Source of the DNA: an uncultured Bacteroidales bacterium
Lineage (GTDB): Bacteria > Bacteroidota > Bacteroidia > Bacteroidales > JAGOPY01
NCBI GenBank assembly: GCA_964619555.1
Contig: CAZUDV010000006.1
Span: 178,394-242,393 of the forward strand
Reading direction: 5' to 3'
Length of the DNA stretch: 64,000 bases
Shown here: positions 1 through 64,000 of the stretch, piece by piece
Layout of the letters: every line of letters starts with the position of its first letter
Numbering within the stretch: position 1 is the first letter of the stretch
Notes under the pieces: generated by a model
Database searches by the model: none
The model's input: the letters and a program-made list of their open reading frames with translations, nothing else
What the model was told of the DNA's origin: nothing
Translations under genes and position numbers: made by a program

Positions 1-1872
1 GTCATGATCCACCCAACCCTGCTGAGCCATGATGACCGGGACCAGGAAGAAAGTAAGGCCTACAACGCCACCTGCGACAGCCATCTCCTGTTTCTTTACT
101 TTCTTCTGTACCCAATCGATAATACCGAGAACGCCCAGGCCGATCCAGATGGCAAAAGCGTAAAATGATCCGGCATAGGCATAGTCCCGTTCCCTGGGTT
201 GTAACGGATGCTGATTCAGGAAAACCACAATGGCGATACCGGTCATCAGGAATAACAGAAAGACCACCAAGCTGTCGTTCCGGCTCTTCTTTATGTGATA
301 GAACAAACCGATCAGGCCGAGAAACAGGGGTAACATATAGAATTTATTGTGAGCGTTATTCTCCCGGCTGATGGGCAGGTCAGACTGGTTCCCGAGCCGG
401 CCGGAATCCAGAAAATTAAATCCGGATATCCAGTTGCCATGTTCAGGTTCACCCTGGCTTTCAATGTCATTCTGCCTACCGGCGAAATTCCAGAGAAAAT
501 ACCTGAAGTACATATGGCCGAGCTGGTATCTGAAAAAGAAACGCATATTCTCGATGAAGGTGGGTTTGTAGAGGGTCTCTGTGGTACCATCATTTTTAGT
601 GACAGTGATCGGGATCCCTTTTATTTTGCCATACTCCTTGTAGTATCTGATATGCCCGGGTTTAAGATTGCTCCACATCCTGGGAAAGAGAGTTGTAAAG
701 CGGGAATCGTAAACAGCTTCCGTTTCTTTCCGGTCATCCGTTACGACGTACTTCCCCTTGCTGGAGTCTTTGACATAGATCGGCGTACCATCCTTGTAAT
801 CGACTACCGGTGCATTATAATACTGCCCGTAATAGAGCGGGTAAGTGCCATACTGTTCCCGGTTCAGATAGGATAAAAGGCTGATCGCATCCTTCGGATT
901 GTTTTCATTGATCGGCGTATTGGCATTGGAACGGATGATCAGCATAAAGAATGAAGAGTAGCCGATCAGCAGATAAACAAAGGCAATTACAGCAAGGTTA
1001 AGCAGGTTCTTGTTTTTCCTGACCGAATAATGATGCCCCCAGACGATCAGGCCGATCAGCAGCATGAAATAGATGATTGTTCCCCAATTGAATGGCAGGC
1101 CTATGCTGTTGATGAAGAAAAGTTCAAAGGAACCGGCCAGTTTCACGATGCCCGGGATGAAGAAATACATCAGGAAAGCCAGTATAAGGATTGAAACGGT
1201 TCCGGCAATTATCATTCCCTTCCTGGTCGGCTTGAATTTCTTGAAATAATACACAAATGTCACCGCAGGAATGGCAAGCAGGTTCAACAGGTGTATTCCG
1301 ATGGAAAGTCCGATCAGGAACGCGATCAGGATAAGCCAGCGCAGGGAATGGGGCTCATGGGCCACCGTTTCCCACTTCAGTATTGCCCAGAAAGTAATGG
1401 CTGTAAAGAGTGATGACAGGGCGTACACCTCTCCTTCCGAGGCTGAGAACCAGAATGAATCCGAGAAAGTAAATGCCATTGAACCCACAAAAGCACTTCC
1501 GAAAATACTAATGACCTGGGCCATTGACATTTCCTGTTCAACCTTTACTATTTTACGGGCGAGCAGGGTAATGGTCCAGAACAGGAAAGCTATGGTCAAC
1601 GCACTGACCAGGGCCGACATCATATTGACCATCATAGCTACATTGGCAGTATTCCCAAATGCCAGCAAGGAAAAAAACCTTCCGAACAACTGGAAGGTCG
1701 GCGCACCAGGCGGATGCCCGACCTGAAGCTTATAGGCCGTTGAGATATACTCCCCGCAATCCCACCAGCTTGCCGTCGGTTCTAGGGTAAGCAGGTATAC
1801 AATGAATGCGATCAGAAACGATGCCCAGCCGAGGATAGTATTCCAGCGGAAGAAATCTTTTGGTGTGATCAT
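1..1872 (-). CDS. DUF2723 / GT-C-fold (TMEM260-like) polytopic membrane glycosyltransferase-like protein. Partial: the C-terminus runs off the left edge.
   Basis: Absent from the supplied ORF track. The reverse frame is open from the ATG (rc of 1870-1872) to base 1, 624 codons. The translation starts MITPKDFFRWNTILGW and contains SWWDCGEYISTAYKLQVGHPPGAPTFQLFGRFF, the signature N-terminus I associate with DUF2723. Many hydrophobic helices follow. Confidence 0.8.
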   Translation of the reverse strand, partial: MITPKDFFRWNTILGWASFLIAFIVYLLTLEPTASWWDCGEYISTAYKLQVGHPPGAPTFQLFGRFFSLLAFGNTANVAMMVNMMSALVSALTIAFLFWTITLLARKIVKVEQEMSMAQVISIFGSAFVGSMAFTFSDSFWFSASEGEVYALSSLFTAITFWAILKWETVAHEPHSLRWLILIAFLIGLSIGIHLLNLLAIPAVTFVYYFKKFKPTRKGMIIAGTVSILILAFLMYFFIPGIVKLAGSFELFFINSIGLPFNWGTIIYFMLLIGLIVWGHHYSVRKNKNLLNLAVIAFVYLLIGYSSFFMLIIRSNANTPINENNPKDAISLLSYLNREQYGTYPLYYGQYYNAPVVDYKDGTPIYVKDSSKGKYVVTDDRKETEAVYDSRFTTLFPRMWSNLKPGHIRYYKEYGKIKGIPITVTKNDGTTETLYKPTFIENMRFFFRYQLGHMYFRYFLWNFAGRQNDIESQGEPEHGNWISGFNFLDSGRLGNQSDLPISRENNAHNKFYMLPLFLGLIGLFYHIKKSRNDSLVVFLLFLMTGIAIVVFLNQHPLQPRERDYAYAGSFYAFAIWIGLGVLGIIDWVQKKVKKQEMAVAGGVVGLTFFLVPVIMAQQGWVDHD

Positions 1873-2067
1873 ATGATTCAATTTGGAGGTGCGAAGGTAG
1901 GAAGAATAATATTAATTCTAGCCCCTGTAATGATTTACATGTAAATACAAGGCCTCATAAGTCGGATTTCTTGCCGTATTGTATAGATTGACAGGACAAA
2001 TCCTGCCTTTTCCAATCGCTCTTCGAGAAATATTTAGGTTTTGAATGGCCGGGATTAAAAAATTTTC

Positions 2068-2075
2068 TAAATTTG
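2068..2075 (+). promoter_or_regulatory. Bacteroidota -7 promoter box (TAAATTTG, exact TAnnTTTG)
   Basis: Exact consensus match 23 nt upstream of tRNA-Gln position 1. Confidence 0.4.
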
Positions 2076-2098
2076 CACGCCCATTTCAGGGGACAGTT

Positions 2099-2171
2099 TG
2101 TCCGATGGTGTAACTGGCAACACGTCTGATTTTGGTTCAGAAGACTCCAGGTTCGAGTCCTGGTCGGACAA
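2099..2171 (+). tRNA. tRNA-Gln (anticodon UUG)
   Basis: Folded by hand. Acceptor stem TGTCCGA/TCGGACA (7 bp). D stem GTGT/ACAC with a GG-containing loop. Anticodon stem TCTGA/TCAGA with loop TTTTGGT (U33, anticodon TTG). 5-nt variable region. T stem CCAGG/CCTGG with loop TTCGAGT. Discriminator A. No encoded CCA. Confidence 0.85.
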
Positions 2172-2201
2172 CGGGATTAATGAAATAGTTAATCATGCGG
2201 G

Positions 2202-2219
2202 AGGGGACTGCGGTCCCCT
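2202..2219 (+). terminator. GC-rich hairpin after the tRNA (possible terminator or processing site)
   Basis: AGGGGAC-TGCG-GTCCCCT, a 7-bp stem with a 4-nt loop, followed by TCTTCATT. The U-tract is weak. Confidence 0.35.
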
Positions 2220-2244
2220 TCTTCATTACTAAAAAAACAAACGG

Positions 2245-2697
2245 ATGCAGGCCGGAAAAATAGCAGATATCGTGGAAAGCCATCTGAAAGGCTCCGACAA
2301 ATTCCTGGTGGATGTGATCATAAAACCGGGAAACCGGGTTTATGTCTTCATCGACGGGGATCATGGCGTCACTATCGATGATTGCGTCAGGATTAACCGT
2401 TTGCTGGAATCAAAACTGGACAGGGACGAAGAGGATTTTGAGATGATCGTCTCTTCTGCCGGCGCTGACCAGCCTCTCAGGCTTCCCAGGCAATATGTGA
2501 AAAATATCGGCAGGTCCCTTCATCTCAGACTTAATGATAACAGCGAGATGAAAGGGAAACTGAAAAAAGTTGACGACAACGGCATTTTAATCCTTACTGA
2601 TGGGGACAGGAAAAAGAAGACGCCACCCGTGGAACTGCCGGTCAGTTTCAATGAAATCAAAGAGGCAAAAGTCATCATATCATTTAAATTAACGTAA
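2245..2697 (+). CDS. rimP: ribosome maturation factor RimP
   Basis: 150 aa, directly upstream of nusA-infB (conserved operon order). The N-terminal region IVESHLKGSDKFLVDV is RimP-like. Confidence 0.85.
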   Translation: MQAGKIADIVESHLKGSDKFLVDVIIKPGNRVYVFIDGDHGVTIDDCVRINRLLESKLDRDEEDFEMIVSSAGADQPLRLPRQYVKNIGRSLHLRLNDNSEMKGKLKKVDDNGILILTDGDRKKKTPPVELPVSFNEIKEAKVIISFKLT

Positions 2698-2720
2698 AAC
2701 CAGGCATAAAAATCTAACTC

Positions 2721-3953
2721 ATGGACCATATCAATCTGATAGAAACTTTTTCGGAATTCAAGGAATTTAAAAATATCGACCGGGAAACGATGATGCGCAT
2801 CCTGGAAGATGTATTCCGTCATATGCTTCAGAAACGCTTCGGCAGTGATGAAAATTTCGAGATCATTGTCAATATCGACCGTGGCGACCTGGAAATCTGG
2901 CGTAACCGTGAGATCGTGGAAGACGGAATGGTAGAGGATGACAATACGCAGATAGCATTTTCCGATGCCATCAAGATAGAGCCGGACTTCGAAGTGGGTG
3001 AAGAAGTTTCGGAAGAATTAAAACTGGAAGACTTCGGCCGCAGGGAGATCCTGGCCATCCGGCAGAATCTGGTCTCCAAGGTAATGGAATACGAAAAGGA
3101 CAGCATTTACCGGAAATACAAGGAAAAAGTCGGAGAGATCATAACCGGGGAGGTTTACCAGGTGTGGAAAAAAGAGATCCTGGTACTCGACGATGAAGGT
3201 TATGAACTGAGCCTGCCGAAACAGGAACAGATACCGTCGGACTTTTACCGCAAGGGCGATACCCTCCGGGCGGTGGTTTCCCGTGTGGAAATGAAGAACA
3301 ACACTCCTGCTATCGTGCTTTCCAGGACTTCACCCGTCTTCCTGGAAAGGTTGTTCGAATCGGAAGTTCCGGAAATATACGACGGCCTGATCACGATCAA
3401 GAAAATCGTACGGGTCCCCGGAGAAAGAGCCAAAGTAGCCGTCGAATCATATGACGACCGGATTGACCCTGTCGGCGCCTGCGTCGGGATGAAAGGTTCC
3501 AGGATTCACGGGATAGTCAGGGAACTCAAGAATGAGAATATCGACGTCATCAATTATACCAATAACGCTACCCTGTTCATCCAAAGGGCGCTCAGTCCGG
3601 CAAAGATCAGCTCCATCCAGCTGGATGATCCAAATAAAAAGGCAGAAGTTTACATGAAACCCGATCAGGTTTCGCTTGCCATTGGCAAAGGAGGGTATAA
3701 CATCAAACTGGCTGGCAAGCTGACTGGCTATGAAATTGACGTGTACCGTGAAGATGTTGATTCAGAAGATGTTGACCTTCAGGAATTCTCCGATGAAATC
3801 GATCAGTGGATCATCGATGAACTGAAAACGATCGGATGCGATACCGCCAAAAGTGTCCTCGAACTGGAAGTGAAGGAACTGGTTAAAAGAACTGACCTCG
3901 AAGAAGAAACCATCAAGGAGGTTATTCGTATACTTAAGGCCGAATTCGAATAA
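2721..3953 (+). CDS. nusA: transcription termination/antitermination factor NusA
   Basis: 410 aa. S1 domain (GEVYQVWKKEILVLDD), KH motifs (PVGACVGMKGSRI and SLAIGKGGYNIKLA), and rimP-nusA-infB synteny. Confidence 0.95.
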   Translation: MDHINLIETFSEFKEFKNIDRETMMRILEDVFRHMLQKRFGSDENFEIIVNIDRGDLEIWRNREIVEDGMVEDDNTQIAFSDAIKIEPDFEVGEEVSEELKLEDFGRREILAIRQNLVSKVMEYEKDSIYRKYKEKVGEIITGEVYQVWKKEILVLDDEGYELSLPKQEQIPSDFYRKGDTLRAVVSRVEMKNNTPAIVLSRTSPVFLERLFESEVPEIYDGLITIKKIVRVPGERAKVAVESYDDRIDPVGACVGMKGSRIHGIVRELKNENIDVINYTNNATLFIQRALSPAKISSIQLDDPNKKAEVYMKPDQVSLAIGKGGYNIKLAGKLTGYEIDVYREDVDSEDVDLQEFSDEIDQWIIDELKTIGCDTAKSVLELEVKELVKRTDLEEETIKEVIRILKAEFE

Positions 3954-3959
3954 AATTAA

Positions 3960-3967
3960 TATCTTTG
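3960..3967 (+). promoter_or_regulatory. -7 box TATCTTTG between nusA and infB (possible internal promoter)
   Basis: Exact TAnnTTTG match, 44 nt upstream of the infB ATG. Confidence 0.35.
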
Positions 3968-4011
3968 CACCGCTTTTTTAAAAAATAGCCGTAAAAACAA
4001 AAGGTTCCTGA

Positions 4012-6957
4012 ATGACAGAAGAGTTAAAACCATACAGGTTAAAGAAAGCCGCTACCGAGCTTAATGTAGGAATTTCCACAATCGTGGAATTTCTGCATAA
4101 GAAAGGTATTGTGATCGAGGAAAATCCGAATACCAAGATCACGCAGGATATCTTTGCCATGCTGGTTAAGGAATATCAGTCCGATAAAGCCGCAAAGGAT
4201 GAAGCGATGAAGATCGGGCTTTCTTTTGTCAAACACGAGTCGATCGTACTGGATGAAAAAGGGGCAAAAGCACGGCAGGCTGAACCGGAAACTGAACCAG
4301 AAGAACTCTTTATCAAGAGTTCAACGGTTACTTATGACGATTCCGTTATTCCAAAAGAAAAGAAATCGACCAGGAAAACAGAGGAAGAAAAACCTGAAGA
4401 AGTAAAACCTGTCCCGGCTCCCTCCAAACCAAAACCTGCTGAGCCTGAAAAAGACCGGGAGGTCGTCCCGAAAGCGAAAACGGAACCGAAACCCGCCGAA
4501 GAGCCGAAGATCCCTGCCGAAAAAGAACCGGTTGCGGCAGAAGAAGATGAAAAGACAGAGTCTTCCCTGAAAGTGCTGGGAAAAATAGACCTCGACAGCC
4601 TGAACCAGAAAACCCGCCCTGCCAAGAAATCCAGGGAGGAAAAGAAGGCGGAAGCAGCGAAAAAGGCAACCGAGAAACAAGAAAAGACCCTGGAGAAAGA
4701 AAAACCTGCTGAAAAAGCTGAGAAAATGACCGAACCACCGGCAGAGATCAAAGAACCGGTCGTTGAACAGCCCAAACCCCAGGAACAAAAACCTGTAAGG
4801 GATGCGAATTTCATTCCGACCCGCTTTGAGAAACTCGACGGACCAAAGATCCTGGGTAAAATTGAAGTCCCTGAACCTGCCAAGAGCGTGAAGCCGGTAG
4901 CATCGTCAACCGATGAGAAACTTCAGCTGAAGAAGAAAAAACGGAAGCGTATCCGCCAGGAAAAACTCGAAGACCAGCCGGAACAAAAGGAAGCCAAGGA
5001 ACGCCAGAAGCCGAGGTCCAGGAAAAAGGAACATTACAAGCCTGAACCTTCGGAAGAGGAAATCCAGAAACAGATCAAGGAAACCCTTGCGAGACTTGCT
5101 CCCACGGGTAAATCCAAAACTTCCAAATACCGCAGGCAAAAGCGCGAAAGCATCCGCGAAGAGATAGAAATTGAACGCCAGAAGGCCGAAGAGGAAAAGA
5201 AAATACTCAAGGTCACTGAATTCGTTACGGTCAATGAAATGGCCAATATGATGAATGTCCCGGTGATCGAGATCATTTCTACCTTTATGCAGTTGGGGAT
5301 GTTCGTGAATATAAACCAGCGACTGAATGCGGAAAGCCTAGCCCTGGTGGCGGAGGAATTTGGCTATAAAGTCGAATTCGTCAGCGTAGAAGTGCAGGAA
5401 GCCATTGAACAGGCACAGGAAGAAACCGATCCGGAGGATAAGCTTTCTGAACGGCCGCCCATTGTGACCGTTATGGGGCACGTTGACCACGGGAAGACCA
5501 AACTTCTGGACTTTATCAGGAACACCAATGTGGTAGCCGGGGAAGCCGGTGGTATTACACAGCATATTGGCGCTTACGAAGTCCAGCTTGAGAACCGAAA
5601 AAAGATAACCTTCCTCGATACGCCGGGCCATGAAGCTTTTACGGCCATGCGTGCCAGGGGGGCCATGGTGACAGACGTTGCCATTATCGTTATTGCAGCC
5701 GATGATGATGTCATGCCGCAAACAGTGGAAGCTATCAATCACGCCCAGGCTGCCAACGTCCCTATCGTTTTTGCCATCAATAAAGTCGATAAACCTACGG
5801 CCAATCCTGAAAAGATCAAGGAACAACTGGCCAAGATGAATATATTGGTGGAAGACTGGGGCGGAAAATATCAATCCCAGGAAATATCTGCCAAGCAGGG
5901 ACTCAACGTGGGCCTGCTGCTGGATAAGGTATTGCTGGAAGCTGAAATGCTGGAGCTGAAAGCCAATCCGGGCAGACTGGCCTATGGGGCTGTACTGGAA
6001 TCCTCCCTTGACAAGGGCCGTGGATATGTGGCCAAGGTGCTGGTACAGAACGGCAGTCTGCGCATCGGTGACATAGTACTTGCCGGAGCTCATTTCGGCA
6101 AGGTCAAAGCCATGTATAACGAGCGAAACCTCAGGATCGACGTTGCCGGGCCCAGCACGCCCGTGCTCCTGCTGGGGCTCGATGGTGCACCCCAGGCCGG
6201 GGATAAATTCAACGTCATGAGGGATGAGCGTGAGGCCAAGGCCATCGCCAACAAAAGGATCCAGTTGCAGCGCGAACAGGGGATCCGCTCCCAGAAACAT
6301 ATCACTCTCGATGAAATTGGCCGTCGAATCGCAATCGGTGATTTCAAGGAATTAAACCTTATTGTGAAAGGCGATGTCGATGGTTCGGTAGAGGCTCTGT
6401 CAGATTCTCTCCTGAAGCAGTCCACCAATGAGGTGCAGGTTAACGTCATCCACAAATCTGTTGGCCAGGTAACTGAATCAGACGTTTTGCTGGCCTCTGC
6501 ATCCAATGCCATTATAGTCGGTTTCCAGGTAAGGCCATCGCTCGGCGCACGTAAACTGGCCGAAAAAGAACAGATTGAAATCAGGACTTACTCCATCATT
6601 TACCAGGCAATCGAAGAGATCAAGGCTGCTATAGAAGGCATGCTTTCTCCCGATATTGAAGAACGTATTACCTCCAATATTGAAATCAGGGAGGTCTTTA
6701 AAATTTCCAAAGTCGGTACTGTTGCCGGATGTTATGTTCTGGACGGTAAAATCGGCAGAAATACCCGGATCAGGGTCATCCGCGACGGGATTGTGGTTTA
6801 TACCGGTAAACTGGGGTCACTCAAACGGTTTAAGGAAGATGTGAAAGAGGTAGCAGCCGGATTTGAATGTGGGCTGAACATCGAGAATTTCAACGATATC
6901 AAGGTTGGTGATATCATCGAAGGATTCGAGGAAGTAGAAGTAAAGCGGAAGCTTTAG
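4012..6957 (+). CDS. infB: translation initiation factor IF-2
   Basis: 981 aa. GTPase motifs [13 protein letters not shown] and NKVD. Long K/E/P-rich N-terminal region typical of IF-2. Confidence 0.95.
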
Positions 6958-8246
6958 AACAGAAGCGTTTGCTCCCGGTCCGGTCCGTATGACAGACCCA
7001 GGAAGGGGACACCGGTTTTTTCACCTATAAAATCCAGGTAATTTTTCAATGCCGGAGGCATGGCATCGTAGCCACCTTTCAGGTTCCCCAGAGAGGTACC
7101 CCAACCCTGCAAATCATCGTAAACCGGGTCTGTCGACTGCATCAGGAAGTCATAGGGCACCCTGTCATCCCTTTTATTTCCGGATAAATAACCCGTTGCA
7201 ATCCGGATCGTACCGAAATCGTTCAGCACATCGGTCTTCATCATAAAAAGGCTGGTTACCCCGTTGATCATGACCGAATATTTCAAAGCTACCAGGTCCA
7301 GCCAACCGCAACGTCGTGGTCTTCCTGTTGTCGAGCCGTATTCCCTCCCCTGCTGCCGTAGCTGGTCTCCGGTTTCCCCCTCGAGTTCGGTGGGAAAAGG
7401 ACCACTGCCGACCCTGGTGCAATAAGCTTTGAAAACGCCTATCACTTCACCGATCTGACCGGGATTGACCCCCAGGCCGGTGCAGACACCACCGATCGAT
7501 GTGTTGGAGGAAGTGACAAAAGGGTATGAACCGAAATCCACATCCAGCATAGTGCCCTGGGCCCCTTCCGCCAGCACTTTCTTACCCGATGCCAGCCCTT
7601 CGTGTATAAAGTAATCCGAATCGACCAGGTTGAGGCGGCGCATGAAACCGATCGCGTCAAGCCAGGCTTGTTCGTATTCTACCAGGATCATCCCGTCAAT
7701 CGGGTGTTCCGAATATTCAAATCCATAGAAACGAAGCAATTTCAGATGCTTATCCCTCATATTCCGATAGACGGCTTCGAAATTACTCCTGAGAATATCG
7801 CCTACCCTGAGGCCATTCCGTGCGGTCTTATCGGTGTAAGTGGGTCCTATGCCTTTCAGGGTCGACCCGATCTTAGATGCCCCGAGCGCTTTTTCATGCG
7901 CGGCATCCAGCAGGCGATGGGTCGGGAGGATCAGGTGTGCCCGTTTGGAGACAAAAAGGTTTGAGGTAGTGTCCACACCGTGCGACGCCAGGTTTTCAAT
8001 CTCTTTTCTGAATATGAAAGGATCCAGGATCACGCCATTCCCGACCAGGTTTATTTTTTCGGGATAGAAAATCCCGGAAGGGATCGTGTGAAGGATGAAT
8101 TTCTGATTTTTAAACTCAATCGTGTGGCCGGCATTGGGACCGCCCTGAAAACGTGCAACAATATCATAACGGGGAGTAAGGACATCCACAATTTTCCCCT
8201 TGCCCTCATCTCCCCACTGAAGGCCGAGGATTACATCTACTTTCAT
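6954..8246 (-). CDS. purA: adenylosuccinate synthase
   Basis: 430 aa. N-terminus GLQWGDEGKGKIVD plus GPNAGHT and TTGRPRRCGW motifs. Confidence 0.95.
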   Translation of the reverse strand: MKVDVILGLQWGDEGKGKIVDVLTPRYDIVARFQGGPNAGHTIEFKNQKFILHTIPSGIFYPEKINLVGNGVILDPFIFRKEIENLASHGVDTTSNLFVSKRAHLILPTHRLLDAAHEKALGASKIGSTLKGIGPTYTDKTARNGLRVGDILRSNFEAVYRNMRDKHLKLLRFYGFEYSEHPIDGMILVEYEQAWLDAIGFMRRLNLVDSDYFIHEGLASGKKVLAEGAQGTMLDVDFGSYPFVTSSNTSIGGVCTGLGVNPGQIGEVIGVFKAYCTRVGSGPFPTELEGETGDQLRQQGREYGSTTGRPRRCGWLDLVALKYSVMINGVTSLFMMKTDVLNDFGTIRIATGYLSGNKRDDRVPYDFLMQSTDPVYDDLQGWGTSLGNLKGGYDAMPPALKNYLDFIGEKTGVPFLGLSYGPDREQTLLF

Positions 8247-8266
8247 TTTAATGGTCTGGTATAAAT

Positions 8267-8740
8267 CTAGTTAACGTGGGATGGCTCTTTCTGGTCTTCC
8301 AGGCAGTGACCATAGAAGGTCAGTGAATGATGTGATACTTTAACTTTCAGAACTTCCTCCACATATCTCCTGATGTCTTCCACTCTTGGATCGGAGAATT
8401 CCATGACTTTTCCTGTGTCAACGCATATGAAATGATCATGCTTTTTGAACTTGTAGGAACGTTCAAACTGCGCACAATTATTTCCAAACTGATGTTTGGT
8501 GACCAGATTGCAATCCAGAAGCAATTCAATGGTATTGTAAAGTGTTGCCCTGCTAACCCTGTATTTATTGTTCTTCATGCGGATATAAAGGGTTTCGATG
8601 TCAAAATGCCCGTCTGTGTTGTAAATCTCTTTCAGGATGGTGAACCGCTCCGGTGTCTTTCGGTGGCCCCGTTGTTCGAGATATTCGGTAAACAACTTCT
8701 TTACAGTTTCAAAAGCATCAGTCTGTTCTCTGTCTTTCAT
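8267..8740 (-). CDS. fur: Fur family transcriptional regulator
   Basis: 157 aa. Winged-helix region ([14 protein letters not shown]) and a C-terminal metal site with HxH/Cys residues ([10 protein letters not shown] ... [10 protein letters not shown]). Confidence 0.85.
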
Positions 8741-8850
8741 CTAATCCATTTTAGAAAACCGCATAAAATTAAATAAAATCTTTATTATAATTTGGTATAA
8801 ATAAAAATAATTTTTCGGTTTGCTAAAACCAGTGGAGTTTCAAATTCAGC

Positions 8851-11085
8851 TTATTCTTTAAACCGGTCGATCCGGGAAACTTTGATCACCTCCTTGACTT
8901 TCATCAGGTTTTCGATGACCTTGTTCAGGGCTTCGGTATCATTGACATAAAGCATGACACTGCCCTCCGTCATCCCTTCGCTGGTATCGAGATGAAATGA
9001 ACGGATATTAATATTGTGTTTTTCCGTGATGATTTCCGTTATTTTCCGGATGAATCCCTTCTTGTCCACTCCCTGGATCTTTATACCTGTCAGGAACCCG
9101 ATCGATTCCTTATTCTTCCATTTGGCTTTGATGATCCTTTTGCCGTATTTGGACATCAGGTCGATGGCTTCGCGGCAATTGGTGCGGTGGATATCGATAG
9201 ATCCCTGTTCATTCATAAAACCGACCACATCATCTCCCGGGATCGGGCTGCAACACCTGGCCACCGCATATTTGATCTGGGTGATATCGTCGCCGAGAAG
9301 CAGGGATTCAGGCTTATCGCGCAACTTCTCGACTATCGTCTCGGATAGACTTTGGTTGTTGGCCGGTTTGGACCGTATGAACGGCCTGCTCAGGTAGCTG
9401 AACAGGTTTCGTTTCTCACCTTCCTGAGTGAATAACTTCACTTCTGGCGCCCCGATATCTCCATTGGAGACCATCTTGAACAAATCTTCGGCGGTCGTGA
9501 TCTTGTGAAATTCCATGAATTTCTGGAGGGTATCCTTATCGTCGGAAAGGTTATTTTGATGCAACAGCAGACCGAGTTTTTCCTTCCCGATCAGTTGTTG
9601 CTTTTTGCGGTGGTCCTTTAGGTATTGTTTGATATTGGTCCTGGCCCTGGCAGTCACGGCCGATTTGAGCCAATCGTCGTCCGGAATGATGCTGTGCGAG
9701 GTGAGTACTTCCACCTGGTCACCGTTTCGCAGGGTATGTTTTCGCGTCACCAGCACCTGGTTCACTTTAGCCCCGATGCAGTGTTTCCCGATTTCAGTAT
9801 GAACGGCATAGGCAAAATCCAAAACGGTCGAACCCGCCGGAAGCGTTTTCAGATCGCCCGCGGGAGTATAAGCGTAAATCTCATCGGCAAAAAGGTTAAG
9901 CTTGAAATCGCTCACGAAATCGAGTGCGTCGCTGTCTTCATCCTTCAGCATATCCCTGATCTTGTTCAGCCACTCCTCTATTCCGGTTTCCGAATCAATT
10001 GTTTCCTTGTATTTCCAGTGAGCGGCATAGCCCTTTTCTGCTATTTCATCCATACGCCGGCTGCGAATCTGGATCTCCACCCAACGGCCCGTCTGGCTCA
10101 TCACGGTTGTATGAAGGGCTTCATAACCATTGGCTTTGGGAATGGATATCCAGTCCCTTAAACGGATATGATTAGGCCTGTAATGGTCGGTTATAATGGA
10201 ATACACTTTCCAGCATTCCGATTTCTCCAGCTCCATGGTTGTATCAATCACAATTCGAACGGCAAAAAGATCATAAACCTCTTCAAAAGGTATTTCTTTC
10301 TTTTGCATCTTATTCCAGATGGAGAACACACTTTTTTCCCTGGTAAAAATCTGAAACTTGATACCCTTCAGCCTCATATCCCTTTTAATAGGGTAGATGA
10401 AGCGGTTGGTGAATTTTAACCGTTCTTCCTTTGAAGCGATCAACTTCTGTTTGATGGAATAATAGACATCCGGTTCGGTGGATCTCAAAGAGAGATCCTC
10501 CAGTTCGCTTTTGATGGTAAAAAGGCCCAGCCGGTGTGCAAGGGGTGCATATAAGTATATAGTTTCAGAGGATATTTTCAACTGTTTATCCTTCGGCAGA
10601 GCTTCCAGGGTTCGCATATTATGCAAACGGTCAGCCAGTTTGATCAGGATGACCCGTACATCCTTGGCCAGTGTGAGCAGTATTTTCCTGAAGTTTTCAG
10701 CCTGGGGGGATGCAGCCGGATCGACAATGATATCTTCAATTTTAGTAAGACCGTCGATGATACCGGCTATTTTGCCGCCAAAGTGAAACCGTATGTCATC
10801 CAAACTATACTCGGTATCTTCAACTACATCGTGGAGAAGCGCACAAATGATGGATGTGGTGCCCAGGCCTATTTCCCCGGCAACAATGGTAGCTACTTCG
10901 AGGGGATGATAAATATAAGGTTCGCCGGAGTGACGCCTCATATCCTTATGCGCTTCCGCTGCGAGGTCAAAGGCCCTGCGTACTTTCTTCTTATCTTCTT
11001 TATTTTTCGAATGCCAGACCCGCAGCAGGTTCCGGTACCGCTTGATGATCTCTTTCTTTTCTATTTCCGGGGTCTGTGGGTACAT
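8851..11085 (-). CDS. relA: bifunctional (p)ppGpp synthetase/hydrolase (RelA/SpoT homolog)
   Basis: 744 aa. HD hydrolase motif (HPLEVA ... LHDVVEDT), synthetase domain (YEALHTTV, EIQIRSRRMD), and TGS and ACT-like C-terminal regions. Confidence 0.95.
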   Translation of the reverse strand: MYPQTPEIEKKEIIKRYRNLLRVWHSKNKEDKKKVRRAFDLAAEAHKDMRRHSGEPYIYHPLEVATIVAGEIGLGTTSIICALLHDVVEDTEYSLDDIRFHFGGKIAGIIDGLTKIEDIIVDPAASPQAENFRKILLTLAKDVRVILIKLADRLHNMRTLEALPKDKQLKISSETIYLYAPLAHRLGLFTIKSELEDLSLRSTEPDVYYSIKQKLIASKEERLKFTNRFIYPIKRDMRLKGIKFQIFTREKSVFSIWNKMQKKEIPFEEVYDLFAVRIVIDTTMELEKSECWKVYSIITDHYRPNHIRLRDWISIPKANGYEALHTTVMSQTGRWVEIQIRSRRMDEIAEKGYAAHWKYKETIDSETGIEEWLNKIRDMLKDEDSDALDFVSDFKLNLFADEIYAYTPAGDLKTLPAGSTVLDFAYAVHTEIGKHCIGAKVNQVLVTRKHTLRNGDQVEVLTSHSIIPDDDWLKSAVTARARTNIKQYLKDHRKKQQLIGKEKLGLLLHQNNLSDDKDTLQKFMEFHKITTAEDLFKMVSNGDIGAPEVKLFTQEGEKRNLFSYLSRPFIRSKPANNQSLSETIVEKLRDKPESLLLGDDITQIKYAVARCCSPIPGDDVVGFMNEQGSIDIHRTNCREAIDLMSKYGKRIIKAKWKNKESIGFLTGIKIQGVDKKGFIRKITEIITEKHNINIRSFHLDTSEGMTEGSVMLYVNDTEALNKVIENLMKVKEVIKVSRIDRFKE

Positions 11086-11108
11086 AAAAATAAGGCTGTC
11101 CGCCCATA

Positions 11109-11116
11109 CAAATTTA
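11109..11116 (-). promoter_or_regulatory. -7 box (TAAATTTG on the minus strand) for relA
   Basis: Exact TAnnTTTG match, 23 nt upstream of the relA ATG. Confidence 0.45.
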
Positions 11117-11227
11117 CAACAAAGAAAAATTCAAAATCTTTTACTAAATAAACATAAAGGAATATTTTTTGCTGCTGACCCTTCCGGAAGCGGTGGAATT
11201 TCTTAGGCGGCCGAAGTGGATTTTATC

Positions 11228-11235
11228 TAAATTTG
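11228..11235 (+). promoter_or_regulatory. -7 box TAAATTTG for the T9SS cargo gene
   Basis: Exact TAnnTTTG match, 23 nt upstream of ATG 11259. It lies inside the longer TTG-initiated ORF, which argues for the shorter start. Confidence 0.45.
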
Positions 11236-11258
11236 AATTTTTAATTCCGGGCAGGCGA

Positions 11259-13871
11259 ATGATTAAGCGCATAATAGTTTGGATGATATTTATGCTTGTA
11301 GCGGTGGCCTCTCATGCCACCCATCAGCGTGCTGCCGAAATTACCTACAGGCACGTCACAGGTCTGACCTATGAGGTTAAAATCATCACTTATACGTATA
11401 CCCCAAGCCCGGCCGACCGTCCGGAACTGGAAATATTCTGGGGCGACGGGACGAGTTCCATGCTGAAAAGAACCCTAAAACAAAACCTTCCCGATAACAT
11501 CAGCCTGAATGAATATGAATATCAGCCGGAGAACGGGGCGACCACGAACAGGCACACTTACAGTTCACCCGGGACTTATATCCTTTATATGGAGGATCCA
11601 AACCGGAATTATGGAGTGGTCAACATTCCGAACTCAGTGAATGTGCCAATGTATGTGGAAACAGCCCTTGTCATTAATCCTTTCCTGGGTTACAATAACT
11701 CTCCCACCCTGCTGAATCCGCCAGTTGATGTGGGATGCGTCGGACAACTATTCCTGCATAACCCGGGCGCCTTCGATATAGACGGCGACAGTTTATCCTA
11801 CAAACTGGTGATTTGTAAAACAGCCGGTGGAATTGAAATCCCGGGATTCTCCTATCCGCAGGCCAGCAATGAATTTACAATCAACAGCGTGACAGGAGAC
11901 GTGATCTGGGACAGCCCGGTCATCCAGGGCGAATACAATATTGCTTTCATAATCGAAGAATGGAGGAACAATGTCAGGATCGGATATGTCACGAGGGATA
12001 TGCAAATTGAGATTCTGGCCTGCGATAACCAGCCGCCATTGATCCTTTCGGTTAGCGATACCTGCGTCACGGCCGGCGAAAAGATCACCTTCGATATCAC
12101 AGCGGTTGATCCCGATGGGGACAGGGTGTCCCTTTCCGCGACCGGTGGACCATTCGAACTGGCTGATTCCCCGGCAGAAATCGATCCCGACCCGGCAGCA
12201 GGCAATGATACGGTTGTGACAACCTTCACCTGGAACACCAATTGCTCCCATGTGCAGAAACAACCCTACCAGGTTTTTTTCAAGGCGACTGACGACGGTT
12301 ATCCGATTAACCTGGTCAGCTATAAAACCATTTCCATTACCGTGATAAGCCCTGCTCCTGAAAACCTCACGGCCGATGCTATTGGAAGCACTATTCACAT
12401 AAACTGGAACAAAGCGGTTTGCCAGAAGGCGGCTGGTTATAATATTTACCGCAGGATAGGGTACTTCGGATTTATTCCCGGTCCCTGTGAAACGGGAGTG
12501 CCAGCTTATACCGGTTACAGGTTGATCCACCGGACAGGGTCCCTATCCGATACGGTTTACGTGGACGATGATAACGGACTGGGGCTTATCCACGGGAATG
12601 ATTACTGCTATATAGTAACGGCTGTTTTTCAGGATGGAGCCGAAAGTTATGCTTCCCTGGAAGCTTGCGCCACGCTGAAACGTGATATCCCTGTCATTAC
12701 CAACGTGAGCAACGACAGTTCGGACCTTTTGGCCGGCAGGGCATTTGTAGCCTGGTCCAAACCGACAGAACTGGATACGATCCAGATTCCCGGTCCTTAC
12801 CAATATGTTCTTTACCGTTCTGACGATGGTTTTGGAGCTAACCTGCAAGAAATTGCCACCCTTCCTGGATTGAACGATACGGTTTTCACCGATAACGGGG
12901 TGGACCTGAATACCTCCGGGATACCTTACAGCTATCGCGTCGGACTTGAAAGCCTGACTTTCGGTTTCATCGGCAACAGTCAGATCGCCTCTTCCATATA
13001 TATCGACTTATATGAAACGGATGAAGAGATACAGCTTTCATTTGCCCCGAATGTACCCTGGCTGAATGAATATTACGTTATTTACCGGCGGGATGAAGGG
13101 GAATCGCAATTTGATTCGATTGGTGCCAGCAATGGGCCTTTTTACCGGGACACCTTACTCACGAATTTTAAGACTTATTGCTATTACGTGAAAAGCGTGG
13201 GGAGTTACACAGCTTCAGGCTTTGTCGATCCGATCATCAATTTTTCACAGGTGGTCTGTGGACAGCCGTACGATAATGAACCGCCATGCCCTCCTGAGTT
13301 GACCGTCACAACAAATTGCGACGAGGCCTTAAATACCCTGCTTTGGACCAATCCCAATCTGACCTGTGCTGATGATGTGGTAAAATATTACATCTATTAT
13401 TCTCCCCTGCAGGGTTCGGATTTTGTCCTGATCGACTCAACCAGCCCGGCTGAGAACACCAATTACAACCATTTCAACGAAGGGAGCATCACCGGCTGTT
13501 ATGCAGTCACGGCAATAGATTCAGTCGGTAACCAGAGTTTATTCAGCAATGTGGTTTGCATCGACAATGACACCTGTTCGGTTTATTCCCTGCCAAATGT
13601 TTTCACCCCCAATTTCGACGGGTATATTGACACTTTTTATCCCTTTCCTTACACTTCTGTCGAAAAAGTGAAAATGACCATTTTCAACCGTTGGGGAAAT
13701 ATTGTTTATGAAACGGAAGATCCGGATATCAACTGGGATGGGAAGGATTACAAGAATGGCACAGACTGTGCGGAAGGGACCTATTTCTATGTCTGTTACG
13801 TTTACGAGCTCACCCTGCAGGGTACCCGACAGCGGGAACTCAGGGGATCGATCACCCTCCTGCGGAATTAA
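11259..13871 (+). CDS. large secreted protein with a T9SS type B C-terminal sorting domain (gliding-motility-associated CTD)
   Basis: Start moved from 11169 (TTG) to ATG 11259, which gives the signal peptide MIKRIIVWMIFMLVAVASHA. The C-terminus (NVFTPNFDGYIDTFYP ... IFNRWGNIVYE ... WDGKDYKNG ... EGTYFYV) matches the CHU_C/type B CTD pattern. Confidence 0.8.
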   Translation: MIKRIIVWMIFMLVAVASHATHQRAAEITYRHVTGLTYEVKIITYTYTPSPADRPELEIFWGDGTSSMLKRTLKQNLPDNISLNEYEYQPENGATTNRHTYSSPGTYILYMEDPNRNYGVVNIPNSVNVPMYVETALVINPFLGYNNSPTLLNPPVDVGCVGQLFLHNPGAFDIDGDSLSYKLVICKTAGGIEIPGFSYPQASNEFTINSVTGDVIWDSPVIQGEYNIAFIIEEWRNNVRIGYVTRDMQIEILACDNQPPLILSVSDTCVTAGEKITFDITAVDPDGDRVSLSATGGPFELADSPAEIDPDPAAGNDTVVTTFTWNTNCSHVQKQPYQVFFKATDDGYPINLVSYKTISITVISPAPENLTADAIGSTIHINWNKAVCQKAAGYNIYRRIGYFGFIPGPCETGVPAYTGYRLIHRTGSLSDTVYVDDDNGLGLIHGNDYCYIVTAVFQDGAESYASLEACATLKRDIPVITNVSNDSSDLLAGRAFVAWSKPTELDTIQIPGPYQYVLYRSDDGFGANLQEIATLPGLNDTVFTDNGVDLNTSGIPYSYRVGLESLTFGFIGNSQIASSIYIDLYETDEEIQLSFAPNVPWLNEYYVIYRRDEGESQFDSIGASNGPFYRDTLLTNFKTYCYYVKSVGSYTASGFVDPIINFSQVVCGQPYDNEPPCPPELTVTTNCDEALNTLLWTNPNLTCADDVVKYYIYYSPLQGSDFVLIDSTSPAENTNYNHFNEGSITGCYAVTAIDSVGNQSLFSNVVCIDNDTCSVYSLPNVFTPNFDGYIDTFYPFPYTSVEKVKMTIFNRWGNIVYETEDPDINWDGKDYKNGTDCAEGTYFYVCYVYELTLQGTRQRELRGSITLLRN

Positions 13872-13896
13872 CAGCGAAGTACTTTCCATGAAAAAT

Positions 13897-13940
13897 GCCG
13901 CTGATTCACGGATCTTTCCATATATCACCGAATCAGCGGC
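13897..13940. terminator. inverted repeat between convergent genes (possible bidirectional terminator)
   Basis: GCCGCTGATTC ... GAATCAGCGGC, an 11-12 bp perfect stem. The loop is large (22 nt), so confidence is modest. Confidence 0.35.
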
Positions 13941-13990
13941 ACAGGTACAAAAAATCTATTCAATCGTGCCTTTTAATCACGAAGTCGTTC

Positions 13991-14989
13991 CTAAAACTTC
14001 TGGAACAACCGGATCAGGTCAACCACGCGGTTGCTGTATCCCCACTCGTTATCATACCAGCTCAGGACTTTAACGATACGGTTTCCAACAACCTTGGTAA
14101 ATTCCGGGTCGAAGATAGAAGAGTAGGGATTTCCGACGATGTCGGAGGAAACCCACTTGAAATCGGAATACAGGAGGACATTCTTCATCCGTTCGGTCTG
14201 GGAAGCGGCCTTCATGGCTGCATTCACCTCTTCGGCGGTTACGTCCTTTCCAACTTCCACGATCAGGTCAACGACTGAACCATCCGGTACGGGCACGCGG
14301 GATGCCATCCCGTCGAGCCGGCCTTTCAGTTCGGGGATTACTTTCCCGACCGCTTTGGCAGCCCCGGTGGTGGTAAGGATGATATTTTCAGCAGCGGCGC
14401 GTCCCCGTCTCCAGTCCTTATGGGGAACGTCGGCCAGGCGCTGGTCGTTGGTGTAGGCATGCGTGGTGGTCATAAGTCCGTCGATGATCCCGAATGCATC
14501 GTTGAGCACTTTCGCTACAGGAGCCAGGCAATTGGTGGTGCAACTGGCATTGGACACGATCCTGTGCTCCGCTTTGAGGGTATCTTCATTGACGCCTATG
14601 ACAATCGTCGCATCGATCTCATCCTTGGATGGGACGGTAAGGATCACACGCCTGGCACCAGCCTGCAGGTGAGCCTCCAGCTGGGAGCGTTTCCGGAATA
14701 CGCCGGTCGCTTCGACCACTACATCGATATCCAGCTCCTTCCATGGAAGCTGGGCCATATCGCTTTGTGAAAGCATCAGTACCCTTTCCTCCGGGGTGAC
14801 CAGGTAATCGCCTTCTATCCTGGCATCTCTATAATAGGTTGACATCACTGTATCATACTTCAGCAGGTATGTCAGCACATCATTTTCATACAGGTCGTTG
14901 ATGGCAACGACATCGATCTTTGGGTCGGCATCGAGGATTCTGAAAACAGAACGACCGATCCTGCCAAATCCGTTAATTGCTACTCTCAT
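13991..14989 (-). CDS. gap: type I glyceraldehyde-3-phosphate dehydrogenase
   Basis: 332 aa. Contains NGFGRIGR, the active site SNASCTTNCLAP, THAYT, TTTGAAKAV and WYDNEWGYS. Confidence 0.95.
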   Translation of the reverse strand: MRVAINGFGRIGRSVFRILDADPKIDVVAINDLYENDVLTYLLKYDTVMSTYYRDARIEGDYLVTPEERVLMLSQSDMAQLPWKELDIDVVVEATGVFRKRSQLEAHLQAGARRVILTVPSKDEIDATIVIGVNEDTLKAEHRIVSNASCTTNCLAPVAKVLNDAFGIIDGLMTTTHAYTNDQRLADVPHKDWRRGRAAAENIILTTTGAAKAVGKVIPELKGRLDGMASRVPVPDGSVVDLIVEVGKDVTAEEVNAAMKAASQTERMKNVLLYSDFKWVSSDIVGNPYSSIFDPEFTKVVGNRIVKVLSWYDNEWGYSNRVVDLIRLFQKF

Positions 14990-16014
14990 TGGACACCTCC
15001 TTTCTGGGTATTTTCCTGTAAATTGTGATAAGTCCTGACCACGTCAAGGATGCGGCAGGCCTGGGCTAGTGCTGTATGATACCATACCAGCGTTTTCATC
15101 ATCTTGCCCTGGGATTTCATGGTTGCCAGTTTATCGAAGATCACAGCATGGCGGTCATTGATCACGTCGCTGGATACGATCGGGTCTTCGGCCACCCGGA
15201 TCAGTTTCGGGAGCTTTCCTGCTGCTTCGTACATCAGTTCATTGACCTGCTCGACTGTTACATCCTTCGTTCTGAAAACTGTCGTCAAGTCAAGCAGCGA
15301 ACCATTCGGGATCGGCACGTTTAATGCAGTACCGTCGATCCTTCCGGCTAATTCCGGAAGGATAGTGGGAATCCATCTGGGAGTAGGGGTTTCATTCGGT
15401 ATGATGTTCTCCGCTGCCGAACGTGACCGGCGGAAATCAATCCCTGCTTTATCGCGCAGCGGCTGATCGGAAGTATAGGAATGGACAGTAGTAAGCATGG
15501 CATAGTCCACACCGAACTTTTCATTGAAGAATTTCAGCATCAGGGCGGTGGCATTTGTAGTAGCTGAGCCAGCAGACACGATCTTATCCTTCAGGTCAAT
15601 CGTATGTTCATTGACTCCCATCACCACGATGCGGTCGATTTCGTCCTCCGGCAGCGTGGAGAGCACCACGTGAGGGGCGCCTGCTTTGAGGTGTTTTTCC
15701 AGATCCCTCCGGGTTTTGAAAATACCCGTCGCATCGACAACCACGTCAACATCAAAGATATCCCATGGGATATCGCCTGGCTTTCCGCCGGTCACAATGC
15801 GGGCGCGCCCTGCTGCCGAATTGATGAAATTGCCATCTTCAAGGGTAACCTTGACACGGCCTTTCACTTCAGCTTCCAGCAGATAGGCCAGAATATCGGG
15901 CTTGCCATAATCGCTGATGGCCACTACTTCGAACATATCATCTTCCATACACAGCCGGTAGATGTGCCTTCCGATCTCTCCGAAGCCCATGATTCCTAAT
16001 CTTACCTTGCTCAT
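14986..16014 (-). CDS. GAPDH-family paralog lacking the catalytic cysteine (probable pseudoenzyme or divergent function)
   Basis: 342 aa, colinear with gap. It has SAGSATTNA in place of SNASCTTNC and GFGEIGR in place of GFGRIGR. The phosphate-binding loops are divergent. Its stop overlaps the gap start as ATGA. Confidence 0.8.
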   Translation of the reverse strand: MSKVRLGIMGFGEIGRHIYRLCMEDDMFEVVAISDYGKPDILAYLLEAEVKGRVKVTLEDGNFINSAAGRARIVTGGKPGDIPWDIFDVDVVVDATGIFKTRRDLEKHLKAGAPHVVLSTLPEDEIDRIVVMGVNEHTIDLKDKIVSAGSATTNATALMLKFFNEKFGVDYAMLTTVHSYTSDQPLRDKAGIDFRRSRSAAENIIPNETPTPRWIPTILPELAGRIDGTALNVPIPNGSLLDLTTVFRTKDVTVEQVNELMYEAAGKLPKLIRVAEDPIVSSDVINDRHAVIFDKLATMKSQGKMMKTLVWYHTALAQACRILDVVRTYHNLQENTQKGGVQ

Positions 16015-16071
16015 AATTAAAGGATTAAATTATTAAATTCAGTTCTCTTTCGTCTTACTAAAAAAGGTGTG

Positions 16072-16079
16072 CAAAGATA
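16072..16079 (-). promoter_or_regulatory. -7 box (TATCTTTG on the minus strand) for the gap-like/gap operon
   Basis: Exact TAnnTTTG match, 57 nt upstream of ATG 16014. Confidence 0.4.
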
Positions 16080-16124
16080 CTGACAATCTTGCTTGAAAAT
16101 TCACTATGATAAGGAAAGTTTGGA

Positions 16125-16132
16125 TATTTTTG
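16125..16132 (+). promoter_or_regulatory. -7 box TATTTTTG for lepA
   Basis: Exact match only 7 nt upstream of the lepA ATG. This implies a leaderless or near-leaderless mRNA. Confidence 0.4.
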
Positions 16133-16139
16133 CACTGCC

Positions 16140-17927
16140 ATGAAAAACATCCGCAACTTCTGCATCATCGCCCATATTGATCACGGTAAATCCACGCTGG
16201 CCGACCGATTGCTGGAACAAACCGGCACGGTGACCGGCAAGGATATGCAGGACCAGGTGCTCGATGATATGGATCTGGAGCGCGAAAAAGGCATTACGAT
16301 TAAAAGCCATGCCATCCAGATGGACTATAAGCACGATGGGGTGAATTACAAGCTGAACCTCATCGATACCCCGGGCCATGTTGATTTTTCATACGAAGTG
16401 TCCAGGTCCATCGCTTCCTGCGAAGGTGCCCTGCTGATTGTCGACGCCACCCAGGGTGTGCAGGCACAAACCATCTCCAATTTATACATGGCCATCGACC
16501 ATGATCTGGAGATCATCCCGGTGATGAACAAGATGGACAGTGAAAATGCCATGCCGGACGAAGTGCGGGAACAAATCGTAGACCTCCTGGGATGCAAGCC
16601 GGAAGAGATCATCGAAGCCAGTGGCCGGACAGGTTATGGCGTGGAACGGATTCTCGATGCTATCATTCACCGCATCCCGGCCCCGGCGGGGGAAGATGAC
16701 GAGCCTCTGCAAGCCCTTATCTTCGATTCCGTATTCAATCCTTTCCGGGGAATTATCGCTTATTTCAGGATATTTCACGGCGTCATCCGAAAAGGGGACC
16801 ATGTGAAGTTCATTTCCACAGGACGCGAATACGACGCCGATGAGATCGGAGTACTGAAGCTCAAAATGGAGGAACGGCAGGAAATGCATGCAGGCGATGT
16901 GGGTTATATCATCAGCGGGATCAAAACCTCCAGGGAAGTCCGCGTCGGGGATACCATCACGCACGTCGACAGACCAGCCATAGCAGCGGTGTCCGGGTTC
17001 CAGGAGGTGAAACCAATGGTCTTCGCCGGGATCTACCCGGTGGATGCCGACGATTACGAGGAACTCCGTGCATCGCTCGAAAAACTCCAGCTCAACGATG
17101 CTTCCCTCACATTTGAACCGGAATCCTCCGCAGCATTAGGTTTCGGCTTCCGTGGCGGGTTCCTCGGGTTGCTGCACATGGAGATCGTGCAGGAACGCCT
17201 CGACAGGGAGTTCGATATGGACGTCATCACCACGGTGCCCAACGTATCGTACCAGGTCTTCACCACAAAGGATGAGATCATCGAGGTGCACAACCCATCC
17301 GGGATGCCCGACATCAAGTACATCGACCATATCCGCGAACCCTATATCATTGCCCAGATCATTTCCAAGGTGGAATACATCGGCTCCATCATGAAACTCT
17401 GTATCGACAAGCGCGGGACGCTTAAAAGCCAGGTTTACCTGACCAGCAACCGGGTGGAAGTGACCTTCGAAATGCCGCTCGGGGAAATCGTCTTCGATTT
17501 CTATGACAAGCTCAAGAGCATCTCCAAGGGCTATGCTTCTTTTGATTATCACCATGCCGACTACAGGCCTGCCAGGCTGGTCAAACTGGACATACTCATC
17601 AATAAAGAGCCGGTCGACGCACTGTCATCTCTGATCCACGCCGATCATTCCTATGACCTGGGCCGGAAAATGTGCGAAAAGCTGAAGGAACTCATCCCTC
17701 GCCAACAATTTGAAGTGGCTATCCAGGCAGCCATCGGCGCCAAGATCATTGCCCGCGAAACCATCAAGGCGGTCCGGAAAGACGTGACGGCCAAATGTTA
17801 TGGCGGTGACATCACCCGTAAGCGCAAGCTCCTCGAAAAGCAGAAAAAAGGTAAAAAGCGCATGCGACAGGTAGGGAACGTAGAGATCCCGCAGAAGGCT
17901 TTCCTCGCCGTGCTTAAGCTGGATTAG
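16140..17927 (+). CDS. lepA: translation elongation factor 4 (LepA)
   Basis: 595 aa. N-terminus [22 protein letters not shown], plus DTPGH and NKMD. The C-terminal LepA-specific region ends in [15 protein letters not shown]. Confidence 0.95.
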
Positions 17928-17955
17928 GCGCGTAGGGCGCAGGGCATGTGAAAGC

Positions 17956-19137
17956 TTAAACCTGTTTCAAGGCATTATCCAGATCCGACAGGATGTCCTC
18001 AACATCCTCAATTCCTACGGAAAATCTTACCAGGTCGTCGGTAATACCGGCTGACAGCTTGTTTTCCCTGCTCACACCGGCATGCGTCATGGAAGCGGGG
18101 TGCTGGATAAGGGTTTCCACTCCTCCCAGCGAAACGGCCAACAGCGCCAGGTGCACATGATCCATCAGTTGCTCACCGGCTGTATATCCCCCTTTCAGTC
18201 CAAAACTCATCATCGAACCGAAACCCCTCATCTGCCTTCTGGCCAAATCATGCTGAGGATGGGATTCCAGTCCCGGGTATTTGATCCAGGCCACCCTGGG
18301 ATGCGACTGAAGATACTTCGCAACTTCCATGGCATTCGCCTGCGCCCGCTCAATGCGGATCCCCAAGGTTTTAAGTCCCCGGATCACCATGAATGCCTGG
18401 GTCGGGTCCATATTGCTTCCCATATAGGTCATGGAATGACGGATTTTCTTGAACAAAACCGGATCTTTGGTCACAATGATCCCGCCTACGATATCTGCAT
18501 GGCCGTTGATGAATTTGGTCATGGAATGGAGCACGACGTCGGCCCCCAGGTCAAGCGGGTTTTGCAGATAGGGGGAACAAAAAGTATTATCCACCACCAG
18601 CGTTAATCCATTTTCCTTTGCAATTTTAGAACAAGCGGCTATATCCGTTATATCCATCGTGGGATTTGCCGGTGTTTCAACATATAACACACGGGTATTG
18701 GATTGAATGGCAGAAAGGATATTATGCGGATCCGCAGTGTTCACAAAACTGGCCTCCACACCGAACCTGGAGAAATCCTGCTCCAATACGCCCCGGGCGG
18801 GACCGTACACGGCACCGGTACTGATGATATGACTGCCTGATCCCAGAAGGGCCATAAAAACACTGGATATTGCACCCATTCCTGAACTGGTCGCTATTCC
18901 GTCATATCCATTTTCCAGTTCCGCTATGTTTCTTTCCAGAACCCGGATGGTTGGATTGGCAATCCGGGTGTAAATATACCCGTCGCTCTTTCCCGAAAAG
19001 CAGTCTGCTCCGTGTTTTGCATTTTTAAACTTAAATGTCGATGTCTGGTAGATCGGTACCGTGGCGCTCCCGAATTCATCTTCAAATACGCCTGCATGGA
19101 TCAGTTTGGTGTTAAAACCTTTGTCTTTGGTTGTCAT
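17956..19137 (-). CDS. PLP-dependent methionine gamma-lyase / Cys-Met metabolism family enzyme
   Basis: 393 aa. Contains NTKLIHAG, the PLP-lysine context HSMTKFINGH, and the C-terminus VRFSVGIEDVEDI. Exact specificity within the family cannot be settled by eye. Confidence 0.8.
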   Translation of the reverse strand: MTTKDKGFNTKLIHAGVFEDEFGSATVPIYQTSTFKFKNAKHGADCFSGKSDGYIYTRIANPTIRVLERNIAELENGYDGIATSSGMGAISSVFMALLGSGSHIISTGAVYGPARGVLEQDFSRFGVEASFVNTADPHNILSAIQSNTRVLYVETPANPTMDITDIAACSKIAKENGLTLVVDNTFCSPYLQNPLDLGADVVLHSMTKFINGHADIVGGIIVTKDPVLFKKIRHSMTYMGSNMDPTQAFMVIRGLKTLGIRIERAQANAMEVAKYLQSHPRVAWIKYPGLESHPQHDLARRQMRGFGSMMSFGLKGGYTAGEQLMDHVHLALLAVSLGGVETLIQHPASMTHAGVSRENKLSAGITDDLVRFSVGIEDVEDILSDLDNALKQV

Positions 19138-19156
19138 TTTTTATTCGATTTAGAAA

Positions 19157-19435
19157 TTATATTTCTCCGGTTCCATCCTCATTGTCGGATGACCATTTTA
19201 CGGCTCCCTCCGGGCAGATGGCTACGCAGAGTCCACATGAATTGCAATGGTCATAATTGAAAAGGTAATTGTACGGAAAGCATGTCACTTCCAATACAAT
19301 GCAGTATTTAATGCATTTATCGCAATTACTGTTAGGTATCTTTTCGATTACCTGGGTGGGACATATCAAGATGCACTTTTCACAATGGATGCATTTGTTG
19401 TAATCAATATAGGGAAGAGTAGCTTTAGGTTTCAT
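19157..19435 (-). CDS. 4Fe-4S dicluster ferredoxin-type protein
   Basis: 92 aa. Two CxxCxxCxxxCP motifs (CIHCEKCILICP, CNSCGLCVAICP) plus a Cys-containing insert (CDKCIKYC). Confidence 0.8.
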   Translation of the reverse strand: MKPKATLPYIDYNKCIHCEKCILICPTQVIEKIPNSNCDKCIKYCIVLEVTCFPYNYLFNYDHCNSCGLCVAICPEGAVKWSSDNEDGTGEI

Positions 19436-19503
19436 TGAACTATTTGACCCTTGAAATATTAATCATCAGTTTCGGATGACCATTTAAAAAACATCAAGCA
19501 ATA

Positions 19504-19821
19504 TCAATGATTCAGATACTTGATGATATCCCAGATTTTGATACCGGGTTGCTTGAAGACAATCATCTGGATTTTCATACTTTCCAGCAACGGTTTGATT
19601 TTCATCCCGAATTCTCCTGAAATGATCTTATGAACACCCCTTGATCCAATGATCTGAACGGCAGCTGTTCCCGATCCTTCCTCAATATCTCTGAAAGGAT
19701 TGGGTATGAATTCCACCGATTTGCTTTTCGTATCCCAAATCACGAAATAGGCACATCTTCCAAATCGTTTGTCAATTCCGGCTTCCAACGAATTACCCGT
19801 AGAAGTGATCGCTACTTTCAT
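19504..19821 (-). CDS. NifB/NifX-family (dinitrogenase FeMo-cofactor-binding-like) protein
   Basis: 105 aa. The N-terminus MKVAITSTGNSLEAGIDKRFGRCAYFVIWD is the characteristic start of this family. Confidence 0.8.
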   Translation of the reverse strand: MKVAITSTGNSLEAGIDKRFGRCAYFVIWDTKSKSVEFIPNPFRDIEEGSGTAAVQIIGSRGVHKIISGEFGMKIKPLLESMKIQMIVFKQPGIKIWDIIKYLNH

Positions 19822-19833
19822 AAAGTACCTGTT

Positions 19834-20286
19834 TTAACCGCTGCAATTCTTAATACTGCTGACAGATGCATCAAAATCCAGAGAAAAGACCCGTTCACTG
19901 CCACACAAGGGACAATCTTCAACCGGCTTGTCCTTTTCCGGATTATTGAAATAACATTTGCATCTTTTGCAATGATACCAGTCACTGTCAAAAAAAACCT
20001 TTCCCCCGTCGATCGATATTGCCCGCCCTTCCACCAGGGCTGTTGCAATTTTCTGTCGCGCCGAAGCATAGATCCTGGTGAAGGTAGGCCGGGAAACTCC
20101 CATAAGAGTGGCTGATTGATGGTGATTGCAACCGATATGATCGCATAGTCTCAGAGATTCATATTCTTCGTAAAATAAGTTCACCGGCTCCGCTTCCGGG
20201 ACGGGCAAGTCTGTACCATATGGTTTAAAACCTTTTACCGGAGGTGGATTCATAACTTTCCGGGGGCGGATGATCCTGGGTGACAT
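19834..20286 (-). CDS. DUF134 (UPF0251) DNA-binding protein with a C-terminal zinc ribbon
   Basis: 150 aa. Contains PRKVMNPPPVKGFKPYG and an HTH-like segment (LMGVSRPTFTRIYASARQKIATAL), then CKRCKC ... CPLCGS. Confidence 0.8.
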   Translation of the reverse strand: MSPRIIRPRKVMNPPPVKGFKPYGTDLPVPEAEPVNLFYEEYESLRLCDHIGCNHHQSATLMGVSRPTFTRIYASARQKIATALVEGRAISIDGGKVFFDSDWYHCKRCKCYFNNPEKDKPVEDCPLCGSERVFSLDFDASVSSIKNCSG

Positions 20287-20309
20287 AACTTATGAGCATT
20301 TGTTCGCAA

Positions 20310-20317
20310 CAAAGATA
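20310..20317 (-). promoter_or_regulatory. -7 box (TATCTTTG on the minus strand) for the DUF134 string
   Basis: Exact TAnnTTTG match, 23 nt upstream of ATG 20286. Confidence 0.45.
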
Positions 20318-20349
20318 ATGAACATATGCTCACAAAAATTAATTTGACT

Positions 20350-20357
20350 TACTTTTG
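20350..20357 (+). promoter_or_regulatory. -7 box TACTTTTG for the thioesterase gene
   Basis: Exact match. It overlaps the TTG start of the ORF-track model at 20355, which argues for ATG 20373. Confidence 0.45.
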
Positions 20358-20372
20358 CGAAAACATTTTAAA

Positions 20373-20786
20373 ATGGACCCTTTTATGACATCATCCGAAA
20401 CAACACAAACCCGTATAATTTTCCCTTCGCATTTAAATGACCGAAATATATTATTCGGAGGCATTTTGTTAAGCTGGATGGATGAAGTGGCCTATATCAC
20501 TGCTTTGAGGTATCTGAATCAAAATACCGTGACTGTATCCCTTAATAAAGTCAAATTCTTCAAACCGGTCAGGCAAGGAGATATAATCGATATCACCGGT
20601 AAAGTGACAAAAGTAGGAATCGTCAAACTGTATATCCAGGTCGAGATAGTCCGGGATTCAAAGGAATCCGGTGAAAAAGACAGAATCGCTTTTGCAAATT
20701 TTTACTTTGCAGCGACAGACATAAACTTCAATCCGGAAAGAATGCAGAAAGAACTGACTGCTAATTTAAAACCGGTACCCCACTAA
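20373..20786 (+). CDS. acyl-CoA thioesterase (hotdog fold, YciA-like)
   Basis: Contains IFPSHLNDRNILFGGILLSWMDEVAYITA, typical of the family. Start moved to ATG 20373. Confidence 0.8.
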   Translation: MDPFMTSSETTQTRIIFPSHLNDRNILFGGILLSWMDEVAYITALRYLNQNTVTVSLNKVKFFKPVRQGDIIDITGKVTKVGIVKLYIQVEIVRDSKESGEKDRIAFANFYFAATDINFNPERMQKELTANLKPVPH

Positions 20787-21022
20787 GAAAAATCCCCGGG
20801 ATTGTAGTGAAAAGTCTGTCCGTTGTCCTGCTTGAATTTGATGGCATCCGGATTCTTTTCCCAGTCTTTGTAATCTATCCAGCCCTTTATCGTATCCTCA
20901 TTATTTGAAACAATATAACCAGGCAAAAAATTTTGCTGCCCGGATAACATTAAAGTGCTGAGAAGCAATAATCCCATGGCACTGATATAATAAGGAAAAA
21001 GCTTATACTTTTTTCTTTTCAT
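20783..21022 (-). CDS. small secreted or membrane-anchored hypothetical protein
   Basis: 79 aa with a hydrophobic signal/anchor (YYISAMGLLLLSTLMLSG). No recognisable family. Confidence 0.45.
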   Translation of the reverse strand: MKRKKYKLFPYYISAMGLLLLSTLMLSGQQNFLPGYIVSNNEDTIKGWIDYKDWEKNPDAIKFKQDNGQTFHYNPGDFS

Positions 21023-21071
21023 TTTAAAATCCTATCAGCCAATAACTAATGCATTAAAATAATTCATGCGT

Positions 21072-22181
21072 TCAGCTGTCGAAAGCCCTTTGCTTTGGAT
21101 CGACCAAATTCGTCAGTTCTGTCACCGCCCTCTCCAAACCAAACCGCTCCTCTGCCCTTTTCCGTCCTTTCTCCCCCATTTGCTGCCGGACCTGGGGGTT
21201 ATTGGCCAGGAAAAAGATCATTTCGGCGAATTCATCGGTTTGAAAGTCCCTGACCAGGAAACCGGTCTCGCCGTCGGCCACGATCTCCGGGTTACTGCTG
21301 GCATGGAATGCAATAATTGGCTTCCTGCAGGCCATAGTTTCCACCAGGACATATCCGAACCCTTCCCAGCGTGAGGGCAACAGGAATATATCGCAAGACT
21401 CCAGCAATGGTTTGATATTTTCCAGGAAACCCAGAAAACTAACATGCTCCGATAGGCCGAGATCCTGGGCCAAACGAGAGATATCCGTTTTCAACTCCCC
21501 TTCTCCCGCGATCAGGAGCCTGAAATTCAAGCCGGTTTGCTTCAGCTTGCGTATTGCCTCAAATAAAAGATCATAACCCTTCTGCCTGGACAAACGTCCG
21601 GCCACGGCCAGTACGATTTCATCTCCCCGCCGCTTACAGATCGGCTCTGATTGATCGGCATCAAACCTTTCCAGGTCGATACCATTGTATATGACGTGGA
21701 TCTTTTCCAACGGAAAAAGAGCCGGGTTGTTCTCCAAAATGGTCCGTTTTGTTTCATTCGAATTGACCACCACTTCATCCACGTATTTTTTAAAAATGAA
21801 CCTGTTGAAGATGCTTGATTTTACGGGAATTGCGCTACCCCTTCGATAAACCACCCGGATGCCTCCGGCTACCCGGGCAGCAAAACCGGCGATCTTCAGG
21901 TCCGATGGCAGGTTGATGATCAACGTGTCAATCCCTGAGGATTTGAATTTCCCGATGAAGTACAGTATTTTCAAGGGATTTAAAAAGCTCAGGTTGGAGA
22001 TACAGGCGCGGATTGTCCGGATGCCGGCTGCCCTGGCCCTGGCTGCCAGCTCACTGTGCGGGTTGCACGCCAAGGTCACGTTGTAACCTCTGGTCATCAA
22101 AGCTATGGCCATTTCGAGGTGCCATTTCTCCCCTCCTCCCCACTTGCGGTTACTGTTGAAAAAACAGACGTTTCCTTTCAT
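21072..22181 (-). CDS. glycosyltransferase family 4 (GT-B)
   Basis: 369 aa. Contains EGFGYVLVETMACRKPIIA (E-x7-E motif) and the GT4 C-terminal half. Confidence 0.85.
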   Translation of the reverse strand: MKGNVCFFNSNRKWGGGEKWHLEMAIALMTRGYNVTLACNPHSELAARARAAGIRTIRACISNLSFLNPLKILYFIGKFKSSGIDTLIINLPSDLKIAGFAARVAGGIRVVYRRGSAIPVKSSIFNRFIFKKYVDEVVVNSNETKRTILENNPALFPLEKIHVIYNGIDLERFDADQSEPICKRRGDEIVLAVAGRLSRQKGYDLLFEAIRKLKQTGLNFRLLIAGEGELKTDISRLAQDLGLSEHVSFLGFLENIKPLLESCDIFLLPSRWEGFGYVLVETMACRKPIIAFHASSNPEIVADGETGFLVRDFQTDEFAEMIFFLANNPQVRQQMGEKGRKRAEERFGLERAVTELTNLVDPKQRAFDS

Positions 22182-22939
22182 GACCTGCCGGATTCGGTTT
22201 TATAAATGGCTTTCAGCTTGGCATATTTCAGAAAGTTCGAATAGGCGGAATTGCGACAGATCAGGTAACCGAAATAACCGTCCAGGAAACCCAATTTGAT
22301 GATATAGTCCCGGAAAAATTTGAATGCCGGGGAAAACATCATGGCCAGCCAGCTCGGTCTTATGCCTTTATCATACATTACCCTGGCCTTGATAGAAGAG
22401 AATTTATTGATCGTGGCAAGGTGCTGGTCCACCGTATAGAATGAATAATGCAGCAAATCACCTTTCAGATGTTTTTTTTGTGCGCCTGCCTCCAGAAAGA
22501 ACTCATCGTGCGGGTTCTCCCCTTTCCACAATCCCTTACGCCTGTCCCAAAGCCGGAGTTTTCGGTCAGGATACCATCCGCAGTGCCGGATCCATTTTCC
22601 GCAGTAACTGGTCAACCGGTTGAAATAATAACCTTCATATACAGGATTATCCTTCACTTCAACAATGGAATCCCTGAGTTCATCCGATAAAGATTCATCG
22701 GCATCCAGCGACAGCACAAGATCATACCTGGCCTGGTCTTTGGCCCAGTTCTTCTGCTCAATATAACCTTCAAAGGCGTGCTGAACAAACCGGACCCCGT
22801 GACGTTTACAAATCTCCCCGGTCCTATCCGTTGAAAAAGAGTCTACCACCAGGATCTCATCGGCAATTTCCTTGACCGAAAGAATGCACCTTTCAATGTT
22901 TCTCTCCTCGTTGAATGTGATGATGACAACGGATAACAT
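22178..22939 (-). CDS. glycosyltransferase family 2
   Basis: 253 aa. Contains LSVVIITFNEERNIERC, VVDSFSTDRT and LSLDADE (DxD). Overlaps the GT4 start by 4 nt. Confidence 0.9.
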   Translation of the reverse strand: MLSVVIITFNEERNIERCILSVKEIADEILVVDSFSTDRTGEICKRHGVRFVQHAFEGYIEQKNWAKDQARYDLVLSLDADESLSDELRDSIVEVKDNPVYEGYYFNRLTSYCGKWIRHCGWYPDRKLRLWDRRKGLWKGENPHDEFFLEAGAQKKHLKGDLLHYSFYTVDQHLATINKFSSIKARVMYDKGIRPSWLAMMFSPAFKFFRDYIIKLGFLDGYFGYLICRNSAYSNFLKYAKLKAIYKTESGRS

Positions 22940-22962
22940 CAGGCGTTAGCGGTTAATTAGTG

Positions 22963-22970
22963 CAAAGATA
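22963..22970 (-). promoter_or_regulatory. -7 box (TATCTTTG on the minus strand) for the GT2-GT4 operon
   Basis: Exact TAnnTTTG match, 23 nt upstream of ATG 22939. Confidence 0.45.
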
Positions 22971-22975
22971 GAAAA

Positions 22976-23031
22976 GAAGTTAGAAGTCAGGTGAAAGGAG
23001 TCGGAAGTCGGAAATCGTAAGTCAGACGTCG
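22976..23031. repeat. heptanucleotide tandem array, 8 units, consensus GAAGTCG
   Basis: Units read in order: gaagtta, gaagtca, ggtgaaa, ggagtcg, gaagtcg, gaaatcg, taagtca, gacgtcg. Confidence 0.8.
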
Positions 23032-23050
23032 AAAAAAAGAAATTTTAAGA

Positions 23051-23099
23051 TGCCAACCGTCAACTGCGAACTGCCAACTGCCAACTGCCAACTGTAACA
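23051..23099. repeat. heptanucleotide tandem array, 7 units, consensus TGCCAAC
   Basis: Units read in order: tgccaac, cgtcaac, tgcgaac, tgccaac, tgccaac, tgccaac, tgtaaca. Confidence 0.8.
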
Positions 23100-23153
23100 T
23101 TTCCCTCCCTCGTCCGTCTAATGCATAAATACTGGAACAGAAAATCTGCCTGA

Positions 23154-23639
23154 ATGACCGTAACAGAGTACAACCAGTGTGTTGACAGCCATTCCGACAA
23201 TGTGTACCGCTTCATCCTTAAAAATATCAGGGATGAACAGGCAGCCATGGATATTGTGCAGGATGCGTTCGAGAAACTATGGTTGAAATTCAGGGAGGTC
23301 AGCTACCAGAAGGCTAAATCGTACCTCTTTACCACTGCCTACCATCGTATGATCGATCATGTCAGGAAGGAAAAGAGAATGGGAAGGCTGTCCGAAGATT
23401 ATGATGTGGCGGAACAGGGAGACAGACCATATAATGATGTGAAAAAAGTCCTGGACGAAGCATTGCAAAGACTGCCGGAAATCCAGCGGTCAGTAGTGCT
23501 GCTCAGGGATTACGAAGGTTATTCGTACGAGGAGATCGGTCACATCACAAAGCTGAGCGAATCGCAGGTTAAAGTTTATATTTTCAGGGCAAGGGTAGCA
23601 TTGAAAAACTACCTGGTCAGCATTGACAATCTGGTTTGA
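23154..23639 (+). CDS. ECF-type RNA polymerase sigma-70 factor
   Basis: 161 aa. Region 2 (VYRFILKNIRDEQAAMDIVQDAFEKLW) and region 4 (LRDYEGYSYEEIGHITKLSESQVKVYIFRAR). Confidence 0.9.
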   Translation: MTVTEYNQCVDSHSDNVYRFILKNIRDEQAAMDIVQDAFEKLWLKFREVSYQKAKSYLFTTAYHRMIDHVRKEKRMGRLSEDYDVAEQGDRPYNDVKKVLDEALQRLPEIQRSVVLLRDYEGYSYEEIGHITKLSESQVKVYIFRARVALKNYLVSIDNLV

Positions 23640-23640
23640 A

Positions 23641-24720
23641 ATGGGCATCAATAAAGAAAATTACGAACAGTTCTTCCTGGACTACCTGGAAGGCAACCTC
23701 TCCCCGGAAGAGAAGCAGGAACTGGCTGATTTTATCATAGCCCACCCGGAACTGAGATCCTTGCTGGACGACTTCGATGGCACACCTATCCCACCCGACA
23801 GGATCACCTACCTTAAAAAGGAACGATTAAAAAAAAATATCCATAACTCTGTACATATAAATGAAGGTAATGCGGAAGCATGGATGATCGCGTCGATTGA
23901 AGGTAATCTGAATGCTACCGAAGCATTTGAGCTCTCTGAATTTATTTCTAAAAATCCTGTCTTTGAACGGGAATTGGAATTATACCGGAAAACCAGGATC
24001 GTTCCCGATGAAACCATCACTTTCCCGTTAAAAAGTTCGTTAAAAAAGAAGGCCCCTTACATCCTTCTGAAACGCAGCGGCTGGATCTCGGCATTAGTAG
24101 CTGCAGTAATCATCCTGTTTTTTGGCATACGCTTCTTTCTCCTCCGGCCCCCATCACCTGATGCCTTGCCTGAAATGACCATTGCATCGGGTTCGGCAGG
24201 TATTGATCAAACCATCCCGACCACTGCCTCTGAATCTTTACCGGAAAATCCTAAGAAAATACTGGCAGCTTCGCATGCAGCCGTTCCGGAACAGCCGGTT
24301 ACTGGAGCAGATACTGCAACAGCGACCTCGGAACGAACCGGTGTATCCAGAATAAAAGACCGGCATTTTGTCTTATCAGTCAATACCTCTTCAACTACGA
24401 CATCTTATCTTTCGCTCAAGAATGAAACAGAGGCCCCGAAAATAAAAGTTGAAAAAAATCAACCTCTCATTTCCAAAGTGACCGAAAATATATTCGCTCA
24501 GGCCGGAAAAAGTATCAGGGAAAGAACCCGTTTGGACAATATCCGCAACCAGAGACTGAATTTCTGGGGCGTTCTGTCATCAGGAATCAAAGGCTACAAT
24601 ACCATTACCGACCGCAATGTGGAACTTTTTGTCCGCCAGGATGAGAAAGGGAAAGTTTCATCTTATACACTCGTGGAACATGACCGGCTTATCATGACCA
24701 GGGATTTAAATAAAAACTGA
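23641..24720 (+). CDS. putative anti-sigma factor or membrane protein partnered with the ECF sigma
   Basis: ATG 23641 lies 1 nt after the sigma stop. The N-terminal YLEGNLSPEEKQEL motif is duplicated (IEGNLNATEAFEL). One TM helix (WISALVAAVIILFFGIRFFLL). The assignment rests on position only. Confidence 0.5.
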   Translation: MGINKENYEQFFLDYLEGNLSPEEKQELADFIIAHPELRSLLDDFDGTPIPPDRITYLKKERLKKNIHNSVHINEGNAEAWMIASIEGNLNATEAFELSEFISKNPVFERELELYRKTRIVPDETITFPLKSSLKKKAPYILLKRSGWISALVAAVIILFFGIRFFLLRPPSPDALPEMTIASGSAGIDQTIPTTASESLPENPKKILAASHAAVPEQPVTGADTATATSERTGVSRIKDRHFVLSVNTSSTTTSYLSLKNETEAPKIKVEKNQPLISKVTENIFAQAGKSIRERTRLDNIRNQRLNFWGVLSSGIKGYNTITDRNVELFVRQDEKGKVSSYTLVEHDRLIMTRDLNKN

Positions 24721-24783
24721 GTCCTGTAACATTTCCACGAGGCTTACCGTCACACGCACAGAAACCATTTAAAACAAACTGAT

Positions 24784-26343
24784 ATGAAACGGATTATCTT
24801 GCAATCTGCATGGCTGATCATGGCTGTTCTCATGATCCTGGTCCTGGACCACAACGTGGCGGCACAAAATGAAATTGTCCGCGAAACCCGGGATCTCCCG
24901 GTATTTGACCAAATTAATGCGGGAGGAGCGTTTGAAATAAAACTGACCCAGGGTACACCCCAGAATGTAGAGGTTGAAGCCAAGCAAAAAGTGATCGGCG
25001 ACATCCAGACCGAAGTTAAGGACGGCAACCTGGTCATCTCTTCCAAAGGCATTAACAACAACACACCTTTGAATATTTTTATCACGGTAGCCGAATTGAA
25101 AAAGCTGGAAATTCATGGGGCGGCTGAATTAGATGGCACGAATACTATTAAATCGGCCGACCTGGAAATAGTTGTTTCCGGCGCTGCAGAAGCAGACCTG
25201 GAGGTGGATGCAGCCAACCTGATCACCGATGTTTCGGGGGCAGCAGAATTGGATCTTTCAGGCAAGACCATCAACCACACGACCAATGTAAGCGGTGCGG
25301 CTTCATTAAATGCCGGCAATCTTAATGTCAAATATACCCAGGCTGATGTCAGCGGCGCGGCATCAGCCCATATCAATACGGAAAATCTGGTCGGAAATAC
25401 CAGCGGCGCCGGGGAAATTTATGATAAGGACAGGATGGTGGAAAAGTCGACGTGGGAAGAATCTCCCGGGGTATACATCGATACGGACAGGGACAGCGAC
25501 ACGACCTATATAAGGATTCCCGGAGCCGCGGTAGTGGTTACGGAAGGTGACGACTCCGTGACAGTGCGTGTTGGGAACAGGGTACTGGTGGTGGATGACG
25601 ACGGGGATGTGGAGTTCAAACGCTGTGCCATGCCCAGGTTCAACGGCCATTGGGCTGGTTTTGACATCGGTTTTAACGGATATGTGAATTCCGATTTCAA
25701 TATGAGTTTCCCGAAGGAGTATGAGTACATGGATTTGAGAATGGAAAAGTCGATTGCGACAAACCTGAATTTTTTCGAACAGAATATCCGTCTTGCCAAA
25801 AATCAGCATTGGGGCATCGTGACCGGGCTGGGGCTGGGCTTCAACGATTACCGGTTCCTGCACCAGACCAGGCTGAGCATGGATTCTTCATCGTTACAGG
25901 GATATATCGATGAAGACATAAGCATCCGGAAAACAAAACTTTCGGCTATGTACCTGAATTTGCCGATCCTGTTTGAATTTCAGACTGCTCCGGCTTATCA
26001 CAAAAACGGTTTCCATATCAATGCCGGGGTGATCATCGGGGCCAGGCTGTCTTCACATACCAAGATCTATTACAATGAGTTGAACAAAGAATTCAATGTG
26101 ACCCGGTACAACCCTGAGACCGGACAATATGAGGTTGCCTTTACGGCGATTTCCCCGGATGATCCCAAATCCAAACATTATGACGACTGGTTCATGCAAC
26201 CATTCAAATTCGATGCCTCGGTAAGGATTGGCTGGAATTTCCTGAATTTCTGGGCGAATTATTCATTGAACACGATGTTCAGGAAGGATAAAGGCCCGGA
26301 ACTTTATCCCTGGTCGGCCGGGATTACACTGGTTTGCTTCTAA
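24784..26343 (+). CDS. DUF2807 (head GIN / putative adhesin beta-helix) protein fused to a C-terminal outer-membrane beta-barrel-like domain
   Basis: 519 aa with a signal peptide. Contains LPVFDQINAGGAFEIKLTQG ... DGNLVISSKG and repeated SGAAExD rungs. The C-terminal half has alternating aromatic strands and ends in F. Confidence 0.7.
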   Translation: MKRIILQSAWLIMAVLMILVLDHNVAAQNEIVRETRDLPVFDQINAGGAFEIKLTQGTPQNVEVEAKQKVIGDIQTEVKDGNLVISSKGINNNTPLNIFITVAELKKLEIHGAAELDGTNTIKSADLEIVVSGAAEADLEVDAANLITDVSGAAELDLSGKTINHTTNVSGAASLNAGNLNVKYTQADVSGAASAHINTENLVGNTSGAGEIYDKDRMVEKSTWEESPGVYIDTDRDSDTTYIRIPGAAVVVTEGDDSVTVRVGNRVLVVDDDGDVEFKRCAMPRFNGHWAGFDIGFNGYVNSDFNMSFPKEYEYMDLRMEKSIATNLNFFEQNIRLAKNQHWGIVTGLGLGFNDYRFLHQTRLSMDSSSLQGYIDEDISIRKTKLSAMYLNLPILFEFQTAPAYHKNGFHINAGVIIGARLSSHTKIYYNELNKEFNVTRYNPETGQYEVAFTAISPDDPKSKHYDDWFMQPFKFDASVRIGWNFLNFWANYSLNTMFRKDKGPELYPWSAGITLVCF

Positions 26344-26395
26344 AGAGTGGTTAGTGTTTAGTGTTTAGTGGTTAGTGGTTAGTGTTTGGTGGTTT
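26344..26395. repeat. left arm of an inverted repeat: AGAGTG plus 7 heptamers (GTGKTTA)
   Basis: Units read in order: gtggtta, gtgttta, gtgttta, gtggtta, gtggtta, gtgtttg, gtggttt. The arm starts 1 nt after the upstream stop codon. Confidence 0.85.
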
Positions 26396-26487
26396 TTGAA
26401 AAAAAATTATTACTTTTACCAGCGAAAAAAAGATTATTGTAATGCGTTATAAAACAATAATTTAACAACAAATTGAACAAAAACAAC

Positions 26488-26534
26488 CCTAACCACTAAC
26501 CACTAACCACTAACCACTAACCACTAAACACTCT
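26488..26534. repeat. right arm of the inverted repeat: heptamers (ACTAACC) plus CACTCT
   Basis: Reads cctaacc, then actaacc x4, then actaaac, then actct. It is the reverse complement of the left arm apart from a few G/T unit variants, and ends 7 nt before the yebC ATG. Confidence 0.85.
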
Positions 26535-26541
26535 TCAGCAT

Positions 26542-27288
26542 ATGTCCGGTCACAATAAATGGTCCACGATCAAGCACAAAAAAGGGGCTGCGGATGCAAA
26601 GCGGTCCAAGATCTTTTCGAAAATCGTCAAAGAAATCCAGGTAGCTGTAAGAGAAGGTGGGGCCGACCCGGACGGCAATCCCAGGTTGCGACTGGCCATA
26701 CAGAATGCCAGGGGGGTCTCCATGCCCAAGGATAATATCGAGCGGGCCATCAAGGGCAGCAAGGATAAGGAAGCCAGTAGCCTCCTGGAGTTGACCTATG
26801 AGGGGTATCTTCCAAATGCAGTGGCTGTTTTTATCGAATGTACCACCGATAACCAGCAGCGAACCGTCAGCGTGATCCGTTCCATCTTCAATAAGTACAA
26901 CGGCAATTTAGGGACGAATGGCTCTCTCAGCTTCCTTTTCGATCGTAAAGGGGTATTTTCGATCCCAAAAGAGAATTACAATGCCGATGAGCACGAACTG
27001 GAACTGATTGATGCGGGGGCGGAGGATATCCAGGAAGAAGACGGTTATATCTCGATCACTACTGCCATGGAGGATTTCGGCAAGATGCAGAAGAAGCTCG
27101 AAGAACTTCAGGTAGTGGCTGAGAATGCAAGCCTGCAGAGAATTCCCAGGGATTATAAGAAGCTGGATCTCGATGATTCAAGAAAGATCATGAAGATGAT
27201 AGAAACGTTTGAGGATGAGGATGACGTGCAAAATGTCTATCACAACCTCGACATTCCGGACGAACTTTATGATGAAATGGAAGACTAA
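26542..27288 (+). CDS. yebC: YebC/PmpR family DNA-binding transcriptional regulator
   Basis: 248 aa. N-terminus MSGHNKWSTIKHKKGAADAKRSKIFSK. Confidence 0.9.
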   Translation: MSGHNKWSTIKHKKGAADAKRSKIFSKIVKEIQVAVREGGADPDGNPRLRLAIQNARGVSMPKDNIERAIKGSKDKEASSLLELTYEGYLPNAVAVFIECTTDNQQRTVSVIRSIFNKYNGNLGTNGSLSFLFDRKGVFSIPKENYNADEHELELIDAGAEDIQEEDGYISITTAMEDFGKMQKKLEELQVVAENASLQRIPRDYKKLDLDDSRKIMKMIETFEDEDDVQNVYHNLDIPDELYDEMED

Positions 27289-28771
27289 CCTATCTTCCTT
27301 TGGGCGAAATTACTCCTTTGCCCTGTTATTATTGGCCTTATTAAGTGCACACCTGCCTTTCCTCTCTGCTGATCCCGATCTCAATATTTCATTCAGCCGT
27401 GGCCCGTTCACCGATGAAGGACTTAATACTGTTCAGGTCCGCAACTGGATCAATCATGGCGAGCTGGACCTGGCTGAGTGTGACAACCTTTTGAAAACAC
27501 CACTTTTCGGGCTTTCTCTGATACTTCCTTATAAAGTTTTCGGCACCAGCCACCTGGTTTCCCGCCTTCATGTTCTGCTGTTGCTGTTGCTGACTCTGTT
27601 TTTGATCGGAAAGGATCCAAAACATAAAATTACCGTCGGAGTACTTATCCTGATCTCCTTCTTTCAATACCAGGTTTTCCATTTCTCTCATTTCAGCCTG
27701 GCTGAAATACTCTCATCAGCAGCCGTGTTGCTTTGCATACATTTTCTGGCCAGGTCTGCCGACATTCAGTACAATGCACGCCTGCGCCGCAACAATGCCA
27801 TCCTTTCAGCTGTATTTTTATCCCTGTCGTATTTTTTCAAGATCCAGTTTATTTACCTGGTTCTTTTGCTTCCAATCGTCCATTTGGGGATTTTGAGCCA
27901 GAAACTGCCTCTCTCCAGGAAATCCTTCATCCGACAGGGATTTTACAGCAGTGCCACATTACTTTTTTTCCTTATGATCTATTTGTTTGGGTGGTATCTC
28001 CCAAACAAGGATCTGTACGACCATATGATGTCCGGTCAATCCGGCGAATTCACAATTTCAAATAAAGTACTCGAATACCTGGAATTTAATCTCTCCAATT
28101 TCATTTTCACCGGATGGTTCCTGGCATTCATCATCCTGTTCATTTTGGCTGCCGGAACTGGTTTTTATCTTCTCAGAAAAAATCCTTCATCCCGATTTCC
28201 CGTTCTCTTTATCGCTTCTTTTGTTTGGTTTCTCCTGGAAACCCATAAGTTACTGATGGTTTACCTGCCCACCCGGTACCGGATCAGCCTGTATATTTCC
28301 GTTGGGCTCCTTATCAGTACGGTAATCGGGGAAATTATAGTCAAGAAAAGAAATCGCAATACCAAAGGCTTCCCGGGGTGGATCCATCCGGTTTCCCTTA
28401 TCGCAGCCGCTATTCTGATCAGCATAAACATCCTGAATTATTCCCGGAGTTTTTACGGCAGATCATTTAACATCCGGGATGCCAACCAATACCTTTCTGC
28501 GACGGTTAAACCGGAGGATGTCGTCCTCGGCTCCTGGGCTCCTTCCCTGACCTGGCAGGCAAAAGCCAAAGCAATTCCGGTTTGGAATAATTTTCTGAAC
28601 TATCAAGATCCCGTTAATAGTTATAAACCCCGGGTAATCATTTCCGAACCCGATGAACAGGATTCCGAACAAGCATACAAAAGCCAGAATATCAGCCTTA
28701 TGCAATTATCCGATTCATCCCGGACGGTCTCAATCGGTCAATGGCAAGTGACTATTTATTGGTTGAATTGA
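27269..28771 (+). CDS. polytopic membrane protein, ArnT/PMT-like GT-C glycosyltransferase candidate
   Basis: About 12 hydrophobic helices. An early loop FTDEGLNTVQVRNW carries an acidic DE pair as in GT-C enzymes. The start at ATG 27269/27272 overlaps the yebC end. The upstream ATG 27209 was rejected. Confidence 0.5.
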   Translation: MMKWKTNLSSFGRNYSFALLLLALLSAHLPFLSADPDLNISFSRGPFTDEGLNTVQVRNWINHGELDLAECDNLLKTPLFGLSLILPYKVFGTSHLVSRLHVLLLLLLTLFLIGKDPKHKITVGVLILISFFQYQVFHFSHFSLAEILSSAAVLLCIHFLARSADIQYNARLRRNNAILSAVFLSLSYFFKIQFIYLVLLLPIVHLGILSQKLPLSRKSFIRQGFYSSATLLFFLMIYLFGWYLPNKDLYDHMMSGQSGEFTISNKVLEYLEFNLSNFIFTGWFLAFIILFILAAGTGFYLLRKNPSSRFPVLFIASFVWFLLETHKLLMVYLPTRYRISLYISVGLLISTVIGEIIVKKRNRNTKGFPGWIHPVSLIAAAILISINILNYSRSFYGRSFNIRDANQYLSATVKPEDVVLGSWAPSLTWQAKAKAIPVWNNFLNYQDPVNSYKPRVIISEPDEQDSEQAYKSQNISLMQLSDSSRTVSIGQWQVTIYWLN

Positions 28772-29062
28772 GCCTGGTTAACCATGGCCATTTTTAGGCT
28801 TTTTAAAAGCATCCTGGGAACTCATCCCAATCCACATGGTAATAAGTGAATTTAAGATTATAAATCACTATTTAAATTCTTTTTAAATTACTTGACTCTT
28901 AATTCATATAGTTTATAAACAATTATTTATCTTATTGTATATCAATATTATACTATATAATTGAAGGATTTGAAGAAAGCCCTTCCGGTTTTGAAAATTC
29001 AAAAAAAATTCTATCTTCGCCGCCGATTCATTTCTTGTTAATCCTTTAACACTCAATAAAGA

Positions 29063-30349
29063 ATGAAGAGAATCCTTACCAGTTTATTGACCGCTATTCT
29101 TCCAATATTAATATATTCACAGGACGAACCGGCTTTCGGAATTAAATTCTCCGGCTTTGTCAAGTCTGACATCATCTGGGATTCCAGGCAAACAGTTGAC
29201 CTGCGCGAAGGGCATTTCCTGCTGTTTCCCAAACCGGTAGTGGAAGATAAGGATGGTAATGATATCAATGCCAGGGCCAGCTTTAACTTTCTGAGCATCC
29301 AAAGCAGGATCAGAGGGGATATTAAAGGGCCTGACGCTTTGGGAGCTAAAACCTCAGGGGCTATTGAAGCTGAGTTCTTTGGAACTTCCGATGCCGATAT
29401 GAACGGATTCCGGCTGCGTCATGCCTATGTCAAACTCAACTGGAAAACCACTGAACTCATGTTAGGACAGATGTGGCATCCCATGTTCATCACTTCTAGT
29501 TACCCCGAAGTCATTTCATTCAATACAGGGGCCCCGTTCACCGTATTTTCAAGAAATCCTCAGATTCGTATTACCCAGGATATCAAGGGTTTCCGCATTA
29601 TTGCCACGGCTTTGTCACAAATCGATTTTAAAAGTCCCGGTCCGGATGGCGTGAGTTCCAAATACATTCGGAATTCCGCCATCCCTTCTTTGAACCTGAA
29701 CCTGGAATACTCCAGAAAGAACACCGAAACTGGCCGTGAAGTCCTTTTCGGCATTGCCGGAAATTTCAAAAGACTCATTCCCCGTCTTGTTTCGGATAGT
29801 GGTTATAAAACCACCGAAGGCATCAATTCCATGCTGGGTATGGCGTATATGAAATTCGGCTTCCCGAAATTCGTCATTAAAGCCGCGGGATTCTACGGTC
29901 AGAACACTTATGATTACACGATGCTGGGCGGCTATTGCACAGATGCGGTGGGACCTGCTGAACAGGGTTTTGTTAAGTACGTGAATGTCAATACGATGTC
30001 AGTATGGACTGATCTTATGACCACAGGGAAGAAAATGCAGGCCGGTCTGTTTATTGGTTATTCGAAAAATTACGGCATCAATGAAAATGACCTTATCACG
30101 AATTCTGCCACCGGGCCGTTCTATTCCAGGGGAAAGGACGTTGCCGGCAAAGGATTCGAAAATGATGATATCGGGTATATGTACCGGATCTCCCCGCGTT
30201 TCATATACAATGCCGGAAAACTAAGAATTGCCCCGGAAATTGAATATACGGTAGCCGGATATGGCAACGCAGATGCAAAGGGACTGGTCGAAGATGCCGA
30301 ACCAGTCGGTAATTTCCGTTTCCTGGTCGGGATCTTTTATTTCTTTTAA
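29063..30349 (+). CDS. outer-membrane beta-barrel porin-like protein
   Basis: 428 aa. Signal peptide MKRILTSLLTAILPILIYSQ, alternating beta-strand pattern, and C-terminus FLVGIFYFF. Confidence 0.6.
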   Translation: MKRILTSLLTAILPILIYSQDEPAFGIKFSGFVKSDIIWDSRQTVDLREGHFLLFPKPVVEDKDGNDINARASFNFLSIQSRIRGDIKGPDALGAKTSGAIEAEFFGTSDADMNGFRLRHAYVKLNWKTTELMLGQMWHPMFITSSYPEVISFNTGAPFTVFSRNPQIRITQDIKGFRIIATALSQIDFKSPGPDGVSSKYIRNSAIPSLNLNLEYSRKNTETGREVLFGIAGNFKRLIPRLVSDSGYKTTEGINSMLGMAYMKFGFPKFVIKAAGFYGQNTYDYTMLGGYCTDAVGPAEQGFVKYVNVNTMSVWTDLMTTGKKMQAGLFIGYSKNYGINENDLITNSATGPFYSRGKDVAGKGFENDDIGYMYRISPRFIYNAGKLRIAPEIEYTVAGYGNADAKGLVEDAEPVGNFRFLVGIFYFF

Positions 30350-30397
30350 TATGAACCCAATAACAATTAAATTATAACTAACTAATTCATAAGTATT

Positions 30398-32311
30398 ATG
30401 ATTAAAAAAATCTCAAGTTTTGTTGACTATTTTCAGCAATACCATGAAAGCGTAACGGATCCGGAAGGATACTGGGGGAAAATTGCCGAAACCTTCAACT
30501 GGCACCAGAAGTGGGATAAAGTTCTGGAATGGAACTTTACTGAACCGAATGTGAAATGGTTTAAAAACGGCAAGCTGAATATCACCGAAAACATTTTTGA
30601 AAGAAACCTGCCGGCACACAAGGACCAGGTCGCTCTTGTCTGGGAACCGAATGACCCGAAAGAACCGGAAAGAAAGCTGACTTATGGCGAACTATACGAA
30701 AAGGTTTGTGAATTCGCCAATGCATTGATCAGGCTGGGAATTAAGAAAGGCGACAGAGTAGCTATCTATCTTCCGATGGTCCCGGAGTTGCCCATTGCCA
30801 TGCTTGCCTGTGCCAGAATTGGGGCAATCCACAGCATTGTATTCGCCGGTTTCTCTTCCAATTCACTGGCTGACCGAATCAATGACTCCGAATGCAAACT
30901 GGTCATTACGTCCGATGGGTTATTCCGCGGTTCAAAAAATGTGCACCTGAAATCGATCGTGGATGAGGCCCTGGCAATCTGCCCTTCCGTTGAACACGTG
31001 GTTGTTCTGCACCGGACCGGTGATAACATTCAGATGAAAGAAGGCAGGGATATCTGGTGGGACGATTTCATTGCAGGCGTATCGAAAGAAAACAAGGCAG
31101 AGGTCATGGATGCCGAGGATACCCTCTTTATTCTTTACACCTCCGGGTCGACAGGTAAACCGAAAGGCGTTCTTCATACGATCGGCGGATACATGGTATT
31201 TGCAGAATTCACATTCCTCAATGTATTCCAGGTCAATCCGGGGGACATGTACTGGTGTACCGCTGATATTGGCTGGGTCACCGGGCATACTTACATTGTT
31301 TACGGACCATTACTGGCAGGGGCCACTTCCATTATGTTCGAAGGTGTGCCTACTTATCCGGATCCGGGTCGATTCTGGGAAGTGGTTGACAAATACAAAG
31401 TAACCCATTTCTATACCGCACCAACCGCGATCCGCGCCCTGATTGCCCAGGGAGATGAATGGGTGAGGTCTAAAGACCTGTCTTCCCTGAAAGTGCTCGG
31501 TTCCGTCGGGGAACCCATTAACGAAGAAGCATGGCGCTGGTACCACGACCTGGTTGGAAAAGGCAAATGCCCTATCGTCGATACCTGGTGGCAGACCGAA
31601 ACTGGCGGGATCCTGATCACCCCATTGGCTGGGATCACCCCTACCAAACCTTCCTTTGCAACCCTTCCTTTGCCGGGTGTCCAGCCAGTCCTGGTCGACA
31701 ATGAAGGAAATATCCTGGAAGGCAACAATGTCCAGGGTAATCTTTGCATCAAATTTCCCTGGCCGGGTATGATCCGGTCCACTTACGGCGATCATGAACG
31801 TTGCAGGTTGAATTACTTTTCTACCTACCGTGGATTATATTTCACCGGAGACGGCGCCAAACGCGATGAAGAAGGCTATTACCGCATATTGGGCCGGGTC
31901 GACGATGTGATCAATGTTTCCGGTCATCGGATTGGCACAGCCGAAGTGGAAGATGCCATCAACCAGCATCCGAAAGTCGTGGAATCAGCTGTCGTAGGCT
32001 ATCCGCACGAGATCAAAGGATCTGGCATCTATGCTTATGTCACCTGCGATGCGCTTTCTGAAGATGAAGCCCAGAATATTGAAAAGGAGATCGCCGATAT
32101 TGTCTCCAAAATCATCGGCCCAATAGCAAAACCGGATAAAATCCAGATTGTAAGCGGACTTCCCAAAACGCGTTCCGGCAAGATCATGCGCCGTATTCTC
32201 CGTAAGATCGGGGAAGGCGACGCCACCAGCCTGGGCGACACTTCTACCCTGCTTGACCCGGGTGTTGTCGAAGAGATCATTCGCGGCGCCAAGGTCGAAG
32301 TAAAACGATAA
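30398..32311 (+). CDS. acs: acetyl-CoA synthetase (AMP-forming)
   Basis: 637 aa. Contains YTSGSTGKPKG, WWQTETGG, YFTGDGAKRDEEGYYRILGRVDDVINVSGHRIGTAE and PKTRSGKIMRR. Confidence 0.95.
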   Translation: MIKKISSFVDYFQQYHESVTDPEGYWGKIAETFNWHQKWDKVLEWNFTEPNVKWFKNGKLNITENIFERNLPAHKDQVALVWEPNDPKEPERKLTYGELYEKVCEFANALIRLGIKKGDRVAIYLPMVPELPIAMLACARIGAIHSIVFAGFSSNSLADRINDSECKLVITSDGLFRGSKNVHLKSIVDEALAICPSVEHVVVLHRTGDNIQMKEGRDIWWDDFIAGVSKENKAEVMDAEDTLFILYTSGSTGKPKGVLHTIGGYMVFAEFTFLNVFQVNPGDMYWCTADIGWVTGHTYIVYGPLLAGATSIMFEGVPTYPDPGRFWEVVDKYKVTHFYTAPTAIRALIAQGDEWVRSKDLSSLKVLGSVGEPINEEAWRWYHDLVGKGKCPIVDTWWQTETGGILITPLAGITPTKPSFATLPLPGVQPVLVDNEGNILEGNNVQGNLCIKFPWPGMIRSTYGDHERCRLNYFSTYRGLYFTGDGAKRDEEGYYRILGRVDDVINVSGHRIGTAEVEDAINQHPKVVESAVVGYPHEIKGSGIYAYVTCDALSEDEAQNIEKEIADIVSKIIGPIAKPDKIQIVSGLPKTRSGKIMRRILRKIGEGDATSLGDTSTLLDPGVVEEIIRGAKVEVKR

Positions 32312-32320
32312 TACATTCTG

Positions 32321-32357
32321 CCGGCAGCACCGCCTTTTCAAAAGGCAGTGCTGCCGG
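32321..32357 (+). terminator. stem-loop after acs (terminator or attenuator)
   Basis: CCGGCAGCAC ... GTGCTGCCGG, a 10-bp perfect stem plus 3 inner pairs around a TTTTCAAAA loop, followed by GTTTG. Confidence 0.45.
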
Positions 32358-32364
32358 GTTTGAA

Positions 32365-33666
32365 ATGACAGAAGTTAAAAACCAAATTATGAACTCGAAA
32401 AAAACTATGAACCGCAACCTGGTTGTAGTTGGGGCAATTATGATCCAACTTGCACTGGGAGCCATTTATGCCTGGTCAGTTTATACCAAATCGCTGAAGG
32501 AAGCGGGCTGGTCGAAACAGGAAACACAGATGGTCTTTTCGGCAGGCCTGGCTTTGTTTGCCATCGTCATGGTCATTGCCAGCCGGTTCCTGCAAAATCC
32601 GAAAGTCGGTCCAAAGAGACTGGCCATGGCCAGCGGCTTTGTGCTCAGCATCGGGTATATACTCGCGGGGATTTTCGGAGCTGAAAATTTTACCACCACT
32701 TTCATTTTTGTCGGAATAGTCGGAGGTGCCGGTATCGGGATCGGATACGTTGTACCTATTGCAGTGGGTATCAAATGGTTCCCGGACAAAAAGGGCCTGA
32801 TAACCGGCCTTGCCGTGGCGGGATTCGGTTTCGGTGCAACTCTCTGGATGACCCTTGCCGACAGACTTGGTCCGCTCGGAGGTGGTGAATTGATTGCGAA
32901 AATGGGCGTATCCAATACTTTTATCATTTTTGGAATCGCCTATTTCGTTTTGGTCGAGATCGGCAGCCTATGGATGTCTTTCCCGCCCGACGGCTTTAAA
33001 CCTGCCGGATGGGAACCTCCTGCAGTGACAACATCCAAAGCCGTGTCGTCCAATGTCGCCCTCACCAGCAGTGAAATGCTGAGGACACCCCAGTTCTACC
33101 TCATCCTCCTTACATTTGCTTTCGGTGCAAGCGCCGGTTTAATGAGCATCGGCCTGATGAAACTCTGGCCCATGGAAGCCATGGAAGCGAACGGGATCTC
33201 TGTCGAACACGCCAGCGCTGCCGCCACACTTGCTATGGCCGTATTCTTCGCCCTCTTCAACGGATTGGGAAGAATAGTGTGGGGGATGATCAGCGACCGG
33301 ATCGGACGAAAACTTTCGATCATCATTATGGCTGCCACACAGGGCGTGTTCGTCTTCCTTTTCCAGTACATGGCTGGGAATGAATACACGTTATACCTTT
33401 TTGCCATGTTGATCGGGTTCAATTTCGGTGGAAATTTTGCCCTCTTCCCCACCCTTACCGCCGATGTTTTTGGCGTTAAAAATGTCGGAATGAACTATAG
33501 CTGGGTATTCCTGGCTTACGCCATCGGAGGCATTTTCGGACCTATCATGGGCGGAAAACTGGGAGATATGAATAACTTCCCGCTGGCATTCACTATTTGC
33601 GGAATCCTTTGCATCCTGGCCGTGGTTACTATTTCGATGGTCAGACCGGCTGTGAAAAAGGACTGA
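32365..33666 (+). CDS. MFS transporter, oxalate/formate antiporter (OFA) family-like
   Basis: 433 aa, about 12 TM helices. The N-terminal GAIYAWSVY motif is typical of OFA-type MFS proteins. The start may be a downstream Met (32389 or 32407). Confidence 0.8.
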   Translation: MTEVKNQIMNSKKTMNRNLVVVGAIMIQLALGAIYAWSVYTKSLKEAGWSKQETQMVFSAGLALFAIVMVIASRFLQNPKVGPKRLAMASGFVLSIGYILAGIFGAENFTTTFIFVGIVGGAGIGIGYVVPIAVGIKWFPDKKGLITGLAVAGFGFGATLWMTLADRLGPLGGGELIAKMGVSNTFIIFGIAYFVLVEIGSLWMSFPPDGFKPAGWEPPAVTTSKAVSSNVALTSSEMLRTPQFYLILLTFAFGASAGLMSIGLMKLWPMEAMEANGISVEHASAAATLAMAVFFALFNGLGRIVWGMISDRIGRKLSIIIMAATQGVFVFLFQYMAGNEYTLYLFAMLIGFNFGGNFALFPTLTADVFGVKNVGMNYSWVFLAYAIGGIFGPIMGGKLGDMNNFPLAFTICGILCILAVVTISMVRPAVKKD

Positions 33667-33694
33667 CAAGTATTCCGAGACCATATAGAGATTA

Positions 33695-33743
33695 AAGAAT
33701 CCGGGCCCTGGTCATTAATATCTGACCATTTACCCGGATTCTT
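33695..33743 (+). terminator. compound stem-loop after the MFS gene
   Basis: Outer stem AAGAATCCGGG/CCCGGATTCTT and inner stem TGGTCA/TGACCA. Confidence 0.5.
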
Positions 33744-33845
33744 CATTCTTCGGCTTCTGACACCCGGTTCCTGTCTCCCTATCCCCCTCTCCGGCATACC
33801 TATTCTAAATTCTATCCTTCCTGTTAATTTTTTCACAAAATATCA

Positions 33846-33853
33846 TACCTTTG
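33846..33853 (+). promoter_or_regulatory. -7 box TACCTTTG for the pat-like gene
   Basis: Exact TAnnTTTG match, 35 nt upstream of ATG 33889. Confidence 0.4.
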
Positions 33854-33888
33854 TCATCGTTTTAAAAATCGAATAAATCTGTCTATAT

Positions 33889-36588
33889 ATGGCTTTCAAA
33901 ACATTGCAAAAGATATTCAGGCCGCAGCGAATTGCTATCATCGGAGTCTCCAATGACCCGAACAGTGTTGGTGGAATAACACTGAGAAATCTGGTATCGG
34001 GAGGCTTCCAGGGAGTCGTTTATCCGGTCAATCCCAAGTATGAAGCGGTAATGGGGATTCCCTGCTACAAGGATGTGAAAAGTCTCCCCAAAGTTCCGGA
34101 TCTGGCCGTGATCTGTACCAATGCCAAAAGTGTCCCTGGCCTTATTAAAGAATGCGGAGAAACCGGCATTCTGGGCATCATCATCATCTCAGCGGGCTTC
34201 AAGGAGACCGGCGAAGAGGGCAGAAAACTGGAGGAACAGGTAAAAGCTGAAGTGGCCAGGTTCCCGGGTATGAGGGTTATAGGCCCTAACTGCCTCGGAA
34301 TCATAGTACCCGGACATAACATGAATGTCAGCTTCGCCAATGGCATGCCTAAAAAGGGACATGTAGCATTTATCTCTCAATCCGGAGCTCTGTGTACGTC
34401 AGCGCTGGACTGGGCATTTGAGGAAAATGTCGGCTTCTCTTACTTCGTATCGATCGGTAATACCATGGATATCGGATTTGGTGACCTGATCGACTTTTTC
34501 GGGCAGGATCCCAATACGCGTTCCATAGTTCTCTATGTCGAATCCGTTTCCAAAGCCAGGCAGTTTATGACGGCAGCCCGTGCTTTTGCCCGGAAAAAGC
34601 CTATCATTGTTTATAAAGCCGGGCGGTTCCCCGAATCTGCCGCTGCGGCAGCTTCGCACACAGGCGCAATGGCCTCTGAAGACTCCGTATATGACGCTGT
34701 TTTCCAAAGAGCAGGGATAGCCAGGGTTTATGATATCAGCGATATCTTTAATTTCACCGAATTGATGGCCCAGCGGAATATCCCCAAGGGTAGGAACCTG
34801 GCCATTATCACCAATGCCGGTGGACCGGGTGTTATGGCCACCGACGCCCTGATCTCCATGAACGGTAAGCTGACTAAGCTCTCCGATGAAACGATGAAGA
34901 AACTGAACGATTTCCTGCCTCCTTTCTGGTCGCACGGAAACCCGGTCGATGTACTGGGGGATGCCCCACCGGATCGATTTGCAAAAGCTACCCAGATCGT
35001 TCTGGAAGACCCGGAAGTGGATGCGGCTCTTGTCATTCTTACACCCCAGGCCATGACAAATCCCACGGCAACGGCACAGGAAGTCGCCAAACTCTCCGAT
35101 CATACGACCAAACCTATAATGGCAGCCTGGCTCGGCGGCCAAAGCATGAAAGAAGGAATCAGCATCTTCAATAAACATGGATTATCCACCTATGATACCC
35201 CGGAAGCAGCGATCCGTGCCTTCATGACCCTTGCCAGATACTCCCGTAATTTGGATTCTCTCTTCGAAACCCCGAAGGATTTCCCGGTTTCTTTCACTCT
35301 CGACAGGGAAAAAGTCCGGAAAGAATTTGTTCAAAAACATTTCAAGGAAGAAAGGATCCTGTCAGAAGCTGTGTCCAAATCTCTTCTGGCTGCTTACGGA
35401 ATCGCCACCACTCAGCCCCAGGTAGCCAAATCAGCCATGGAAGCTGCAGATATTGCCAATAAGATCGGCTATCCGGTGGTCATGAAGATCCATTCCCCGG
35501 ATATCACCCATAAATCAGATATGGGAGGGGTAGTCCTGAATATTAAGGAAGAAGACGGCGTTTGGACCACTTTTAAGAGCATGACCAAATCCATTAAGGA
35601 AAAAATGCCTGAAGCCCGGATAGAGGGAGTTACCATACAACCCATGGTGAATGTGAAAGACGCCACTGAAATGATCCTTGGTATCAAGAAAGACCCGGTG
35701 TTTGGGACTGTCCTCCTGGTGGGTATGGGTGGTGTCGGAGCGGAAGTGTTCCAGGATACAAAACTCGCATTTCCCCCTCTGAATGAGAGGCTTACCATCA
35801 ATATGCTGAAATCGCTCAAGATCTATCCGTTCCTTAAGGGATACCGGGGTGCCCCGGCCAAGGATATCGATAAGTTGATGGAAGTGATCATCCGCCTGTC
35901 ATACCTGGCTGCTGATTATCCTGAAATTACAGAGCTGGATATCAATCCGTTGCTGGTCGGAACAAATGACGTCATTGCCCTGGATGCCAGGATCGTCATC
36001 GATCAGGAACTGGTCGGACGCGAGCTGGCTCAATTCTCCCACTTGCTGATCCACCCTTACCCGGATAAATACACCAAGCCGGCTAAGCTCATCGATGGGA
36101 CCACCGTGCTGTTCAGGCCGATCAAACCGGAAGACGAGCCACTATGGCTGGAACTGCTTGGAAGTTGTTCCAAAGAATCCATCTATTCAAGGTTCCGTTA
36201 CAACTTCCATTACGATTCGCATGAAATTGCCACGCAGTTCTGTTTCATTGATTATGCAAGGGAAATCGCCATTGTCGCCGAAATCATTGAAAACGGCGCC
36301 AAAAAACTGATAGGCGTCGGAAGACTCATAGCTGACCTGGACCACGAAACCGTTGAATATGCTGTTTTGATTTCAGATGCCTGGCAGAAGAAAGAACTCG
36401 GCACCTTATTGACCGAATATTGCGTGGACATTGCCCGCCAGTGGCACCTGAAAAGGGTTGCGGCTGAAACTACCAAGGACAATCAGGCCATGATCTCAGT
36501 GTTCAAAAAACTGGGATTCAAGGTAGTGTTCAACCAGGATACCGGCGTGAGCGTTTCCCTCGATCTTAGCGAAGTACCTGCTCAATAG
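33889..36588 (+). CDS. pat: ADP-forming acetyl-CoA synthetase-like protein fused to a GNAT domain (Pat/YfiQ-type protein lysine acetyltransferase architecture)
   Basis: 899 aa. CoA-binding N-terminus (PQRIAIIGVSNDPNSVGG), succinyl-CoA-synthetase-like region with AAASHTGAMAS, an ATP-grasp region, and a C-terminal GNAT (ISDAWQKKELGTLL ... VFKKLGFKV). Confidence 0.85.
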   Translation: MAFKTLQKIFRPQRIAIIGVSNDPNSVGGITLRNLVSGGFQGVVYPVNPKYEAVMGIPCYKDVKSLPKVPDLAVICTNAKSVPGLIKECGETGILGIIIISAGFKETGEEGRKLEEQVKAEVARFPGMRVIGPNCLGIIVPGHNMNVSFANGMPKKGHVAFISQSGALCTSALDWAFEENVGFSYFVSIGNTMDIGFGDLIDFFGQDPNTRSIVLYVESVSKARQFMTAARAFARKKPIIVYKAGRFPESAAAAASHTGAMASEDSVYDAVFQRAGIARVYDISDIFNFTELMAQRNIPKGRNLAIITNAGGPGVMATDALISMNGKLTKLSDETMKKLNDFLPPFWSHGNPVDVLGDAPPDRFAKATQIVLEDPEVDAALVILTPQAMTNPTATAQEVAKLSDHTTKPIMAAWLGGQSMKEGISIFNKHGLSTYDTPEAAIRAFMTLARYSRNLDSLFETPKDFPVSFTLDREKVRKEFVQKHFKEERILSEAVSKSLLAAYGIATTQPQVAKSAMEAADIANKIGYPVVMKIHSPDITHKSDMGGVVLNIKEEDGVWTTFKSMTKSIKEKMPEARIEGVTIQPMVNVKDATEMILGIKKDPVFGTVLLVGMGGVGAEVFQDTKLAFPPLNERLTINMLKSLKIYPFLKGYRGAPAKDIDKLMEVIIRLSYLAADYPEITELDINPLLVGTNDVIALDARIVIDQELVGRELAQFSHLLIHPYPDKYTKPAKLIDGTTVLFRPIKPEDEPLWLELLGSCSKESIYSRFRYNFHYDSHEIATQFCFIDYAREIAIVAEIIENGAKKLIGVGRLIADLDHETVEYAVLISDAWQKKELGTLLTEYCVDIARQWHLKRVAAETTKDNQAMISVFKKLGFKVVFNQDTGVSVSLDLSEVPAQ

Positions 36589-37141
36589 CGCCGCACAGGC
36601 TATTGAAAATATAGTCTATCGAACCTACCCCAAGGATGGAGGAAAATTTGCCCTGCCGGCGATAGTGTTCCATCAGGGGGTGGGTTTGTTGATGATATAC
36701 TTTCATTCTGTTCCGGATAACTTCCTCCGTGTCATCTTTCCGGCCTTCTGCCTGGGCTCTCTTCAGCAGCCGGGTGACAATTTCTTCTTCATCCACGTCC
36801 AGGGCAAGCACCTGGTTCACTTTGTTCCCGGTCTCGGCAAGTAATGCATCCAGGTCATGTGCCTGCCGGATGGTCCTCGGAAAACCATCAAAAACAAATC
36901 CCGAAGGACTACCGGCCTGTTGCAATGCTGAGCGTAAAATATCCACCAAAAGATCATCGGGTACCAGTTCACCCTTTTCTATGATTCCCTGGACTTTAAT
37001 TCCGAGAGGGGACTGGTTCCTGATCTCCTTTCGGAAGATATCTCCCGTGGAGATGTGGACCAGGTCGTACTTATCTGCTATTCTCACCGACTGGGTCCCT
37101 TTTCCTGATCCCGGAGGACCAAACAAGATTAAATTGAACAT
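36566..37141 (-). CDS. adk: adenylate kinase
   Basis: Start moved to ATG 37141, giving MFNLILFGPPGSGKGTQS (P-loop at the N-terminus). Short-lid type. The 3' end overlaps the pat 3' end by 23 nt. Confidence 0.9.
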   Translation of the reverse strand: MFNLILFGPPGSGKGTQSVRIADKYDLVHISTGDIFRKEIRNQSPLGIKVQGIIEKGELVPDDLLVDILRSALQQAGSPSGFVFDGFPRTIRQAHDLDALLAETGNKVNQVLALDVDEEEIVTRLLKRAQAEGRKDDTEEVIRNRMKVYHQQTHPLMEHYRRQGKFSSILGVGSIDYIFNSLCGAIEQVLR

Positions 37142-37186
37142 GTTTTTAATCACGTATAAAATATGGTTAATAATTGTTGATTTCTT

Positions 37187-37194
37187 CAAAATTA
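37187..37194 (-). promoter_or_regulatory. -7 box (TAATTTTG on the minus strand) for adk
   Basis: Exact TAnnTTTG match, 45 nt upstream of ATG 37141. Confidence 0.4.
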
Positions 37195-37233
37195 AACAAT
37201 TCCGGATTTGAAAAACAATCCCGGCAATTTATC

Positions 37234-37241
37234 TAATTTTG
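37234..37241 (+). promoter_or_regulatory. -7 box TAATTTTG for the DUF4271-hemD genes
   Basis: Exact match, 17 nt upstream of the TTG at 37259. Confidence 0.4.
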
Positions 37242-37258
37242 CACTTTGAAACCGAAAA

Positions 37259-38086
37259 TTGGAACCAATACCGTTCGACACTAATTATGTTACTCCCGGC
37301 CAGTCCGTCAGTGAATTCCTTGATCCGGGCCTGGCAGAAATGTGGCATAGTACTGTGTCAGGTTCGGGTGTGCCTTTGCCTTTCCTGCATACCTACCCCG
37401 GTCATATGGTGGTTCAACCCCTGGAAGCAGCCGGGCAGCAACACAGTTCCTGGGCTTTCTGGTTCATCTTAGCCGGTTTTTTCATTCTGACCCTTACGCG
37501 CTATTATTATGAAAAAAGGCTGAAACTTCTGGGTATTTCGGTGTTTAAAAGATCTGCCGCCCTGCAGCTCGTCAGGGAAAGCCCGCTTCATACTCACCAG
37601 AGTTTTATCCCATTACTCGGAATCTACATTATTTCACTGACCCTCCTGATCTTTCAAGCTACCGATATAACATCTCCCGGCTCGGCAAGCGGTCTGAACA
37701 GCCTGTTGTTGTTCGCAGGATTTTTGGGAGTGTACATCTTGGCTTTTTTACTTAAGATACTCATTATATGGCTGATAAGCATAATCTTTAAAAATCCATC
37801 AACAGCTTCGGAGTACATCCAGACCATACTGATTTACAACATAGTATTAGGCATTGTGCTGTTGCCACTGATCTTATTGATGGCGTTCGCTTTCAGGGAT
37901 ATCGTGCTTTATATTTCCCTGGGCATCGCATTAACTTTAATGGGACTGAGACTGATCAGGGGCTTAGCTATCGGTTTGTCCGATACAAATTTTTCATTGA
38001 TTCATTTATTTTTGTACCTTTGCACCCTCGAAATTTTGCCCCTGGCTTTTATAGCAAAATTTCTCAGCAAATATTTTTTCTCCTAG
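37259..38086 (+). CDS. DUF4271-like polytopic membrane protein
   Basis: 275 aa with about 6 TM helices. Its position immediately upstream of hemD is the arrangement I recall for DUF4271 in Bacteroidota. TTG start, so the N-terminus is uncertain. Confidence 0.55.
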   Translation: MEPIPFDTNYVTPGQSVSEFLDPGLAEMWHSTVSGSGVPLPFLHTYPGHMVVQPLEAAGQQHSSWAFWFILAGFFILTLTRYYYEKRLKLLGISVFKRSAALQLVRESPLHTHQSFIPLLGIYIISLTLLIFQATDITSPGSASGLNSLLLFAGFLGVYILAFLLKILIIWLISIIFKNPSTASEYIQTILIYNIVLGIVLLPLILLMAFAFRDIVLYISLGIALTLMGLRLIRGLAIGLSDTNFSLIHLFLYLCTLEILPLAFIAKFLSKYFFS

Positions 38087-38145
38087 CGGGAAAAAATGGT
38101 TGCCGCTGACGAAAGAAGTAGTTTTAACTGAATTAACGCAAACAG

Positions 38146-38892
38146 ATGAACATTCTGGTTTCGCAACCGCAGCCAACAGACCTTGAGAAATCTCCATACG
38201 GAGAACTGACGAAGAAGTATAATGTCAGGATCGATTTTCATAAATTTATAAAAATCGAAGGGGTACCGGCTAAAGAATTCCGCCAGTCAAGGATCAACCT
38301 GCTGGATTATTCAGCTGTTATCTTTACAAGTCGTAACGCTGTTGACCATTATTTCCGGATGGCCAAAGAATTAAGGGCCGATATTCCCCAGACAATGAAG
38401 TACTTCTGTATTTCTGAATCGACAGCATTCTATCTTCAGAAATATGTACAGTATCGAAAAAGGAAAATATTCCATGGCAAGCAAAATTTCGAAGAGCTCC
38501 TGGAGATCATAAAAAAGCATAAGGAGGAAAAGTACCTCCTGCCCTGTTCAGATATCCATAAAGCCAGTATATCAAAAAATCTGGAAGACTCCGGGATCAA
38601 TTACAATAAAGGTGTTTTCTACCGTACACTCGCCAGCGATCTATCCCACCTGGATATTAAGCAGTATGATATGCTGATATTTTTCAGTCCGTCCGGAATC
38701 GCATCGCTTTTCAAGAATTTCCCGAATTTCGCACAGAATAGCACCGTTATCGGCGCATTCGGGCCTACAACTTCCAAAGCTGTAAAAGATTCCGGGTTGA
38801 CCCTCAATATTGAAGCCCCTACTAAGTCCGCACCTTCAATGACGATGGCCATCGAAGAATATCTTCAGAAAAACCATAAAAAAACGAAATAA
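38146..38892 (+). CDS. hemD: uroporphyrinogen-III synthase
   Basis: 248 aa. HemD-like two-lobe pattern (ILVSQP ... AVIFTSRNAV ... LIFFSPSGI). Confidence 0.8.
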   Translation: MNILVSQPQPTDLEKSPYGELTKKYNVRIDFHKFIKIEGVPAKEFRQSRINLLDYSAVIFTSRNAVDHYFRMAKELRADIPQTMKYFCISESTAFYLQKYVQYRKRKIFHGKQNFEELLEIIKKHKEEKYLLPCSDIHKASISKNLEDSGINYNKGVFYRTLASDLSHLDIKQYDMLIFFSPSGIASLFKNFPNFAQNSTVIGAFGPTTSKAVKDSGLTLNIEAPTKSAPSMTMAIEEYLQKNHKKTK

Positions 38893-38970
38893 CTGGCCTG
38901 GGGACAAGGCTTTTTGATTTTCAGGTGCCAAATCCCCGGTAAATCAAACCGGAAGACAATATCTACCTGT

Positions 38971-39393
38971 ATGCACCTGCTGACCTTTATCAAAGAGGAA
39001 AGATTATCCAAAAAAAAATCGATCGATAAGCTCTTTCGCGAAGGCTCCAGCTTTTACACCTACCCATTCAAGGTCTACTGGCTGGCCATTCCGCAGGAAA
39101 CCGACACTCCGTCACAAATCCTTGTAATGGTTGGCAAAAGAGCTTTCAAGCGTGCCGTCGACCGTAACCGGATCAGGAGGCAGATCAGGGAAATTTACAG
39201 GCACCATAAAACCGGATTCTACGAATTGCTTTCAGAACGGCGCATTAATTGCCTGCTATGCTTTATCTACACTTCCGGAAATATGCTGGAATACAAGGAT
39301 CTTGAGAAAAAAATAAAATCCGTTTTACGTCGTTTGGAAAATGAGATCGATTTGACATTGAACAATAATAACCGAATTTTGTCAATACAATAA
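38971..39393 (+). CDS. rnpA: ribonuclease P protein component
   Basis: Start moved to ATG 38971. Contains LSKKKSIDKLFREGSSF and the RNR motif region AVDRNRIRRQIRE. Confidence 0.8.
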   Translation: MHLLTFIKEERLSKKKSIDKLFREGSSFYTYPFKVYWLAIPQETDTPSQILVMVGKRAFKRAVDRNRIRRQIREIYRHHKTGFYELLSERRINCLLCFIYTSGNMLEYKDLEKKIKSVLRRLENEIDLTLNNNNRILSIQ

Positions 39394-39403
39394 ATAATTC
39401 ACT

Positions 39404-41077
39404 ATGAGACTCTCCGGGAAAATAATCACACTGACTGCCACCTTTATGATGGCCTGTTTCTCATGGCTTAACGCGCAGAATGATAATAACTTTGAAATCT
39501 CGAAAAACCTGGATATCTACGCTACACTGATGAAGGAGCTGGATAAAAACTATGCTGACCAGATCAATCCCGGTGAGCTGACGGAATCAGCCATAAATGC
39601 AATGCTGGAATCGCTCGATCCGTATACTGTTTTTATTCCGGAGTCAAACGCTGAGGATTATAAACTTATGACTACCGGACAATACGGTGGAATCGGAGCC
39701 CTCATTCACAAACAAGGCGATTATGTGGTTATTTCCGAACCGTACGAAGGGTTTCCCGCATACAAAGCCGGATTGCATGCCGGCGACAGAATCCTGGAAA
39801 TTAACGGTAAATCGATGCTGGACAAGGATTCGGATGAGGTTAGTGACATCCTGAAAGGCCAACCGGGAGTGGAACTTAAAATACTGGTACAACCTTATGG
39901 TTCAAATGACAAGAATTTAGTAAGTGTGATCCGGGAAGAGATCAAAATACCTAATATCCCCTATTTCGGAGTATTGCCCGGCGGGATTGCTTACATAAAG
40001 CTGATCAACTTCACACAAAATGCCGGTAACGAGGTTAAAAAAGCGTTCCTCGAAATGAAGGCAAATAATGAACTGAAAGGTGTCATTATTGACCTTCGGG
40101 GCAATGGAGGTGGGTTACTGAATGAAGCCGTGAATATAACCAATCTATTTGTGGATCAGAATCAACTGATCGTCAGCACAAAAGGGAAAGTAAGCGCCAG
40201 GAACCAGGACCATTACACCCGCTTCGCGCCTGTCGATAAAGAGATCCCGCTGGCCGTGCTGGTTGATGAAAGCAGCGCTTCTGCTTCGGAGATCGTCGCT
40301 GGTGCCATACAGGACCTGGACCGCGGTGTGATCATCGGACAAAAGACCTTTGGAAAAGGATTGGTGCAAAATGTCTTACCACTTTCGTATAATTCCCAGG
40401 TTAAAATTACCGTAGCTAAATACTACATCCCCAGCGGCAGGTGCATCCAGGAGATCGATTACTTCCATAAAGATGAAAACGGTGATTCGGAAAAGATTCC
40501 TGACTCACTGATCTCAGAATTCAAGACCAGAAACGGACGTTCGGTTTATGACGGCGGCGGTATAGACCCGGACATAGTCATGAAACCGTTTAAACTGAGT
40601 AAGCTGTCCCAGACATTGATCACCAAATATTTGCTGTTCGATTATGCCAATAAGTTCTTCCGGGAGCATGAGAGTATTACGCCTCCTGAAGAATTTGTGA
40701 TTTCTGACGAAATATTTACGGACCTTACCGAATTTCTGAAAGATAAAACATATGATTATCAGACAAACAGCGAGGAAAGCCTGGAAAAATTGAGGAAAGC
40801 TGCCGAAAAAGAAAATTATTTCGATGCCATTAAGCCTGATTATGAAGCGCTGAAGGCCAAGATCCTGCACGATAAGGATGCCGACCTCCTCACATACAAA
40901 GACGAGGTGAAGCTGTTGTTAAAAGATGAAATAGTAGCCCGGTATTATTACCAGACTGGCAGGATCATCTCGAGTTTAAATGACGATCCGGAGATAGCCA
41001 GGGCTATTGAAGTCCTTCAGGGTACGGATACCTACCTGGCCATCCTGGATGGCACCCTGAAACCGGGGAACGAATAG
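39404..41077 (+). CDS. S41 family C-terminal processing peptidase
   Basis: 557 aa. PDZ region (GLHAGDRILEINGK) and catalytic region (DLRGNGGG ... SASASEIVAGAIQD ... TFGKGLVQ). Confidence 0.9.
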   Translation: MRLSGKIITLTATFMMACFSWLNAQNDNNFEISKNLDIYATLMKELDKNYADQINPGELTESAINAMLESLDPYTVFIPESNAEDYKLMTTGQYGGIGALIHKQGDYVVISEPYEGFPAYKAGLHAGDRILEINGKSMLDKDSDEVSDILKGQPGVELKILVQPYGSNDKNLVSVIREEIKIPNIPYFGVLPGGIAYIKLINFTQNAGNEVKKAFLEMKANNELKGVIIDLRGNGGGLLNEAVNITNLFVDQNQLIVSTKGKVSARNQDHYTRFAPVDKEIPLAVLVDESSASASEIVAGAIQDLDRGVIIGQKTFGKGLVQNVLPLSYNSQVKITVAKYYIPSGRCIQEIDYFHKDENGDSEKIPDSLISEFKTRNGRSVYDGGGIDPDIVMKPFKLSKLSQTLITKYLLFDYANKFFREHESITPPEEFVISDEIFTDLTEFLKDKTYDYQTNSEESLEKLRKAAEKENYFDAIKPDYEALKAKILHDKDADLLTYKDEVKLLLKDEIVARYYYQTGRIISSLNDDPEIARAIEVLQGTDTYLAILDGTLKPGNE

Positions 41078-41103
41078 CGCTTTTTCGCCATATTCCGACT
41101 TAC

Positions 41104-41595
41104 ATGAATCTGAAAAAAATCATCCTTGTAATTGAAGAATACCCGGGAAAGGATTCCTTACCTGACCAGGACAGGCAACTGCTTGAAAATGCAATTGAAG
41201 CGAGCGATAAAGCTTATGCGCCCTATTCTTCATTCCGGGTCGGGGCAGCTGTCCGACTGGAAGACGGCCGGATATTCACCGGAAATAACCAGGAAAATGC
41301 CTCCTACCCATCGGGACTCTGCGCCGAAAGAGTTGCGGTGTTTTCAGCCCAGGCCCTGTTTCCCGGAAAAGCAATCGATTCCATAGCGATCTATGCCACT
41401 TCCGCAGAGTTCAGGCTGAAACACCCGGTAACCCCCTGTGGAGCATGCCGCCAGGTGATCGCGGAATATGAGCACCGCCATGACAGGAAGATCAGGATCA
41501 TTATGGGAAACGAAGCAGGTACGATTCAGGCTGTAAATGGCGTCGAAAATCTGCTCCCGCTGATGTTTTACCTCGAAGAATTGAAGAAACACTGA
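41104..41595 (+). CDS. cdd: cytidine deaminase
   Basis: 163 aa. Zinc motifs CAERVAVF and PCGACRQVIAEY. Confidence 0.9.
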   Translation: MNLKKIILVIEEYPGKDSLPDQDRQLLENAIEASDKAYAPYSSFRVGAAVRLEDGRIFTGNNQENASYPSGLCAERVAVFSAQALFPGKAIDSIAIYATSAEFRLKHPVTPCGACRQVIAEYEHRHDRKIRIIMGNEAGTIQAVNGVENLLPLMFYLEELKKH

Positions 41596-41606
41596 TACCA
41601 ACCGGA

Positions 41607-42005
41607 ATGCAGCTTATCTCCAATAAAATATGCAAAACCAGCGATATCGGGATCAACAATAACCTCTTTGGCGGTACTATGTTGTCATGGCTGGATGAAG
41701 CCGGGGGAACGATGGCCAGCCAGGTCTGTTGCACCCCCCAGATGATCACTCTGAAAATAGACGAGGTACTGTTCAAAAAACCGGTCAAGGTCAATGAACA
41801 TATCCGGATCTATGGGCGGGTGGATAGTATTGGCCATACCTCCATCAGTCTTTATCTGGAAGCGAGAAGGTTTAATTTTTCAAATCACGAGGAAGAAACG
41901 GTCTGCTCGACAAAAGCTATATTTGTCCGGATAGATCACAAGGGGGAACCGGTTGAAATTGACCACAGTATCAGGAAAAATTATCATCAAAAAATAAATG
42001 AATGA
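41607..42005 (+). CDS. acyl-CoA thioesterase (hotdog fold)
   Basis: 132 aa. Contains NNNLFGGTMLSWLDEAGG. It is a paralog of the 20373 gene by family only. Confidence 0.75.
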   Translation: MQLISNKICKTSDIGINNNLFGGTMLSWLDEAGGTMASQVCCTPQMITLKIDEVLFKKPVKVNEHIRIYGRVDSIGHTSISLYLEARRFNFSNHEEETVCSTKAIFVRIDHKGEPVEIDHSIRKNYHQKINE

Positions 42006-42874
42006 ATAAAAGACTTTTCTGGGTAATGATCATATTCCTAACCGGCATGGCAATGAAATCGGATAAACCTGCCTACCAGTTCTTTGATGCCAAATCAAAA
42101 AAAGCAGATTACCGGGATGTATTAAAAGCCGCCATGCAATCCGATATCGTCTTTTTCGGAGAAATGCACAATTCACCGATTTGCCACTGGCTGCAGTTGG
42201 AGCTCACCAAGGATCTGTATCAGGAAAAGAAGGAAAGCCTGGTTCTGGGCGCTGAAATGTTCGAATCAGACAATCAGTTGCTTTTAGATGAATACCTGTC
42301 AGGCAAAATCAAAGAAAAGAACTTTGAAGAAGAGGCCAGGCTTTGGAAGAATTATAAAACCGATTATAAGCCCCTTGTCCGGTTTGCCCTTGACAATAAT
42401 CTGAAGTTCGTGGCGACAAATGTCCCCAGAAGGTATGCAGCATTGGTGAACAGTAAGGGATTTGATGCCTTGGACGATTTATCGCCTGAAGCCAAATCGC
42501 TCCTTCCCCCATTACCTATCCCTTATGATGGAGAACTTAACGGCTATAAAAGCATGGTTGAAATGATGCGAAGCATGGACAGTACCCACGCTACCGATAA
42601 CATTGCCAGGGCCCAGGCTCTGAAAGATGCAACCATGGCCCATTTCATCCTTCAGAACTGGCAAGGTGGGCAATTGTTCCTTCACTTTAACGGCACCTAT
42701 CACAGCGAGAATTTTGAAGGCATCGTCTGGTACATCAAACAGGCTGATCCGGAAATCAAAGTGTTGACCATTGCATCAGCCGAACAGGAGGATCTCGACT
42801 CATTATCCGGAGAAAGCAAAGGGATTGCGGATTTTATCCTGTGCATTCCGACGGATATGACTAAAACCAACTAA
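42002..42874 (+). CDS. ChaN-family (haem-binding uptake, Tiki superfamily) lipoprotein-like protein
   Basis: 290 aa. Contains DIVFFGEMHNSPICHW ... GAEMFESDNQ ... and its start overlaps the upstream stop (ATGAATGA). Confidence 0.7.
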   Translation: MNKRLFWVMIIFLTGMAMKSDKPAYQFFDAKSKKADYRDVLKAAMQSDIVFFGEMHNSPICHWLQLELTKDLYQEKKESLVLGAEMFESDNQLLLDEYLSGKIKEKNFEEEARLWKNYKTDYKPLVRFALDNNLKFVATNVPRRYAALVNSKGFDALDDLSPEAKSLLPPLPIPYDGELNGYKSMVEMMRSMDSTHATDNIARAQALKDATMAHFILQNWQGGQLFLHFNGTYHSENFEGIVWYIKQADPEIKVLTIASAEQEDLDSLSGESKGIADFILCIPTDMTKTN

Positions 42875-42877
42875 CTG

Positions 42878-43645
42878 ATGATTTCCAGAAATCGACTTAA
42901 ATACCTTCATTCGCTGCGATTAAAGAAATTCCGTGAATTGAACGGCGCATTTTTGGTTGAAGGCGTTAAAATAGTTGATGAACTCCTGCATAGCAACTTT
43001 AAGATACTCGAAATTCTCGGAACCTCAGCCTGGAGAGCAAAATATAACGATTTGGTTGAAACCGGCCGGTTTTCGTTTCATGAGATTTCGGAAAAGGATC
43101 TGGAAACAGCTTCTAATCTCACTTCACCTAATGAGGTGATAGCAGTGGTGGAAATACCTGAAAAATCATCTGAGGAGACCGGTCTATCCGGGAACATAGT
43201 CCTGATCCTGGATAAAATTCAGGATCCCGGCAACCTGGGCACAATGATCCGGACAGCCGATTGGTTCGGTATCAGAAATATACTTTGTTCTGACGATACG
43301 GCAGATGTTTACAATCCAAAAGTGATCCAGGCGACGATGGGTTCGGTTTTCAGGGTAAACATTCGATATGGTGACATTGCTGCTTTTATAGACAACGACC
43401 TTTCTGGCTGGTACATTTATGGAACTTCTGCTGAGGGAGCGGACCTGTACGGTTCAGAGACAGGTTTTCCTGCCGCAGTTATCATAGGAAATGAATCACA
43501 GGGGATTTCCGCAAAGCTGTTGTCAAAAGTGAACCTGAACCTGGCGATCCCGGCCTCTTCCGGAACAACAGAATCGCTCAATGCGGCTGTAGCGACCGGC
43601 ATTTTTTGTGCTGAATTTACCAGAAGATTGAACCTTCAGCTTTAA
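42878..43645 (+). CDS. TrmH/SpoU family RNA 2'-O-methyltransferase
   Basis: 255 aa. Contains LDKIQDPGNLGTMIRTADWFG, IIGNESQGIS and ESLNAAVATGI. Confidence 0.85.
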   Translation: MISRNRLKYLHSLRLKKFRELNGAFLVEGVKIVDELLHSNFKILEILGTSAWRAKYNDLVETGRFSFHEISEKDLETASNLTSPNEVIAVVEIPEKSSEETGLSGNIVLILDKIQDPGNLGTMIRTADWFGIRNILCSDDTADVYNPKVIQATMGSVFRVNIRYGDIAAFIDNDLSGWYIYGTSAEGADLYGSETGFPAAVIIGNESQGISAKLLSKVNLNLAIPASSGTTESLNAAVATGIFCAEFTRRLNLQL

Positions 43646-43701
43646 TTTTGGTTTTTTTAAATGAATGTAACTCAACACGCACCACCAAACTCTCAACGAA
43701 T

Positions 43702-43893
43702 ATGCTGTTCCAGGTACTTATTGTTTCGATCGTTTTAGTTGGCATTGCTTTCGCCGGTTTTGCCATAAAAATGTTCTTTTCGAAGACTGCAGAATTCAAA
43801 AAAAGCTGTTCCAGCATAGATCCCGCAACCGGCAAGCCCTATGGATGTTCTTGCGGCAACGGGGATGGTGGGGAATATTGCGAGAACAAATAG
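43702..43893 (+). CDS. nqrM: NqrM-like (DUF539-type) Na+-NQR maturation miniprotein candidate
   Basis: 63 aa from ATG 43702. One TM helix (MLFQVLIVSIVLVGIAFAGFAI) followed by exactly four Cys (SCSSIDPATGKPYGCSCGNGDGGEYC). It sits next to apbE-nqrFEDCBA. Confidence 0.55.
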   Translation: MLFQVLIVSIVLVGIAFAGFAIKMFFSKTAEFKKSCSSIDPATGKPYGCSCGNGDGGEYCENK

Positions 43894-43934
43894 GCAGTGG
43901 CTGGCCTGACAGGAGGCATTCGGGCTGGCTGACG

Positions 43935-44942
43935 CTATTCGGGGTCCACAATAATTGCCTCAAATCCTTTCGTGGCAATAGTCTTATACAATCCTTCCCC
44001 GGACGATATTATGAAGAACGCGTCCAAACCGGGATTGCGGGCAATATATTCTACCGCTTTCTCATGACCCATTACCATAAAAGCCGTCGCGTACCCGTCC
44101 GCTGTCGAACATTCGGAAGCAAGGACCGTCACACTCAGCAAACCATGCTGAACAGGATATCCGGTTGCCGGGTCAATGGTATGTGAATATCTCTGACCAT
44201 TCTCCACCCTGTATTTTCTGTAACTCCCGCTGGTGGATACAGCCATATTGGTCAGTTTGATCCGGGTATTTATGGTTCTTTCCGACAGGCTGTCGGTTGC
44301 CGGGTTCTCAATCCCCACCAGCCAAGCACTTCCATCGGGTTTCTGCCCTTTGCCGATCACTTCACCACCAATATCCACCAGATAATTTTCTATTCCCCGG
44401 CCCGATAAGAACCTGCCCAGCAGATCCACCGCATAACCCTGTGCAATGGCATTAAAATCAAATTGTATCCCCGGTTTGTCTTTGATTATTTTCCCATCAG
44501 TCATTCTTACCTGGCGGTAATCGACCAGCATTTTCAAACTGTCAATCTTTGCCGGATCCAGGGGTATTTTATTTCTGAAGCCAAATCCCCAGGCATTGAC
44601 AAGGGGTCCAACGGTAAAATCAAATGCCCCGCTGGTGTTTTCCGAGATGATCCTGGCTCTTTGAAAGATATCCGAGAACCATTCATCCGGTATGGCGGTT
44701 GAATCCCCATTATTGATCCGGGATATGATGGATCCAGGTTTCCACATGGAAACCGATAAGTCGAACTGGTTCAGGATCGAATCCACTTGCGGTTGAAAGT
44801 TTCTTCCCTGCCGGTCAAAATAGGTAATGGCATAATAGGTTCCCTGGGTTTCCCCCTGAAAACAGATCTTTTCAGGCTCTTCAGTACATGAAAAAAGAGA
44901 AAGGGCCAATAGGGCCAGCAGGGCTTTCAGCAGATTTTGCAT
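43935..44942 (-). CDS. apbE: FAD:protein FMN transferase ApbE
   Basis: 335 aa with a lipoprotein-like signal ending in LFSC. Contains AFDFTVGPLVNAWGFG, NAIAQGYAVD and VSTSGSY. Confidence 0.9.
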   Translation of the reverse strand: MQNLLKALLALLALSLFSCTEEPEKICFQGETQGTYYAITYFDRQGRNFQPQVDSILNQFDLSVSMWKPGSIISRINNGDSTAIPDEWFSDIFQRARIISENTSGAFDFTVGPLVNAWGFGFRNKIPLDPAKIDSLKMLVDYRQVRMTDGKIIKDKPGIQFDFNAIAQGYAVDLLGRFLSGRGIENYLVDIGGEVIGKGQKPDGSAWLVGIENPATDSLSERTINTRIKLTNMAVSTSGSYRKYRVENGQRYSHTIDPATGYPVQHGLLSVTVLASECSTADGYATAFMVMGHEKAVEYIARNPGLDAFFIISSGEGLYKTIATKGFEAIIVDPE

Positions 44943-44951
44943 GACAAGTAT

Positions 44952-45746
44952 TTAAAACCTGTAGCTGATATTCATTCCAAAATGGCCGGTTGGCATGACC
45001 ACATTGCTGTAATAATCAGCATCCGGGAAATACCTGATCCCGACGCTCAGGATGGCAGCTATGCTGAAATTTTTAACAGGCGTAAAACGAATGCCATTGT
45101 CGACCATGTACTTGGTATAAACTCCTTCGTTATCGTACTCCTCATCATAAAGCCAGTTGCCATTCTCGTCATAGACATAACCCCAGTAAGTTTGTTTTCC
45201 ATACCCGATCAGCACTTTAGGCCCCACAAAATATCGCCATTTACCTTGTCCTCCCGGATAAAAATTGACTCCAACACCTGAAAAGAACAGGTTCTTAACC
45301 CAATTCTCATTGGCGTCAAAATAATCGAAATTATAGGCATAGCCGAATCCGGCCGGAATATGGATACCGACAATTCCTTTTGCAATAATTCTTTCATAGG
45401 ATAAGGTAACATCTCCATAGAAGACATCCAGCACATGATAGTTCAGGATATTTTTAGTGTAATCTTCTGAAATCCCGGTATGTGCCATTGCCTTGTGGGC
45501 GGGTTCATCCTGAAACATATCGTAATCCCCGTTCTCATAGGTTATTAAGACAATCTTGTCCTTGTCGATGATATACACCGGCCCGTCGAGATTTTTGAAC
45601 TTTTTATATTGCACTTCATCGTCGCCAATGAAGACCACTTTAGCCTCTTCTTTGGATCCGTCAGTCTTATAAATGACATCCTGGGCAAATAGTTTAAATC
45701 CGGAGGCTACCAAAAGAATTACGGCTAACAGGGATAATTTTTTCAT
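44952..45746 (-). CDS. outer-membrane beta-barrel hypothetical protein
   Basis: 264 aa. Signal peptide MKKLSLLAVILLVASGFKLFAQ, aromatic-rich strands, and C-terminus NISYRF. Confidence 0.55.
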   Translation of the reverse strand: MKKLSLLAVILLVASGFKLFAQDVIYKTDGSKEEAKVVFIGDDEVQYKKFKNLDGPVYIIDKDKIVLITYENGDYDMFQDEPAHKAMAHTGISEDYTKNILNYHVLDVFYGDVTLSYERIIAKGIVGIHIPAGFGYAYNFDYFDANENWVKNLFFSGVGVNFYPGGQGKWRYFVGPKVLIGYGKQTYWGYVYDENGNWLYDEEYDNEGVYTKYMVDNGIRFTPVKNFSIAAILSVGIRYFPDADYYSNVVMPTGHFGMNISYRF

Positions 45747-45813
45747 GATAGGTGGTTTTATTTTGTTAACTATTTAACAAATATAGTGCCGAAATAGTAG
45801 GGTATATCTCCGA

Positions 45814-47058
45814 TTATCCTCCAAAATCGTCGAATGCGATCATCTCCTCCGGCACGCCGAAATCATCCAGCATTTTCAGTACAGCCTGGTTCATCATGGG
45901 AGGGCCGCACAGGTAATACTCAATCTCCTCAGGCTCAGGATGTGTTTTGAGGTAATTATCGATGATCACCTGGTGGATAAAGCCGGTATAACCGGTCCAA
46001 TTGTCTTCAGGTTTTGGCTCCGAAAGGGCGATATGGAATTTGAAATTCGGGTTGTTCTTTTCAATTTCCTGGAATTCTTCCACGTAGAATAATTCCCTCA
46101 AAGATCGTCCGCCATACCAGAACGTAGCTTTCCGGTCCGTATGCCTGGTTTTGAACTGGTCGAAAATATGGGACCGCATGGGGGCCATACCTGCTCCTCC
46201 CCCGATGAACATCATCTCCCGCCTGGTATCCTTGATGAAGAATTCGCCATAAGGTCCGGAAACGTTGACCTTATCGCCGGGTTTAAGGGAAAAAATAAAA
46301 GAAGAGCAGATACCCGGATTGACTTTCATAAATCCGCCGCTTTTCCTATCGAAAGGAGGAGTGGCGATCCGGACATTCAGCATGATGATGTTTCCTTCTG
46401 CAGGCTGGTTAGCCATGGAGTAAGCCCTGAATATGGGTTCGGTGTTTTTCATCTTCAGATCCCACATTTTATACTTATCCCATTCATCCCTGTATTCTTC
46501 CTCGATGATTATATCTTTATAATTCACCTCACAGGGGGGCACATCGATCTGGATATAGCCGCCAGATTTAAATTCAAGATGCTCACCTTCAGGAAGTTTT
46601 ACTTTAAATTCTTTAATGAAGGTTGCAACATTATGGTTTGAAATAACTTCGCATTCCCATTTCTTGATACCGAAAATATGCGGGTCAACCTGGATTTTCA
46701 GGTTTTCGCGGACTTTTACCTGGCATCCGAGGCGCCAGTAGTTCTGTTGTTCTTTCCTTGTGAAATAACCTGTCTCGGTGGGAAGAATACTTCCGCCGCC
46801 TTCGATGACCTGGCATTTACACATAGCGCAGGTACCGCCCCCACCGCAGGCAGAAGGCAGGTAAATGCCGCTGTTGGACAGTGTGGATAACAGTGATGAA
46901 CCCGGAGCCACTTCCAGTTCTTTATCGTCGTTTATGACTATTTTGACATTCCCCTGGGGAAGAAGTTTTTTCCTTGCATAAAGCAGCATCCACACTAAAA
47001 GGAGTATGATGACAAGGAAGACGACAATACTGACTGCGATGACAAATCCTGTACTCAT
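45814..47058 (-). CDS. nqrF: Na+-translocating NADH:quinone reductase subunit F
   Basis: 414 aa. N-terminal TM helix, 2Fe-2S motif ([12 protein letters not shown]), and FAD/NADH domains ([15 protein letters not shown]). Confidence 0.95.
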
Positions 47059-47081
47059 AGTATGATGGTTGAATACAATGT

Positions 47082-47699
47082 TTACAATTTAATACCTAAG
47101 AACGACATAAATGCCAGGGCCATCAGGCCTGTAAGAATGAATGAAATCCCAAGGCCTCTCAGGGGTGCCGGAATCTGGGAATACCTGATTTTCTCCCTGA
47201 TGGCGGCAATGCTGATAATTGCAACCGCCCAACCAACTCCAGAGCCGGCGCCGAACACGGTGGCATGAAGCAGGGAAGGGTACTCCCGTTCCTGCATGAA
47301 CAGCGATCCCCCAAGTATAGCGCAGTTGACAGCAATCAAGGGCAGGAAAATACCCAGTGAATTGTACAAGGAGGGAGAAAATTTCTCGATGATCATTTCT
47401 ACCAGTTGAACCATGGCAGCAATGGTGGCAATAAACAACAGAAAGCTAAGGAAATTCAGATCCATTCCTGCCAGTTTTGGCGAGATCCAGCTCAATGCAC
47501 CCGGTGCCAGCAGATAATTAAAAATTATATAGTTGACCGGAACCGTGATGGTTTCCACGAAAATTACGGCTACTCCAAGTCCGATGGCGGTCTTCACTGA
47601 TTTGGATACCGCAAGATAGGAGCACATACCCAGGAAGAAAGCAAAGACCATATTATCGATGAATATGGACTTAACAAACAGATTTAGATATTCTTGCAT
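47082..47699 (-). CDS. nqrE: Na+-NQR subunit E
   Basis: 205 aa membrane protein. N-terminus [21 protein letters not shown]. Operon position fits. Confidence 0.95.
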
Positions 47700-47726
47700 T
47701 TTTCTTCAGTTTTAAGGATCGGTGAA

Positions 47727-48377
47727 TCAGCTTTTATCAATCAATTCACGGGACCTGGAACGCTGGATCCAGATGATGGCTCCGACAATGATCAGGGCCA
47801 TGGGAGGCAATATGACCAAACCGTTGTTCTTATAGCCTAAATCGTACATAAACTGAGGCATGACCGGGTATCCCCAAAGCGTGCCGGAGCCAAAGAATTC
47901 TCTGATGATTCCCATTGCTATCAATATCCAGCTGTAACCCAGCCCGTTGCCAATCCCGTCGAGGAATGACTGCCAGGGTTTGTTGCTCATGGCAAAAGCT
48001 TCCAGACGTCCCATCAGGATACAGTTGGTGATGATCAATCCCACGAAAACCGACAATTGACGGCTGACATCATAAACATAGGCTTTCAGCAACTGGTCAA
48101 CTACAATGACCAGGGCTGCTACAACCGTCAATTGAACTATGATCCTGATCCTGGGTGGTATTCCATTCCGGATCAGTGAAATGACCAGGTTGGAGAAAGC
48201 TGTTACGATGACCACGGATAAAGCCATCACGAAAGCCGGTTTTAATTTGGCAGTAACCGCCAGGGCTGAACAGATTCCCAATACCTGTACTGTAATGGGA
48301 TTGTCGATATTCAGCGGATTGGTGATCAGCTTTCGGTTTTTTGCAGAAAACAGGGATGTTTTCTCCTTGGATTCCAT
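47727..48377 (-). CDS. nqrD: Na+-NQR subunit D
   Basis: 216 aa membrane protein. Contains NPITVQVLGICSALAVT. Operon position fits. Confidence 0.95.
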   Translation of the reverse strand: MESKEKTSLFSAKNRKLITNPLNIDNPITVQVLGICSALAVTAKLKPAFVMALSVVIVTAFSNLVISLIRNGIPPRIRIIVQLTVVAALVIVVDQLLKAYVYDVSRQLSVFVGLIITNCILMGRLEAFAMSNKPWQSFLDGIGNGLGYSWILIAMGIIREFFGSGTLWGYPVMPQFMYDLGYKNNGLVILPPMALIIVGAIIWIQRSRSRELIDKS

Positions 48378-48382
48378 ATTTA

Positions 48383-49123
48383 TTATTGTTTATGTTTCTG
48401 AATATAAGGAAGATAATTCTCAAGGTTGCTCTGGATCATCTCCGATACCCCATTGCTGGTGATCGTACCGCCTGAGATAGCATCTACCCCATGAACCAGT
48501 GCATCCCCGGTAAGGATTTTGGAAGCTCCTTTCAATACTTTGATGGAGGTAAAATTTCCACCGGAATCGAATATCTTTTTCCCGACAAATTGTGATTCGA
48601 ATTGCGGAAGCTCGATCTCTGCTCCAAGCCCAGGTGTCTCCTTGTCATGTCCAAACTGAGATCCTCCGACCGTATTCAGGTCTTCCTCCAATGCAAGATT
48701 GCCGTAGATCTGCCCCCAAAGTCCCCTCCCTTGCAAGGGAAAAATATAAAACTTCTTTCCGTTTACATTTGCAATATATAACGGAAGAATATATTCTTTG
48801 CCTTTAGATTTATTGTATAATTCTTCTTTCAGGTTAATATCAAATGCCCTGATTTCGCCTTTTTCAAGCTTTCCGTTTCGGTAAACCCCGATCACTTCAC
48901 CTTCGTCGGAAATCACTTCCTCCTCAGTGACATATTGGCTGAACAGGTCGATGGCATTTTCCGGCGTCGCTTCTATATTAGCCGATTCCAGGATGAATCG
49001 CATCCGGGCTATGGCAACATTTTTATCCTGCGCCGGTTTCAGCAGCATGGCGACAGCCGAGAGGACGGCTGCGACCAGTATCACCATTATGGCTGCATAT
49101 CGGAATATATAGGAATCACTCAT
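48383..49123 (-). CDS. nqrC: Na+-NQR subunit C
   Basis: 246 aa. Single TM helix and the FMN-attachment context DAISGGTITS. Confidence 0.95.
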   Translation of the reverse strand: MSDSYIFRYAAIMVILVAAVLSAVAMLLKPAQDKNVAIARMRFILESANIEATPENAIDLFSQYVTEEEVISDEGEVIGVYRNGKLEKGEIRAFDINLKEELYNKSKGKEYILPLYIANVNGKKFYIFPLQGRGLWGQIYGNLALEEDLNTVGGSQFGHDKETPGLGAEIELPQFESQFVGKKIFDSGGNFTSIKVLKGASKILTGDALVHGVDAISGGTITSNGVSEMIQSNLENYLPYIQKHKQ

Positions 49124-49153
49124 ATCTTGCAGTTTTATTCCGTTAAATTGAAA

Positions 49154-50299
49154 TCATGCTTTTTGGATTTTGACTCTCTTTAACCGCCTCTTGATATTCG
49201 CTTCATAAACATAATAATCGATCAGAGGGGCGAAGACGTTCATCAGAAGAATGGCCAGCATCACACCCTCAGGGTAAGCGGGGTTAAATACGCGGATAAT
49301 TACGATCAGAAAGCCAAGGATAAGGCCGTAGATCCATTTGCCCCGGTTAGTTTGTGCCGCTGATACCGGGTCGGTCGCCATAAATACGGTTCCGAAAGCA
49401 AATCCGCCCATGATCAGGTGGTAATAGCCCGGAAGCGCTGTATAATCATTAAATGATACCAGGTTCAGGAAATAGGCCAGTCCCAGGGTCCCGATTGTCG
49501 TTGCAAGCATGATCCTCCAGCTGCCCACCCCGGTAAAGATCAGGACAGCAGCTCCGATCAGTATGGCCAGCACTGAAGTCTCTCCGATGGAACCAGGTAT
49601 AAAGCCGAGGAACATATCGACAGGGGCCTGCATCTTGTCGAAATCACCGGTCAGTGCGTACCCCAGGGGAGTAGCCCCCGTGAAGGCATCCGCTTTTTCA
49701 GCTATCCAGACTTTATCGCCCGACATATCCTGGGGATAGGCGAAGAATAAAAATGCCCTGGCAGTCAGTGCCGGATTCAGGACATTCATCCCGGTGCCAC
49801 CAAACACTTCCTTGCCGAAAATAACAGCAAAAGCCACGGCTACTGCTACCATCCACAATGGTATATCCGGCGGAAGAACCAATGGGATCAGCATGCCGGT
49901 CACCAGGTAACCTTCATTCACTTCATGGCCCCTGTACTGTGCAAAAATGAATTCAATGCCAAGTCCTACCACGTAGGAGACCACGATGATCGGGAATACT
50001 TTCAGGAATCCGTACCAGAAAGTCTGCCAGAACCCGACAGTTTCAGTGTGTGAAAGATAATGCTGGTATCCTACGTTATAGATCCCGAAAAGCAGTGCCG
50101 GCAATAAAGCGATAACTACGACCGACATGGTCCTTTTCATGTCGATAGAATCCCGGATATGGCTTCCGGAATGCGTGACCTTGTTCGGAACAAAAAGAAA
50201 AGTCTCAAAAGCATCAAAAGTCGATTGCAACTTTTCAAATTTGCCCCCCTTTTCAAACTGAGGTTTTATCCGGTTAAGGAAATTTCTGAGCTGTTTCAT
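49154..50299 (-). CDS. nqrB: Na+-NQR subunit B
   Basis: 381 aa polytopic protein. Contains DAFTGATPLG (flavinylation-site context). Operon position fits. Confidence 0.95.
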   Translation of the reverse strand: MKQLRNFLNRIKPQFEKGGKFEKLQSTFDAFETFLFVPNKVTHSGSHIRDSIDMKRTMSVVVIALLPALLFGIYNVGYQHYLSHTETVGFWQTFWYGFLKVFPIIVVSYVVGLGIEFIFAQYRGHEVNEGYLVTGMLIPLVLPPDIPLWMVAVAVAFAVIFGKEVFGGTGMNVLNPALTARAFLFFAYPQDMSGDKVWIAEKADAFTGATPLGYALTGDFDKMQAPVDMFLGFIPGSIGETSVLAILIGAAVLIFTGVGSWRIMLATTIGTLGLAYFLNLVSFNDYTALPGYYHLIMGGFAFGTVFMATDPVSAAQTNRGKWIYGLILGFLIVIIRVFNPAYPEGVMLAILLMNVFAPLIDYYVYEANIKRRLKRVKIQKA

Positions 50300-50360
50300 C
50301 CGTTTCCTGTTAATTATTTTTTTGGTTTTTAAACTTGATTGTGAAATACGGCAGCACCTG

Positions 50361-51710
50361 TCAACTCATTTCCTTTCTGATCAATTCCAGGCCTTTTCTT
50401 ACAATCGACTGGATATCGGTTTTGGAAGTGTCGATGAATTCACAAAGAGCAAAATCTTCTTCATCCACTTCATAGATACCCAGTTTTTCCATCATATCAA
50501 TATCTTCAATCATGATGGATTTGATAAGCTGAAGGGGATAAATGTCCCATCCGAACACCTGCTCGAACTGTCCGGTCATGACGAAGGCACGGTGGCCTCC
50601 GTTCAGATTGGTATCCAGCCGGTATTTTGCCGCGGGCTTCATCCATGAAAAGAAAGACCTCGAAAAGCTGTATTTACCCAGGCCTGGAAGCGCCCAGCCG
50701 AGGAATTCAAAATGGTCCCCTTCCGGGATGACAGTTACCTGGGAATCATAGAATCCGGCATATCCGTCTGATTCTATTTGTTTTCCGGTTAACACATTGC
50801 CGCTGATATACCGATGCTTTCCATGGGTAACATTATTTTCCAGCATACCTTCAATACTACTGCCGAGCCTTGTTTTAAAATATTGAGGCCGTTTTATTTC
50901 GGAACCGGTTACGGCAATCAACCTGGTTGAATCCACCCGTCCTTCCAGGAAAAATCTCCCTATGTGCAAAACATCGGATGGTCGAAGATACCATATAATA
51001 TCTCCTTTATTGATCGGGTCCAGATGCGCGATCTGGGTCCCGACATTACCGGCAGGGTGTTTTCCCGAGAAATGATTGATCCGCACATTTTTTGAATTCG
51101 TAAATACCTTGGATGGAGGGGCATCAGTGCTAACATTGAGGTGGACACTGCCCTTCGTTAGTTTGGCAAGCGTATCGAGACCGGCCTGAAACGCCTCACC
51201 GGCTCCATGTACGATCAGATCATAATCGGGTGCTAATGGCGCTGTGTCGAATGCGGAAATGAATATCGCTTTCGGTTCCGTGGTGGGATTGGCAATTATG
51301 CTGTAAGGCCTCTGCCGGATTACCGGCCATACACCGCTTTTCAACATCCTGTCCAGAATCTCCTCCCGGCTGAGTTTGTTTGGATCGGCTTTACCAAACT
51401 CAACTGCATCATCTTTTCCATCCGATTCGATCACGACTTCGAGCAGGATGCGCTTTTCTCCGCGCCGCAGATCTTTTACCCTTCCGCTGATCGGAGAAGT
51501 AAACTGGATGTTTTCATTGTATTTATCGTAAAACAATGCGCTTCCAGCTTTGACAACGTCCCCTTCCGCTACCAGGAGTTTCGGAAAAATCCCAATAAAA
51601 TCAGTGGGTTTGATGGCACAGCACTTCGGGAATAATTCAGTGACAGTCTTTTCGGCTTCTCCAACCAGGTTGATCGTAAGCCCTTTGCGGATCTTGATCA
51701 CGTCAGACAT
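50361..51710 (-). CDS. nqrA: Na+-NQR subunit A
   Basis: 449 aa soluble subunit. N-terminus MSDVIKIRKGLTINLVGEAEK. First gene of the operon. Confidence 0.95.
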   Translation of the reverse strand: MSDVIKIRKGLTINLVGEAEKTVTELFPKCCAIKPTDFIGIFPKLLVAEGDVVKAGSALFYDKYNENIQFTSPISGRVKDLRRGEKRILLEVVIESDGKDDAVEFGKADPNKLSREEILDRMLKSGVWPVIRQRPYSIIANPTTEPKAIFISAFDTAPLAPDYDLIVHGAGEAFQAGLDTLAKLTKGSVHLNVSTDAPPSKVFTNSKNVRINHFSGKHPAGNVGTQIAHLDPINKGDIIWYLRPSDVLHIGRFFLEGRVDSTRLIAVTGSEIKRPQYFKTRLGSSIEGMLENNVTHGKHRYISGNVLTGKQIESDGYAGFYDSQVTVIPEGDHFEFLGWALPGLGKYSFSRSFFSWMKPAAKYRLDTNLNGGHRAFVMTGQFEQVFGWDIYPLQLIKSIMIEDIDMMEKLGIYEVDEEDFALCEFIDTSKTDIQSIVRKGLELIRKEMS

Positions 51711-51860
51711 ATAAAAAACTATGTATATTTTTGAAATGCAAGTTTACGGCAATTTTTGTTTCTATGCAATGAGAACCCATAAAATCATAAGGACTGGAGT
51801 GATTTTTGTGTACACTTTCATTTCTTTGCGAAATTTGCATCGGATTAACCCGTCACGAAA

Positions 51861-53150
51861 ATGAGGCCTGCATTGTTGAAAATATTGATTATCTGTATAT
51901 TGATCCCTGAATGGATCTATTCCCAGGACAGTTATTACCAGGGGGATTTTATCCGGAATGAAAACGCCACGTACCGCGACAATATCCAGACGGTATTGCT
52001 TTATAAACTGGGTTTTGAGCTGAGTCCTCCCATCATTCAAATGAACACCGAAGAGAAGCTGCTGCTGTCGTTCGATGACCTGGATGCCGACCATAAGAAC
52101 TACAGGTATACGATTATTCACTGCGATGCTTTCTGGAGGCCTTCGGAACTGATGCAAATGGAATATATCGAAGGTTTCTTTGAGGATGATATTAATGATT
52201 ACAAAGTCTCATTCAATACTACCACACGGTATATGAATTATATCCTGGCCTTTCCGACCGAATATTTAAAACTTAAAAAATCGGGCAATTACATCCTGAA
52301 AGTATTCCTGGGAACTCCGGAAGACCAGAATATCGTCCTGACCAGGCGGTTTATGGTTTACGAGTCACTGGCCAATGTCAGTGTAACTGTGAACAAAGCG
52401 ATGGATTTGAATAAACGATATACCCACCAGCAGATTGATATCCGCATGACATCGCCGAATTACCCTATAACGGATTCTCATCGTGACCTTCATGTTTTCA
52501 TTATGCAGAACGGCCGGTGGGACAATCTTCTTCAAAATGTCCAGCCAAGGCTTATCACCGGAAACCTGTATGATTATACCATGCAACAGGACCTGGCATT
52601 CCCAGGTGGAAATGAATTTCGGTACCTGGACCTGAAAACACTGAAATACAATACTGACCGAATGAAGATGATCACATACGAGGAGGATGGATATCATGTT
52701 TTTGTGATGACCGATGATTTGAGGACAACAGGCAATTACAAATATGATGAAGACATCAACGGGCGCCGTTTGATTGCTGTGAACCAGGCCCGGGATCCTT
52801 ATACAGAAGCCGACTATGCCTGGGTGCACTTCCTTCTGCCCTATTATCCGCCATTAGCAGATGGCGCTTTATATGTTTCAGGATCCTTTTCAGACTGGCA
52901 GTATAATCCTTCTTGTAAAATGACTTATAACTATGATCTGCGTGCTTATGAGGCTAAAATTTTCCTGAAACAAGGCTATTACAATTATGCTTATACCTTT
53001 CTTGAAAACAGGTCTGCTGCAGGGGATGTGACATTTATAGAAGGCAGTCACTGGGAAACTGAAAATGAATACGCCGTTCTGGTATATCACAGGATGCAGG
53101 GGGACTTTTACGACCGGTTGATTGGCATCGGATATGCAGGGGGAGAATAA
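51861..53150 (+). CDS. DUF5103-like protein (the family now linked to the T9SS plug protein)
   Basis: 429 aa with a signal peptide. The segment LLLSFDDLDADHKNYRYTIIHCDAFWRPSELMQMEYIEGF matches my recollection of the DUF5103 signature. Not verified by a search. Confidence 0.6.
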   Translation: MRPALLKILIICILIPEWIYSQDSYYQGDFIRNENATYRDNIQTVLLYKLGFELSPPIIQMNTEEKLLLSFDDLDADHKNYRYTIIHCDAFWRPSELMQMEYIEGFFEDDINDYKVSFNTTTRYMNYILAFPTEYLKLKKSGNYILKVFLGTPEDQNIVLTRRFMVYESLANVSVTVNKAMDLNKRYTHQQIDIRMTSPNYPITDSHRDLHVFIMQNGRWDNLLQNVQPRLITGNLYDYTMQQDLAFPGGNEFRYLDLKTLKYNTDRMKMITYEEDGYHVFVMTDDLRTTGNYKYDEDINGRRLIAVNQARDPYTEADYAWVHFLLPYYPPLADGALYVSGSFSDWQYNPSCKMTYNYDLRAYEAKIFLKQGYYNYAYTFLENRSAAGDVTFIEGSHWETENEYAVLVYHRMQGDFYDRLIGIGYAGGE

Positions 53151-53187
53151 ACAGGCGAACGGGGAAAGAGGGATCTGTTTCCGAGTG

Positions 53188-54429
53188 TCATTCGTATCTA
53201 AGGGATTCGATCGGATCGAGGCGGGCGGCTTTATTGGCGGGGACAATGCCGGATATCAAAGCTACCACAAAGCAAAGCGTCACTCCCAGAAAGATCCATG
53301 ACCAGGGTATTATAAAGCTCGTCTTCAAGATCATAGACAAAACGTTCCCGATGCCGATCCCAAAAATGATACCGAGGATCCCTCCCATTTGTGCGATTAC
53401 GATGGATTCCACCAGGAATTGGTTCCGGATGGCCTGTCGAGTTGCGCCCATTGCCTTGCGTATGCCGATTTCAAGGGTACGCTCGGTAACCGAGACCAAC
53501 ATGATGTTCATCAAGCCAATGGCTGCCCCCAGAAGTGTAATCAAGCCGATAAAAGTTGCGGCCAGCGCCACGCTGCTAATGAGTTCCGTGAGCATATTGG
53601 CCAGGCTGTCGCTGCGGTTGATATCAAATGTCTGCTCCTCTCCGACTTTATCCCCGCGAATCTTTCGGAATAAACCGATCGATTCGCCGATAGCCTGATC
53701 CATCTGAAGCGGGTCATTGCTGGCAATATTGATCCTGTATGACCGGTCAGGACGGGGGAAATATTGATTGACATTATTTAAAGGCAGCAGGCAGTCGCGG
53801 TCACCGCTAAATCCAATACTGCTTCCTTTTTCTTTTAAAACCCCGATTACCTGATATTTACCAGGACCCACAGAAATGGTTTTTCCAATCGGATCTTCGT
53901 TGGCTTTAAATAACTTTTGTTCCAGTTCGCTCCCGATGATTACCACATGGGCCCCATAATAGACCTCGCTTTCAATGAAATTCCTTCCCTTTGAGATTTC
54001 CATGCCTGCCGTCACCAGGTAATTTTCATCTGTTCCCAGCACAACTATGTTGGGATTCGTCTTTTCGGATTTATATTTCAGGGTAGAAGTATGAGTGGCA
54101 AATGCTGAGACGGAAACGGCAGCCGGGAAATCAAATTCCTTTTTAAATCGCATCGCCTGGTCATAATCTATCCGTTTGAATAACTTCGGATCATTCCGCC
54201 TGCCCCCGATCTGAACCATCATTTCCCTGTTCTGGATGGAAAATGTATTGGCACCCATCTGCATAAAATTATCATTCAGGAAGTATTTGATCGAATCAAT
54301 GGCAGTCAGGATACCAATCAGTGCCATGATCCCGAACGCAATGATCATGACTGTCAGAATGGTCCGAAGCAGATGGCTCCTGATGGATTCGAGGGAAATG
54401 CGGATATTTTCCTGGATAAGAAGTTTCAT
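53188..54429 (-). CDS. ABC transporter permease, MacB/FtsX-like
   Basis: 413 aa. N-terminal TM helix, large periplasmic domain, and a C-terminal FtsX 3-TM module ([14 protein letters not shown]). Confidence 0.85.
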
Positions 54430-54434
54430 CGGTA

Positions 54435-54442
54435 CAAAGATA
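54435..54442 (-). promoter_or_regulatory. -7 box (TATCTTTG on the minus strand) just upstream of the ABC permease
   Basis: Exact match only 5 nt from the ATG. This implies a leaderless mRNA or a downstream true start. Confidence 0.35.
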
Positions 54443-54494
54443 ATGAAACAGGCTGAAAAAAACTGATGCCCGAAAATGTCCGACTAGAATCCGT

Positions 54495-55442
54495 TTAAAT
54501 CCCGAAAAGTGACCTGCCCCATTTCACGAACTGATAAGCCGGTTTCAGCATCCATGGCCATCTGTTGAAATACAACCGTTGATAGATAAGTTCCCGTGCC
54601 CCGAAACTTTTATAAAACCTTGCCAGGTTCGGATCATTTGAACCATCAAAATCAAAGGTAACAGGTTTCCCGGCATGTTCCCGGATAAAGGAGTCGATCA
54701 GGTACGGCATCGCCCCGCATTCCTTTCCTTCAGAACTCAGCCCTGAAAAAAGAAAAATGGTTTTTTTATTGATAGTGAAGAAGAAGGCGCCTGCACACAA
54801 CTGGTTCTGAAGGTTATACACCCCCCAAATATCGGCTATGCCTTTGTGAATGCAGGTATAGGTCATCCTTTTCAGCCGTGAATAATCCGATTCCTTCAGG
54901 TGGGCTATATCCTTCCCCCGGTTTCTTCGGAAAATATCGATGATATCATCCGGTTTGATGTTCCGGGAAATATTCAGGCCGGCTTTGTCAGCTTTTTTCA
55001 GGTTCCTGGCAAGATTGTCCGAATATTTTGAACGCAGGTCCTCATAATTCTTGATCAGGTCGAGCTCATGGTTGAACTGAGGGATTATCTTGAAGCTCTT
55101 TTCATCAGCCTGATTGTGGGTATTCAGGTTAATTTCTCCCATTCGGAAATGTCCGGGTATGGACCGTATGAATTGATGCAGGATATCTGATGACAGTTGC
55201 TTCCTGGAATACAAGCCGAGTTGTTGAGTGAAAAAGGGCTGATAGATGTACGAAATTCCGAATCTTTTTCGGAATACGACGGGGAAAACCCTCTCGTAAT
55301 CGTCTTCTATCAATGCATTCCATTCAGGTGCGACAGAATCCAGGAACCAACTGTAACCATAAAGATTGCCATTGAACGAGTGCTGGATGCATTCGTCCCA
55401 CTTCCGGTCATTAATTTCCTTTCTTTCAACGAATTGAATCAC
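54495..55442 (-). CDS. FemAB / CelD (BioF2-like) family acyltransferase-like protein (operon gene A)
   Basis: 315 aa. The C-terminal half (AGAFFFTINKKTIFLFSGLSSEGKECGAMPYLIDSFI ... FDFDGSNDPNLARFYKSFGA) resembles the GNAT-related Acetyltransf_6/FemAB fold families. Assigned by eye only. Confidence 0.5.
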   Translation of the reverse strand: MIQFVERKEINDRKWDECIQHSFNGNLYGYSWFLDSVAPEWNALIEDDYERVFPVVFRKRFGISYIYQPFFTQQLGLYSRKQLSSDILHQFIRSIPGHFRMGEINLNTHNQADEKSFKIIPQFNHELDLIKNYEDLRSKYSDNLARNLKKADKAGLNISRNIKPDDIIDIFRRNRGKDIAHLKESDYSRLKRMTYTCIHKGIADIWGVYNLQNQLCAGAFFFTINKKTIFLFSGLSSEGKECGAMPYLIDSFIREHAGKPVTFDFDGSNDPNLARFYKSFGARELIYQRLYFNRWPWMLKPAYQFVKWGRSLFGI

Positions 55443-56752
55443 AATGATCTATTAAAAGATTTTTCCATTATTTCTTCCAGCACCTTTCTCCAACCGGCGT
55501 ACTGGCCTTTTTCACTGAGGGCATAATTATGCCAAATCCCAATGGTCTCTCCACCGAACCGGTAACTATATTCAAGGAATCCTTGCATTTCACTCATAGC
55601 AGCTCCCGGTGAAAGCTTTTTATGGTCAATCATGGCAGAATCCATAAAGGTAAACGGATGCAAGGTAAGGTCTTTGATCTCATCCTTTTCAATATCATAA
55701 AAACGAAACGGGTTGGCTGTCCCGGCCCTATAACCATTGGTCGTCGAATAACCAAGGGAATAATCATCGGTAATACCCGATTCGGTTAGGAGCCGGAAGG
55801 ATTCGGGAAATTTCAGCCGGAGGAAATGGAACCGATTTTTCCGGACCGGCTTTCCGATTATGTTCTCCAGTCTGCATTTTTCTTTTAAATATAGCTCCTT
55901 GTCAAGGAATGAAAAATAAGACGGATGAATGCCTATTTCAAAATTCCGTGAAAGGTATTCGATTATTTTTCTGAATCGCGGATTCCTGTAATCTGTATTA
56001 CGATCGAAGCGGCTGAAATCTCCCAACAGGATGAAATAAACCGAATTTAGGCCGTATTGAGTGGCCAGTTCCACCTGCCAGTCAAAGTTATCATAAGGAT
56101 CTGCTAAATTTCCGGTCAAGACATTCAGTCGTTCAAGCATTTCTTTAAATTGGCCGGTCAGCAGCAGTTTTGTCCATGCGGCAGCAGCCCTGGTTAAACC
56201 TTTGGCCAGATGGGCATAAGCGATATCTACGTCGAATGTCGGAATAAACCGGGAGATTGATTCGCGGAACTTCAAACCAGGAAATTGCCTGATCAGTAAT
56301 GCCTTAAATTTATCGGCCAGGATATTGACCAGTGGCATACCCAGGAATCCTCCCCGGTAGGCAATACTTTCCGAGGCCGGGAACCTGCTGTGTTCATCGT
56401 GATGGATTGGCAGATACTCTTCATACCTGGTTATCAGGTAAAAAGCGATGGCAAATGGATCATAGGGCAATTCAGATGGTTCGTCTACACGGAAAAAAAC
56501 CGGTAATCCCTGCCACTCAAAGATGACTATCTTATAATTCTTTAATCCTTTATCCGATAAAACCGGATGCGCTGCAAAATGCACAGTATCTGCCAAGGCA
56601 GTTTTTCCGTAACTGATTTTAGGTCCCTGAAAATCTATAAAATACCGGACTTCATCTGTCATGGAATAACTCAATCCTAATACCTCCCTGAAAAAAAAAT
56701 CGAAGATATATTGATGCCGGGGGGTGATATTTTCAATGTATACCAGGAGCAC
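55439..56752 (-). CDS. polysaccharide deacetylase (NodB)-like protein with an N-terminal extension (operon gene B)
   Basis: 437 aa. Contains FIPTFDVDIAYAH (TFDxD-like motif 1), FEIGIHPSY and NRFHFLRL. Overlaps gene A as ATGA. Confidence 0.5.
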   Translation of the reverse strand: MLLVYIENITPRHQYIFDFFFREVLGLSYSMTDEVRYFIDFQGPKISYGKTALADTVHFAAHPVLSDKGLKNYKIVIFEWQGLPVFFRVDEPSELPYDPFAIAFYLITRYEEYLPIHHDEHSRFPASESIAYRGGFLGMPLVNILADKFKALLIRQFPGLKFRESISRFIPTFDVDIAYAHLAKGLTRAAAAWTKLLLTGQFKEMLERLNVLTGNLADPYDNFDWQVELATQYGLNSVYFILLGDFSRFDRNTDYRNPRFRKIIEYLSRNFEIGIHPSYFSFLDKELYLKEKCRLENIIGKPVRKNRFHFLRLKFPESFRLLTESGITDDYSLGYSTTNGYRAGTANPFRFYDIEKDEIKDLTLHPFTFMDSAMIDHKKLSPGAAMSEMQGFLEYSYRFGGETIGIWHNYALSEKGQYAGWRKVLEEIMEKSFNRSL

Positions 56753-57683
56753 GACTAATTCTGTCAGATTTTGTATAAAAGCCTATTTGACCCAACAACT
56801 GCTTGGTCATATCACGAAAGTACAAATTGCTGCTGAAACAGGCTATATTCCGGGCATTGTTCTGTGTGATTTCCGATTTAACGGCTTCAAACGACTTTGC
56901 AATATCCACAATCGTGCACGGAATTCCATTTATCCGTGTTTTGACCGCGATACCTGAATTCACCAGGGCCATTTCAAGACCTGACATCTCCATGGTCCAA
57001 CCCATATTTTTTTTGTAGAGCAAATATTCTTCCCATTCCCTTTCGTCCAGTTGTAATATCCTGTATCTTCTATATTTACGATATTTGACTTTACATAATT
57101 CTTCAACGTAATGGACAAACGTGAAGGCATTGCTCAGAGGCGTACCGAGGATCAGCATCATTGCTTGATGATTGTGCAAAAAAGCAAAGGGGGAATCCGG
57201 GCCGAAGGAACTTTTATTTCTAAGGTTGCAAAGAGTGCCGGTTTCTTTTCCACTTACCAGGAATGAATGAAGGGGATGCCTGGTTCGCCGGAAATCATTC
57301 ATTTTCATGGCTTCAACAGCAAGGGCCCCGGTAATGGGAAGGGTCCTGGACCGGCTGAATTGATCCTTGTCCTTCAGGTTGTGATTAAAGGCGGAAATGA
57401 CAAGTGTGCCTTCATCTCCCAGATGATCCAGAAAACTCCCGATAAATTTCCGGGTGTCGAATTCCTTCTCCTTTTTACGGGCGTTTAAGGCCAGCCCGGT
57501 CAGGTCTGCAGCAAGCCACAGAACCTGTCCTTTCCCGATGCCAATAGCTCCGGCAATTTTTTGATAAGGGATATAGTCAGGATTTTTCAATCGGGAGTAA
57601 ATAAAACCAGTATCAATCGATAAATTTTCTGAATTGCTGTAATTCTTCGCTATATCCGAGATTCTTCCAGAATGCCATGGCAT
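56733..57683 (-). CDS. AAC(3)/Antibiotic_NAT family N-acetyltransferase-like protein (operon gene C)
   Basis: Contains DEGTLVISAFN, RTRHPLHSF, GPDSPFAFL and LILGTPLSNAFTFVHYVEE, which follow the AAC(3) family motif order. The first in-frame ATG that limits overlap is 57683. The ORF-track start 57785 lies deep inside the GNAT gene. Confidence 0.6.
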   Translation of the reverse strand: MPWHSGRISDIAKNYSNSENLSIDTGFIYSRLKNPDYIPYQKIAGAIGIGKGQVLWLAADLTGLALNARKKEKEFDTRKFIGSFLDHLGDEGTLVISAFNHNLKDKDQFSRSRTLPITGALAVEAMKMNDFRRTRHPLHSFLVSGKETGTLCNLRNKSSFGPDSPFAFLHNHQAMMLILGTPLSNAFTFVHYVEELCKVKYRKYRRYRILQLDEREWEEYLLYKKNMGWTMEMSGLEMALVNSGIAVKTRINGIPCTIVDIAKSFEAVKSEITQNNARNIACFSSNLYFRDMTKQLLGQIGFYTKSDRISRAPGIH

Positions 57684-58116
57684 CCGGATTTCCGGTGATA
57701 ACCTGCAATTCAACCGAATGGACTTTCTTTGACCGAAACCAGTCCTCCAGCATCGCGACCAATTTAGCTCCCACATGTTTGTCACGAAATTCTTTAGCCA
57801 CGAATATATGGGTTATCATTCCGACCGGTTTTCCTCCCAGATAATCCGGCAGGAATTTGATCATCCCGTGCGCAAAGGCGACCACCTGGTCACCTGATTT
57901 AGCAACAGCCAACCGGCCGAATTTCTCCGCCGTATTCCGTGCCGCGGACATCCACTTCATGGATCCGCTGCTTTCCAGCGGGAGCATGATTCCCAGATTA
58001 TGCATCCAGGCATACATATTGCGGAAGAGATTTTCAACCTGTTCCCACTCTTCCTGTTGCTGGTCCTGTAATATCAAATATTCAAGCTCTGTCATGCTTT
58101 GCTTTTTCAATTGCAT
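57613..58116 (-). CDS. GNAT family N-acetyltransferase (operon gene D)
   Basis: 167 aa. Motif A region HIFVAKEFRDKHVGAKLVAMLEDW and the C-terminus AFWKNLGY. An alternative start is ATG 58095. Confidence 0.8.
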   Translation of the reverse strand: MQLKKQSMTELEYLILQDQQQEEWEQVENLFRNMYAWMHNLGIMLPLESSGSMKWMSAARNTAEKFGRLAVAKSGDQVVAFAHGMIKFLPDYLGGKPVGMITHIFVAKEFRDKHVGAKLVAMLEDWFRSKKVHSVELQVITGNPDAMAFWKNLGYSEELQQFRKFID

Positions 58117-58348
58117 TCATCAGCCCTTCGATGGTCGTAAGATCACCCTTTTCAATGGCTGATTCAAAGTCTATCTCACAATTTGCCGCCTTTTCAAAAG
58201 CTGAAACTATTTCGACGAATTCCAGGGAATTGACCAGTCCGCTTTTGACCAGGTCGAAATGCCCCTTCAGTTCATCAGGCCGGATACTGAAGCGTTCGAG
58301 TTTTCCGGCAAGCAAATCAAACAAGATTTTTCTGGTATTATTTTCCAT
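58082..58348 (-). CDS. acyl/peptidyl carrier protein (DltC-like) (operon gene E)
   Basis: 88 aa. Four-helix-sized with the phosphopantetheine-site context SGLVNSLEFVEIV. Confidence 0.75.
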   Translation of the reverse strand: MENNTRKILFDLLAGKLERFSIRPDELKGHFDLVKSGLVNSLEFVEIVSAFEKAANCEIDFESAIEKGDLTTIEGLMNAIEKAKHDRA

Positions 58349-59822
58349 TCAGATATTCTTTCTTTAAAACGGATTGATCAATTTTTCCATTGAGATTCAG
58401 GGGGAATTCATCAACAAAAATAATCTTTCCGGGCATCATATACCAGGGCAGGTTTTCCCGGCAATGAGCAGCAATTTCAAAACTTTCCGGAATCGAACCT
58501 TTTTCAGGTAAAACGAAAGCAATCAACGGATTGCCCGGATAGGACAGATCATCGTGCAAGACTACGGTCTGAGCAACAGAATTGAGATTGTTGATGGTGT
58601 ACTCAATTTCCTTCAGGTTCACCCGGTATCCGGAGACTTTCACTTCCGAATCCAGGCGACCGGTATAGAACAGATCGCCATCCTTATCGGCGTAGACGAT
58701 ATCGCCTGTTTTGTAATACAATGCATTAGATTGATTATCAAAGAAGAAAGCTTGTTTATCCGCTTCCGGATTTTCAAAATAAGAGGAGATAACCTGTATT
58801 CCTTTCAGGCAGAGTTCACCCGGGGCAGGGATGCTGATTTCATCATCAACCTGTGAAGTCATTAAAATTTTATAGTCGTTGTTCTCGAATATTTTTCCAA
58901 TCGATACAATTCCAAGATCCTGCTTCGCATCCCTCATTTCCACAGGCAATTCGTAGTGAGAGATGGCGATGGTTGCTTCGGTAGGGCCATAGAGGTTAAT
59001 GATCCGGGAACCGGGCACGGCATTTTGCCAGTCGTAAGCAGTTCTGGCATAAAGGGGTTCTCCGCAAAAAAAACTATAGCGGATAGAAGGGAATGCATTT
59101 TCTTTCAGCATTCTCATCCGGCCCATAAGGTTTATGACAGATGGAACTGAAAACCAGACTGTTGGTTTCTTTTCGCGAATAAATTTCACCAAATGGAATG
59201 AGGTTGCATCTTCCGGTACACAAAGACAGGCGCCGGCTGACCAGCATAAGAACAGATCGTGCACGCTCAGGTCGAATGTTAGATCGAAGTTCTGAGTAAA
59301 CCGGTCATCGGGATTAAAGTCGTAAGCAGCCAGCAAGTATTCCAGGTATGCCGAAACATTTCTTTGCGATATCTGCACTCCTTTTGGCAGGCCGGTAGTA
59401 CCTGAAGTAAACAGCAGGTAAGCCGGATCAGGTGGCCTGGCAACCTGTGAGGTCACCTGTGAGGTCACCTGTGAGGTCAGTTTCCCCTCCCTGATCAAAG
59501 TACTTACCCCGGCTTTTTCCATCATATAGTGATTTCTTGCGTCCGGGAAATTCGGATTGAGGGGCAGGTAACCTTTACCGGACATGAGGATGCCCAGTAT
59601 GGCAGCATAACACTCCATCGATTTATCTGCCCAAACCGCTGCAAAGGGCCGGTCATCCGAGGAACTCCGGATCAGATCTGCAAATTGGCCGGCCGATTCG
59701 GCCAATTGACCGTAGGTCAGTATGACAGGTCCCTTTTCGATGGCTGGCCGGTCGGGGAACTTTGCGGCGGATTCCAGGAATCTTTGCGCCATGGTTTTGT
59801 ATGGACTATAGGCATCCTGCAT
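58338..59822 (-). CDS. stand-alone adenylation enzyme (ANL superfamily, DltA-like amino acid--carrier protein ligase) (operon gene F)
   Basis: Start at ATG 59822, 2 nt after the upstream stop. Core motifs LFTSGTTGLPKG, YGPTEATI, YKTGDIV, GRLDSEVKVSGYRVNLKEIE and NGKID. Confidence 0.9.
   Translation of the reverse strand: MQDAYSPYKTMAQRFLESAAKFPDRPAIEKGPVILTYGQLAESAGQFADLIRSSSDDRPFAAVWADKSMECYAAILGILMSGKGYLPLNPNFPDARNHYMMEKAGVSTLIREGKLTSQVTSQVTSQVARPPDPAYLLFTSGTTGLPKGVQISQRNVSAYLEYLLAAYDFNPDDRFTQNFDLTFDLSVHDLFLCWSAGACLCVPEDATSFHLVKFIREKKPTVWFSVPSVINLMGRMRMLKENAFPSIRYSFFCGEPLYARTAYDWQNAVPGSRIINLYGPTEATIAISHYELPVEMRDAKQDLGIVSIGKIFENNDYKILMTSQVDDEISIPAPGELCLKGIQVISSYFENPEADKQAFFFDNQSNALYYKTGDIVYADKDGDLFYTGRLDSEVKVSGYRVNLKEIEYTINNLNSVAQTVVLHDDLSYPGNPLIAFVLPEKGSIPESFEIAAHCRENLPWYMMPGKIIFVDEFPLNLNGKIDQSVLKKEYLNGK
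59444..59479. repeat. perfect 12-bp tandem repeat x3 inside the adenylation gene
   Basis: cctgtgaggtca x3 on the plus strand. On the coding strand it encodes (TSQV)3 immediately N-terminal to the LFTSGTTGLPKG motif. Confidence 0.9.
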
Positions 59823-59824
59823 GA

Positions 59825-61018
59825 TCAGCCCTCTTCTATCATTAAAAGTGCATCGCAAAAGAATTTGGTTGCCCAGTTGGGGAAAGCAAACGGCTCATAT
59901 CGCCCCCAAATGGGGTAAGAACCCGGAATGGCACCGCCGGTCATTACCCGTTCCGTGGTTTCACGGGATTGTATCGAGATCAGGTAATTGATCATACGAT
60001 TTGATGCTACTCCGAAATCATCCCCGAATTCTTGTTGACAGAGTTTCTTCCAAACGATTGCCATCTGGGCACCGCCGGTGCAGATAAAAAACTCCCTGCC
60101 ATGCCAACTGCGGTCATAACGGCCATTGAGGCTCCCATACGAAAGGAAGATATCTTTCAATCGGCCTGCTCCTGTGGCTGCTGCCTGTATATATCGGCCA
60201 TCATCCAGAAGAACTGAGCAATCTATCAAACCATCCAGCGTATAGGCGATTGTGTGAAGGATCGGCTTGTCATTCCTTTTTATAGTATTATCGCAATCTT
60301 CAAACCAGCCATTGGGCAACATTTTCCGGTTCACTACCCAATCCAGGTTCCTGATGGCAGCTTCCCGGAAGATCGCATTACCGGACAACTGCGACAATTC
60401 AATCAGGGGCGCATCTACAAAAGTGTCATATACCCTGGCCTGTTCCATCAGTGCATGCTGTTTCCAGTATCCATCCGGATGCTGGATCCGGATCAACCAG
60501 TGACCCGCTTTTTCAGCCGATTCCAGGTACTTTTTATCTCCGGAGTATTTATAGGCGGCAATCATACCCCTGATGACCTGACCTGTATTGAAAACGATCT
60601 CCCGTTTGTTTTCATTAATCCTTCCTCCCTGCCACCCCCCGCTTTCCTTCTGAATCTCCAGCAGAAAATCTGCAGCTTTCACAGCAGCATCAATGGCAGG
60701 AGGAAATTGATACTTCGCATGATAATTGATCAGGGTGGGTAAGATATAACCGGTAGTTTCCGGATAGGAAGAAGACCAGCCATTAGCCAGGTGATAGGAA
60801 CAAAAACCACTGTCAATCGTCGCTTTCTGTGCTGTTATCAGCCAATTTATCCCGGCTTCAAGGGCATTTCTTACCTCCCATCCTGGCAAATCCGCACGGT
60901 CAGCCTTTCTGGCTCCAAATAAATAATACCGCCTGAAGTCGGACCATAATAACCGACGTTCAGGACGTAAAGCCGTTTTCAGAAAATAAATGGCGTATAA
61001 CTTTAAGCTTTGAAGCAT
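59825..61018 (-). CDS. alpha/alpha-toroid protein, terpene cyclase/prenyltransferase-repeat-like (operon gene G)
   Basis: 397 aa. Contains SYPETTGYILPTL, LEIQKESGGWQGG and IQHPDGYW, which resemble the QxxxGGW-type repeats of alpha/alpha-barrel families. Function unknown. Confidence 0.45.
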   Translation of the reverse strand: MLQSLKLYAIYFLKTALRPERRLLWSDFRRYYLFGARKADRADLPGWEVRNALEAGINWLITAQKATIDSGFCSYHLANGWSSSYPETTGYILPTLINYHAKYQFPPAIDAAVKAADFLLEIQKESGGWQGGRINENKREIVFNTGQVIRGMIAAYKYSGDKKYLESAEKAGHWLIRIQHPDGYWKQHALMEQARVYDTFVDAPLIELSQLSGNAIFREAAIRNLDWVVNRKMLPNGWFEDCDNTIKRNDKPILHTIAYTLDGLIDCSVLLDDGRYIQAAATGAGRLKDIFLSYGSLNGRYDRSWHGREFFICTGGAQMAIVWKKLCQQEFGDDFGVASNRMINYLISIQSRETTERVMTGGAIPGSYPIWGRYEPFAFPNWATKFFCDALLMIEEG

Positions 61019-61063
61019 TGGGGCCCAATGGTTTCAGCATCCCATAAATTTGGAATACCGAAA

Positions 61064-61071
61064 CAAAGATA
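61064..61071 (-). promoter_or_regulatory. -7 box (TATCTTTG on the minus strand) for the seven-gene operon
   Basis: Exact TAnnTTTG match, 45 nt upstream of ATG 61018, in the region shared divergently with dnaX. Confidence 0.45.
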
Positions 61072-61098
61072 CTTAAGTCTTTTAAAAGGAAATCTTAC

Positions 61099-61106
61099 TA
61101 TTTTTG
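61099..61106 (+). promoter_or_regulatory. -7 box TATTTTTG for dnaX
   Basis: Exact match, 26 nt upstream of ATG 61133. Confidence 0.45.
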
Positions 61107-61132
61107 AGCGGCAGGAAAGCCCTGAAAAATCT

Positions 61133-62917
61133 ATGGATAATTTTGTCGTATCAGCCAGGAAATACCGGCCTTCCACATTCGACAGCGTGGTTGGCCAGGA
61201 ATCGATCACATCAACCTTAAAAAATGCCATCCGGAACAAACAACTGGCACAGGCTTTCCTTTTTTGCGGCCCCAGGGGTGTCGGAAAAACCACGTGTGCC
61301 CGGATCCTGGCGAAGACCATTAACTGCTTCAATCCGGTCAACCAGGTCGAGGCCTGCAATACCTGCGAGTCTTGCCTGTCATTCAACCGGTCGGCTTCTT
61401 TCAATATCCATGAACTCGATGCCGCCTCAAATAATTCGGTGGAAGATATCCGCAACCTGGTGGAACAGGTCCGGATCCCGCCTCAGGTTGGCAGGTACAA
61501 GGTCTATATCATCGATGAGGTCCATATGCTATCAGCAGCGGCGTTTAACGCCTTCCTGAAAACTCTGGAAGAGCCTCCCGATTATGCCAAATTCATCCTG
61601 GCCACAACTGAAAAGCATAAAATTATCCCAACCATTCTTTCCCGGTGCCAGATATTTGATTTCCGCAGGATAGTCGTTAAGGACATTGCTGACCACCTGG
61701 CTTATGTTGCTAAGAATGAAGGAGTAACGGTTGAGGAGGAAGCCCTTCATGTCATAGCACAGAAGGCAGATGGCGCTATGCGGGATGCGCTTTCCTTTTT
61801 TGACCAGCTGGTTAGTTTTGCCGGAGACAACCTGACCTATGCCATGGTCACGGAACATCTCAACATTCTGGACCATACTTATTATTTCCGGATCATGGAC
61901 CAGGTGCTCAACCAGGATACGACAGGTATTTTGTTGACCATCAACGAGATTATTGACAGGGGTTTCGACGGGCAGCATTTCCTGATCGGTTTCGGAGAAC
62001 ATCTGAGGAGCCTTTTGGTCAGTAAAGATCCGGCAACGGTCAAACTGATGGAAGTGAGCCAGAACCTGCAGGAAAAATACCTGCAACAGGCTGCCCGCTG
62101 CTCCCCGGCCCTCCTGCTCAAAGCCCTGGAGATCCATAACCAGCACGACCAGGGCTATCGCACGAGTAACAACAAACGTCTGCAACTGGAGTTATGTCTG
62201 CTTCAGATCTGCACAGCCGCTGCCGTTACCCAACCTCTGGCAGAAGAAAAAAAAAACTCTCTGATTCCGCCTGAAGGCGGTCAGCAGTCGGCGGTCGGCG
62301 GTCGGCAGTCGGCGGTCGGCGGTCAGCAGTCGGCGGTCGGCGGTCAGCAGTCGGCGGTCGGCAGTCGGCAGTCGGCGGTCGGCGGTCAGCAGTCGGAGTC
62401 TGGTAGTTTTCCAACTGTCAAAAAGACGCAGAATGAAGTATCAGCGTCAACTCCCGGGACTTCCAGAACCATTTCGATCAAATTGGAAAATCATCGCCCC
62501 AGACAGTCAAATGGAAATGCTGAACCTGATAATCCCACGATTGTTCTGCAAAAGGAATTTACCCAGGAAAAACTGGATAAAGTATGGACCTATTACACGG
62601 AAAGCATTGCTGGTCAATATCCCAATTTTTACAGTATTTTATCCACCCGGAAACCAGTTTTGAAAGACAATTTCGTGATCGAACTGCTATTGGATAACCG
62701 GGCACAGGAGATGACTTTACGTGATAGAAAAAGCGATCTTATCGAGTTCCTTCGAAGTGAACTGCAAAATCAAAAAATCATACTGGATTCGATCCTCGTG
62801 GAGAGCGATTCACCATCAAAACCTTACACTCCCGAGGAAAAATTCAAAGCCATGGCCGAAAAGAATCCCTCTCTTAATTCCCTTAAGGATAAACTGGACC
62901 TGGAACTGGAGCTATAG
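61133..62917 (+). CDS. dnaX: DNA polymerase III subunit tau (and possibly gamma)
   Basis: Start moved to ATG 61133, giving MDNFVVSARKYRPSTFDSVVGQ. Contains GPRGVGKTT (P-loop), the zinc module CNTCESC, IIDEVHML and SRCQIF. The C-terminal half is low-complexity. Confidence 0.9.
   Translation: MDNFVVSARKYRPSTFDSVVGQESITSTLKNAIRNKQLAQAFLFCGPRGVGKTTCARILAKTINCFNPVNQVEACNTCESCLSFNRSASFNIHELDAASNNSVEDIRNLVEQVRIPPQVGRYKVYIIDEVHMLSAAAFNAFLKTLEEPPDYAKFILATTEKHKIIPTILSRCQIFDFRRIVVKDIADHLAYVAKNEGVTVEEEALHVIAQKADGAMRDALSFFDQLVSFAGDNLTYAMVTEHLNILDHTYYFRIMDQVLNQDTTGILLTINEIIDRGFDGQHFLIGFGEHLRSLLVSKDPATVKLMEVSQNLQEKYLQQAARCSPALLLKALEIHNQHDQGYRTSNNKRLQLELCLLQICTAAAVTQPLAEEKKNSLIPPEGGQQSAVGGRQSAVGGQQSAVGGQQSAVGSRQSAVGGQQSESGSFPTVKKTQNEVSASTPGTSRTISIKLENHRPRQSNGNAEPDNPTIVLQKEFTQEKLDKVWTYYTESIAGQYPNFYSILSTRKPVLKDNFVIELLLDNRAQEMTLRDRKSDLIEFLRSELQNQKIILDSILVESDSPSKPYTPEEKFKAMAEKNPSLNSLKDKLDLELEL
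62247..62256 (+). other. A10 homopolymer in dnaX: candidate transcriptional-slippage or frameshift site
   Basis: The sequence gaa gaA AAA AAA AAc lies at about codon 372-375 of 594. The -1 frame stops at 62272-62274 and the +1 frame at 62262-62264. Confidence 0.3.
62277..62402. repeat. in-frame heptanucleotide array, 18 units, consensus GCRGTCR, inside dnaX
   Basis: gcggtca, gcagtcg, gcggtcg ... for 126 bp (42 codons). It encodes six 7-aa units (GGQQSAV / GGRQSAV). Confidence 0.85.
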
Positions 62918-62953
62918 CCCGGATTGGAACAGTTAAATCCTTTCAACTGTTAA

Positions 62954-63014
62954 CCTGAAAACTCAACTTTGAATCCTAAAACTCAACTTTGAACCTTGAA
63001 CTTTGAATTTTGAA
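62954..63014. repeat. imperfect direct repeats ending in YYTTGAA heptamers
   Basis: cctgaaaactcaactttgaa, then cctaaaactcaactttgaa, then ccttgaa, ctttgaa, ttttgaa. Located between convergent dnaX and the methyltransferase gene. Confidence 0.6.
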
Positions 63015-63020
63015 CTGACT

Positions 63021-63872
63021 TCAGTGGTTCCCGCAACAGACATGATCTTCCTCACCTGCATGGCAACATGGTTTTGAAGCAGTCAGAGTTACGACGTAAA
63101 TACCGGGTTCTCCTTCCCTGAATTCCTTTGCTTCTTCCGGAGGAAGATAATAATGCAGCATGGCATCCGGTAATTCCAGTTTTTTCTGTTCATACACCAT
63201 AACATCCTCAAATCCAGCCTGATCAAGCATGTGAACATATTGTTCCAAAGTCTGGCTACCGGCCATACAACCTACGTACATTTCCGCATCCAGTTTAAGT
63301 CCTTTGGGCATTTCGCCTTTTATCATGATCTCGGAAAGGGCCAGGTGACCATGGTGTTTTAAAATCCGGTAAATCTCCCGGAATGCGGTATTTTTATCGG
63401 GGACCATATTCATGATGCCGTTACCGATAACCACATGGGCAGATTTTTCACTTACCGGCAGGTTTTCGATCTCACCGGTACGGAACTCGACGTTGTTATA
63501 TCCGGCGGATTCAGCATTCTTACGTGCCTTTTCCACCATTCGGGCCGTCATGTCCACTCCGATCACTTTACCTGTCGGACCGGTGATCTCGCGGGCCAGG
63601 AAACTGTCCATTCCAGCTCCGGCTCCCAGGTCAACCACTGTATCCCCGGACTTGATGCCAGCGTACCTGGAAGGCATTCCCACACCTAAACCAAGATCAG
63701 CATAAGGATGATACCCCGGCTCGTCGTAATATTCGACCTCACCTGTTGAAGAATGACAACCGCATCCGCTGCCGCAACCACATTCTTCTTCAATAAATTC
63801 TTCGCTTTGATAGGCTATATTGTCAAATCTCTGCCTGAGATTATCTTTTATTTCTTCTGCAGTGTTCTTCAT
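63021..63872 (-). CDS. class I SAM-dependent methyltransferase, ArsM-like with Cys-rich termini
   Basis: 283 aa. Contains VVDLGAGAGMD, VIGVDMTARMVEKAR, NVEFRTGEIENLP and YVGCMAGS. N-terminal CGCGSGCGC and C-terminal CCHAGEEDHVCCGNH. Confidence 0.7.
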   Translation of the reverse strand: MKNTAEEIKDNLRQRFDNIAYQSEEFIEEECGCGSGCGCHSSTGEVEYYDEPGYHPYADLGLGVGMPSRYAGIKSGDTVVDLGAGAGMDSFLAREITGPTGKVIGVDMTARMVEKARKNAESAGYNNVEFRTGEIENLPVSEKSAHVVIGNGIMNMVPDKNTAFREIYRILKHHGHLALSEIMIKGEMPKGLKLDAEMYVGCMAGSQTLEQYVHMLDQAGFEDVMVYEQKKLELPDAMLHYYLPPEEAKEFREGEPGIYVVTLTASKPCCHAGEEDHVCCGNH

Positions 63873-63893
63873 ATGGAGTTAATTTATGAAGTG

Positions 63894-63901
63894 CAAAAGT
63901 A
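63894..63901 (-). promoter_or_regulatory. -7 box (TACTTTTG on the minus strand) for the methyltransferase gene
   Basis: Exact TAnnTTTG match, 21 nt upstream of ATG 63872. Confidence 0.4.
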
Positions 63902-63947
63902 GCCCAGGAAAATCAGGTAAAATGTTAAAATATTGTTAATAAGCAAT

Positions 63948-63973
63948 CAGGGCAATCCGTCCGGATTGCCCTG
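63948..63973. terminator. perfect 12-bp inverted repeat (hairpin)
   Basis: CAGGGCAATCCG-TC-CGGATTGCCCTG. It probably terminates a minus-strand gene that ends near the right edge of the window. Confidence 0.4.
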
Positions 63974-64000
63974 CCTACGACATAGGGATTTTTACTATTC

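Follow-up and report, generated by a model that had tools for sequence, protein, structure and literature searches.

Few enzymes have been studied as much as GAPDH, whose bacterial form is regarded as a homotetramer in which all subunits are identical and active. Two GAPDH paralogs share one tetramer in the chloroplast A2B2 GAPDH (GapA/GapB), where one subunit is regulatory; GapB is catalytically active and exerts its regulation through a Cys-containing, CP12-like C-terminal extension. Other GAPDH-derived paralogs, namely, Epd (TIGR01532) and the ArsJ-associated GAPDH (NF033735), keep the catalytic Cys and are enzymes. Catalytically dead paralogs that hetero-oligomerise with the active enzyme have been described in trypanosomatids as the prozymes of AdoMetDC, deoxyhypusine synthase (DHS) and PRMT1, and the DHS and PRMT1 prozyme complexes are heterotetramers (PMC5201418, PMC3663545, bioRxiv 10.1101/776112). 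The locus analyzed here, in which a conserved dead GAPDH copy is coupled to gap, suggests an undescribed non-catalytic partner subunit of GAPDH.

The locus lies in a 64,000-nt stretch of contig CAZUDV010000006.1 from an uncultured Bacteroidales bacterium (here, the window), and its features are as follows, in window coordinates:

14986-16014, minus strand: gapX (working name), 342 aa, a GAPDH-fold paralog without the catalytic Cys and predicted non-catalytic subunit (ORF; Pfam; TIGR01534; AF2 model; dN/dS)
13991-14989, minus strand: gap, 332 aa, canonical type I GAPDH and catalytic partner (ORF; TIGR01534; motifs)
14986-14989, minus strand: ATGA overlap of the gapX stop and the gap start (tcat on the plus strand), with presumed translational coupling
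14996-15003, minus strand: Shine-Dalgarno (SD) sequence AAAGGAGG, within the final gapX codons and 6 nt upstream of the gap ATG
16072-16079, minus strand: candidate promoter box of the Bacteroidetes -7 type, TATCTTTG (TAnnTTTG), lying 58 nt before the gapX ATG; a reading of the sequence only, with putative function
13890-13942, minus strand: terminator-like hairpin GCCGCUGAUUC...GAAUCAGCGGC followed by AUUUUUC, ~50 nt past the gap stop

The motif TAnnTTTG is the consensus of the Bacteroidetes-type -7 box. The hairpin 3' of gap has a minimum free energy (MFE) of -35.5 kcal/mol (z = -2.7 versus shuffles). Scans of the window for sigma-70 promoters and simple terminators gave no signal exceeding that of shuffles, and an Rfam search of the window returned nothing but one unrelated tRNA. 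The SD at the gapX/gap junction is the only strong one among the 42 window genes examined.

The downstream gene is identified as a bona fide type I GAPDH: its product scores 431.1 bits against the type I GAPDH equivalog model TIGR01534, above the cutoff of 367.2, and carries SCTTNC, His176, Arg231, TGAAKAV and WYDNEWGYS. GapX falls below the same cutoff with 275.8 bits, and other Bacteroidales members score 258 to 272 bits. Both proteins match Gp_dh_N and Gp_dh_C (Pfam; E = 2e-18 and 1e-42, respectively, for GapX, which thus has the two-domain fold), and they are 38% identical across 333 residues (E = 1e-77). The AF2 model of GapX superimposes on GAPDH structures with a TM score of ~0.8.

The initial annotation had described the upstream protein as a GAPDH paralog that retains the catalytic His, carries SATTNA, GFGEIGR, NETPTPRW and WYHTALAQA in place of the canonical motifs, with Ala151 at codon 15562-15564 and a second Ala at the other Cys, and overlaps canonical gap by ATGA; all of these are found at the places given. 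The substitution of Asn232 for Arg231 had been missed. The altered and retained segments are as follows:

15967-15987, minus strand: GFGEIGR dinucleotide-binding loop, residues 10-16, with Arg10 changed to Glu
15550-15567, minus strand: SATTNA for SCTTNC, residues 150-155; Ala151 (codon agc on the plus strand, GCT on the minus strand) corresponds to Cys149 and Ala155 to Cys153
15400-15483, minus strand: His176 and S-loop (HSYTSDQPLRDKAGIDFRRSRSAAENII), the best-conserved segment common to GapX and its partner
15373-15396, minus strand: NETPTPRW for the TGAAKAV anion (Pi) loop, residues 207-214; a family-specific conserved motif (N206, W213)
15319-15321, minus strand: Asn232 for Arg231 of the Ps phosphate site, the substitution that defines the GapX clade as a whole
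15058-15084, minus strand: WYHTALAQA for WYDNEWGYS, residues 311-319; the nicotinamide-pocket residues Asn313, Glu314 and Tyr317 are lost in this lineage

Because Cys149 is absent, GapX cannot form the thiohemiacetal/thioester. The phosphate sites are also incomplete: the Ps site consists of Thr179 and Arg231, and the Pi site of Ser148, the 206-212 loop and Arg195 (residue roles: PMC12041015). Thr179, Ser148 and Arg195 are retained, whereas Arg231 is replaced by Asn and TGAAKAV by NETPTPRW, with Glu at 207. At the NAD(P) site, GapX keeps GxGxxG and Asp32 but has Glu for Arg10, Thr for Asn313 and Gln for Tyr317. GapX shares with type I GAPDH (GapA; TIGR01534, EC 1.2.1.12) the two-domain fold, length, His176, Thr179, Arg194/195/197, S-loop, GxGxxG and Asp32, but lacks Cys149, Cys153 and Arg231, has its 206-213 loop replaced and its Asn313/Glu314/Tyr317 motif degraded, and stays below the family cutoff. 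From these losses of catalytic and substrate-binding residues, GapX is predicted to be unable to act as a conventional GAPDH, which agrees with the view taken in the initial annotation.

No other described family accommodates the protein. GapX matches the same profiles as Epd and the ArsJ-associated GAPDH, but it is far below both cutoffs: identity with Epd was rejected on 210.7 bits versus a cutoff of 530.55 and the absence of the Cys, and identity with the ArsJ-associated GAPDH on 209.9 bits versus a cutoff of 450 and a neighborhood of lepA and gap without arsJ. Type II GAPDH and Asd were rejected on scores far under their cutoffs. In the NCBIfam profile search, GapX reached no model's cutoff, and no model separates the GapX family; membership in a known family that does without this Cys, which would have refuted the original idea, thus found no support. 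A PDB search found no solved structure of the family (the best matches were ordinary GAPDHs, with E values of about 1e-66), a Foldseek search with GapX returned only GAPDHs, and a full-text literature search found no description of it. Public annotations of its members vary from "hypothetical protein" to "GAPDH NAD-binding domain-containing protein" and, wrongly, "type I GAPDH".

A protein without its catalytic residues might be an artefact, with the Cys codons misread in sequencing, or a decaying duplicate; apart from those missing residues, the only observation on the side of this explanation is a frameshift in gapX in one related MAG (L054), whose MFD isolate name presumably indicates a long-read assembly. 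All 120 of the nearest database homologs lack the Cys, with SATTNA-type motifs in 108, SSTTNA-type in 7, SATTNS in 2 and an unmatched pattern in 3, and a change from GCT to TGY takes two base changes, so sequencing error is excluded. More than 120 homologs are intact, at 61 to 94% identity. No close relative lacks gapX, an absence that had been named as another refuting outcome, and at least 78 of 80 fetched species-level genome loci carry the gene. Among nine close relatives, the dN/dS of GapX is 0.045, compared with 0.043 for the partner gap, and its dN of 0.074 equals that of the essential partner (0.068); dS is saturated (about 1.6), and the dN/dS values are therefore approximate. The family also occurs in several phyla with conserved gene order. 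The Cys-less intact homologs, the conserved loci and the dN/dS values refute the error or pseudogene explanation, to which we assign a negligible chance, and by the same measures gapX is a functional gene under strong purifying selection.

Phylogenetic placement, proposed with the initial annotation, was obtained by neighbor joining (NJ). All 200 bootstrap replicates recover a split that holds all paralogs of the module and no sequence with both the Cys and Arg231; support for the exact clade limits is moderate (139/200 for the GapX clade and 55 to 154/200 for the partner clade). In this tree, GapX forms one clade of single origin, defined by Asn231, and is a derived sister clade of type I GAPDH rather than a functional member of it. 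Within the clade there were at least four losses of the Cys, with A, S, G, V, N or P found at the nucleophile position depending on the lineage, and the function of the family is therefore independent of the Cys. Among the basal proteins listed, 111 of 120 keep Cys149, which suggests that the Cys still matters in those lineages; basal members keep Cys149, Cys153 and His176 along with GxGxxG, Asp32 and Asn313. GapX is no local oddity: it belongs to a large and old family that spans several phyla and in which the basal members have kept the Cys.

Across 70 aligned family members, position 149 is A in 49, S in 20 and G in 1, and position 231 is Asn in nearly all. The catalytic base His176 (His178 of GapX, within VHSYT at residues 177-181) is invariant, and the strictly conserved active-site residues, invariant or nearly so, are Ser148, Thr151, His176, Thr179 and Arg194/195/197. 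A set specific to GapX, consisting of N206, W213, Asn231, A153 and G147, is conserved in place of the canonical residues. The relaxed positions (G12, I11, N31, L33, F98, T118, V119, N313, E314 and Y317) correspond, as aligned, to NAD and active-site residues; for example, the third Gly of the GFGEIGR loop is P, N or S in other Bacteroidota GapX. The equivalent of WYHTALAQA is still WYDNGWG in Fidelibacterota and basal GapX lineages.

These patterns bear on the possibility that GapX is an active enzyme or ligand binder whose pocket has been remodelled, such as an oxidoreductase or hydrolase that needs no Cys, acts on a glycolysis-related metabolite via His176 and is co-expressed with gap because the reactions are linked, without any complex. 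The conserved active-site residues and the family's own motif (N206, W213, Asn231) could mean that the pocket is selected for a ligand or other chemistry; A153 and G147 belong to the same family-specific set, the catalytic and NAD-binding residues kept in the basal lineages point the same way, and the wider GapDH superfamily includes Cys-less clades that are active (PMC12041015). Those clades, however, belong to distant families that work with thioesters of CoA or phosphopantetheine, whereas GapX stands close to its GAPDH partner and has no such domains (Pfam); moreover, the residue at the nucleophile position differs between lineages, both anion sites are gone, and the NAD-contact positions are relaxed in Bacteroidota (G12 to P/N/S, R10E, N313T and a variable Y317). 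We regard this explanation as unlikely, although remodelled ligand binding or a different chemistry is not excluded.

The association of gapX with gap is far more constant than its wider context. A canonical SCTTNC gap lies directly downstream in 74 of 78 loci, which answers the question, raised with the original observation, of whether the pair is conserved across genomes. Of 72 related loci, 52 have an ATGA junction and 16 overlap by 1 nt as TAATG/TGATG (68/72 overlapping), and AAGGAG precedes the gap ATG as an SD in 50 of 51 Bacteroidota gapX-gap loci. The pair was seen in Bacteroidota, Fidelibacterota/Marinimicrobia, Gammaproteobacteria, Fibrobacterota, Acidobacteriota and Desulfobacterales, that is, in at least six phylum-level lineages, and its architecture is shared by a marine Marinimicrobia lineage, Acidobacteriota, Desulfobacterales and one further lineage. 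Across phyla, synteny is limited to the pair itself: no other conserved neighbors were found, nor any arsJ or pdx context, and the divergent lepA upstream of gapX is confined to Bacteroidales. In Desulfobacterales, the pair is embedded in eno-gpmI-[gapX-gap]-pgk-fba. Pairwise distances of GapX and its partner are correlated (r = 0.957), as would be expected anyway for any two co-inherited genes. On this evidence, gapX and gap are inherited as a unit, with obligatory coupling across phyla. Natural GapX-Gap fusions were considered as evidence of interaction and rejected, since long hits such as P0121 and P0390 turned out to be an unrelated multi-GAPDH/PGK protein and a frameshift chimera.

GAPDH-fold proteins are well known for moonlighting, and GapX could act as a free-standing protein outside the GAPDH tetramer, in a moonlighting, regulatory or scaffold role, for example by binding to another glycolytic enzyme, to RNA or to a regulator. 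Strong purifying selection without catalytic residues is compatible with such a role, as is the position of the pair among glycolytic genes in Desulfobacterales; yet gap is the only consistent associate of GapX across the six phylum-level lineages, and a stop/start overlap plus SD is an arrangement typical for subunits synthesized in a fixed ratio. Conservation shared with the partner, furthermore, is highest in the S-loop, which forms the core of the GAPDH tetramer: 45 columns are both conserved and identical between GapX and its partner, and 14 of these fall in the 27 His176/S-loop positions (Fisher p = 6e-7). An asymmetry at the subunit interface, which fits a contact between GapX and Gap, also speaks against a free-standing protein, and we consider such a role quite improbable.

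The asymmetry involves two contacts. Hydrogen bonds of Asp186 with Ser48 and of Glu276 with Tyr46 reportedly link the dimers across the R and Q axes, and Y46G/S48G mutants are said to dissociate to dimers (both attributed to Roitel, Sergienko and Branlant, 1999). In GapX, Tyr46 is absent (0/70, and 0/120 in the marine lineage), position 276 is acidic in 100% and Asp186 is present in 100%; the partner Gap has Tyr46 in 99%, Thr/Ser48 in 100% and an acidic residue at 276 in 74%, and stand-alone GAPDHs have Tyr46 in 66% and an acidic 276 in 70%. The Tyr46/acidic-276 asymmetry thus matches what a GapX-Gap contact would predict, with the caveat that the argument rests on contacts described in the literature rather than on coordinates.

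Of the options put forward in the initial annotation (a non-catalytic partner in a hetero-oligomer, a regulator or binding protein, or an enzyme with other chemistry), the data favor the hetero-oligomer partner on the grounds of adjacency, coupling, inheritance as a unit, the S-loop and the interface asymmetry, all of them drawn from sequence comparison and none a demonstration of physical interaction. We think it probable, short of confident, that GapX is a non-catalytic subunit that co-assembles with the co-translated canonical GAPDH; the complex, its stoichiometry and its effect on activity are inferred. Under this proposal, gapX and gap would form a two-gene operon, with gapX encoding a GAPDH-fold pseudoenzyme in which both phosphate sites are lost and, in this Bacteroidales lineage, the nicotinamide pocket is degraded as well. 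Translation of gap would proceed by termination-reinitiation at the ATGA overlap, aided by the embedded SD; with one mRNA and coupled translation, GapX and Gap chains would therefore be expected together and in similar amounts. The chains would assemble into a mixed tetramer with GapX as a structural or regulatory subunit, in the most specific version GapX2-Gap2 with the R- and Q-axis contacts as hetero-contacts. The conserved S-loop of GapX might form part of the cofactor pocket in the catalytic subunits, and the dead active site of GapX may be silent or repurposed for ligand sensing. Several considerations weigh against the subunit proposal: the partner Gap is fully canonical and should form active homotetramers alone, there is no direct evidence of a physical GapX-Gap complex, and the strictly conserved active-site residues of GapX and the Cys149 kept by basal lineages also count against it.

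Compared with described systems, GapX resembles the trypanosomatid prozymes in being a paralog of an active enzyme that has lost catalytic residues, is under purifying selection and is conserved across taxa, and in being proposed to act by oligomerising with the active paralog. It differs from them in that it is bacterial and operon-coupled to its partner gene; in the prozyme systems, moreover, the partner on its own is weak or impaired and complex formation has been demonstrated, whereas the partner of GapX looks competent and the complex is only inferred. The proposed tetramer, like the A2B2 GAPDH, would combine two GAPDH paralogs. Unlike GapB, however, GapX lacks Cys149, and its C-terminal tail (…LQENTQKGGVQ) is only ~10 residues long, has no Cys pair, indeed no Cys at all, and encodes the SD in its last codons, so that the A2B2 pattern does not apply.

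A stronger form of the proposal is that GAPDH in these bacteria is not the textbook homotetramer but an obligate heterotetramer in which two catalytic subunits are joined by two dead GapX subunits; we advance this only tentatively and with real doubt. In such an enzyme, GapX, through its degenerate active site and altered S-loop, would retune how the catalytic pair binds its cofactor, cooperates or is allosterically controlled. The carriers would include abundant marine Marinimicrobia, uncultured Bacteroidales, sponge- and ocean-associated Gammaproteobacteria, Acidobacteriota and Desulfobacterales. If true, this would make GapX the first reported case of a pseudoenzyme subunit in a core glycolytic enzyme of bacteria.

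With inconsistent annotation and no NCBIfam model that separates the family, metabolic reconstructions may count two GAPDHs where one is catalytic. A conserved, coupled dead subunit, if real, would alter how flux, redox sensitivity and cofactor use at the GAPDH step are to be modelled in the lineages concerned, several of which are environmentally important and mostly uncultured. The pseudoenzyme field, dominated by eukaryotic examples, would also gain in GapX a clear bacterial case encoded in an operon, and the GapX family, in which the Cys ranges from kept to lost at least four times, may serve as a natural series for the study of how an enzyme becomes a pseudoenzyme.

Two overlapping genes of the window's minus strand encode GAPDH-like proteins, the Cys-less paralog GapX (a working name) and, immediately downstream, its canonical partner:

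14986-16014, minus strand: gapX, ORF of 342 aa, Pfam Gp_dh_N and Gp_dh_C
13991-14989, minus strand: gap, ORF of 332 aa, Pfam Gp_dh_N and Gp_dh_C
14986-14989, minus strand: four-base gapX/gap overlap, ATGA

The two proteins are 38% identical over 333 residues. The partner is a textbook type I GAPDH that reaches 431 bits against TIGR01534, for which the cutoff is 367.2 bits, and possesses SCTTNC, His176, Arg231 (GAPDH numbering), TGAAKAV, and WYDNEWGYS; the functions assigned to Cys149, to His176, and to the Ps and Pi sites follow a review (PMC12041015). All the GapX substitutions listed in the initial annotation were found at the positions given there, and one missing from that list can be added, namely, the replacement of Ps-site Arg231 by Asn (codon 15319-15321). 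GapX, without Cys149 and Arg231, reaches only 275.8 bits on TIGR01534. The inference that the paralog is not a conventional GAPDH holds: GapX is a conserved, GAPDH-derived protein unable to perform the GAPDH reaction. Membership in a known family, which had been named as a potential refutation, was rejected as well, given that GapX fell below every NCBIfam cutoff and did not satisfy the criteria that define type I GAPDH, Epd, or ArsJ-type GAPDH.

An artifact or a pseudogene is excluded. Conversion of the GCT codon at position 149 to a Cys codon requires two base changes; Cys is missing from all 120 of the closest proteins (61 to 94% identity) in a 5.8-billion-sequence collection, which disposes of the sequencing error that the initial annotation had left possible; and, among nine close Bacteroidales relatives, the dN of GapX (0.074; dN/dS, ∼0.045) matches that of the partner (0.068; dN/dS, 0.043). 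Saturation of dS makes these ratios rough and leaves the equality of the dN values unaffected, so that GapX is as constrained as the adjacent essential enzyme. In one Bacteroidales MAG, a single frameshift breaks gapX (locus L054, 5001-6021) upstream of an intact gap; because the name of the isolate, MFD03804, hints at long-read sequencing (an inference from the name only), the likeliest cause is an indel introduced during assembly and not decay of the gene.

The pairing of the two genes is conserved across genomes, a point that the initial annotation had proposed to survey. When one genome per species was scanned (at least 80 loci), a Cys-less GapX was encoded in 78 of 80 loci, and a canonical SCTTNC gap lay directly downstream on the same strand in 74 of these, the remaining loci stopping at a contig edge. 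The carriers are uncultured Bacteroidales, Lentimicrobiaceae, Fidelibacterota/Marinimicrobia, Gammaproteobacteria (Pseudomonadales-type MAGs), and one Fibrobacteraceae MAG; one gammaproteobacterial chromosome, that of “Ca. Azophilus sp.” (OZ244830.1), harbors two separate modules (L063 and L066). In the 72 loci containing both genes, stop and start meet as ATGA in 52 cases, and a further 16 overlap by a single base (TAATG/TGATG). No neighbors beyond the pair itself were found to be conserved across phyla in the fetched loci. Divergent lepA (elongation factor 4; 16140-17927, plus strand) lies upstream of gapX, as it does in 39 to 41 Bacteroidales loci, a local synteny that is not kept in other phyla. 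A 564-aa database protein (P0390) is a chimera of the C-terminal half of a GapX, scrambled out-of-frame sequence, and a whole canonical GAPDH; it was rejected as a natural fusion and regarded as a frameshift or read-through artifact of the overlapping pair.

Candidate expression signals are associated with the pair:

14996-15003, minus strand: Shine-Dalgarno (SD) sequence AAAGGAGG, within the last gapX codons, 6 nt before the gap ATG
16072-16079, minus strand: candidate Bacteroidetes -7 box TATCTTTG, upstream of gapX
about 13890-13942, minus strand: strong hairpin followed by AUUUUUC, downstream of gap (MFE, -35.5 kcal/mol; z = -2.7)

The gap SD (an 8-nt AAGGAGGT match) is the only strong one among the 42 long ORFs of the window, in keeping with the general scarcity of SD-led initiation in Bacteroidota; of 51 Bacteroidota loci (L001-L048, L060, L072, L077, and L079), 50 contain AAGGAG, the motif being preserved at synonymous sites. 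For a phylum that largely dispenses with SD, the SD-led, reinitiation-type start of gap is rare. The hairpin sits between gap and a convergent 900-aa ORF (11169-13871) and may be a bidirectional terminator; together with the -7 box, these candidate elements bracket a two-gene operon. GapX and a canonical GAPDH form one unit in both inheritance and translation.

GapX belongs to a family both wider and more ancient than the window by itself implies. Of the 150 best-scoring representatives in a profile search against 1.84 billion cluster representatives, 27 had neither Cys149 nor Arg231. A marine Marinimicrobia lineage, which shows the same gene arrangement, carries Ser149 in 119 of 120 proteins (Thr in one) and Asn231 in all 120. 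A group from Acidobacteriota, Thermoanaerobaculia, and Desulfobacterales, likewise encoded directly upstream of canonical gap, keeps Cys149, Cys153, and His176 (SNGSCTAHCA) and already has Asn231, Gly314, and a remodeled 206-213 loop; in members nested within it, Val, Asn, or Gly replaces the Cys. On Desulfobacterales-type contigs (L089-L091), the pair lies within a glycolytic cluster, eno-gpmI-[gapX-gap]-pgk-fba, and on a Marinimicrobia contig (L083), pyruvate kinase comes after gap. The same search returned an unusual 2089-aa protein unrelated to GapX (P0121), with a hydrophobic, signal-like N terminus, the order GAPDH-GAPDH-PGK-GAPDH-GAPDH, Cys in all four GAPDH modules, and SAASCTTNA[YF] in the second and fourth.

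Phylogenetic placement, also suggested initially, set all of the module paralogs apart from every sequence possessing both Cys and Arg231 in 200/200 neighbor-joining (NJ) bootstraps. In a larger NJ data set, 48 of 49 non-Arg231 sequences formed one clade (exact split in 139/200 bootstraps; a canonical-free split with ≥90% of them in 190/200). GapX is of single origin and under strong selection. Cys-retaining lineages are basal in the clade, with at least four Cys losses by Fitch parsimony, and TIGR01534 scores fall stepwise from the partner (431 bits) through basal GapX (383 and 367), the Val type (332), and Marinimicrobia (321-330) to Bacteroidales (258-276); therefore, loss of the phosphate sites came first, after which the nucleophile became dispensable on repeated occasions. 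In basal GapX, the S-loop is nearly identical to that of its own partner (…NDQRLADVPH..LRRSRAAAENII), which suggests that the partner-type GAPDH was duplicated in tandem.

Across 70 GapX/partner pairs, each from one genome, GapX is the more variable protein (mean column entropy, 1.20 versus 0.77; 70 versus 144 invariant columns of 329). Positions invariant in the partner and variable in GapX (Ile11, Gly12, Asn31, Leu33, Phe98, Thr118, Val119, Ala210, Asn313, Glu314, and Tyr317) mostly belong to the cofactor and active sites; Asn206, Trp213, Asn231, Ala153, and Gly147 are fixed differences peculiar to GapX. Ser148, His176, Thr179, and Arg195 are invariant in GapX, which, together with the Cys of the basal lineages, speaks for a pocket still in use for ligand binding or Cys-independent chemistry; we consider this main rival explanation unlikely. 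Of the 45 columns conserved and identical in both proteins, 14 belong to the stretch of 27 residues that comprises His176 and the S-loop (Fisher P = 6e-7). An AF2 model of the GapX monomer adopts a GAPDH fold (pLDDT, 74.7; TM, ∼0.8 to GAPDH structures), with pLDDT <50 at residues 177-209, 230-237, and 279-287 (window about 15388-15486, 15304-15327, and 15154-15180), which we take, without coordinate mapping, to lie at subunit contacts in GAPDH; the first is the S-loop, where conservation within the family is highest. This pattern would fit order dependent on quaternary structure, weak evidence from a 15-sequence alignment.

Residues at the presumed interface positions are distributed asymmetrically between GapX and its partner. 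According to Roitel, Sergienko, and Branlant (Biochemistry, 1999), Bacillus stearothermophilus GAPDH dimers are reportedly joined by an R-axis pair, Asp186-Ser48, and a Q-axis pair, Glu276-Tyr46, and the Y46G/S48G or D186G/E276G mutants are said to be dimers.

Interface residues in GapX, partner, and stand-alone GAPDH representatives
Tyr46: GapX, 0/70 (marine lineage, 0/120); partner, 99%; stand-alone, 66%
Thr/Ser48: GapX, 47/70; partner, 100%; stand-alone, 96%
Asp186: GapX, 100%; partner, 100%; stand-alone, 100%
Acidic residue at 276: GapX, 100%; partner, 74%; stand-alone, 70%

If the reported contacts apply, GapX, its own Tyr46 lost, would retain the bond halves that dock onto partner Tyr46 and Thr48; constraint on partner residue 276 is accordingly absent. 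A GapX-Gap hetero-contact would be expected to leave such a pattern; on this basis, GapX alone is predicted to form no stable tetramer, and the complex is predicted to be GapX2-Gap2, in which both the R-axis and the Q-axis interfaces join GapX to Gap. With moderate confidence, we favor GapX as a noncatalytic subunit of a mixed GAPDH tetramer, both the complex and its effect being inferred. Plausibly, such a subunit would change NAD cooperativity or affinity via altered S-loop residues 187-190 lining the neighboring cofactor pocket or, alternatively, its remodeled dead pocket may serve allosteric sensing. A free-standing, moonlighting GapX fits less well with its exclusive association with gap and seems improbable.

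Public annotation of GapX is inconsistent. Among the proteins checked (P0278, P0351, P0395, P0429, P0452, and P0495), NCBI gives several, some of them Ser149/Asn231 Marinimicrobia proteins, the name “type I glyceraldehyde-3-phosphate dehydrogenase,” even though P0126 and P0351, the Marinimicrobia representatives that were scored, fall short of the TIGR01534 cutoff (321-330 against 367.2 bits); others are labeled “hypothetical protein” or “NAD-binding domain-containing protein.” No description, NCBIfam model, or structure for the family was found in the literature searched, NCBIfam, or structures. Chloroplast A2B2 GAPDH is a close functional analog, except that its GapB subunit is active and GapX is a dead protein without a CP12-like tail. 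The closest analogs are trypanosomatid prozymes, dead paralogs in hetero-oligomers with AdoMetDC, DHS, or PRMT1 (PMC5201418, PMC3663545, and bioRxiv 10.1101/776112). Unlike in both systems, the partner of GapX is not visibly impaired and the pair is operon-encoded in bacteria. We rate GapX as the pseudoenzyme paralog of an enzyme that works as an oligomer. The weak point is that both complex and effect are only inferred, and the surprise is that such a paralog concerns GAPDH, is widespread, and has so far gone unnoticed.

Follow-up and report, generated by a model that had tools for sequence, protein, structure and literature searches.

Short tandemly repeated repetitive (STRR) sequences of heterocystous cyanobacteria consist of a few defined heptanucleotide units (CCCCAGT, TTGGTCA, CAACAGT) dispersed over many loci. 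A heptanucleotide STRR is cited for Calothrix PCC 7601 (PMC4692102). TAACTGA repeats have been described in Beggiatoaceae, cyanobacteria and five Bacteroidetes (MacGregor 2015, PMC4679880), with 'other heptamer direct repeats' among the arrays of the Bacteroidetes (PMC4679880). The GGGAATC and GGGGA(T/C)T repeats of Xanthomonas and Nostoc form intergenic heptamer arrays, as do those reported here (Rehm 2015, PMC4692102). In Xanthomonas, 70-75 sites per genome are inverted pairs capable of forming stem-loops, and between species the type of site (single or inverted pair) is preserved, with lengths and sequences varying in the same gene context (PMC4692102). As cited in two later papers, heptamers are the most abundant class of long simple-sequence repeat in most prokaryotic genomes (Mrazek 2007 via PMC4679880, PMC4692102), and polymerase slippage with a size preference has been proposed to explain the excess (Mrazek, Guo and Shah 2007 via PMC4679880, PMC4692102). 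A class with heptamer excess is already known, including Xanthomonas, Nostoc, Beggiatoaceae and five Bacteroidetes. The initial annotation was aware of no equivalent class in Bacteroidota; since both the excess and the Bacteroidetes arrays had been reported previously (PMC4679880), that claim to novelty largely falls.

We analysed a 64,000-nt stretch of DNA from an uncultured Bacteroidales bacterium (the window), together with orthologous loci from its relatives.

Heptamer arrays in the window and in related genomes

Tandem Repeats Finder (TRF) recovered six period-7 arrays in the window, five intergenic and one in frame within the DnaX linker. They lie in the divergent gap between GT2 and ECF sigma genes, at the stop of a DUF2807/OMP gene, at the yebC start, within the DnaX linker and in the convergent gap between dnaX and a methyltransferase gene, in agreement with the gene boundaries and protein linker first proposed. 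The features are as follows:

22976..23031, no strand assigned: degenerate array (GAAGTYR)n, 37-92 nt 5' of where the minus-strand GT2 gene begins
23051..23094, plus strand: array (AACTGCC/TGCCAAC) x6.3 by TRF, adjoining the ECF sigma gene's -35-like box
23093..23119, plus strand: ECF-type promoter-like motif TGTAAC-N16-CGTCT, with the ECF sigma ATG (23154) 35 nt downstream
26340..26397, plus strand: arm 1, G/T-rich (AGTGGTT/AGTGTTT) x7; TRF core 26346-26394, AGTGGTT x7.0
26398..26480, plus strand: spacer (loop) between the arms, holding the conserved box TTTTTG-A8-TTAT-TACTTTTAC, with the box at 26410-26419
26481..26538, plus strand: arm 2, A/C-rich and G-free (AACCACT) x7; TRF core 26485-26532, AACCACT x7.0
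62276..62396, plus strand: in-frame array (RGCRGTC) x17.3, equal to a 21-nt unit x5.8, in the DnaX linker after domain III
62985-63016 within 62943..63016, no strand assigned: array (AACTTTG) x4.6, in the convergent dnaX/methyltransferase gap

A period scan separate from TRF (periods 2-15, whole window) gave five arrays of period 7 and 0-1 of each other period, with a chance expectation from block shuffles of ~0.07 arrays per period. The array sequences were also inspected directly. Only one array of another period was comparable, a perfect repeat in coding sequence at 59443-59479 (12-nt unit, x3.1). The heptamer arrays are real, and within the window period 7 is in excess of its neighbours 6 and 8. 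Short-read Logan contigs from other samples terminate in the same units. Moreover, contigs L004 (an NCBI MAG) and L094 (a JGI metagenome) agree letter for letter over the intergenic region orthologous to that upstream of yebC, arrays included, and the arrays around dnaX in the genome of L004 are listed identically in NCBI and JGI records (L109 and L110). The arrays are thus not assembly artefacts. No copy-number difference was found between independent assemblies of one species in the two assembly pairs compared.

For the wider test of enrichment, 76 kb came from this contig and about 120 kb from relatives. In this focal clade (199 kb), period 7 accounted for 35 arrays, period 8 for seven and period 6 for none. 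The relatives' loci had been selected as neighbours of two array-bearing sites; with both sites excluded for an unbiased count, 15, 6 and 0 arrays remained for periods 7, 8 and 6, respectively (binomial p = 4e-4). Other Bacteroidota showed a weaker excess (18, 10 and 4 arrays in 805 kb) and outgroups none (a single period-7 array in 418 kb). Enrichment of period 7 over both neighbouring periods therefore extends to the relatives, but the preference is for 7 over 8 and far over all others, and not for exactly 7. Enrichment in the window and in close relatives alike speaks for a generating process with a bias in unit size.

Each of the four window sites has arrays at the corresponding position in relatives, where copy number differs and the unit often does too. 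Tandem dimers of each window unit were found only at their own site within the window, and arrays of STRR1-3, TAACTGA and GGGAATC were searched for and were absent. As each site has its own unit, the arrays do not represent one spreading element, and the initial reading of a shared period with differing sequences is upheld.

At the GT2/ECF sigma site, whose flanking genes were assigned by Pfam, the degenerate GAAGTCG tract begins near 22976 and has a TRF core at 22999-23031 (AGTCGGA x4.7, 73% matches). In folding, this tract does not pair with its neighbour (z = +1.5). At the position of that neighbour, relatives carry (GAACTGC) x7 (L092), the same unit x3 (L097) or (GCCTCCM)n (L004), so that the unit is AACTGCC, GAACTGC or GCCTCCM according to genome, a turnover at a fixed site. 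The L092 and L097 arrays have near-identical flanks, and an 8-mer array beside them also differs (x6.8 vs x3.2). The motif TGTAAC-N16-CGTCT is kept in the window, L004, L092 and L097, whereas the neighbouring arrays differ among them. ECF promoters have a known AAC/CGT consensus, on which basis the motif is a candidate ECF promoter.

TRF reports the DnaX linker array as GGCGGTC x17.3 and also as a 21-nt superperiod (94% matches); the array encodes (QQSAVGG)n. The peptide repeats 3 to about 10 times in relatives, and at the DNA level the linker array reaches x24.4 in L111 and x27 in L109, the latter with a different unit (CAGAAGN vs RGCRGTC). The 21-nt superperiod is present in 3/3 dnaX arrays. 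Downstream, the (AACTTTG) array is overlapped by a 20-nt repeat (62943-62996) and is identical across three samples. In L111 the orthologous region has two arrays in inverted orientation, (NNCAAAG)n...(ACTTTGC)n.

The mirrored arrays upstream of yebC

The initial annotation counted GTGKTTA and its complement among independent arrays. A closer look shows that the two belong together as arms of a single conserved inverted repeat (58 nt, 84% complementary), the TRF array of arm 2 being the reverse complement of that of arm 1. The DUF2807/OMP gene spans 24784-26343, and the arm 1 array begins 2 nt past its stop codon; arm 2 (58 nt) finishes 4 nt ahead of the yebC ATG (26542). The predicted RNA fold of the pair has an energy of -73.1 kcal/mol (z = -9.9).

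The arm pair is kept in eight related genomes; across these, the gap between the upstream stop codon and arm 1 is 0-6 nt, and that between arm 2 and the yebC ATG is 4-12 nt. The unit is AGTGGTT, AGTGCTT, GAGTTTT, GTGATGA, AAGTTTT or AAGTGTT, depending on the genome. The arms remain near-perfect Watson-Crick copies (85-100% complementarity) and change together: in an arm 1-by-arm 2 matrix of duplex energies for the eight genomes, 0/40320 permutations matched the within-genome pairing. Rare variant units also occur in mirrored order between arms, most clearly in L100 and in a 3' hairpin of L004. An A/C/T-rich array lies at the arm 2 position 5' of yebC in all clade genomes whose region is complete (10/10); two of them, L090 and L105, retain arm 2 although arm 1 is gone. 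In L053, the gene upstream of yebC contains a 21-nt net insertion of (ACTCATC)n.

The spacer box is present in 8/8 array-bearing genomes. It is also found in relatives without arrays (e.g. L009, L011, L016), where it follows an ordinary terminator hairpin, and it is a candidate promoter. The mirrored arrays of the focal clade occupy the place of that hairpin in more distant syntenic relatives. A transcript reading through from the DUF2807/OMP gene would form a duplex of ~50 bp, by which the stop codon of that gene is joined to the sequence immediately preceding the yebC start codon.

Probable slippage and the competing explanations

The arrays are probably heptanucleotide simple-sequence repeats of slippage origin, with a size bias of 7-8 nt, in an uncultured Bacteroidales group with an unusual propensity for such repeats. 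They would fall into one broad class with the prokaryotic long SSRs of 5-11 bp and the cyanobacterial STRRs. Strand slippage during replication would duplicate a short local sequence in tandem and build up arrays, the size bias arising from the generating process with no shared element. In coding DNA only three-unit changes would survive, which would account for the 21-nt (7-aa) register observed in coding arrays. Template switching or gene conversion, copying one arm onto the other at the DNA level, may keep the two arms of an inverted pair similar; selection for pairing may do so instead or in addition. The sites involved tolerate extra sequence: they lie ahead of promoters, just past stop codons, within 5' leaders or in disordered protein linkers, and arrays last at them over long divergence with drift in copy number and unit sequence. 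Slippage-driven repeats fit the recurrence of arrays at the same sites, their changing copy numbers and units and the 21-nt steps in coding sequence. Short-read contigs break at the arrays, and the case for slippage is thus drawn from comparisons between relatives.

The equal copy numbers within the two assembly pairs run against slippage, as do two aspects of persistence that could equally mean selection. Arrays at four sites persist although the flanking proteins are 62-82% identical, and an array stands just 5' of the yebC ATG in all ten genomes.

A doubtful alternative is that the arrays are selected cis-regulatory RNA elements and not neutral by-products. The G-poor array 5' of the start would be a putative unstructured leader, or a platform for S1- or cold-shock-type single-strand-binding proteins, and its mirrored arm at the upstream stop would form a putative long-range duplex on read-through RNA. 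Such a duplex would insulate or process both genes via RNase III, or link translation of yebC with termination of the ORF before it. The closeness of the arm ends to stop and start in the eight genomes, the strong folds (z = -9.9 and -6.3), the co-variation of the arms, their substitution for a terminator hairpin and the survival of arm 2 after loss of arm 1 are all consistent with this reading. Inverted pairs elsewhere enclose an entire inserted gene (L097) or make 3'-end hairpins (L004, L111, L012), and the TAACTGA repeats of Beggiatoaceae are likewise mostly immediately upstream of start codons (PMC4679880). However, mismatches between arms show no excess of G.U (8 G.U, 10 A.C, 29 other) and so do not point specifically to selection on RNA. 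If the loop box is the yebC promoter, yebC's own transcripts would be without arm 1. The other window arrays are unpaired, no Rfam family matches, and array enrichment at yebC outside the focal clade is not significant.

It is improbable that the arrays are contingency loci, in which gain or loss of units switches neighbouring genes by frameshift or promoter spacing. Copy number does vary between close relatives and a 7-nt unit would shift the reading frame, but the sole coding array of the window lies in a linker encoded by an essential gene and keeps 21-nt register. At the ECF site the array precedes the -35 box and does not separate it from -10, and the remaining arrays follow stop codons.

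Bacteroides phase variation uses invertible promoter switches. Inverted repeats of 40-80 nt around a spacer of ~90-110 nt with a conserved promoter-like box recall such a switch, in which recombination between the arms would flip the spacer. This is very improbable here, as the box stands beside arm 1 in the same orientation in all assemblies with both arms, no recombinase family matched among the neighbouring products scanned or the called genes around yebC, and the arms are variable tandem arrays and not a fixed recombinase site. Lastly, the proposal that a MITE- or REP-like mobile element spread across the genome and left the arrays as its remnants or termini is largely refuted: some pairs are inverted repeats bracketing a segment, and in L097 arrays flank an inserted 23S_rRNA_IVP-family gene missing from the window, but units differ at every site with no flanks in common, array positions are orthologous across the clade and a repeated element body was not found.

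Comparison with described repeat systems

Long complementary segments are known to bracket a functional unit in RNase III stems around rRNA genes and 23S intervening sequences, and in long-range translational coupling stems. The inverted pairs here are bracketing complementary segments of the same kind, and the gene bracketed in L097 is of the 23S_rRNA_IVP family. Unlike those stems, the arms here are tandem arrays, for which processing or coupling is putative. Cyanobacterial STRRs share with the present arrays a 7-nt tandem unit, a mostly intergenic position and occasional translation in three frames; they differ in that each locus here has its own unit, STRR units form no arrays and the phylum is another.

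The long simple-sequence repeats (5-11 bp units) surveyed by Mrazek, Guo and Shah (2007), compared here through two citing papers (PMC4679880 and PMC4692102), are like these arrays, as those papers describe them, in being short-unit tandems far beyond chance length with heptamers commonest, in having many unit sequences per genome that vary between relatives, and in occurring mainly outside host-adapted pathogens. What differs from the survey so described is the host (uncultured Bacteroidales), the clear second class at period 8 and the many mirrored pairs.

The TAACTGA system also consists of intergenic heptamers, often a few nt before a start codon or just past a stop, in which relatives' contigs break, and other heptamers occur in the same Bacteroidetes intergenic regions, much like the multiple units here (PMC4679880). 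However, one unit dominates genome-wide and horizontal spread has been proposed (PMC4679880), whereas here TAACTGA arrays are absent and units are site-specific. The Xanthomonas and Nostoc repeats are built on one G-rich unit with G-quadruplex potential (PMC4692102), whereas here there are no G3 tracts and units differ by site; compared with those repeats, co-variation of the arms is here demonstrated across eight genomes.

Period and site specificity of the heptanucleotide arrays

Six arrays of period 7, with 4.6-17.3 units each, were found in the window by Tandem Repeats Finder, and every one was also read directly in the sequence:

begins near 22976, core 22999-23031: degenerate GAAGTYR tract
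23051-23094: TGCCAAC, 6.3 units
26346-26394: AGTGGTT, 7 units
26485-26532: AACCACT, 7 units
62276-62396: GGCGGTC, 17.3 units with a 21-nt superperiod
62985-63016: AACTTTG, 4.6 units

The initial annotation had described such arrays at gene boundaries and in a protein linker; the arrays are present as described, and the assignment of flanking genes matches these positions. The first site lies between divergent genes for a GT2 glycosyltransferase and an ECF sigma factor. The second follows a gene for a DUF2807/OMP beta-barrel protein and precedes yebC, whose product has its best match (77% identity) in CAYUQP01. At the dnaX site, dnaX is convergent with a methyltransferase gene. The window sequence is contained in the 96-kb JGI metagenome contig Ga0130016_10000395 (3300009868). 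The genomes nearest to it are MAGs of uncultured Bacteroidales, and Lentimicrobium-like MAGs are among the relatives.

The sole strong array of any other period in the window is a perfect 12-nt tandem repeat, ACCTGTGAGGTC (3.1 copies, 59443-59479), which lies in frame within the gene for an AMP-binding enzyme (58338-59858, minus strand). Separately, the CHU_C-domain protein encoded at 11169-13871 is called with 900 aa on the source contig, whereas on a Logan contig of a different sample it is called with 870 aa (L107 and L108; L-numbers denote the loci or contigs compared with the window), a difference that could reflect start-site choice or real length variation.

In our own scan of periods 2-15 the window contained five arrays at period 7, and no other period had more than one; shuffled sequence gave approximately 0.07 arrays per period. 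A further 12.3 kb of flank on the window contig contained no more period-7 arrays, giving a total of six in 76 kb. Counts for the focal clade, defined as the window contig and the loci sharing its synteny, are shown below with those for other genomes.

Arrays of periods 6, 7 and 8 in each sample
Sample; length; period 6; period 7; period 8
Focal clade, all arrays; 199 kb; 0; 35; 7
Focal clade, ascertained sites excluded; 199 kb; 0; 15; 6
Other Bacteroidota; 805 kb; 4; 18; 10
Outgroups; 418 kb; 2; 1; 0

The yebC and dnaX sites were excluded from the second focal-clade count because the relatives' loci had been located via yebC or dnaX neighbours. With these sites excluded, period 7 remains in excess of periods 6 and 8 (binomial p = 4e-4) in a sample of approximately 200 kb of the window contig and syntenic loci; the window alone gives 5 against 0-1. 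The period bias is real and is strongest in this lineage. The suggestion of a period-specific generator holds in that site-specific units with an excess at 7 point to a size-biased process and not to one element. However, period 8 comes second, and the size preference is better put as 7, then 8, than as exactly 7. That this bias exists despite locus-specific units supports a mechanistic cause over one spreading element.

Each window unit forms tandem dimers at its own site alone, both in the window and in the 76 kb of contig, and single copies of the units occur at background frequency. A single repeat spreading through the genome is ruled out. A mobile repeat of the MITE or REP type is likewise rejected, as each site has units and flanks of its own and the arrays stand at orthologous positions. 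Arrays of STRR1-3, TAACTGA or GGGAATC were found neither in the window nor in any locus compared. The STRR units CCCCAGT, TTGGTCA and CAACAGT formed no tandem dimers in the window or these loci; TAACTGA formed no dimers either, and its single copies in the window number 4, against 7.8 expected. Membership of the cyanobacterial STRR class was rejected, since its defined units are not in tandem and no unit is dispersed over many loci (76 kb).

Two further ideas were set aside. An AGT/ACT core common to all units is true for the window's five units, but for only about one third of approximately 20 arrays in relatives, and was dropped because this is near the 20% or so estimated for chance. The first two arrays (22976-23094) have units that are complementary at 5/7 positions, but as a hairpin they fold no better than shuffles (z = +1.5).

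Turnover of the arrays among relatives

All four array sites of the window have arrays at matching positions in relatives. Upstream of the ECF sigma gene, the array adjoins the -35 side of a motif, TGTAAC-N16-CGTCT (23093-23119), which is conserved in L004, L092 and L097. The consensus of ECF promoters is AAC/CGT, and from its sequence the motif is probably an autoregulated ECF promoter of an operon encoding the sigma factor, a putative anti-sigma factor and the DUF2807/OMP protein. At this site the window has six copies of AACTGCC. The unit GAACTGC is present seven times in L092 and three times in L097, which is nearly identical to L092, and L004 carries (GCCTCCM)n instead.

In the DnaX linker, the array is translated as (QQSAVGG)n; every 21 nt comprise three RGCRGTC heptamers. 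The peptide repeats number 3 to approximately 10 in relatives at 70-82% identity, and zero in more distant ones. The copy number of the DNA unit is 17.3 in the window, 24.4 in L111 and 27 in L109, where the unit is a different one (CAGAAGN, encoding AEDRSQK); both L109 and L111 have the 21-nt superperiod. dnaX is an essential gene. Phase-variable contingency SSRs were rejected as an explanation, given that the coding array holds its 21-nt register and that the -35 box is downstream of the promoter-site array. In the spacer between dnaX and the methyltransferase gene, L111 has an inverted pair, (NNCAAAG)n then (ACTTTGC)n, of which the window retains the AACTTTG side alone. L111 also contains an intergenic 41-nt tandem repeat upstream of dnaX (5457-5573, 2.9 copies, 98% matches).

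Units that are not a multiple of 3 also occur within other genes of relatives. Judged against L047 and L052, (ACTCATC) x4.6 in L053 (9850-9881) adds a net 21 nt in frame to the gene upstream of yebC, close to its 3′ end; we take this gene to be tRNA methyltransferase-like. Period-8 arrays lie within an Antibiotic_NAT-family gene in L109 (5738-5799, TTCTCCCC x7.8) and L111 (1180-1312, TCTCCCTG x16.6), the products having 299 and 316 aa respectively, against 285 aa on the window's contig; such frame-cycling insertions are apparently tolerated.

Within species, the arrays compared showed no copy-number polymorphism: the short AACTTTG array of the window's species is identical in three samples, and independent assemblies of the L004 species agree. 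In the window's species, short-read contigs terminate inside the long arrays. The orthologous intergenic region and its arrays read identically in L004 (an NCBI MAG) and L094 (a JGI contig), and the arrays flanking dnaX in the L004 species are the same in L109 and L110. Logan short-read contigs from other samples break off within arrays, with units identical to those of the window.

The mirrored pair ahead of yebC

The AGTGGTT and AACCACT arrays had been listed, as GTGKTTA with its complement, among arrays called independent. The two are not independent but belong to one structure, whose 58-nt arms (26340-26397 and 26481-26538) are 84% complementary. As RNA, the mirrored region folds at -73.1 kcal/mol (z = -9.9). 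The yebC layouts of relatives were gathered by a metagenome scan with the upstream protein and by a genome scan. The mirrored layout is found in eight distinct genomes (the window, L104, L100, L004 (= L094), L093, L089, L092/L097 and L095/L096), and a ninth contig terminates within arm 1. Its parts are as follows:

arm 1: G/T-rich array, starting 0-6 nt past the upstream stop codon, the stop often included
spacer: conserved promoter-like box TTTSAAAAA...TAnnTTTAC (26410-26419 in the window), then 60-100 nt of AT-rich sequence
arm 2: reverse-complement A/C-rich array, ending 4-12 nt ahead of the yebC ATG

The arm units differ by genome (AGTGGTT, AGTGCTT, GAGTTTT, GTGATGA, AAGTTTT, AAGTGTT), and the arms match within each genome, being 85-100% Watson-Crick complementary over 20-68 nt across genomes. 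In a matrix of arm 1 by arm 2 duplex energies for the eight genomes, 0/40320 permutations were as good as the true pairing. Moreover, rare variant units are mirrored in order between the arms, most clearly in L100.

In syntenic relatives at a greater distance, the same box is preceded by an ordinary terminator hairpin with a T-run. The arrays of the focal clade therefore occupy the place of the terminator, and the loop holds the presumed promoter. In L090 and L105 a conventional hairpin and inserted sequence stand in place of arm 1, and these two relatives keep an array just 5′ of the ATG. The replacement sequence (L090 2500-2720, L105 380-560) is unrelated and has its own inverted repeats, e.g. 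GTCGTCCCTATGGGACTT ... AAGTCCCACAGGGACGAC; it may be a small mobile insertion. In the array-free L006, an ordinary terminator stem approximately 90 nt upstream of yebC, AAAACCACTCA...TGAGTGGTTTT, holds AACCACT and AGTGGTT, which may be chance, or may hint at a terminator stem as the origin of the arrays. Several distant relatives have arrays within 350 nt upstream of yebC, which might make yebC a general hotspot for heptamer arrays across Bacteroidales. A test of enrichment against intergenic space gave p = 0.58, but its rough ORF masking puts stop-free arrays in the wrong class; a hand count gave only 2-3 independent events.

An invertible promoter of the Bacteroides type was rejected: the box segment has a single orientation in all assemblies having both arms, and no recombinase family was present among the neighbouring genes scanned or called. 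No Rfam 15 family reached its gathering score; the only matches were plant miRNA hairpin models (at most 38.8 bits, against thresholds of 80-195), as a generic long hairpin gives. A G.U wobble excess was considered as a mark of RNA-level selection, but the arm mismatches comprise 8 G.U, 10 A.C and 29 other. With no such excess, selection on an RNA stem and DNA-level homogenisation of the arms are not separated by these data. That the stem is functional is possible, but we regard it as doubtful. We think it unlikely that the arrays form a selected long-range hairpin of RNA (or DNA). Such a hairpin would physically join the upstream stop codon with the start region of yebC and enclose the yebC promoter; it would insulate the two genes from each other, process them or couple their translation, and would evolve through compensatory turnover of whole units. 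On the same reading, heptamer slippage would make and lengthen terminator or processing stems throughout the clade.

Further inverted pairs occur in L004 (abutting arms following a stop codon), L102 (period 8), L097, L111 and L012. In L097, (CAGAAGA)4 and (TCTTCTG)6 flank a 23S_rRNA_IVP gene (four-helix-bundle, bAvd-like; 19945-20511) between acetyl-CoA synthetase and MFS genes; the matching position in the window (32321-32357) has only an 18-nt palindromic terminator. The gene resembles an inserted cassette whose flanking stems are made of arrays, recalling rRNA intervening sequences.

Origin of the arrays and comparison with known systems

Taken together, site persistence, copy drift and unit turnover amount to a process at the DNA level; they are ordinarily explained by slippage, as is a frame-preserving coding register. 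We consider it likely that the arrays are heptanucleotide SSRs which are generated by slippage and persist at permissive sites, in linkers and at gene boundaries. With them, an uncultured Bacteroidales lineage joins the bacteria known to accumulate heptanucleotide repeats. Such arrays break short-read assemblies, and they put frame-cycling peptide repeats into protein linkers, in DnaX in the window and apparently in tRNA methyltransferase-like and acetyltransferase genes in relatives. The yebC pair, with arms complementary in eight genomes while the units change, is a natural system in which to ask whether SSRs can be recruited as evolvable RNA/DNA stems, or whether template switching merely homogenises inverted arrays.

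Heptamers were reported in 2007 to be the most abundant class of long SSR in most prokaryotic genomes, and polymerase slippage has been proposed as the explanation (Mrazek 2007, as cited in PMC4679880 and PMC4692102). The initial annotation knew of no such class in Bacteroidota. However, arrays of TAACTGA and other heptamers have been described in five Bacteroidetes, where they often adjoin start or stop codons and relatives' contigs break in the repeats (MacGregor 2015, PMC4679880). In Xanthomonas there are 70-75 inverted heptamer-array pairs per genome, the pair type being kept between species while lengths vary (Rehm 2015, PMC4692102). Therefore, both the class and the inverted pairs have precedents.

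The arrays resemble the 5-11 bp class of long SSRs in having head-to-tail units beyond chance, in the over-representation of period 7 against neighbouring periods (approximately 200 kb) and in same-locus length variation between relatives (L092 x7, L097 x3). Cyanobacterial STRRs have defined units, whereas here the units are bound to their own sites, and the TAACTGA system differs in that no tandem TAACTGA is found here. The G-rich heptamers of Xanthomonas and Nostoc carry a G3-4 tract per unit (G-quadruplex potential), whereas the window units GAAGTCG, AACTGCC, AGTGGTT, RGCRGTC and AACTTTG contain no G3 tract; the likeness to them lies in inverted pairs preserved between relatives, at yebC and elsewhere. 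New here are the lineage, units that are strictly specific to their sites, and the co-variation of the arms across eight genomes.

Follow-up and report, generated by a model that had tools for sequence, protein, structure and literature searches.

A convergent inverted pair of heptanucleotide arrays in the intergenic region between an OMP gene and yebC in Bacteroidales DNA

The stretch of DNA that we analysed (64,000 nucleotides, here called the window) carries, in the intergenic region between an OMP gene and yebC, a convergent inverted pair of heptanucleotide arrays of the STRR or long simple sequence repeat (LSSR) type, an identification that we make with considerable confidence. Comparison with relatives suggests that the arrays arose in place by slipped-strand duplication and not as a mobile insertion, and that the repeat unit has turned over while the arms stayed complementary; we think this origin likely. 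The best explanation overall, to which we give about an even chance, is that arrays formed by slippage in situ would supply yebC with a G-poor leader and the upstream gene with a G/U-rich trailer, and that the two would pair only in read-through RNA. Convergent heptamer pairs beside ORF ends are already known in the literature; the joint change of both arms is seen here.

A preliminary description, made from the letters of the DNA, had drawn a 191-bp element with inverted heptamer arms adjoining both flanking genes, and the repeat search, Tandem Repeats Finder and the gene coordinates all bear this out. The repeat search returned a 58-nt inverted repeat with 83 nt between its arms (Table 1), which are complementary at 49 of 58 positions (84%) in a direct alignment. 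According to Tandem Repeats Finder, the left array (26346-26394) consists of 7.0 copies of a period of 7 with the consensus AGTGGTT and 88% matches, and the right array (26485-26532) of 7.0 copies of the same period with the consensus AACCACT and 95% matches. The order of the units is (GTGGTTA)7, 83 nt, (TAACCAC)7, with the G-rich arm first and the two arrays on opposite strands. The upstream ORF ends with a TAA at 26341-26343, which sits within the extended inverted repeat, and AGAGTG starts at the next base, 26344 (a gap of 0 nt). At the other side CACTCT ends at 26534, and 7 nt lie between it and the yebC ATG. These two ends are complementary, as the description had it, but they are not the non-repeat sequence that it took them for, being degenerate copies of the heptamer unit (AGAGTGG versus TTAGTGG). 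The inner ends of the arms are complementary too (GGTGGTTTTTG and CAAAAACAACC). The left arm lacks C in its first 50 nt and is more degenerate than the right arm, in which five of the seven units are perfect, G amounts to 2% and neither ATG, GTG nor TTG occurs. The spacer (26396-26487) is as AT-rich as had been described, with 20.7% GC versus 46.6% for the window. In Pfam the upstream protein matches PF10988 (3e-35) and PF13568 (2e-9), and the YebC start, MSGHNKWS, is kept in homologues.

Table 1. Features of the OMP-yebC region, in positions of the window
Feature	Position	Strand	Source
Upstream gene, DUF2807 (adhesin-head GIN domain) and OMP beta-barrel protein, 519 aa	24784..26343	+	ORF list, Pfam
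Left arm, G/T-rich: AGAGTG(GTTAGTG/TTTAGTG)n...GGTGGTTTTT, 7 copies, 3' trailer of the upstream gene	26340..26397	+	
AT-rich spacer, 20% GC, orthologous to the centre of the relatives' intergenic region	26398..26480	.	Sequence comparison
Conserved block TTTGAAAAAAAATTATTACTTTTACC with -7-box-like motif TACTTTTA (26411-26418)	26396..26421	+	Comparison with relatives
Right arm, C/A-rich: AAACAACC(CTAACCA)n CTAAACACTCTTCAG, 7 copies, final ~50 nt of the putative yebC leader	26481..26538	+	
yebC (YebC/TACO1 family), 248 aa	26542..27288	+	ORF list, homologues

Tandem heptamers of this general kind (Mazel 1990; Mrazek 2007) are, in the accounts given of them in PMC4679880 and PMC4692102, over-represented, mostly intergenic and represented by several units per genome. 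The window fits this picture. Such arrays have three or more head-to-tail copies of a 7-nt unit, and each arm has 7.0. The window contains five period-7 arrays versus zero to two for each other period among 4-12, so that period 7 is the commonest tandem period and over-represented within the 64 kb. Four of the arrays are intergenic; the fifth consists of 21-nt in-frame repeats within the coding sequence of dnaX. Judged from the five arrays in the window, such arrays are a genome-wide habit of the source organism. Besides the element there are four more period-7 arrays in the window, with unrelated units, and the hairpins predicted for these other arrays are not stable (z +0.9 and -0.6), which points to pairing not being a general requirement of such arrays. 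The STRR and LSSR arrays of the literature are direct repeats only, whereas the pair at the yebC locus makes up a long inverted repeat with a conserved core enclosed between its arms.

Paired arrays of a comparable kind have been described in Xanthomonas, where convergent pairs of the heptamer GGGAATC place a G-rich array after a stop and a C-rich array before a start, within 50 bp (Rehm et al. 2015, PMC4692102). As there, one heptamer forms two opposite-strand arrays with the G-rich one first, in intergenic regions between mostly co-directional ORFs, and the pair type is kept at orthologs while its length varies (PMC4692102). The arrays at the yebC locus lie on opposite strands, close together, with the G-rich array first and at most 50 bp from the ORF ends, and the pair type is kept at the orthologous locus. 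The systems differ in that the units of the window, GTGGTTA or GTGTTTA, contain GG at most, whereas a G-quadruplex, as suggested for Xanthomonas, calls for GGG tracts in four or more units and is inapplicable here, and in that here the unit has been replaced between lineages, in both arms together, in a Bacteroidales-like host. The right arm by itself resembles the direct TAACTGA repeats found upstream of starts in Beggiatoaceae, Cyanobacteria and some Bacteroidetes (MacGregor 2015, PMC4679880). Those heptamer arrays run in forward orientation to within a few nt of the start codon, and their unit holds stop triplets; they come without ribosome-binding sites, and a role in translation was put forward for them (PMC4679880). 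The right arm here behaves alike. There, however, one unit dominates the genome and one inverted case was noted, whereas here the unit is TAACCAC and the right array has a complementary partner at the upstream stop codon. A literature search on the literal repeat sequence yielded only unrelated eukaryotic primer or sequence matches.

A pattern of two units occurs 10 times in the window, every time within the element, where 0.23 occurrences are expected, and the element is the sole long inverted repeat that a search of the 64 kb returned. With its formal terminal inverted repeat, AT-rich core and size near 200 bp it could be taken for a mobile element (MITE or REPIN-like), or else for an array of binding sites for a sequence-specific protein. 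MITEs and REP/REPIN elements, too, are short inverted repeats between genes that can form hairpins and often follow directly on a stop codon, and several (GGTTAGT)n pairs with a common inner motif, GGTTAGTTCGCATGCGGA, in a Planctomycetaceae MAG resemble a dispersed family. However, the 58-nt terminal repeat is built of tandem heptamers, and the element lacks a target-site duplication (flanks ...TTGCTT and CATATG...). A search of the window with the arm pattern and a core 30-mer (up to 3 mismatches) gave no further copy of arms or core in the 64 kb, so the sequence searched holds no dispersed identical copies and no dispersed palindromic unit, the unit being found within the window only at the yebC locus; pairs of the unit do occur in other genomes, though. 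The internal sequence is not foreign either, for relatives with other arms have the core block in their orthologous intergenic region as well. Because the arrays elsewhere in the window have unrelated units and orthologous arrays swap theirs, a sequence-specific transposase or regulator is unlikely, and we regard both forms of this reading as very improbable. The missing target-site duplication had already been noted in the preliminary description and holds; the MITE-like element that it suggested does not, given the single copy in 64 kb and a core that is orthologous while the arms change unit, and we reject it.

The stem of about 48 bp proposed for the arms is reproduced in silico by both RNA and DNA folding, with a predicted length of about 45-48 bp. 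The RNA fold reaches -73.1 kcal/mol for the + strand and -80.4 for the - strand (both z about -9.9; none of 200 shuffles equal or better), and the DNA fold -48.6 (z -10.1). Long spacers strongly disfavour cruciform extrusion in duplex DNA, and with 83 nt between the arms we judge extrusion unlikely. At the gathering threshold, Rfam found only a tRNA-Gln elsewhere in the window. At E≤1, the element matched plant miRNA precursor models at 20-44 bits versus thresholds of 80-195, a generic long-hairpin match, and we rejected a known RNA family because these matches stay below threshold.

So stable a stem, starting at a stop codon, might itself end upstream transcription, as a terminator or a bidirectional barrier. 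The scan of 25800-27000 found no terminator-like sites, so that the intergenic region has no other terminator, and heptamer repeats in Xanthomonas coincide with transcript starts or stops more often than control repeats do (PMC4692102). This reading is nevertheless quite unlikely. The stem is followed by CACTCTTCAGCATATG / CACTCTTCAGCAT and not by a T/U run, the loop measures 83-92 nt, and in two related lineages, L212 and L130, the stretch from the left arm to the core holds separate strong compact hairpins, so that the arm pair is unneeded for termination there. If transcription ended only at the distal side of the stem, the yebC leader region would, moreover, be removed from the internal-promoter logic discussed below. 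The trivial rho-independent terminator that the preliminary description had allowed for is not borne out, and an intrinsic terminator was rejected for want of a compact GC stem with a T-run.

A long hairpin with a heptamer SSR in one arm also has a precedent in Haemophilus influenzae, where (ATCTTTC)n forms one arm of a hairpin in the 5' UTR of hmw1A that is cleaved by RNase III (Rapun-Araiz et al. 2025, PMC12721329). The likeness lies in a long and stable RNA hairpin ahead of a gene, for which a heptamer SSR supplies an arm (in silico at the yebC locus), in the role of structure rather than sequence and in the adhesin-related setting. The difference is that in hmw1A a single arm is an SSR and the promoter precedes the entire hairpin, which is part of the 5' UTR, whereas here both arms are SSRs, the probable promoter is in the loop and the hairpin is predicted in silico. 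By analogy, slippage could alter leader length or hairpin strength and so tune yebC or the upstream OMP as a phase-variable switch. The heptamer SSR adjoins an adhesin-like gene and sits in the likely yebC leader, the hmw1A case combines a long hairpin with RNase III (PMC12721329), and array length ranges from 3 to about 20 units between lineages. We still consider a switch unlikely. The outer units are identical in three independent samples: in the assemblies of two other samples, which support the reality of the element independently, the outer parts of both arms are identical in sequence, a comparison limited to the outer units because the short-read contigs break inside the arrays. The arrays are also imperfect (88% and 95% matches), which means lower slippage rates, and yebC, a housekeeping-type gene, is not an obvious target.

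The comparison with relatives carries most of the argument on origin. Close relatives were reached through homologous proteins and the contigs encoding them, and distant ones by a metagenome scan with YebC as the query (loci of ≤72% identity). Bacteroidales MAGs whose YebC is 79-92% identical keep the OMP-yebC synteny. In them, too, the left array begins at the stop codon and the right one stops 3-12 nt short of the ATG, with units that differ from those of the window: AGGTTTA/TAAACCT in the lineages L126, L129 and L219, GTTCTGA-GTTTTGA/TCAAAAC-TCAGAAC in L212, L213 and L216, and GTGTTAA/TTAACAC in L217. The number of units in the orthologous regions ranges from 3 to about 20, and four or five unit types occur, so that both length and sequence vary at one locus among close relatives, as in STRR and LSSR arrays. 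The left units often continue the last codons and the stop of the gene, for example ...GTTTCTGA GTTCTGA GTTCTGA. The AT-rich core block is orthologous in relatives whose arms differ; the MAFFT alignment of the core mis-registered the block of the window, and the common block was identified by eye. Among the matches listed, relatives with a YebC of ≤72% identity are mostly without arrays at the position upstream of yebC. The preliminary description would have lost interest in an element with neither conservation nor further copies; the comparison of the yebC upstream region that it proposed shows the layout kept at the ortholog with a heptamer that differs between lineages, and pairs of the unit occur in many genomes. 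The yebC locus is a natural lineage series, in which the unit was replaced several times while position, polarity and complementarity were kept. Because the unit is replaced but the layout is kept, the constraint appears to act on geometry, composition or pairing and not on sequence, which argues against binding by a sequence-specific protein and against a mobile-element origin.

Paired arrays are present in seven of the eight related lineages, and in six of the eight the cognate arms are clearly complementary, with poorly complementary arms in L130/L214 and L212. Duplexes of cognate arms average -33.1 kcal/mol versus -22.0 for non-cognate combinations (permutation p=0.005), a co-variation argument that draws on only about four independent unit types. 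The cognate pair ranked first or second in 6/8 lineages, and in 7/8 the minimum-energy fold of the whole region has its two terminal stretches of 60 nt paired with each other. Measured against mononucleotide shuffles, the energy of the arm duplex is better on the + strand in three lineages and on the - strand in five. This absence of a consistent strand asymmetry means that pairing at the RNA level and pairing at the DNA level are not separable, and that nothing in it is specific to selection on sense RNA as opposed to strand-symmetric DNA complementarity.

The polarity of such pairs extends well beyond these lineages. Among 120 genome loci with (GGTTAGT)n/(ACTAACC)n from many phyla, opposite-strand neighbours within 400 nt of each other had the G-rich arm first in 31 cases and the C-rich arm first in none. 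Across the same 120 loci, the outer end of an array lies a median of 18 nt from an ORF boundary versus 125 nt for the inner end; 49 arrays are G-rich trailers that follow a stop, and 26 are C-rich leaders that precede a start.

Could all of this be a neutral by-product, with slippage spreading repeats up to the bounds of the ORFs, an ancestral inverted duplication and quasi-palindrome correction keeping the arms alike, and each arm shaped by negative constraints only, such as a lack of start codons and low G before the ATG, without a role for the element? We consider this a real possibility, though one that falls short of an even chance. It would fit unit sequences that are not conserved between close lineages, the mostly array-free more distant relatives among the matches listed, the strand-symmetric complementarity, and other arrays of the window that are unpaired and do not fold, one of which spread into dnaX. 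The perfect units of the right arm beside the more degenerate left arm likewise suggest recent independent slippage. What speaks against it is that layout and complementary units have outlasted four or more replacements of the unit at a single locus, and that the 31:0 orientation and the abutment on ORF ends imply constraints beyond mutation, though perhaps on each arm separately.

If the element has a function, an intercistronic insulator or a 5'-UTR structure of yebC would be the most plausible one, and the core offers a candidate for the promoter that such a role would need. The consensus of the Bacteroidetes -7 box is TAnnTTTG, its final G nearly invariant in Flavobacterium (PMC6847099). 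A scan of 25800-27000 for sigma-70 promoters found nothing; as the sigma-70 consensus is not suited to Bacteroidetes, TAnnTTTG was scanned instead. The motif TACTTTTA in the core, 123 nt before the ATG, resembles this box with the final G replaced by A. The block TTTCAAAAAAAATATTATCTTTAC is also found in L126, L129, L212 and L219, while L213, L130 and L217 carry TAnnTTTA and L216 carries TATTTTTG. All 13 intergenic TAnnTTTG motifs in the window point to a start codon at most 200 nt away, and the other such boxes mostly lie 6-60 nt from their genes. The motif in the core is the candidate yebC promoter, with its final A and its distance from the ATG counting against it. The spacer encodes no credible ORF, those of 20-35 aa being of low complexity and unconvincing.

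From a promoter in the orthologous AT-rich centre, the yebC mRNA would carry the right arm only, as a G-poor, start-codon-free and unstructured C/A-rich leader that reaches to 7 nt before the ATG. Initiation in Bacteroidetes is independent of Shine-Dalgarno sequences and favoured by unstructured leaders (PMC6847099), and such a leader would suit it. The composition is shared: in all nine lineages the 50 nt that lead up to the yebC ATG contain 2-14% G and no ATG, GTG or TTG. The left arm would serve as a G/U-rich trailer of the upstream gene. Only read-through from the upstream sigma/anti-sigma/OMP genes would hold both arms, which could then pair over ~45 bp; this stem would occlude the yebC leader and give RNase III a long double-stranded target. 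The arm pair may in this way insulate yebC from upstream transcription, and may stabilise or define the 3' end of the upstream mRNA; arm complementarity would be kept by selection for the hairpin or by hairpin-templated (quasi-palindrome) correction. If this model holds, the hairpins of L212 and L130 between left arm and core would be expected, because upstream transcripts would end before the core. That internal promoter, separate leader and trailer, and read-through hairpin together act as insulation of yebC is something that we put forward tentatively.

A broader and more doubtful proposal is that heptamer pairs are a widespread operon punctuation that depends on structure and is free of sequence, with a G/U-rich array at the stop and its C/A-rich complement at the start, whose complementarity selection would preserve while the unit could change. 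Read-through RNA would then contain a long dsRNA, as an RNase III site or insulator, and promoter-proximal transcripts an unstructured leader. If this were true, the 31:0 polarity in more than ten phyla and the co-variation of the units would be the signatures of an unrecognised, convergently evolved regulatory class and not of mutational noise. Among the long simple repeats of many bacterial genomes heptamers are the most frequent, and the question of what they do goes back to 1990.

Such arrays also leave a mark on assemblies: with breakpoints at the heptamers, short-read assemblies break predictably beside gene ends.

The element that separates the DUF2807 and OMP beta-barrel gene from yebC is a real and well-defined structure. 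It is an imperfect inverted repeat of 58 nt, in which 49 of 58 positions are complementary and 83 nt separate the arms, each arm being made of seven tandem heptamers. The left arm, whose first base lies directly 3' of the upstream stop codon, has the consensus AGTGGTT (88% matches), and the right arm has the consensus AACCACT (95% matches, five units being perfect), with its final recognisable unit closing at 26534, 7 nt short of the yebC start codon. The inverted heptamer-repeat element of the preliminary description is thus borne out. The AGAGTG and CACTCT ends are complementary, as described there, but they are degenerate copies of the unit and not non-repeat sequence; the inner arm ends are likewise complementary. 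The spacer has a GC content of about 20%, compared with 46.6% for the window. The element is far above chance expectation: a two-unit heptamer pattern occurs 10 times, always within the element, against 0.23 expected, no other long inverted repeat is present in the 64-kb window, and a second copy of either the arms or the core is absent from it. The folding energy, a check proposed earlier, was -73.1 kcal/mol for plus-strand RNA, -80.4 for minus-strand RNA and -48.6 for DNA, each with z of about -10 and no shuffle equally stable. The window derives from a JGI metagenome contig of 96 kb. The arrays are independently confirmed, because the short-read assemblies of two other samples, which break inside the arrays, show the outer portions of both arms with the identical sequence. 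Among Logan contigs assembled from short reads of other samples, L002 (1-40), L003 (1-40) and L005 (1-30 and 3280-3311) start or stop exactly inside heptamer arrays, in both yebC arms and in the TGCCAAC array. Such repeats systematically fragment short-read assemblies beside gene ends.

Heptamer arrays and neighbouring features of the window, and paired arrays at the yebC loci of related lineages
Feature	Position in window	Units or structure	Context
Element before yebC	26340-26538	paired inverted heptamer arrays	between upstream gene and yebC
Upstream gene	TAA stop 26341-26343	519 aa	DUF2807 + OMP beta-barrel
yebC	ATG at 26542		YebC/TACO1 family
Intergenic arrays	22999-23031 and 23051-23094	(AGTCGGA)n + (TGCCAAC)n, 19 nt apart	divergent GT2 glycosyltransferase (-) / ECF sigma factor (+)
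Convergent-gene array	62943-63016	(AACTTTG)n / 20-nt period	between dnaX and SAM-methyltransferase-like genes
dnaX array	62276-62396	GGCGGTC/AGCAGTC, 17 units, 21-nt super-period	inside dnaX (tau/gamma-like) coding region
L126/127/128, L129, L219		(AGGTTTA)n ... (CTTAAAC)n	relatives' yebC loci
L212, L213, L216		(GTTCTGA/GTTTTGA)n ... (ACTCAAA/ACTCAGA)n, 3 to about 20 units	relatives' yebC loci
L217/218		(GTGTTAA)n ... (ACTTAAC)n	relatives' yebC loci
L130/131/214/215		(GGTTCCA)n ... (AAAACTC)n, arms not complementary	relatives' yebC loci

The region upstream of yebC was compared across relatives, as had been suggested, using YebC homologues of 79-92% identity from MAGs labelled Bacteroidales. 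The results showed that these relatives keep the gene order (ECF sigma, putative anti-sigma, DUF2807-OMP, intergenic region, yebC) and that their OMP-yebC intergenic regions, of 152-389 nt, have the layout seen in the window with different units. In every relative the left array starts at the stop codon or a few nucleotides from it, often continuing from the final codons of the gene (...GTTTCTGA GTTCTGA GTTCTGA), and the right array ends 3-12 nt upstream of the yebC ATG. The array layout is conserved and its units are replaced; the unit of the nearest relative (L219, YebC 92% identical) is still unlike that of the window. Among the matches listed, loci with YebC of 72% identity or less mostly carry no array. 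The variation of the unit between loci and between lineages argues against a mobile element or a protein-binding array, either of which we consider very improbable. In L130 the left unit complements the inner stretch of the L213 right arm, with a duplex energy of -43.6 kcal/mol, and the right unit complements the L213 left arm; composite arms that underwent differential loss seem to explain this exception. An ORF of about 500 aa that overlaps the end of yebC (window 27209-28771; gene called at 27269-28771 in the source annotation, L001 10728-12230) has no Pfam match; it is kept downstream of yebC in most close relatives examined and is missing in L130/L131, L214/L215 and L216.

Co-variation of the arms was assessed in eight lineages from two 50-nt segments, one starting with the stop codon and the other ending just before the ATG. 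The mean duplex energy was -33.1 kcal/mol for cognate arms, the two arms of one lineage, and -22.0 for non-cognate arms, and the cognate pair ranked first or second in six of eight lineages. A total as strong as the observed one arose in 0.5% of random re-pairings, the minimum-energy fold of the whole region joined both ends in seven of eight lineages, and the arm stem of the window was the strongest of the lineages tested (-59.6). These results suggest that the arms co-vary across lineages, but are not conclusive, because the test draws on some four independent unit types at most. The duplex energies showed no consistent sense-strand advantage across lineages and thus do not tell RNA pairing from single-stranded-DNA pairing.

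A scan for (CTAACCA)3 in one genome per species returned at least 120 stretches. By record title, those listed span more than ten phyla, including Cyanobacteria, Chloroflexota, Planctomycetota, Acidobacteriota, Bacteroidota (with Saprospiraceae and Haliscomenobacter), Bacillota, Pseudomonadota and Victivallales. Among the matches listed, adjacent opposite-strand arrays within 400 nt of each other had the G-rich arm first in 31 cases and the C-rich arm first in 0 (binomial 9e-10), with a median spacer of 75 nt and spacers unrelated between genomes. For the 121 arrays among these matches, the median distance to an ORF boundary was 18 nt on the 3' side of the C-rich strand, where 66 arrays came within 20 nt of one, and 125 nt on the opposite side, where 13 did; 49 were G-rich trailers after stops and 26 were C-rich leaders before starts. 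At the RNA level the rule is that trailers are G/U-rich and leaders C/A-rich, and the element of the window follows it on both sides. The last 50 nt before the yebC ATG contain 2-14% G and no ATG, GTG or TTG in nine of nine lineages. Several pairs (L055, L016, L014, L089, L101) enclose nested mirror arrays of other heptamers, such as (GTGGATA)(GGGGCAT)n ... (ATGCCCA)n(ACTAACC)n in a Tolypothrix carrinoi MAG (L055 69-309); at L055 7347-7648 the arms enclose three tandem copies of a roughly 77-nt unit (CAACCCTTCGGGTTCGTCAGATGCTTCAAGTCGGGAAACCCGCCCAACGCACTGACTCACCATCAACTA). The Planctomycetaceae MAG Pcl387_bin71 carries many (GGTTAGT)n...(ACTAACC)n pairs (L008 4912-5090, 6075-6174; L083 2500-2912, 7307-7404; L091 5792-6067) with a common inner palindromic motif, GGTTAGTTCGCATGCGGA ... 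TCCGCATGCGAACTAACC; they look like a dispersed, possibly mobile, repeat family particular to that genome.

The yebC element belongs to an already known, functionally unexplained class of heptamer-repeat pairs. Its geometry is that of the GGGAATC arrays of Xanthomonas, which form 70-75 convergent inverted pairs per genome and lie at most 50 bp from ORF ends, the G-rich strand following stops and the C-rich strand preceding starts; the pair type is kept between species, most arrays are transcribed, and their function was unknown to the authors (Rehm et al. 2015, PMC4692102). The G-quadruplex proposal made for Xanthomonas is inapplicable here, as the unit has GG at most. TAACTGA arrays, for which a translational role was proposed, end a few nucleotides upstream of start codons in Beggiatoaceae, Cyanobacteria and five Bacteroidetes (MacGregor 2015, PMC4679880), and heptamer arrays beside Nostoc start codons were reported to affect expression (Pradhan et al. 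2022, bioRxiv 10.1101/2022.06.06.494920). In H. influenzae hmw1A, experiments showed that the upstream (ATCTTTC)n supplies one arm of a long hairpin in the 5' UTR; this hairpin is cleaved by RNase III and is required for expression and for repeat-number changes (Rapun-Araiz et al. 2025, PMC12721329). Compared with this literature, unit replacement with arm co-variation at one orthologous locus appears to be new, as does strict cross-phylum polarity for a unit unable to form G-quadruplexes. The yebC locus provides a clean comparative series for testing the importance of arm pairing.

Within the centre of the element, the block TTTGAAAAAAAATTATTACTTTTACC (26396-26421) matches TTTCAAAAAAAATATTATCTTTAC in L126, L129, L212 and L219; the core motif is TAnnTTTAC in L213, L130 and L217 and TATTTTTG in L216. 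Judged by these motifs, the centre is orthologous across the relatives. The Bacteroidetes -7 element is TAnnTTTG (PMC6847099), and 13 of its 40 occurrences in the window are intergenic, where only 8.6% of bases lie. Because these copies are strongly enriched and all 13 face a start codon within 200 nt, mostly 6-60 nt away, the host uses promoters of this type; the spacing implies short leaders and fits a Bacteroidota origin of the contig. The motif often reads TATCTTTG (for example at window 3960, 16072, 20310, 22963 and 54435). The candidate yebC box ends in A, where G is nearly invariant, and lies 123 nt from the ATG, compared with mostly 6-60 nt for the other boxes. An internal yebC promoter in the centre is a plausible candidate, about as likely as not.

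The arrays were probably generated where they stand, by slippage. In the mechanism that we favour, the core would contain this promoter, and yebC mRNA starting there would include only the unstructured C/A-rich arm, a leader suited to the Shine-Dalgarno-independent initiation of Bacteroidetes (PMC6847099). Read-through RNA from the upstream genes would carry both arms and would form a stem of about 45 bp. Such a stem would block the leader up to 7 nt from the ATG and give a substrate for RNase III, and the two transcription units would thereby be insulated from each other. Alternatively, slippage, hairpin-templated correction and purifying constraint on each arm may have left a pair without function, a neutral origin that we regard as rather doubtful; a phase-variable switch is a good deal less likely. 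A terminator is improbable, as the element region lacks a compact GC hairpin with a T-run. L212 and L130 each have a separate strong, compact hairpin placed after the left arm and ahead of the conserved core, which would fit upstream transcripts that stop short of the core. The L212 hairpin (1790-1850; GGGCACGAAGAAAGG...CTTCTTCGTGCCC followed by TTTG) is terminator-like, and that of L130 (2700-2810) is a long inverted repeat of CGACGACTAAAGCCGTCGGTTCC / GGAACCAACGGCTTTAGTCGTTGG. The element region contained no sigma-70-type promoter and no credible small ORF, and inspection of its flanks agreed with the preliminary description that a target-site duplication is absent. No Rfam family matched the element at threshold; a relaxed search returned only plant miRNA precursor models far under their cut-offs, generic matches of the kind that any long hairpin gives.

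Period 7 is the most frequent tandem period in the window, with five arrays, compared with 0-2 at every other period from 4 to 12. The yebC element is the only true complementary pair in the window, because the other arrays use unrelated units and fold unstably. The arrays between the GT2 and ECF sigma genes have the same polarity as the element, G-rich first and C-rich second, with units complementary at 5/7 positions, and the fold of their region is no more stable than that of shuffled sequence (z +0.9); the left array and the start of the GT2 gene have a TATCTTTG -7 box between them. The (AACTTTG)n array ends 5 nt from the stop of the minus-strand gene and has no stable fold (z -0.6). The array in dnaX reads in frame as (QQSAVGG)n, about six copies in the linker, and appears to have expanded within the gene as multiples of three units.
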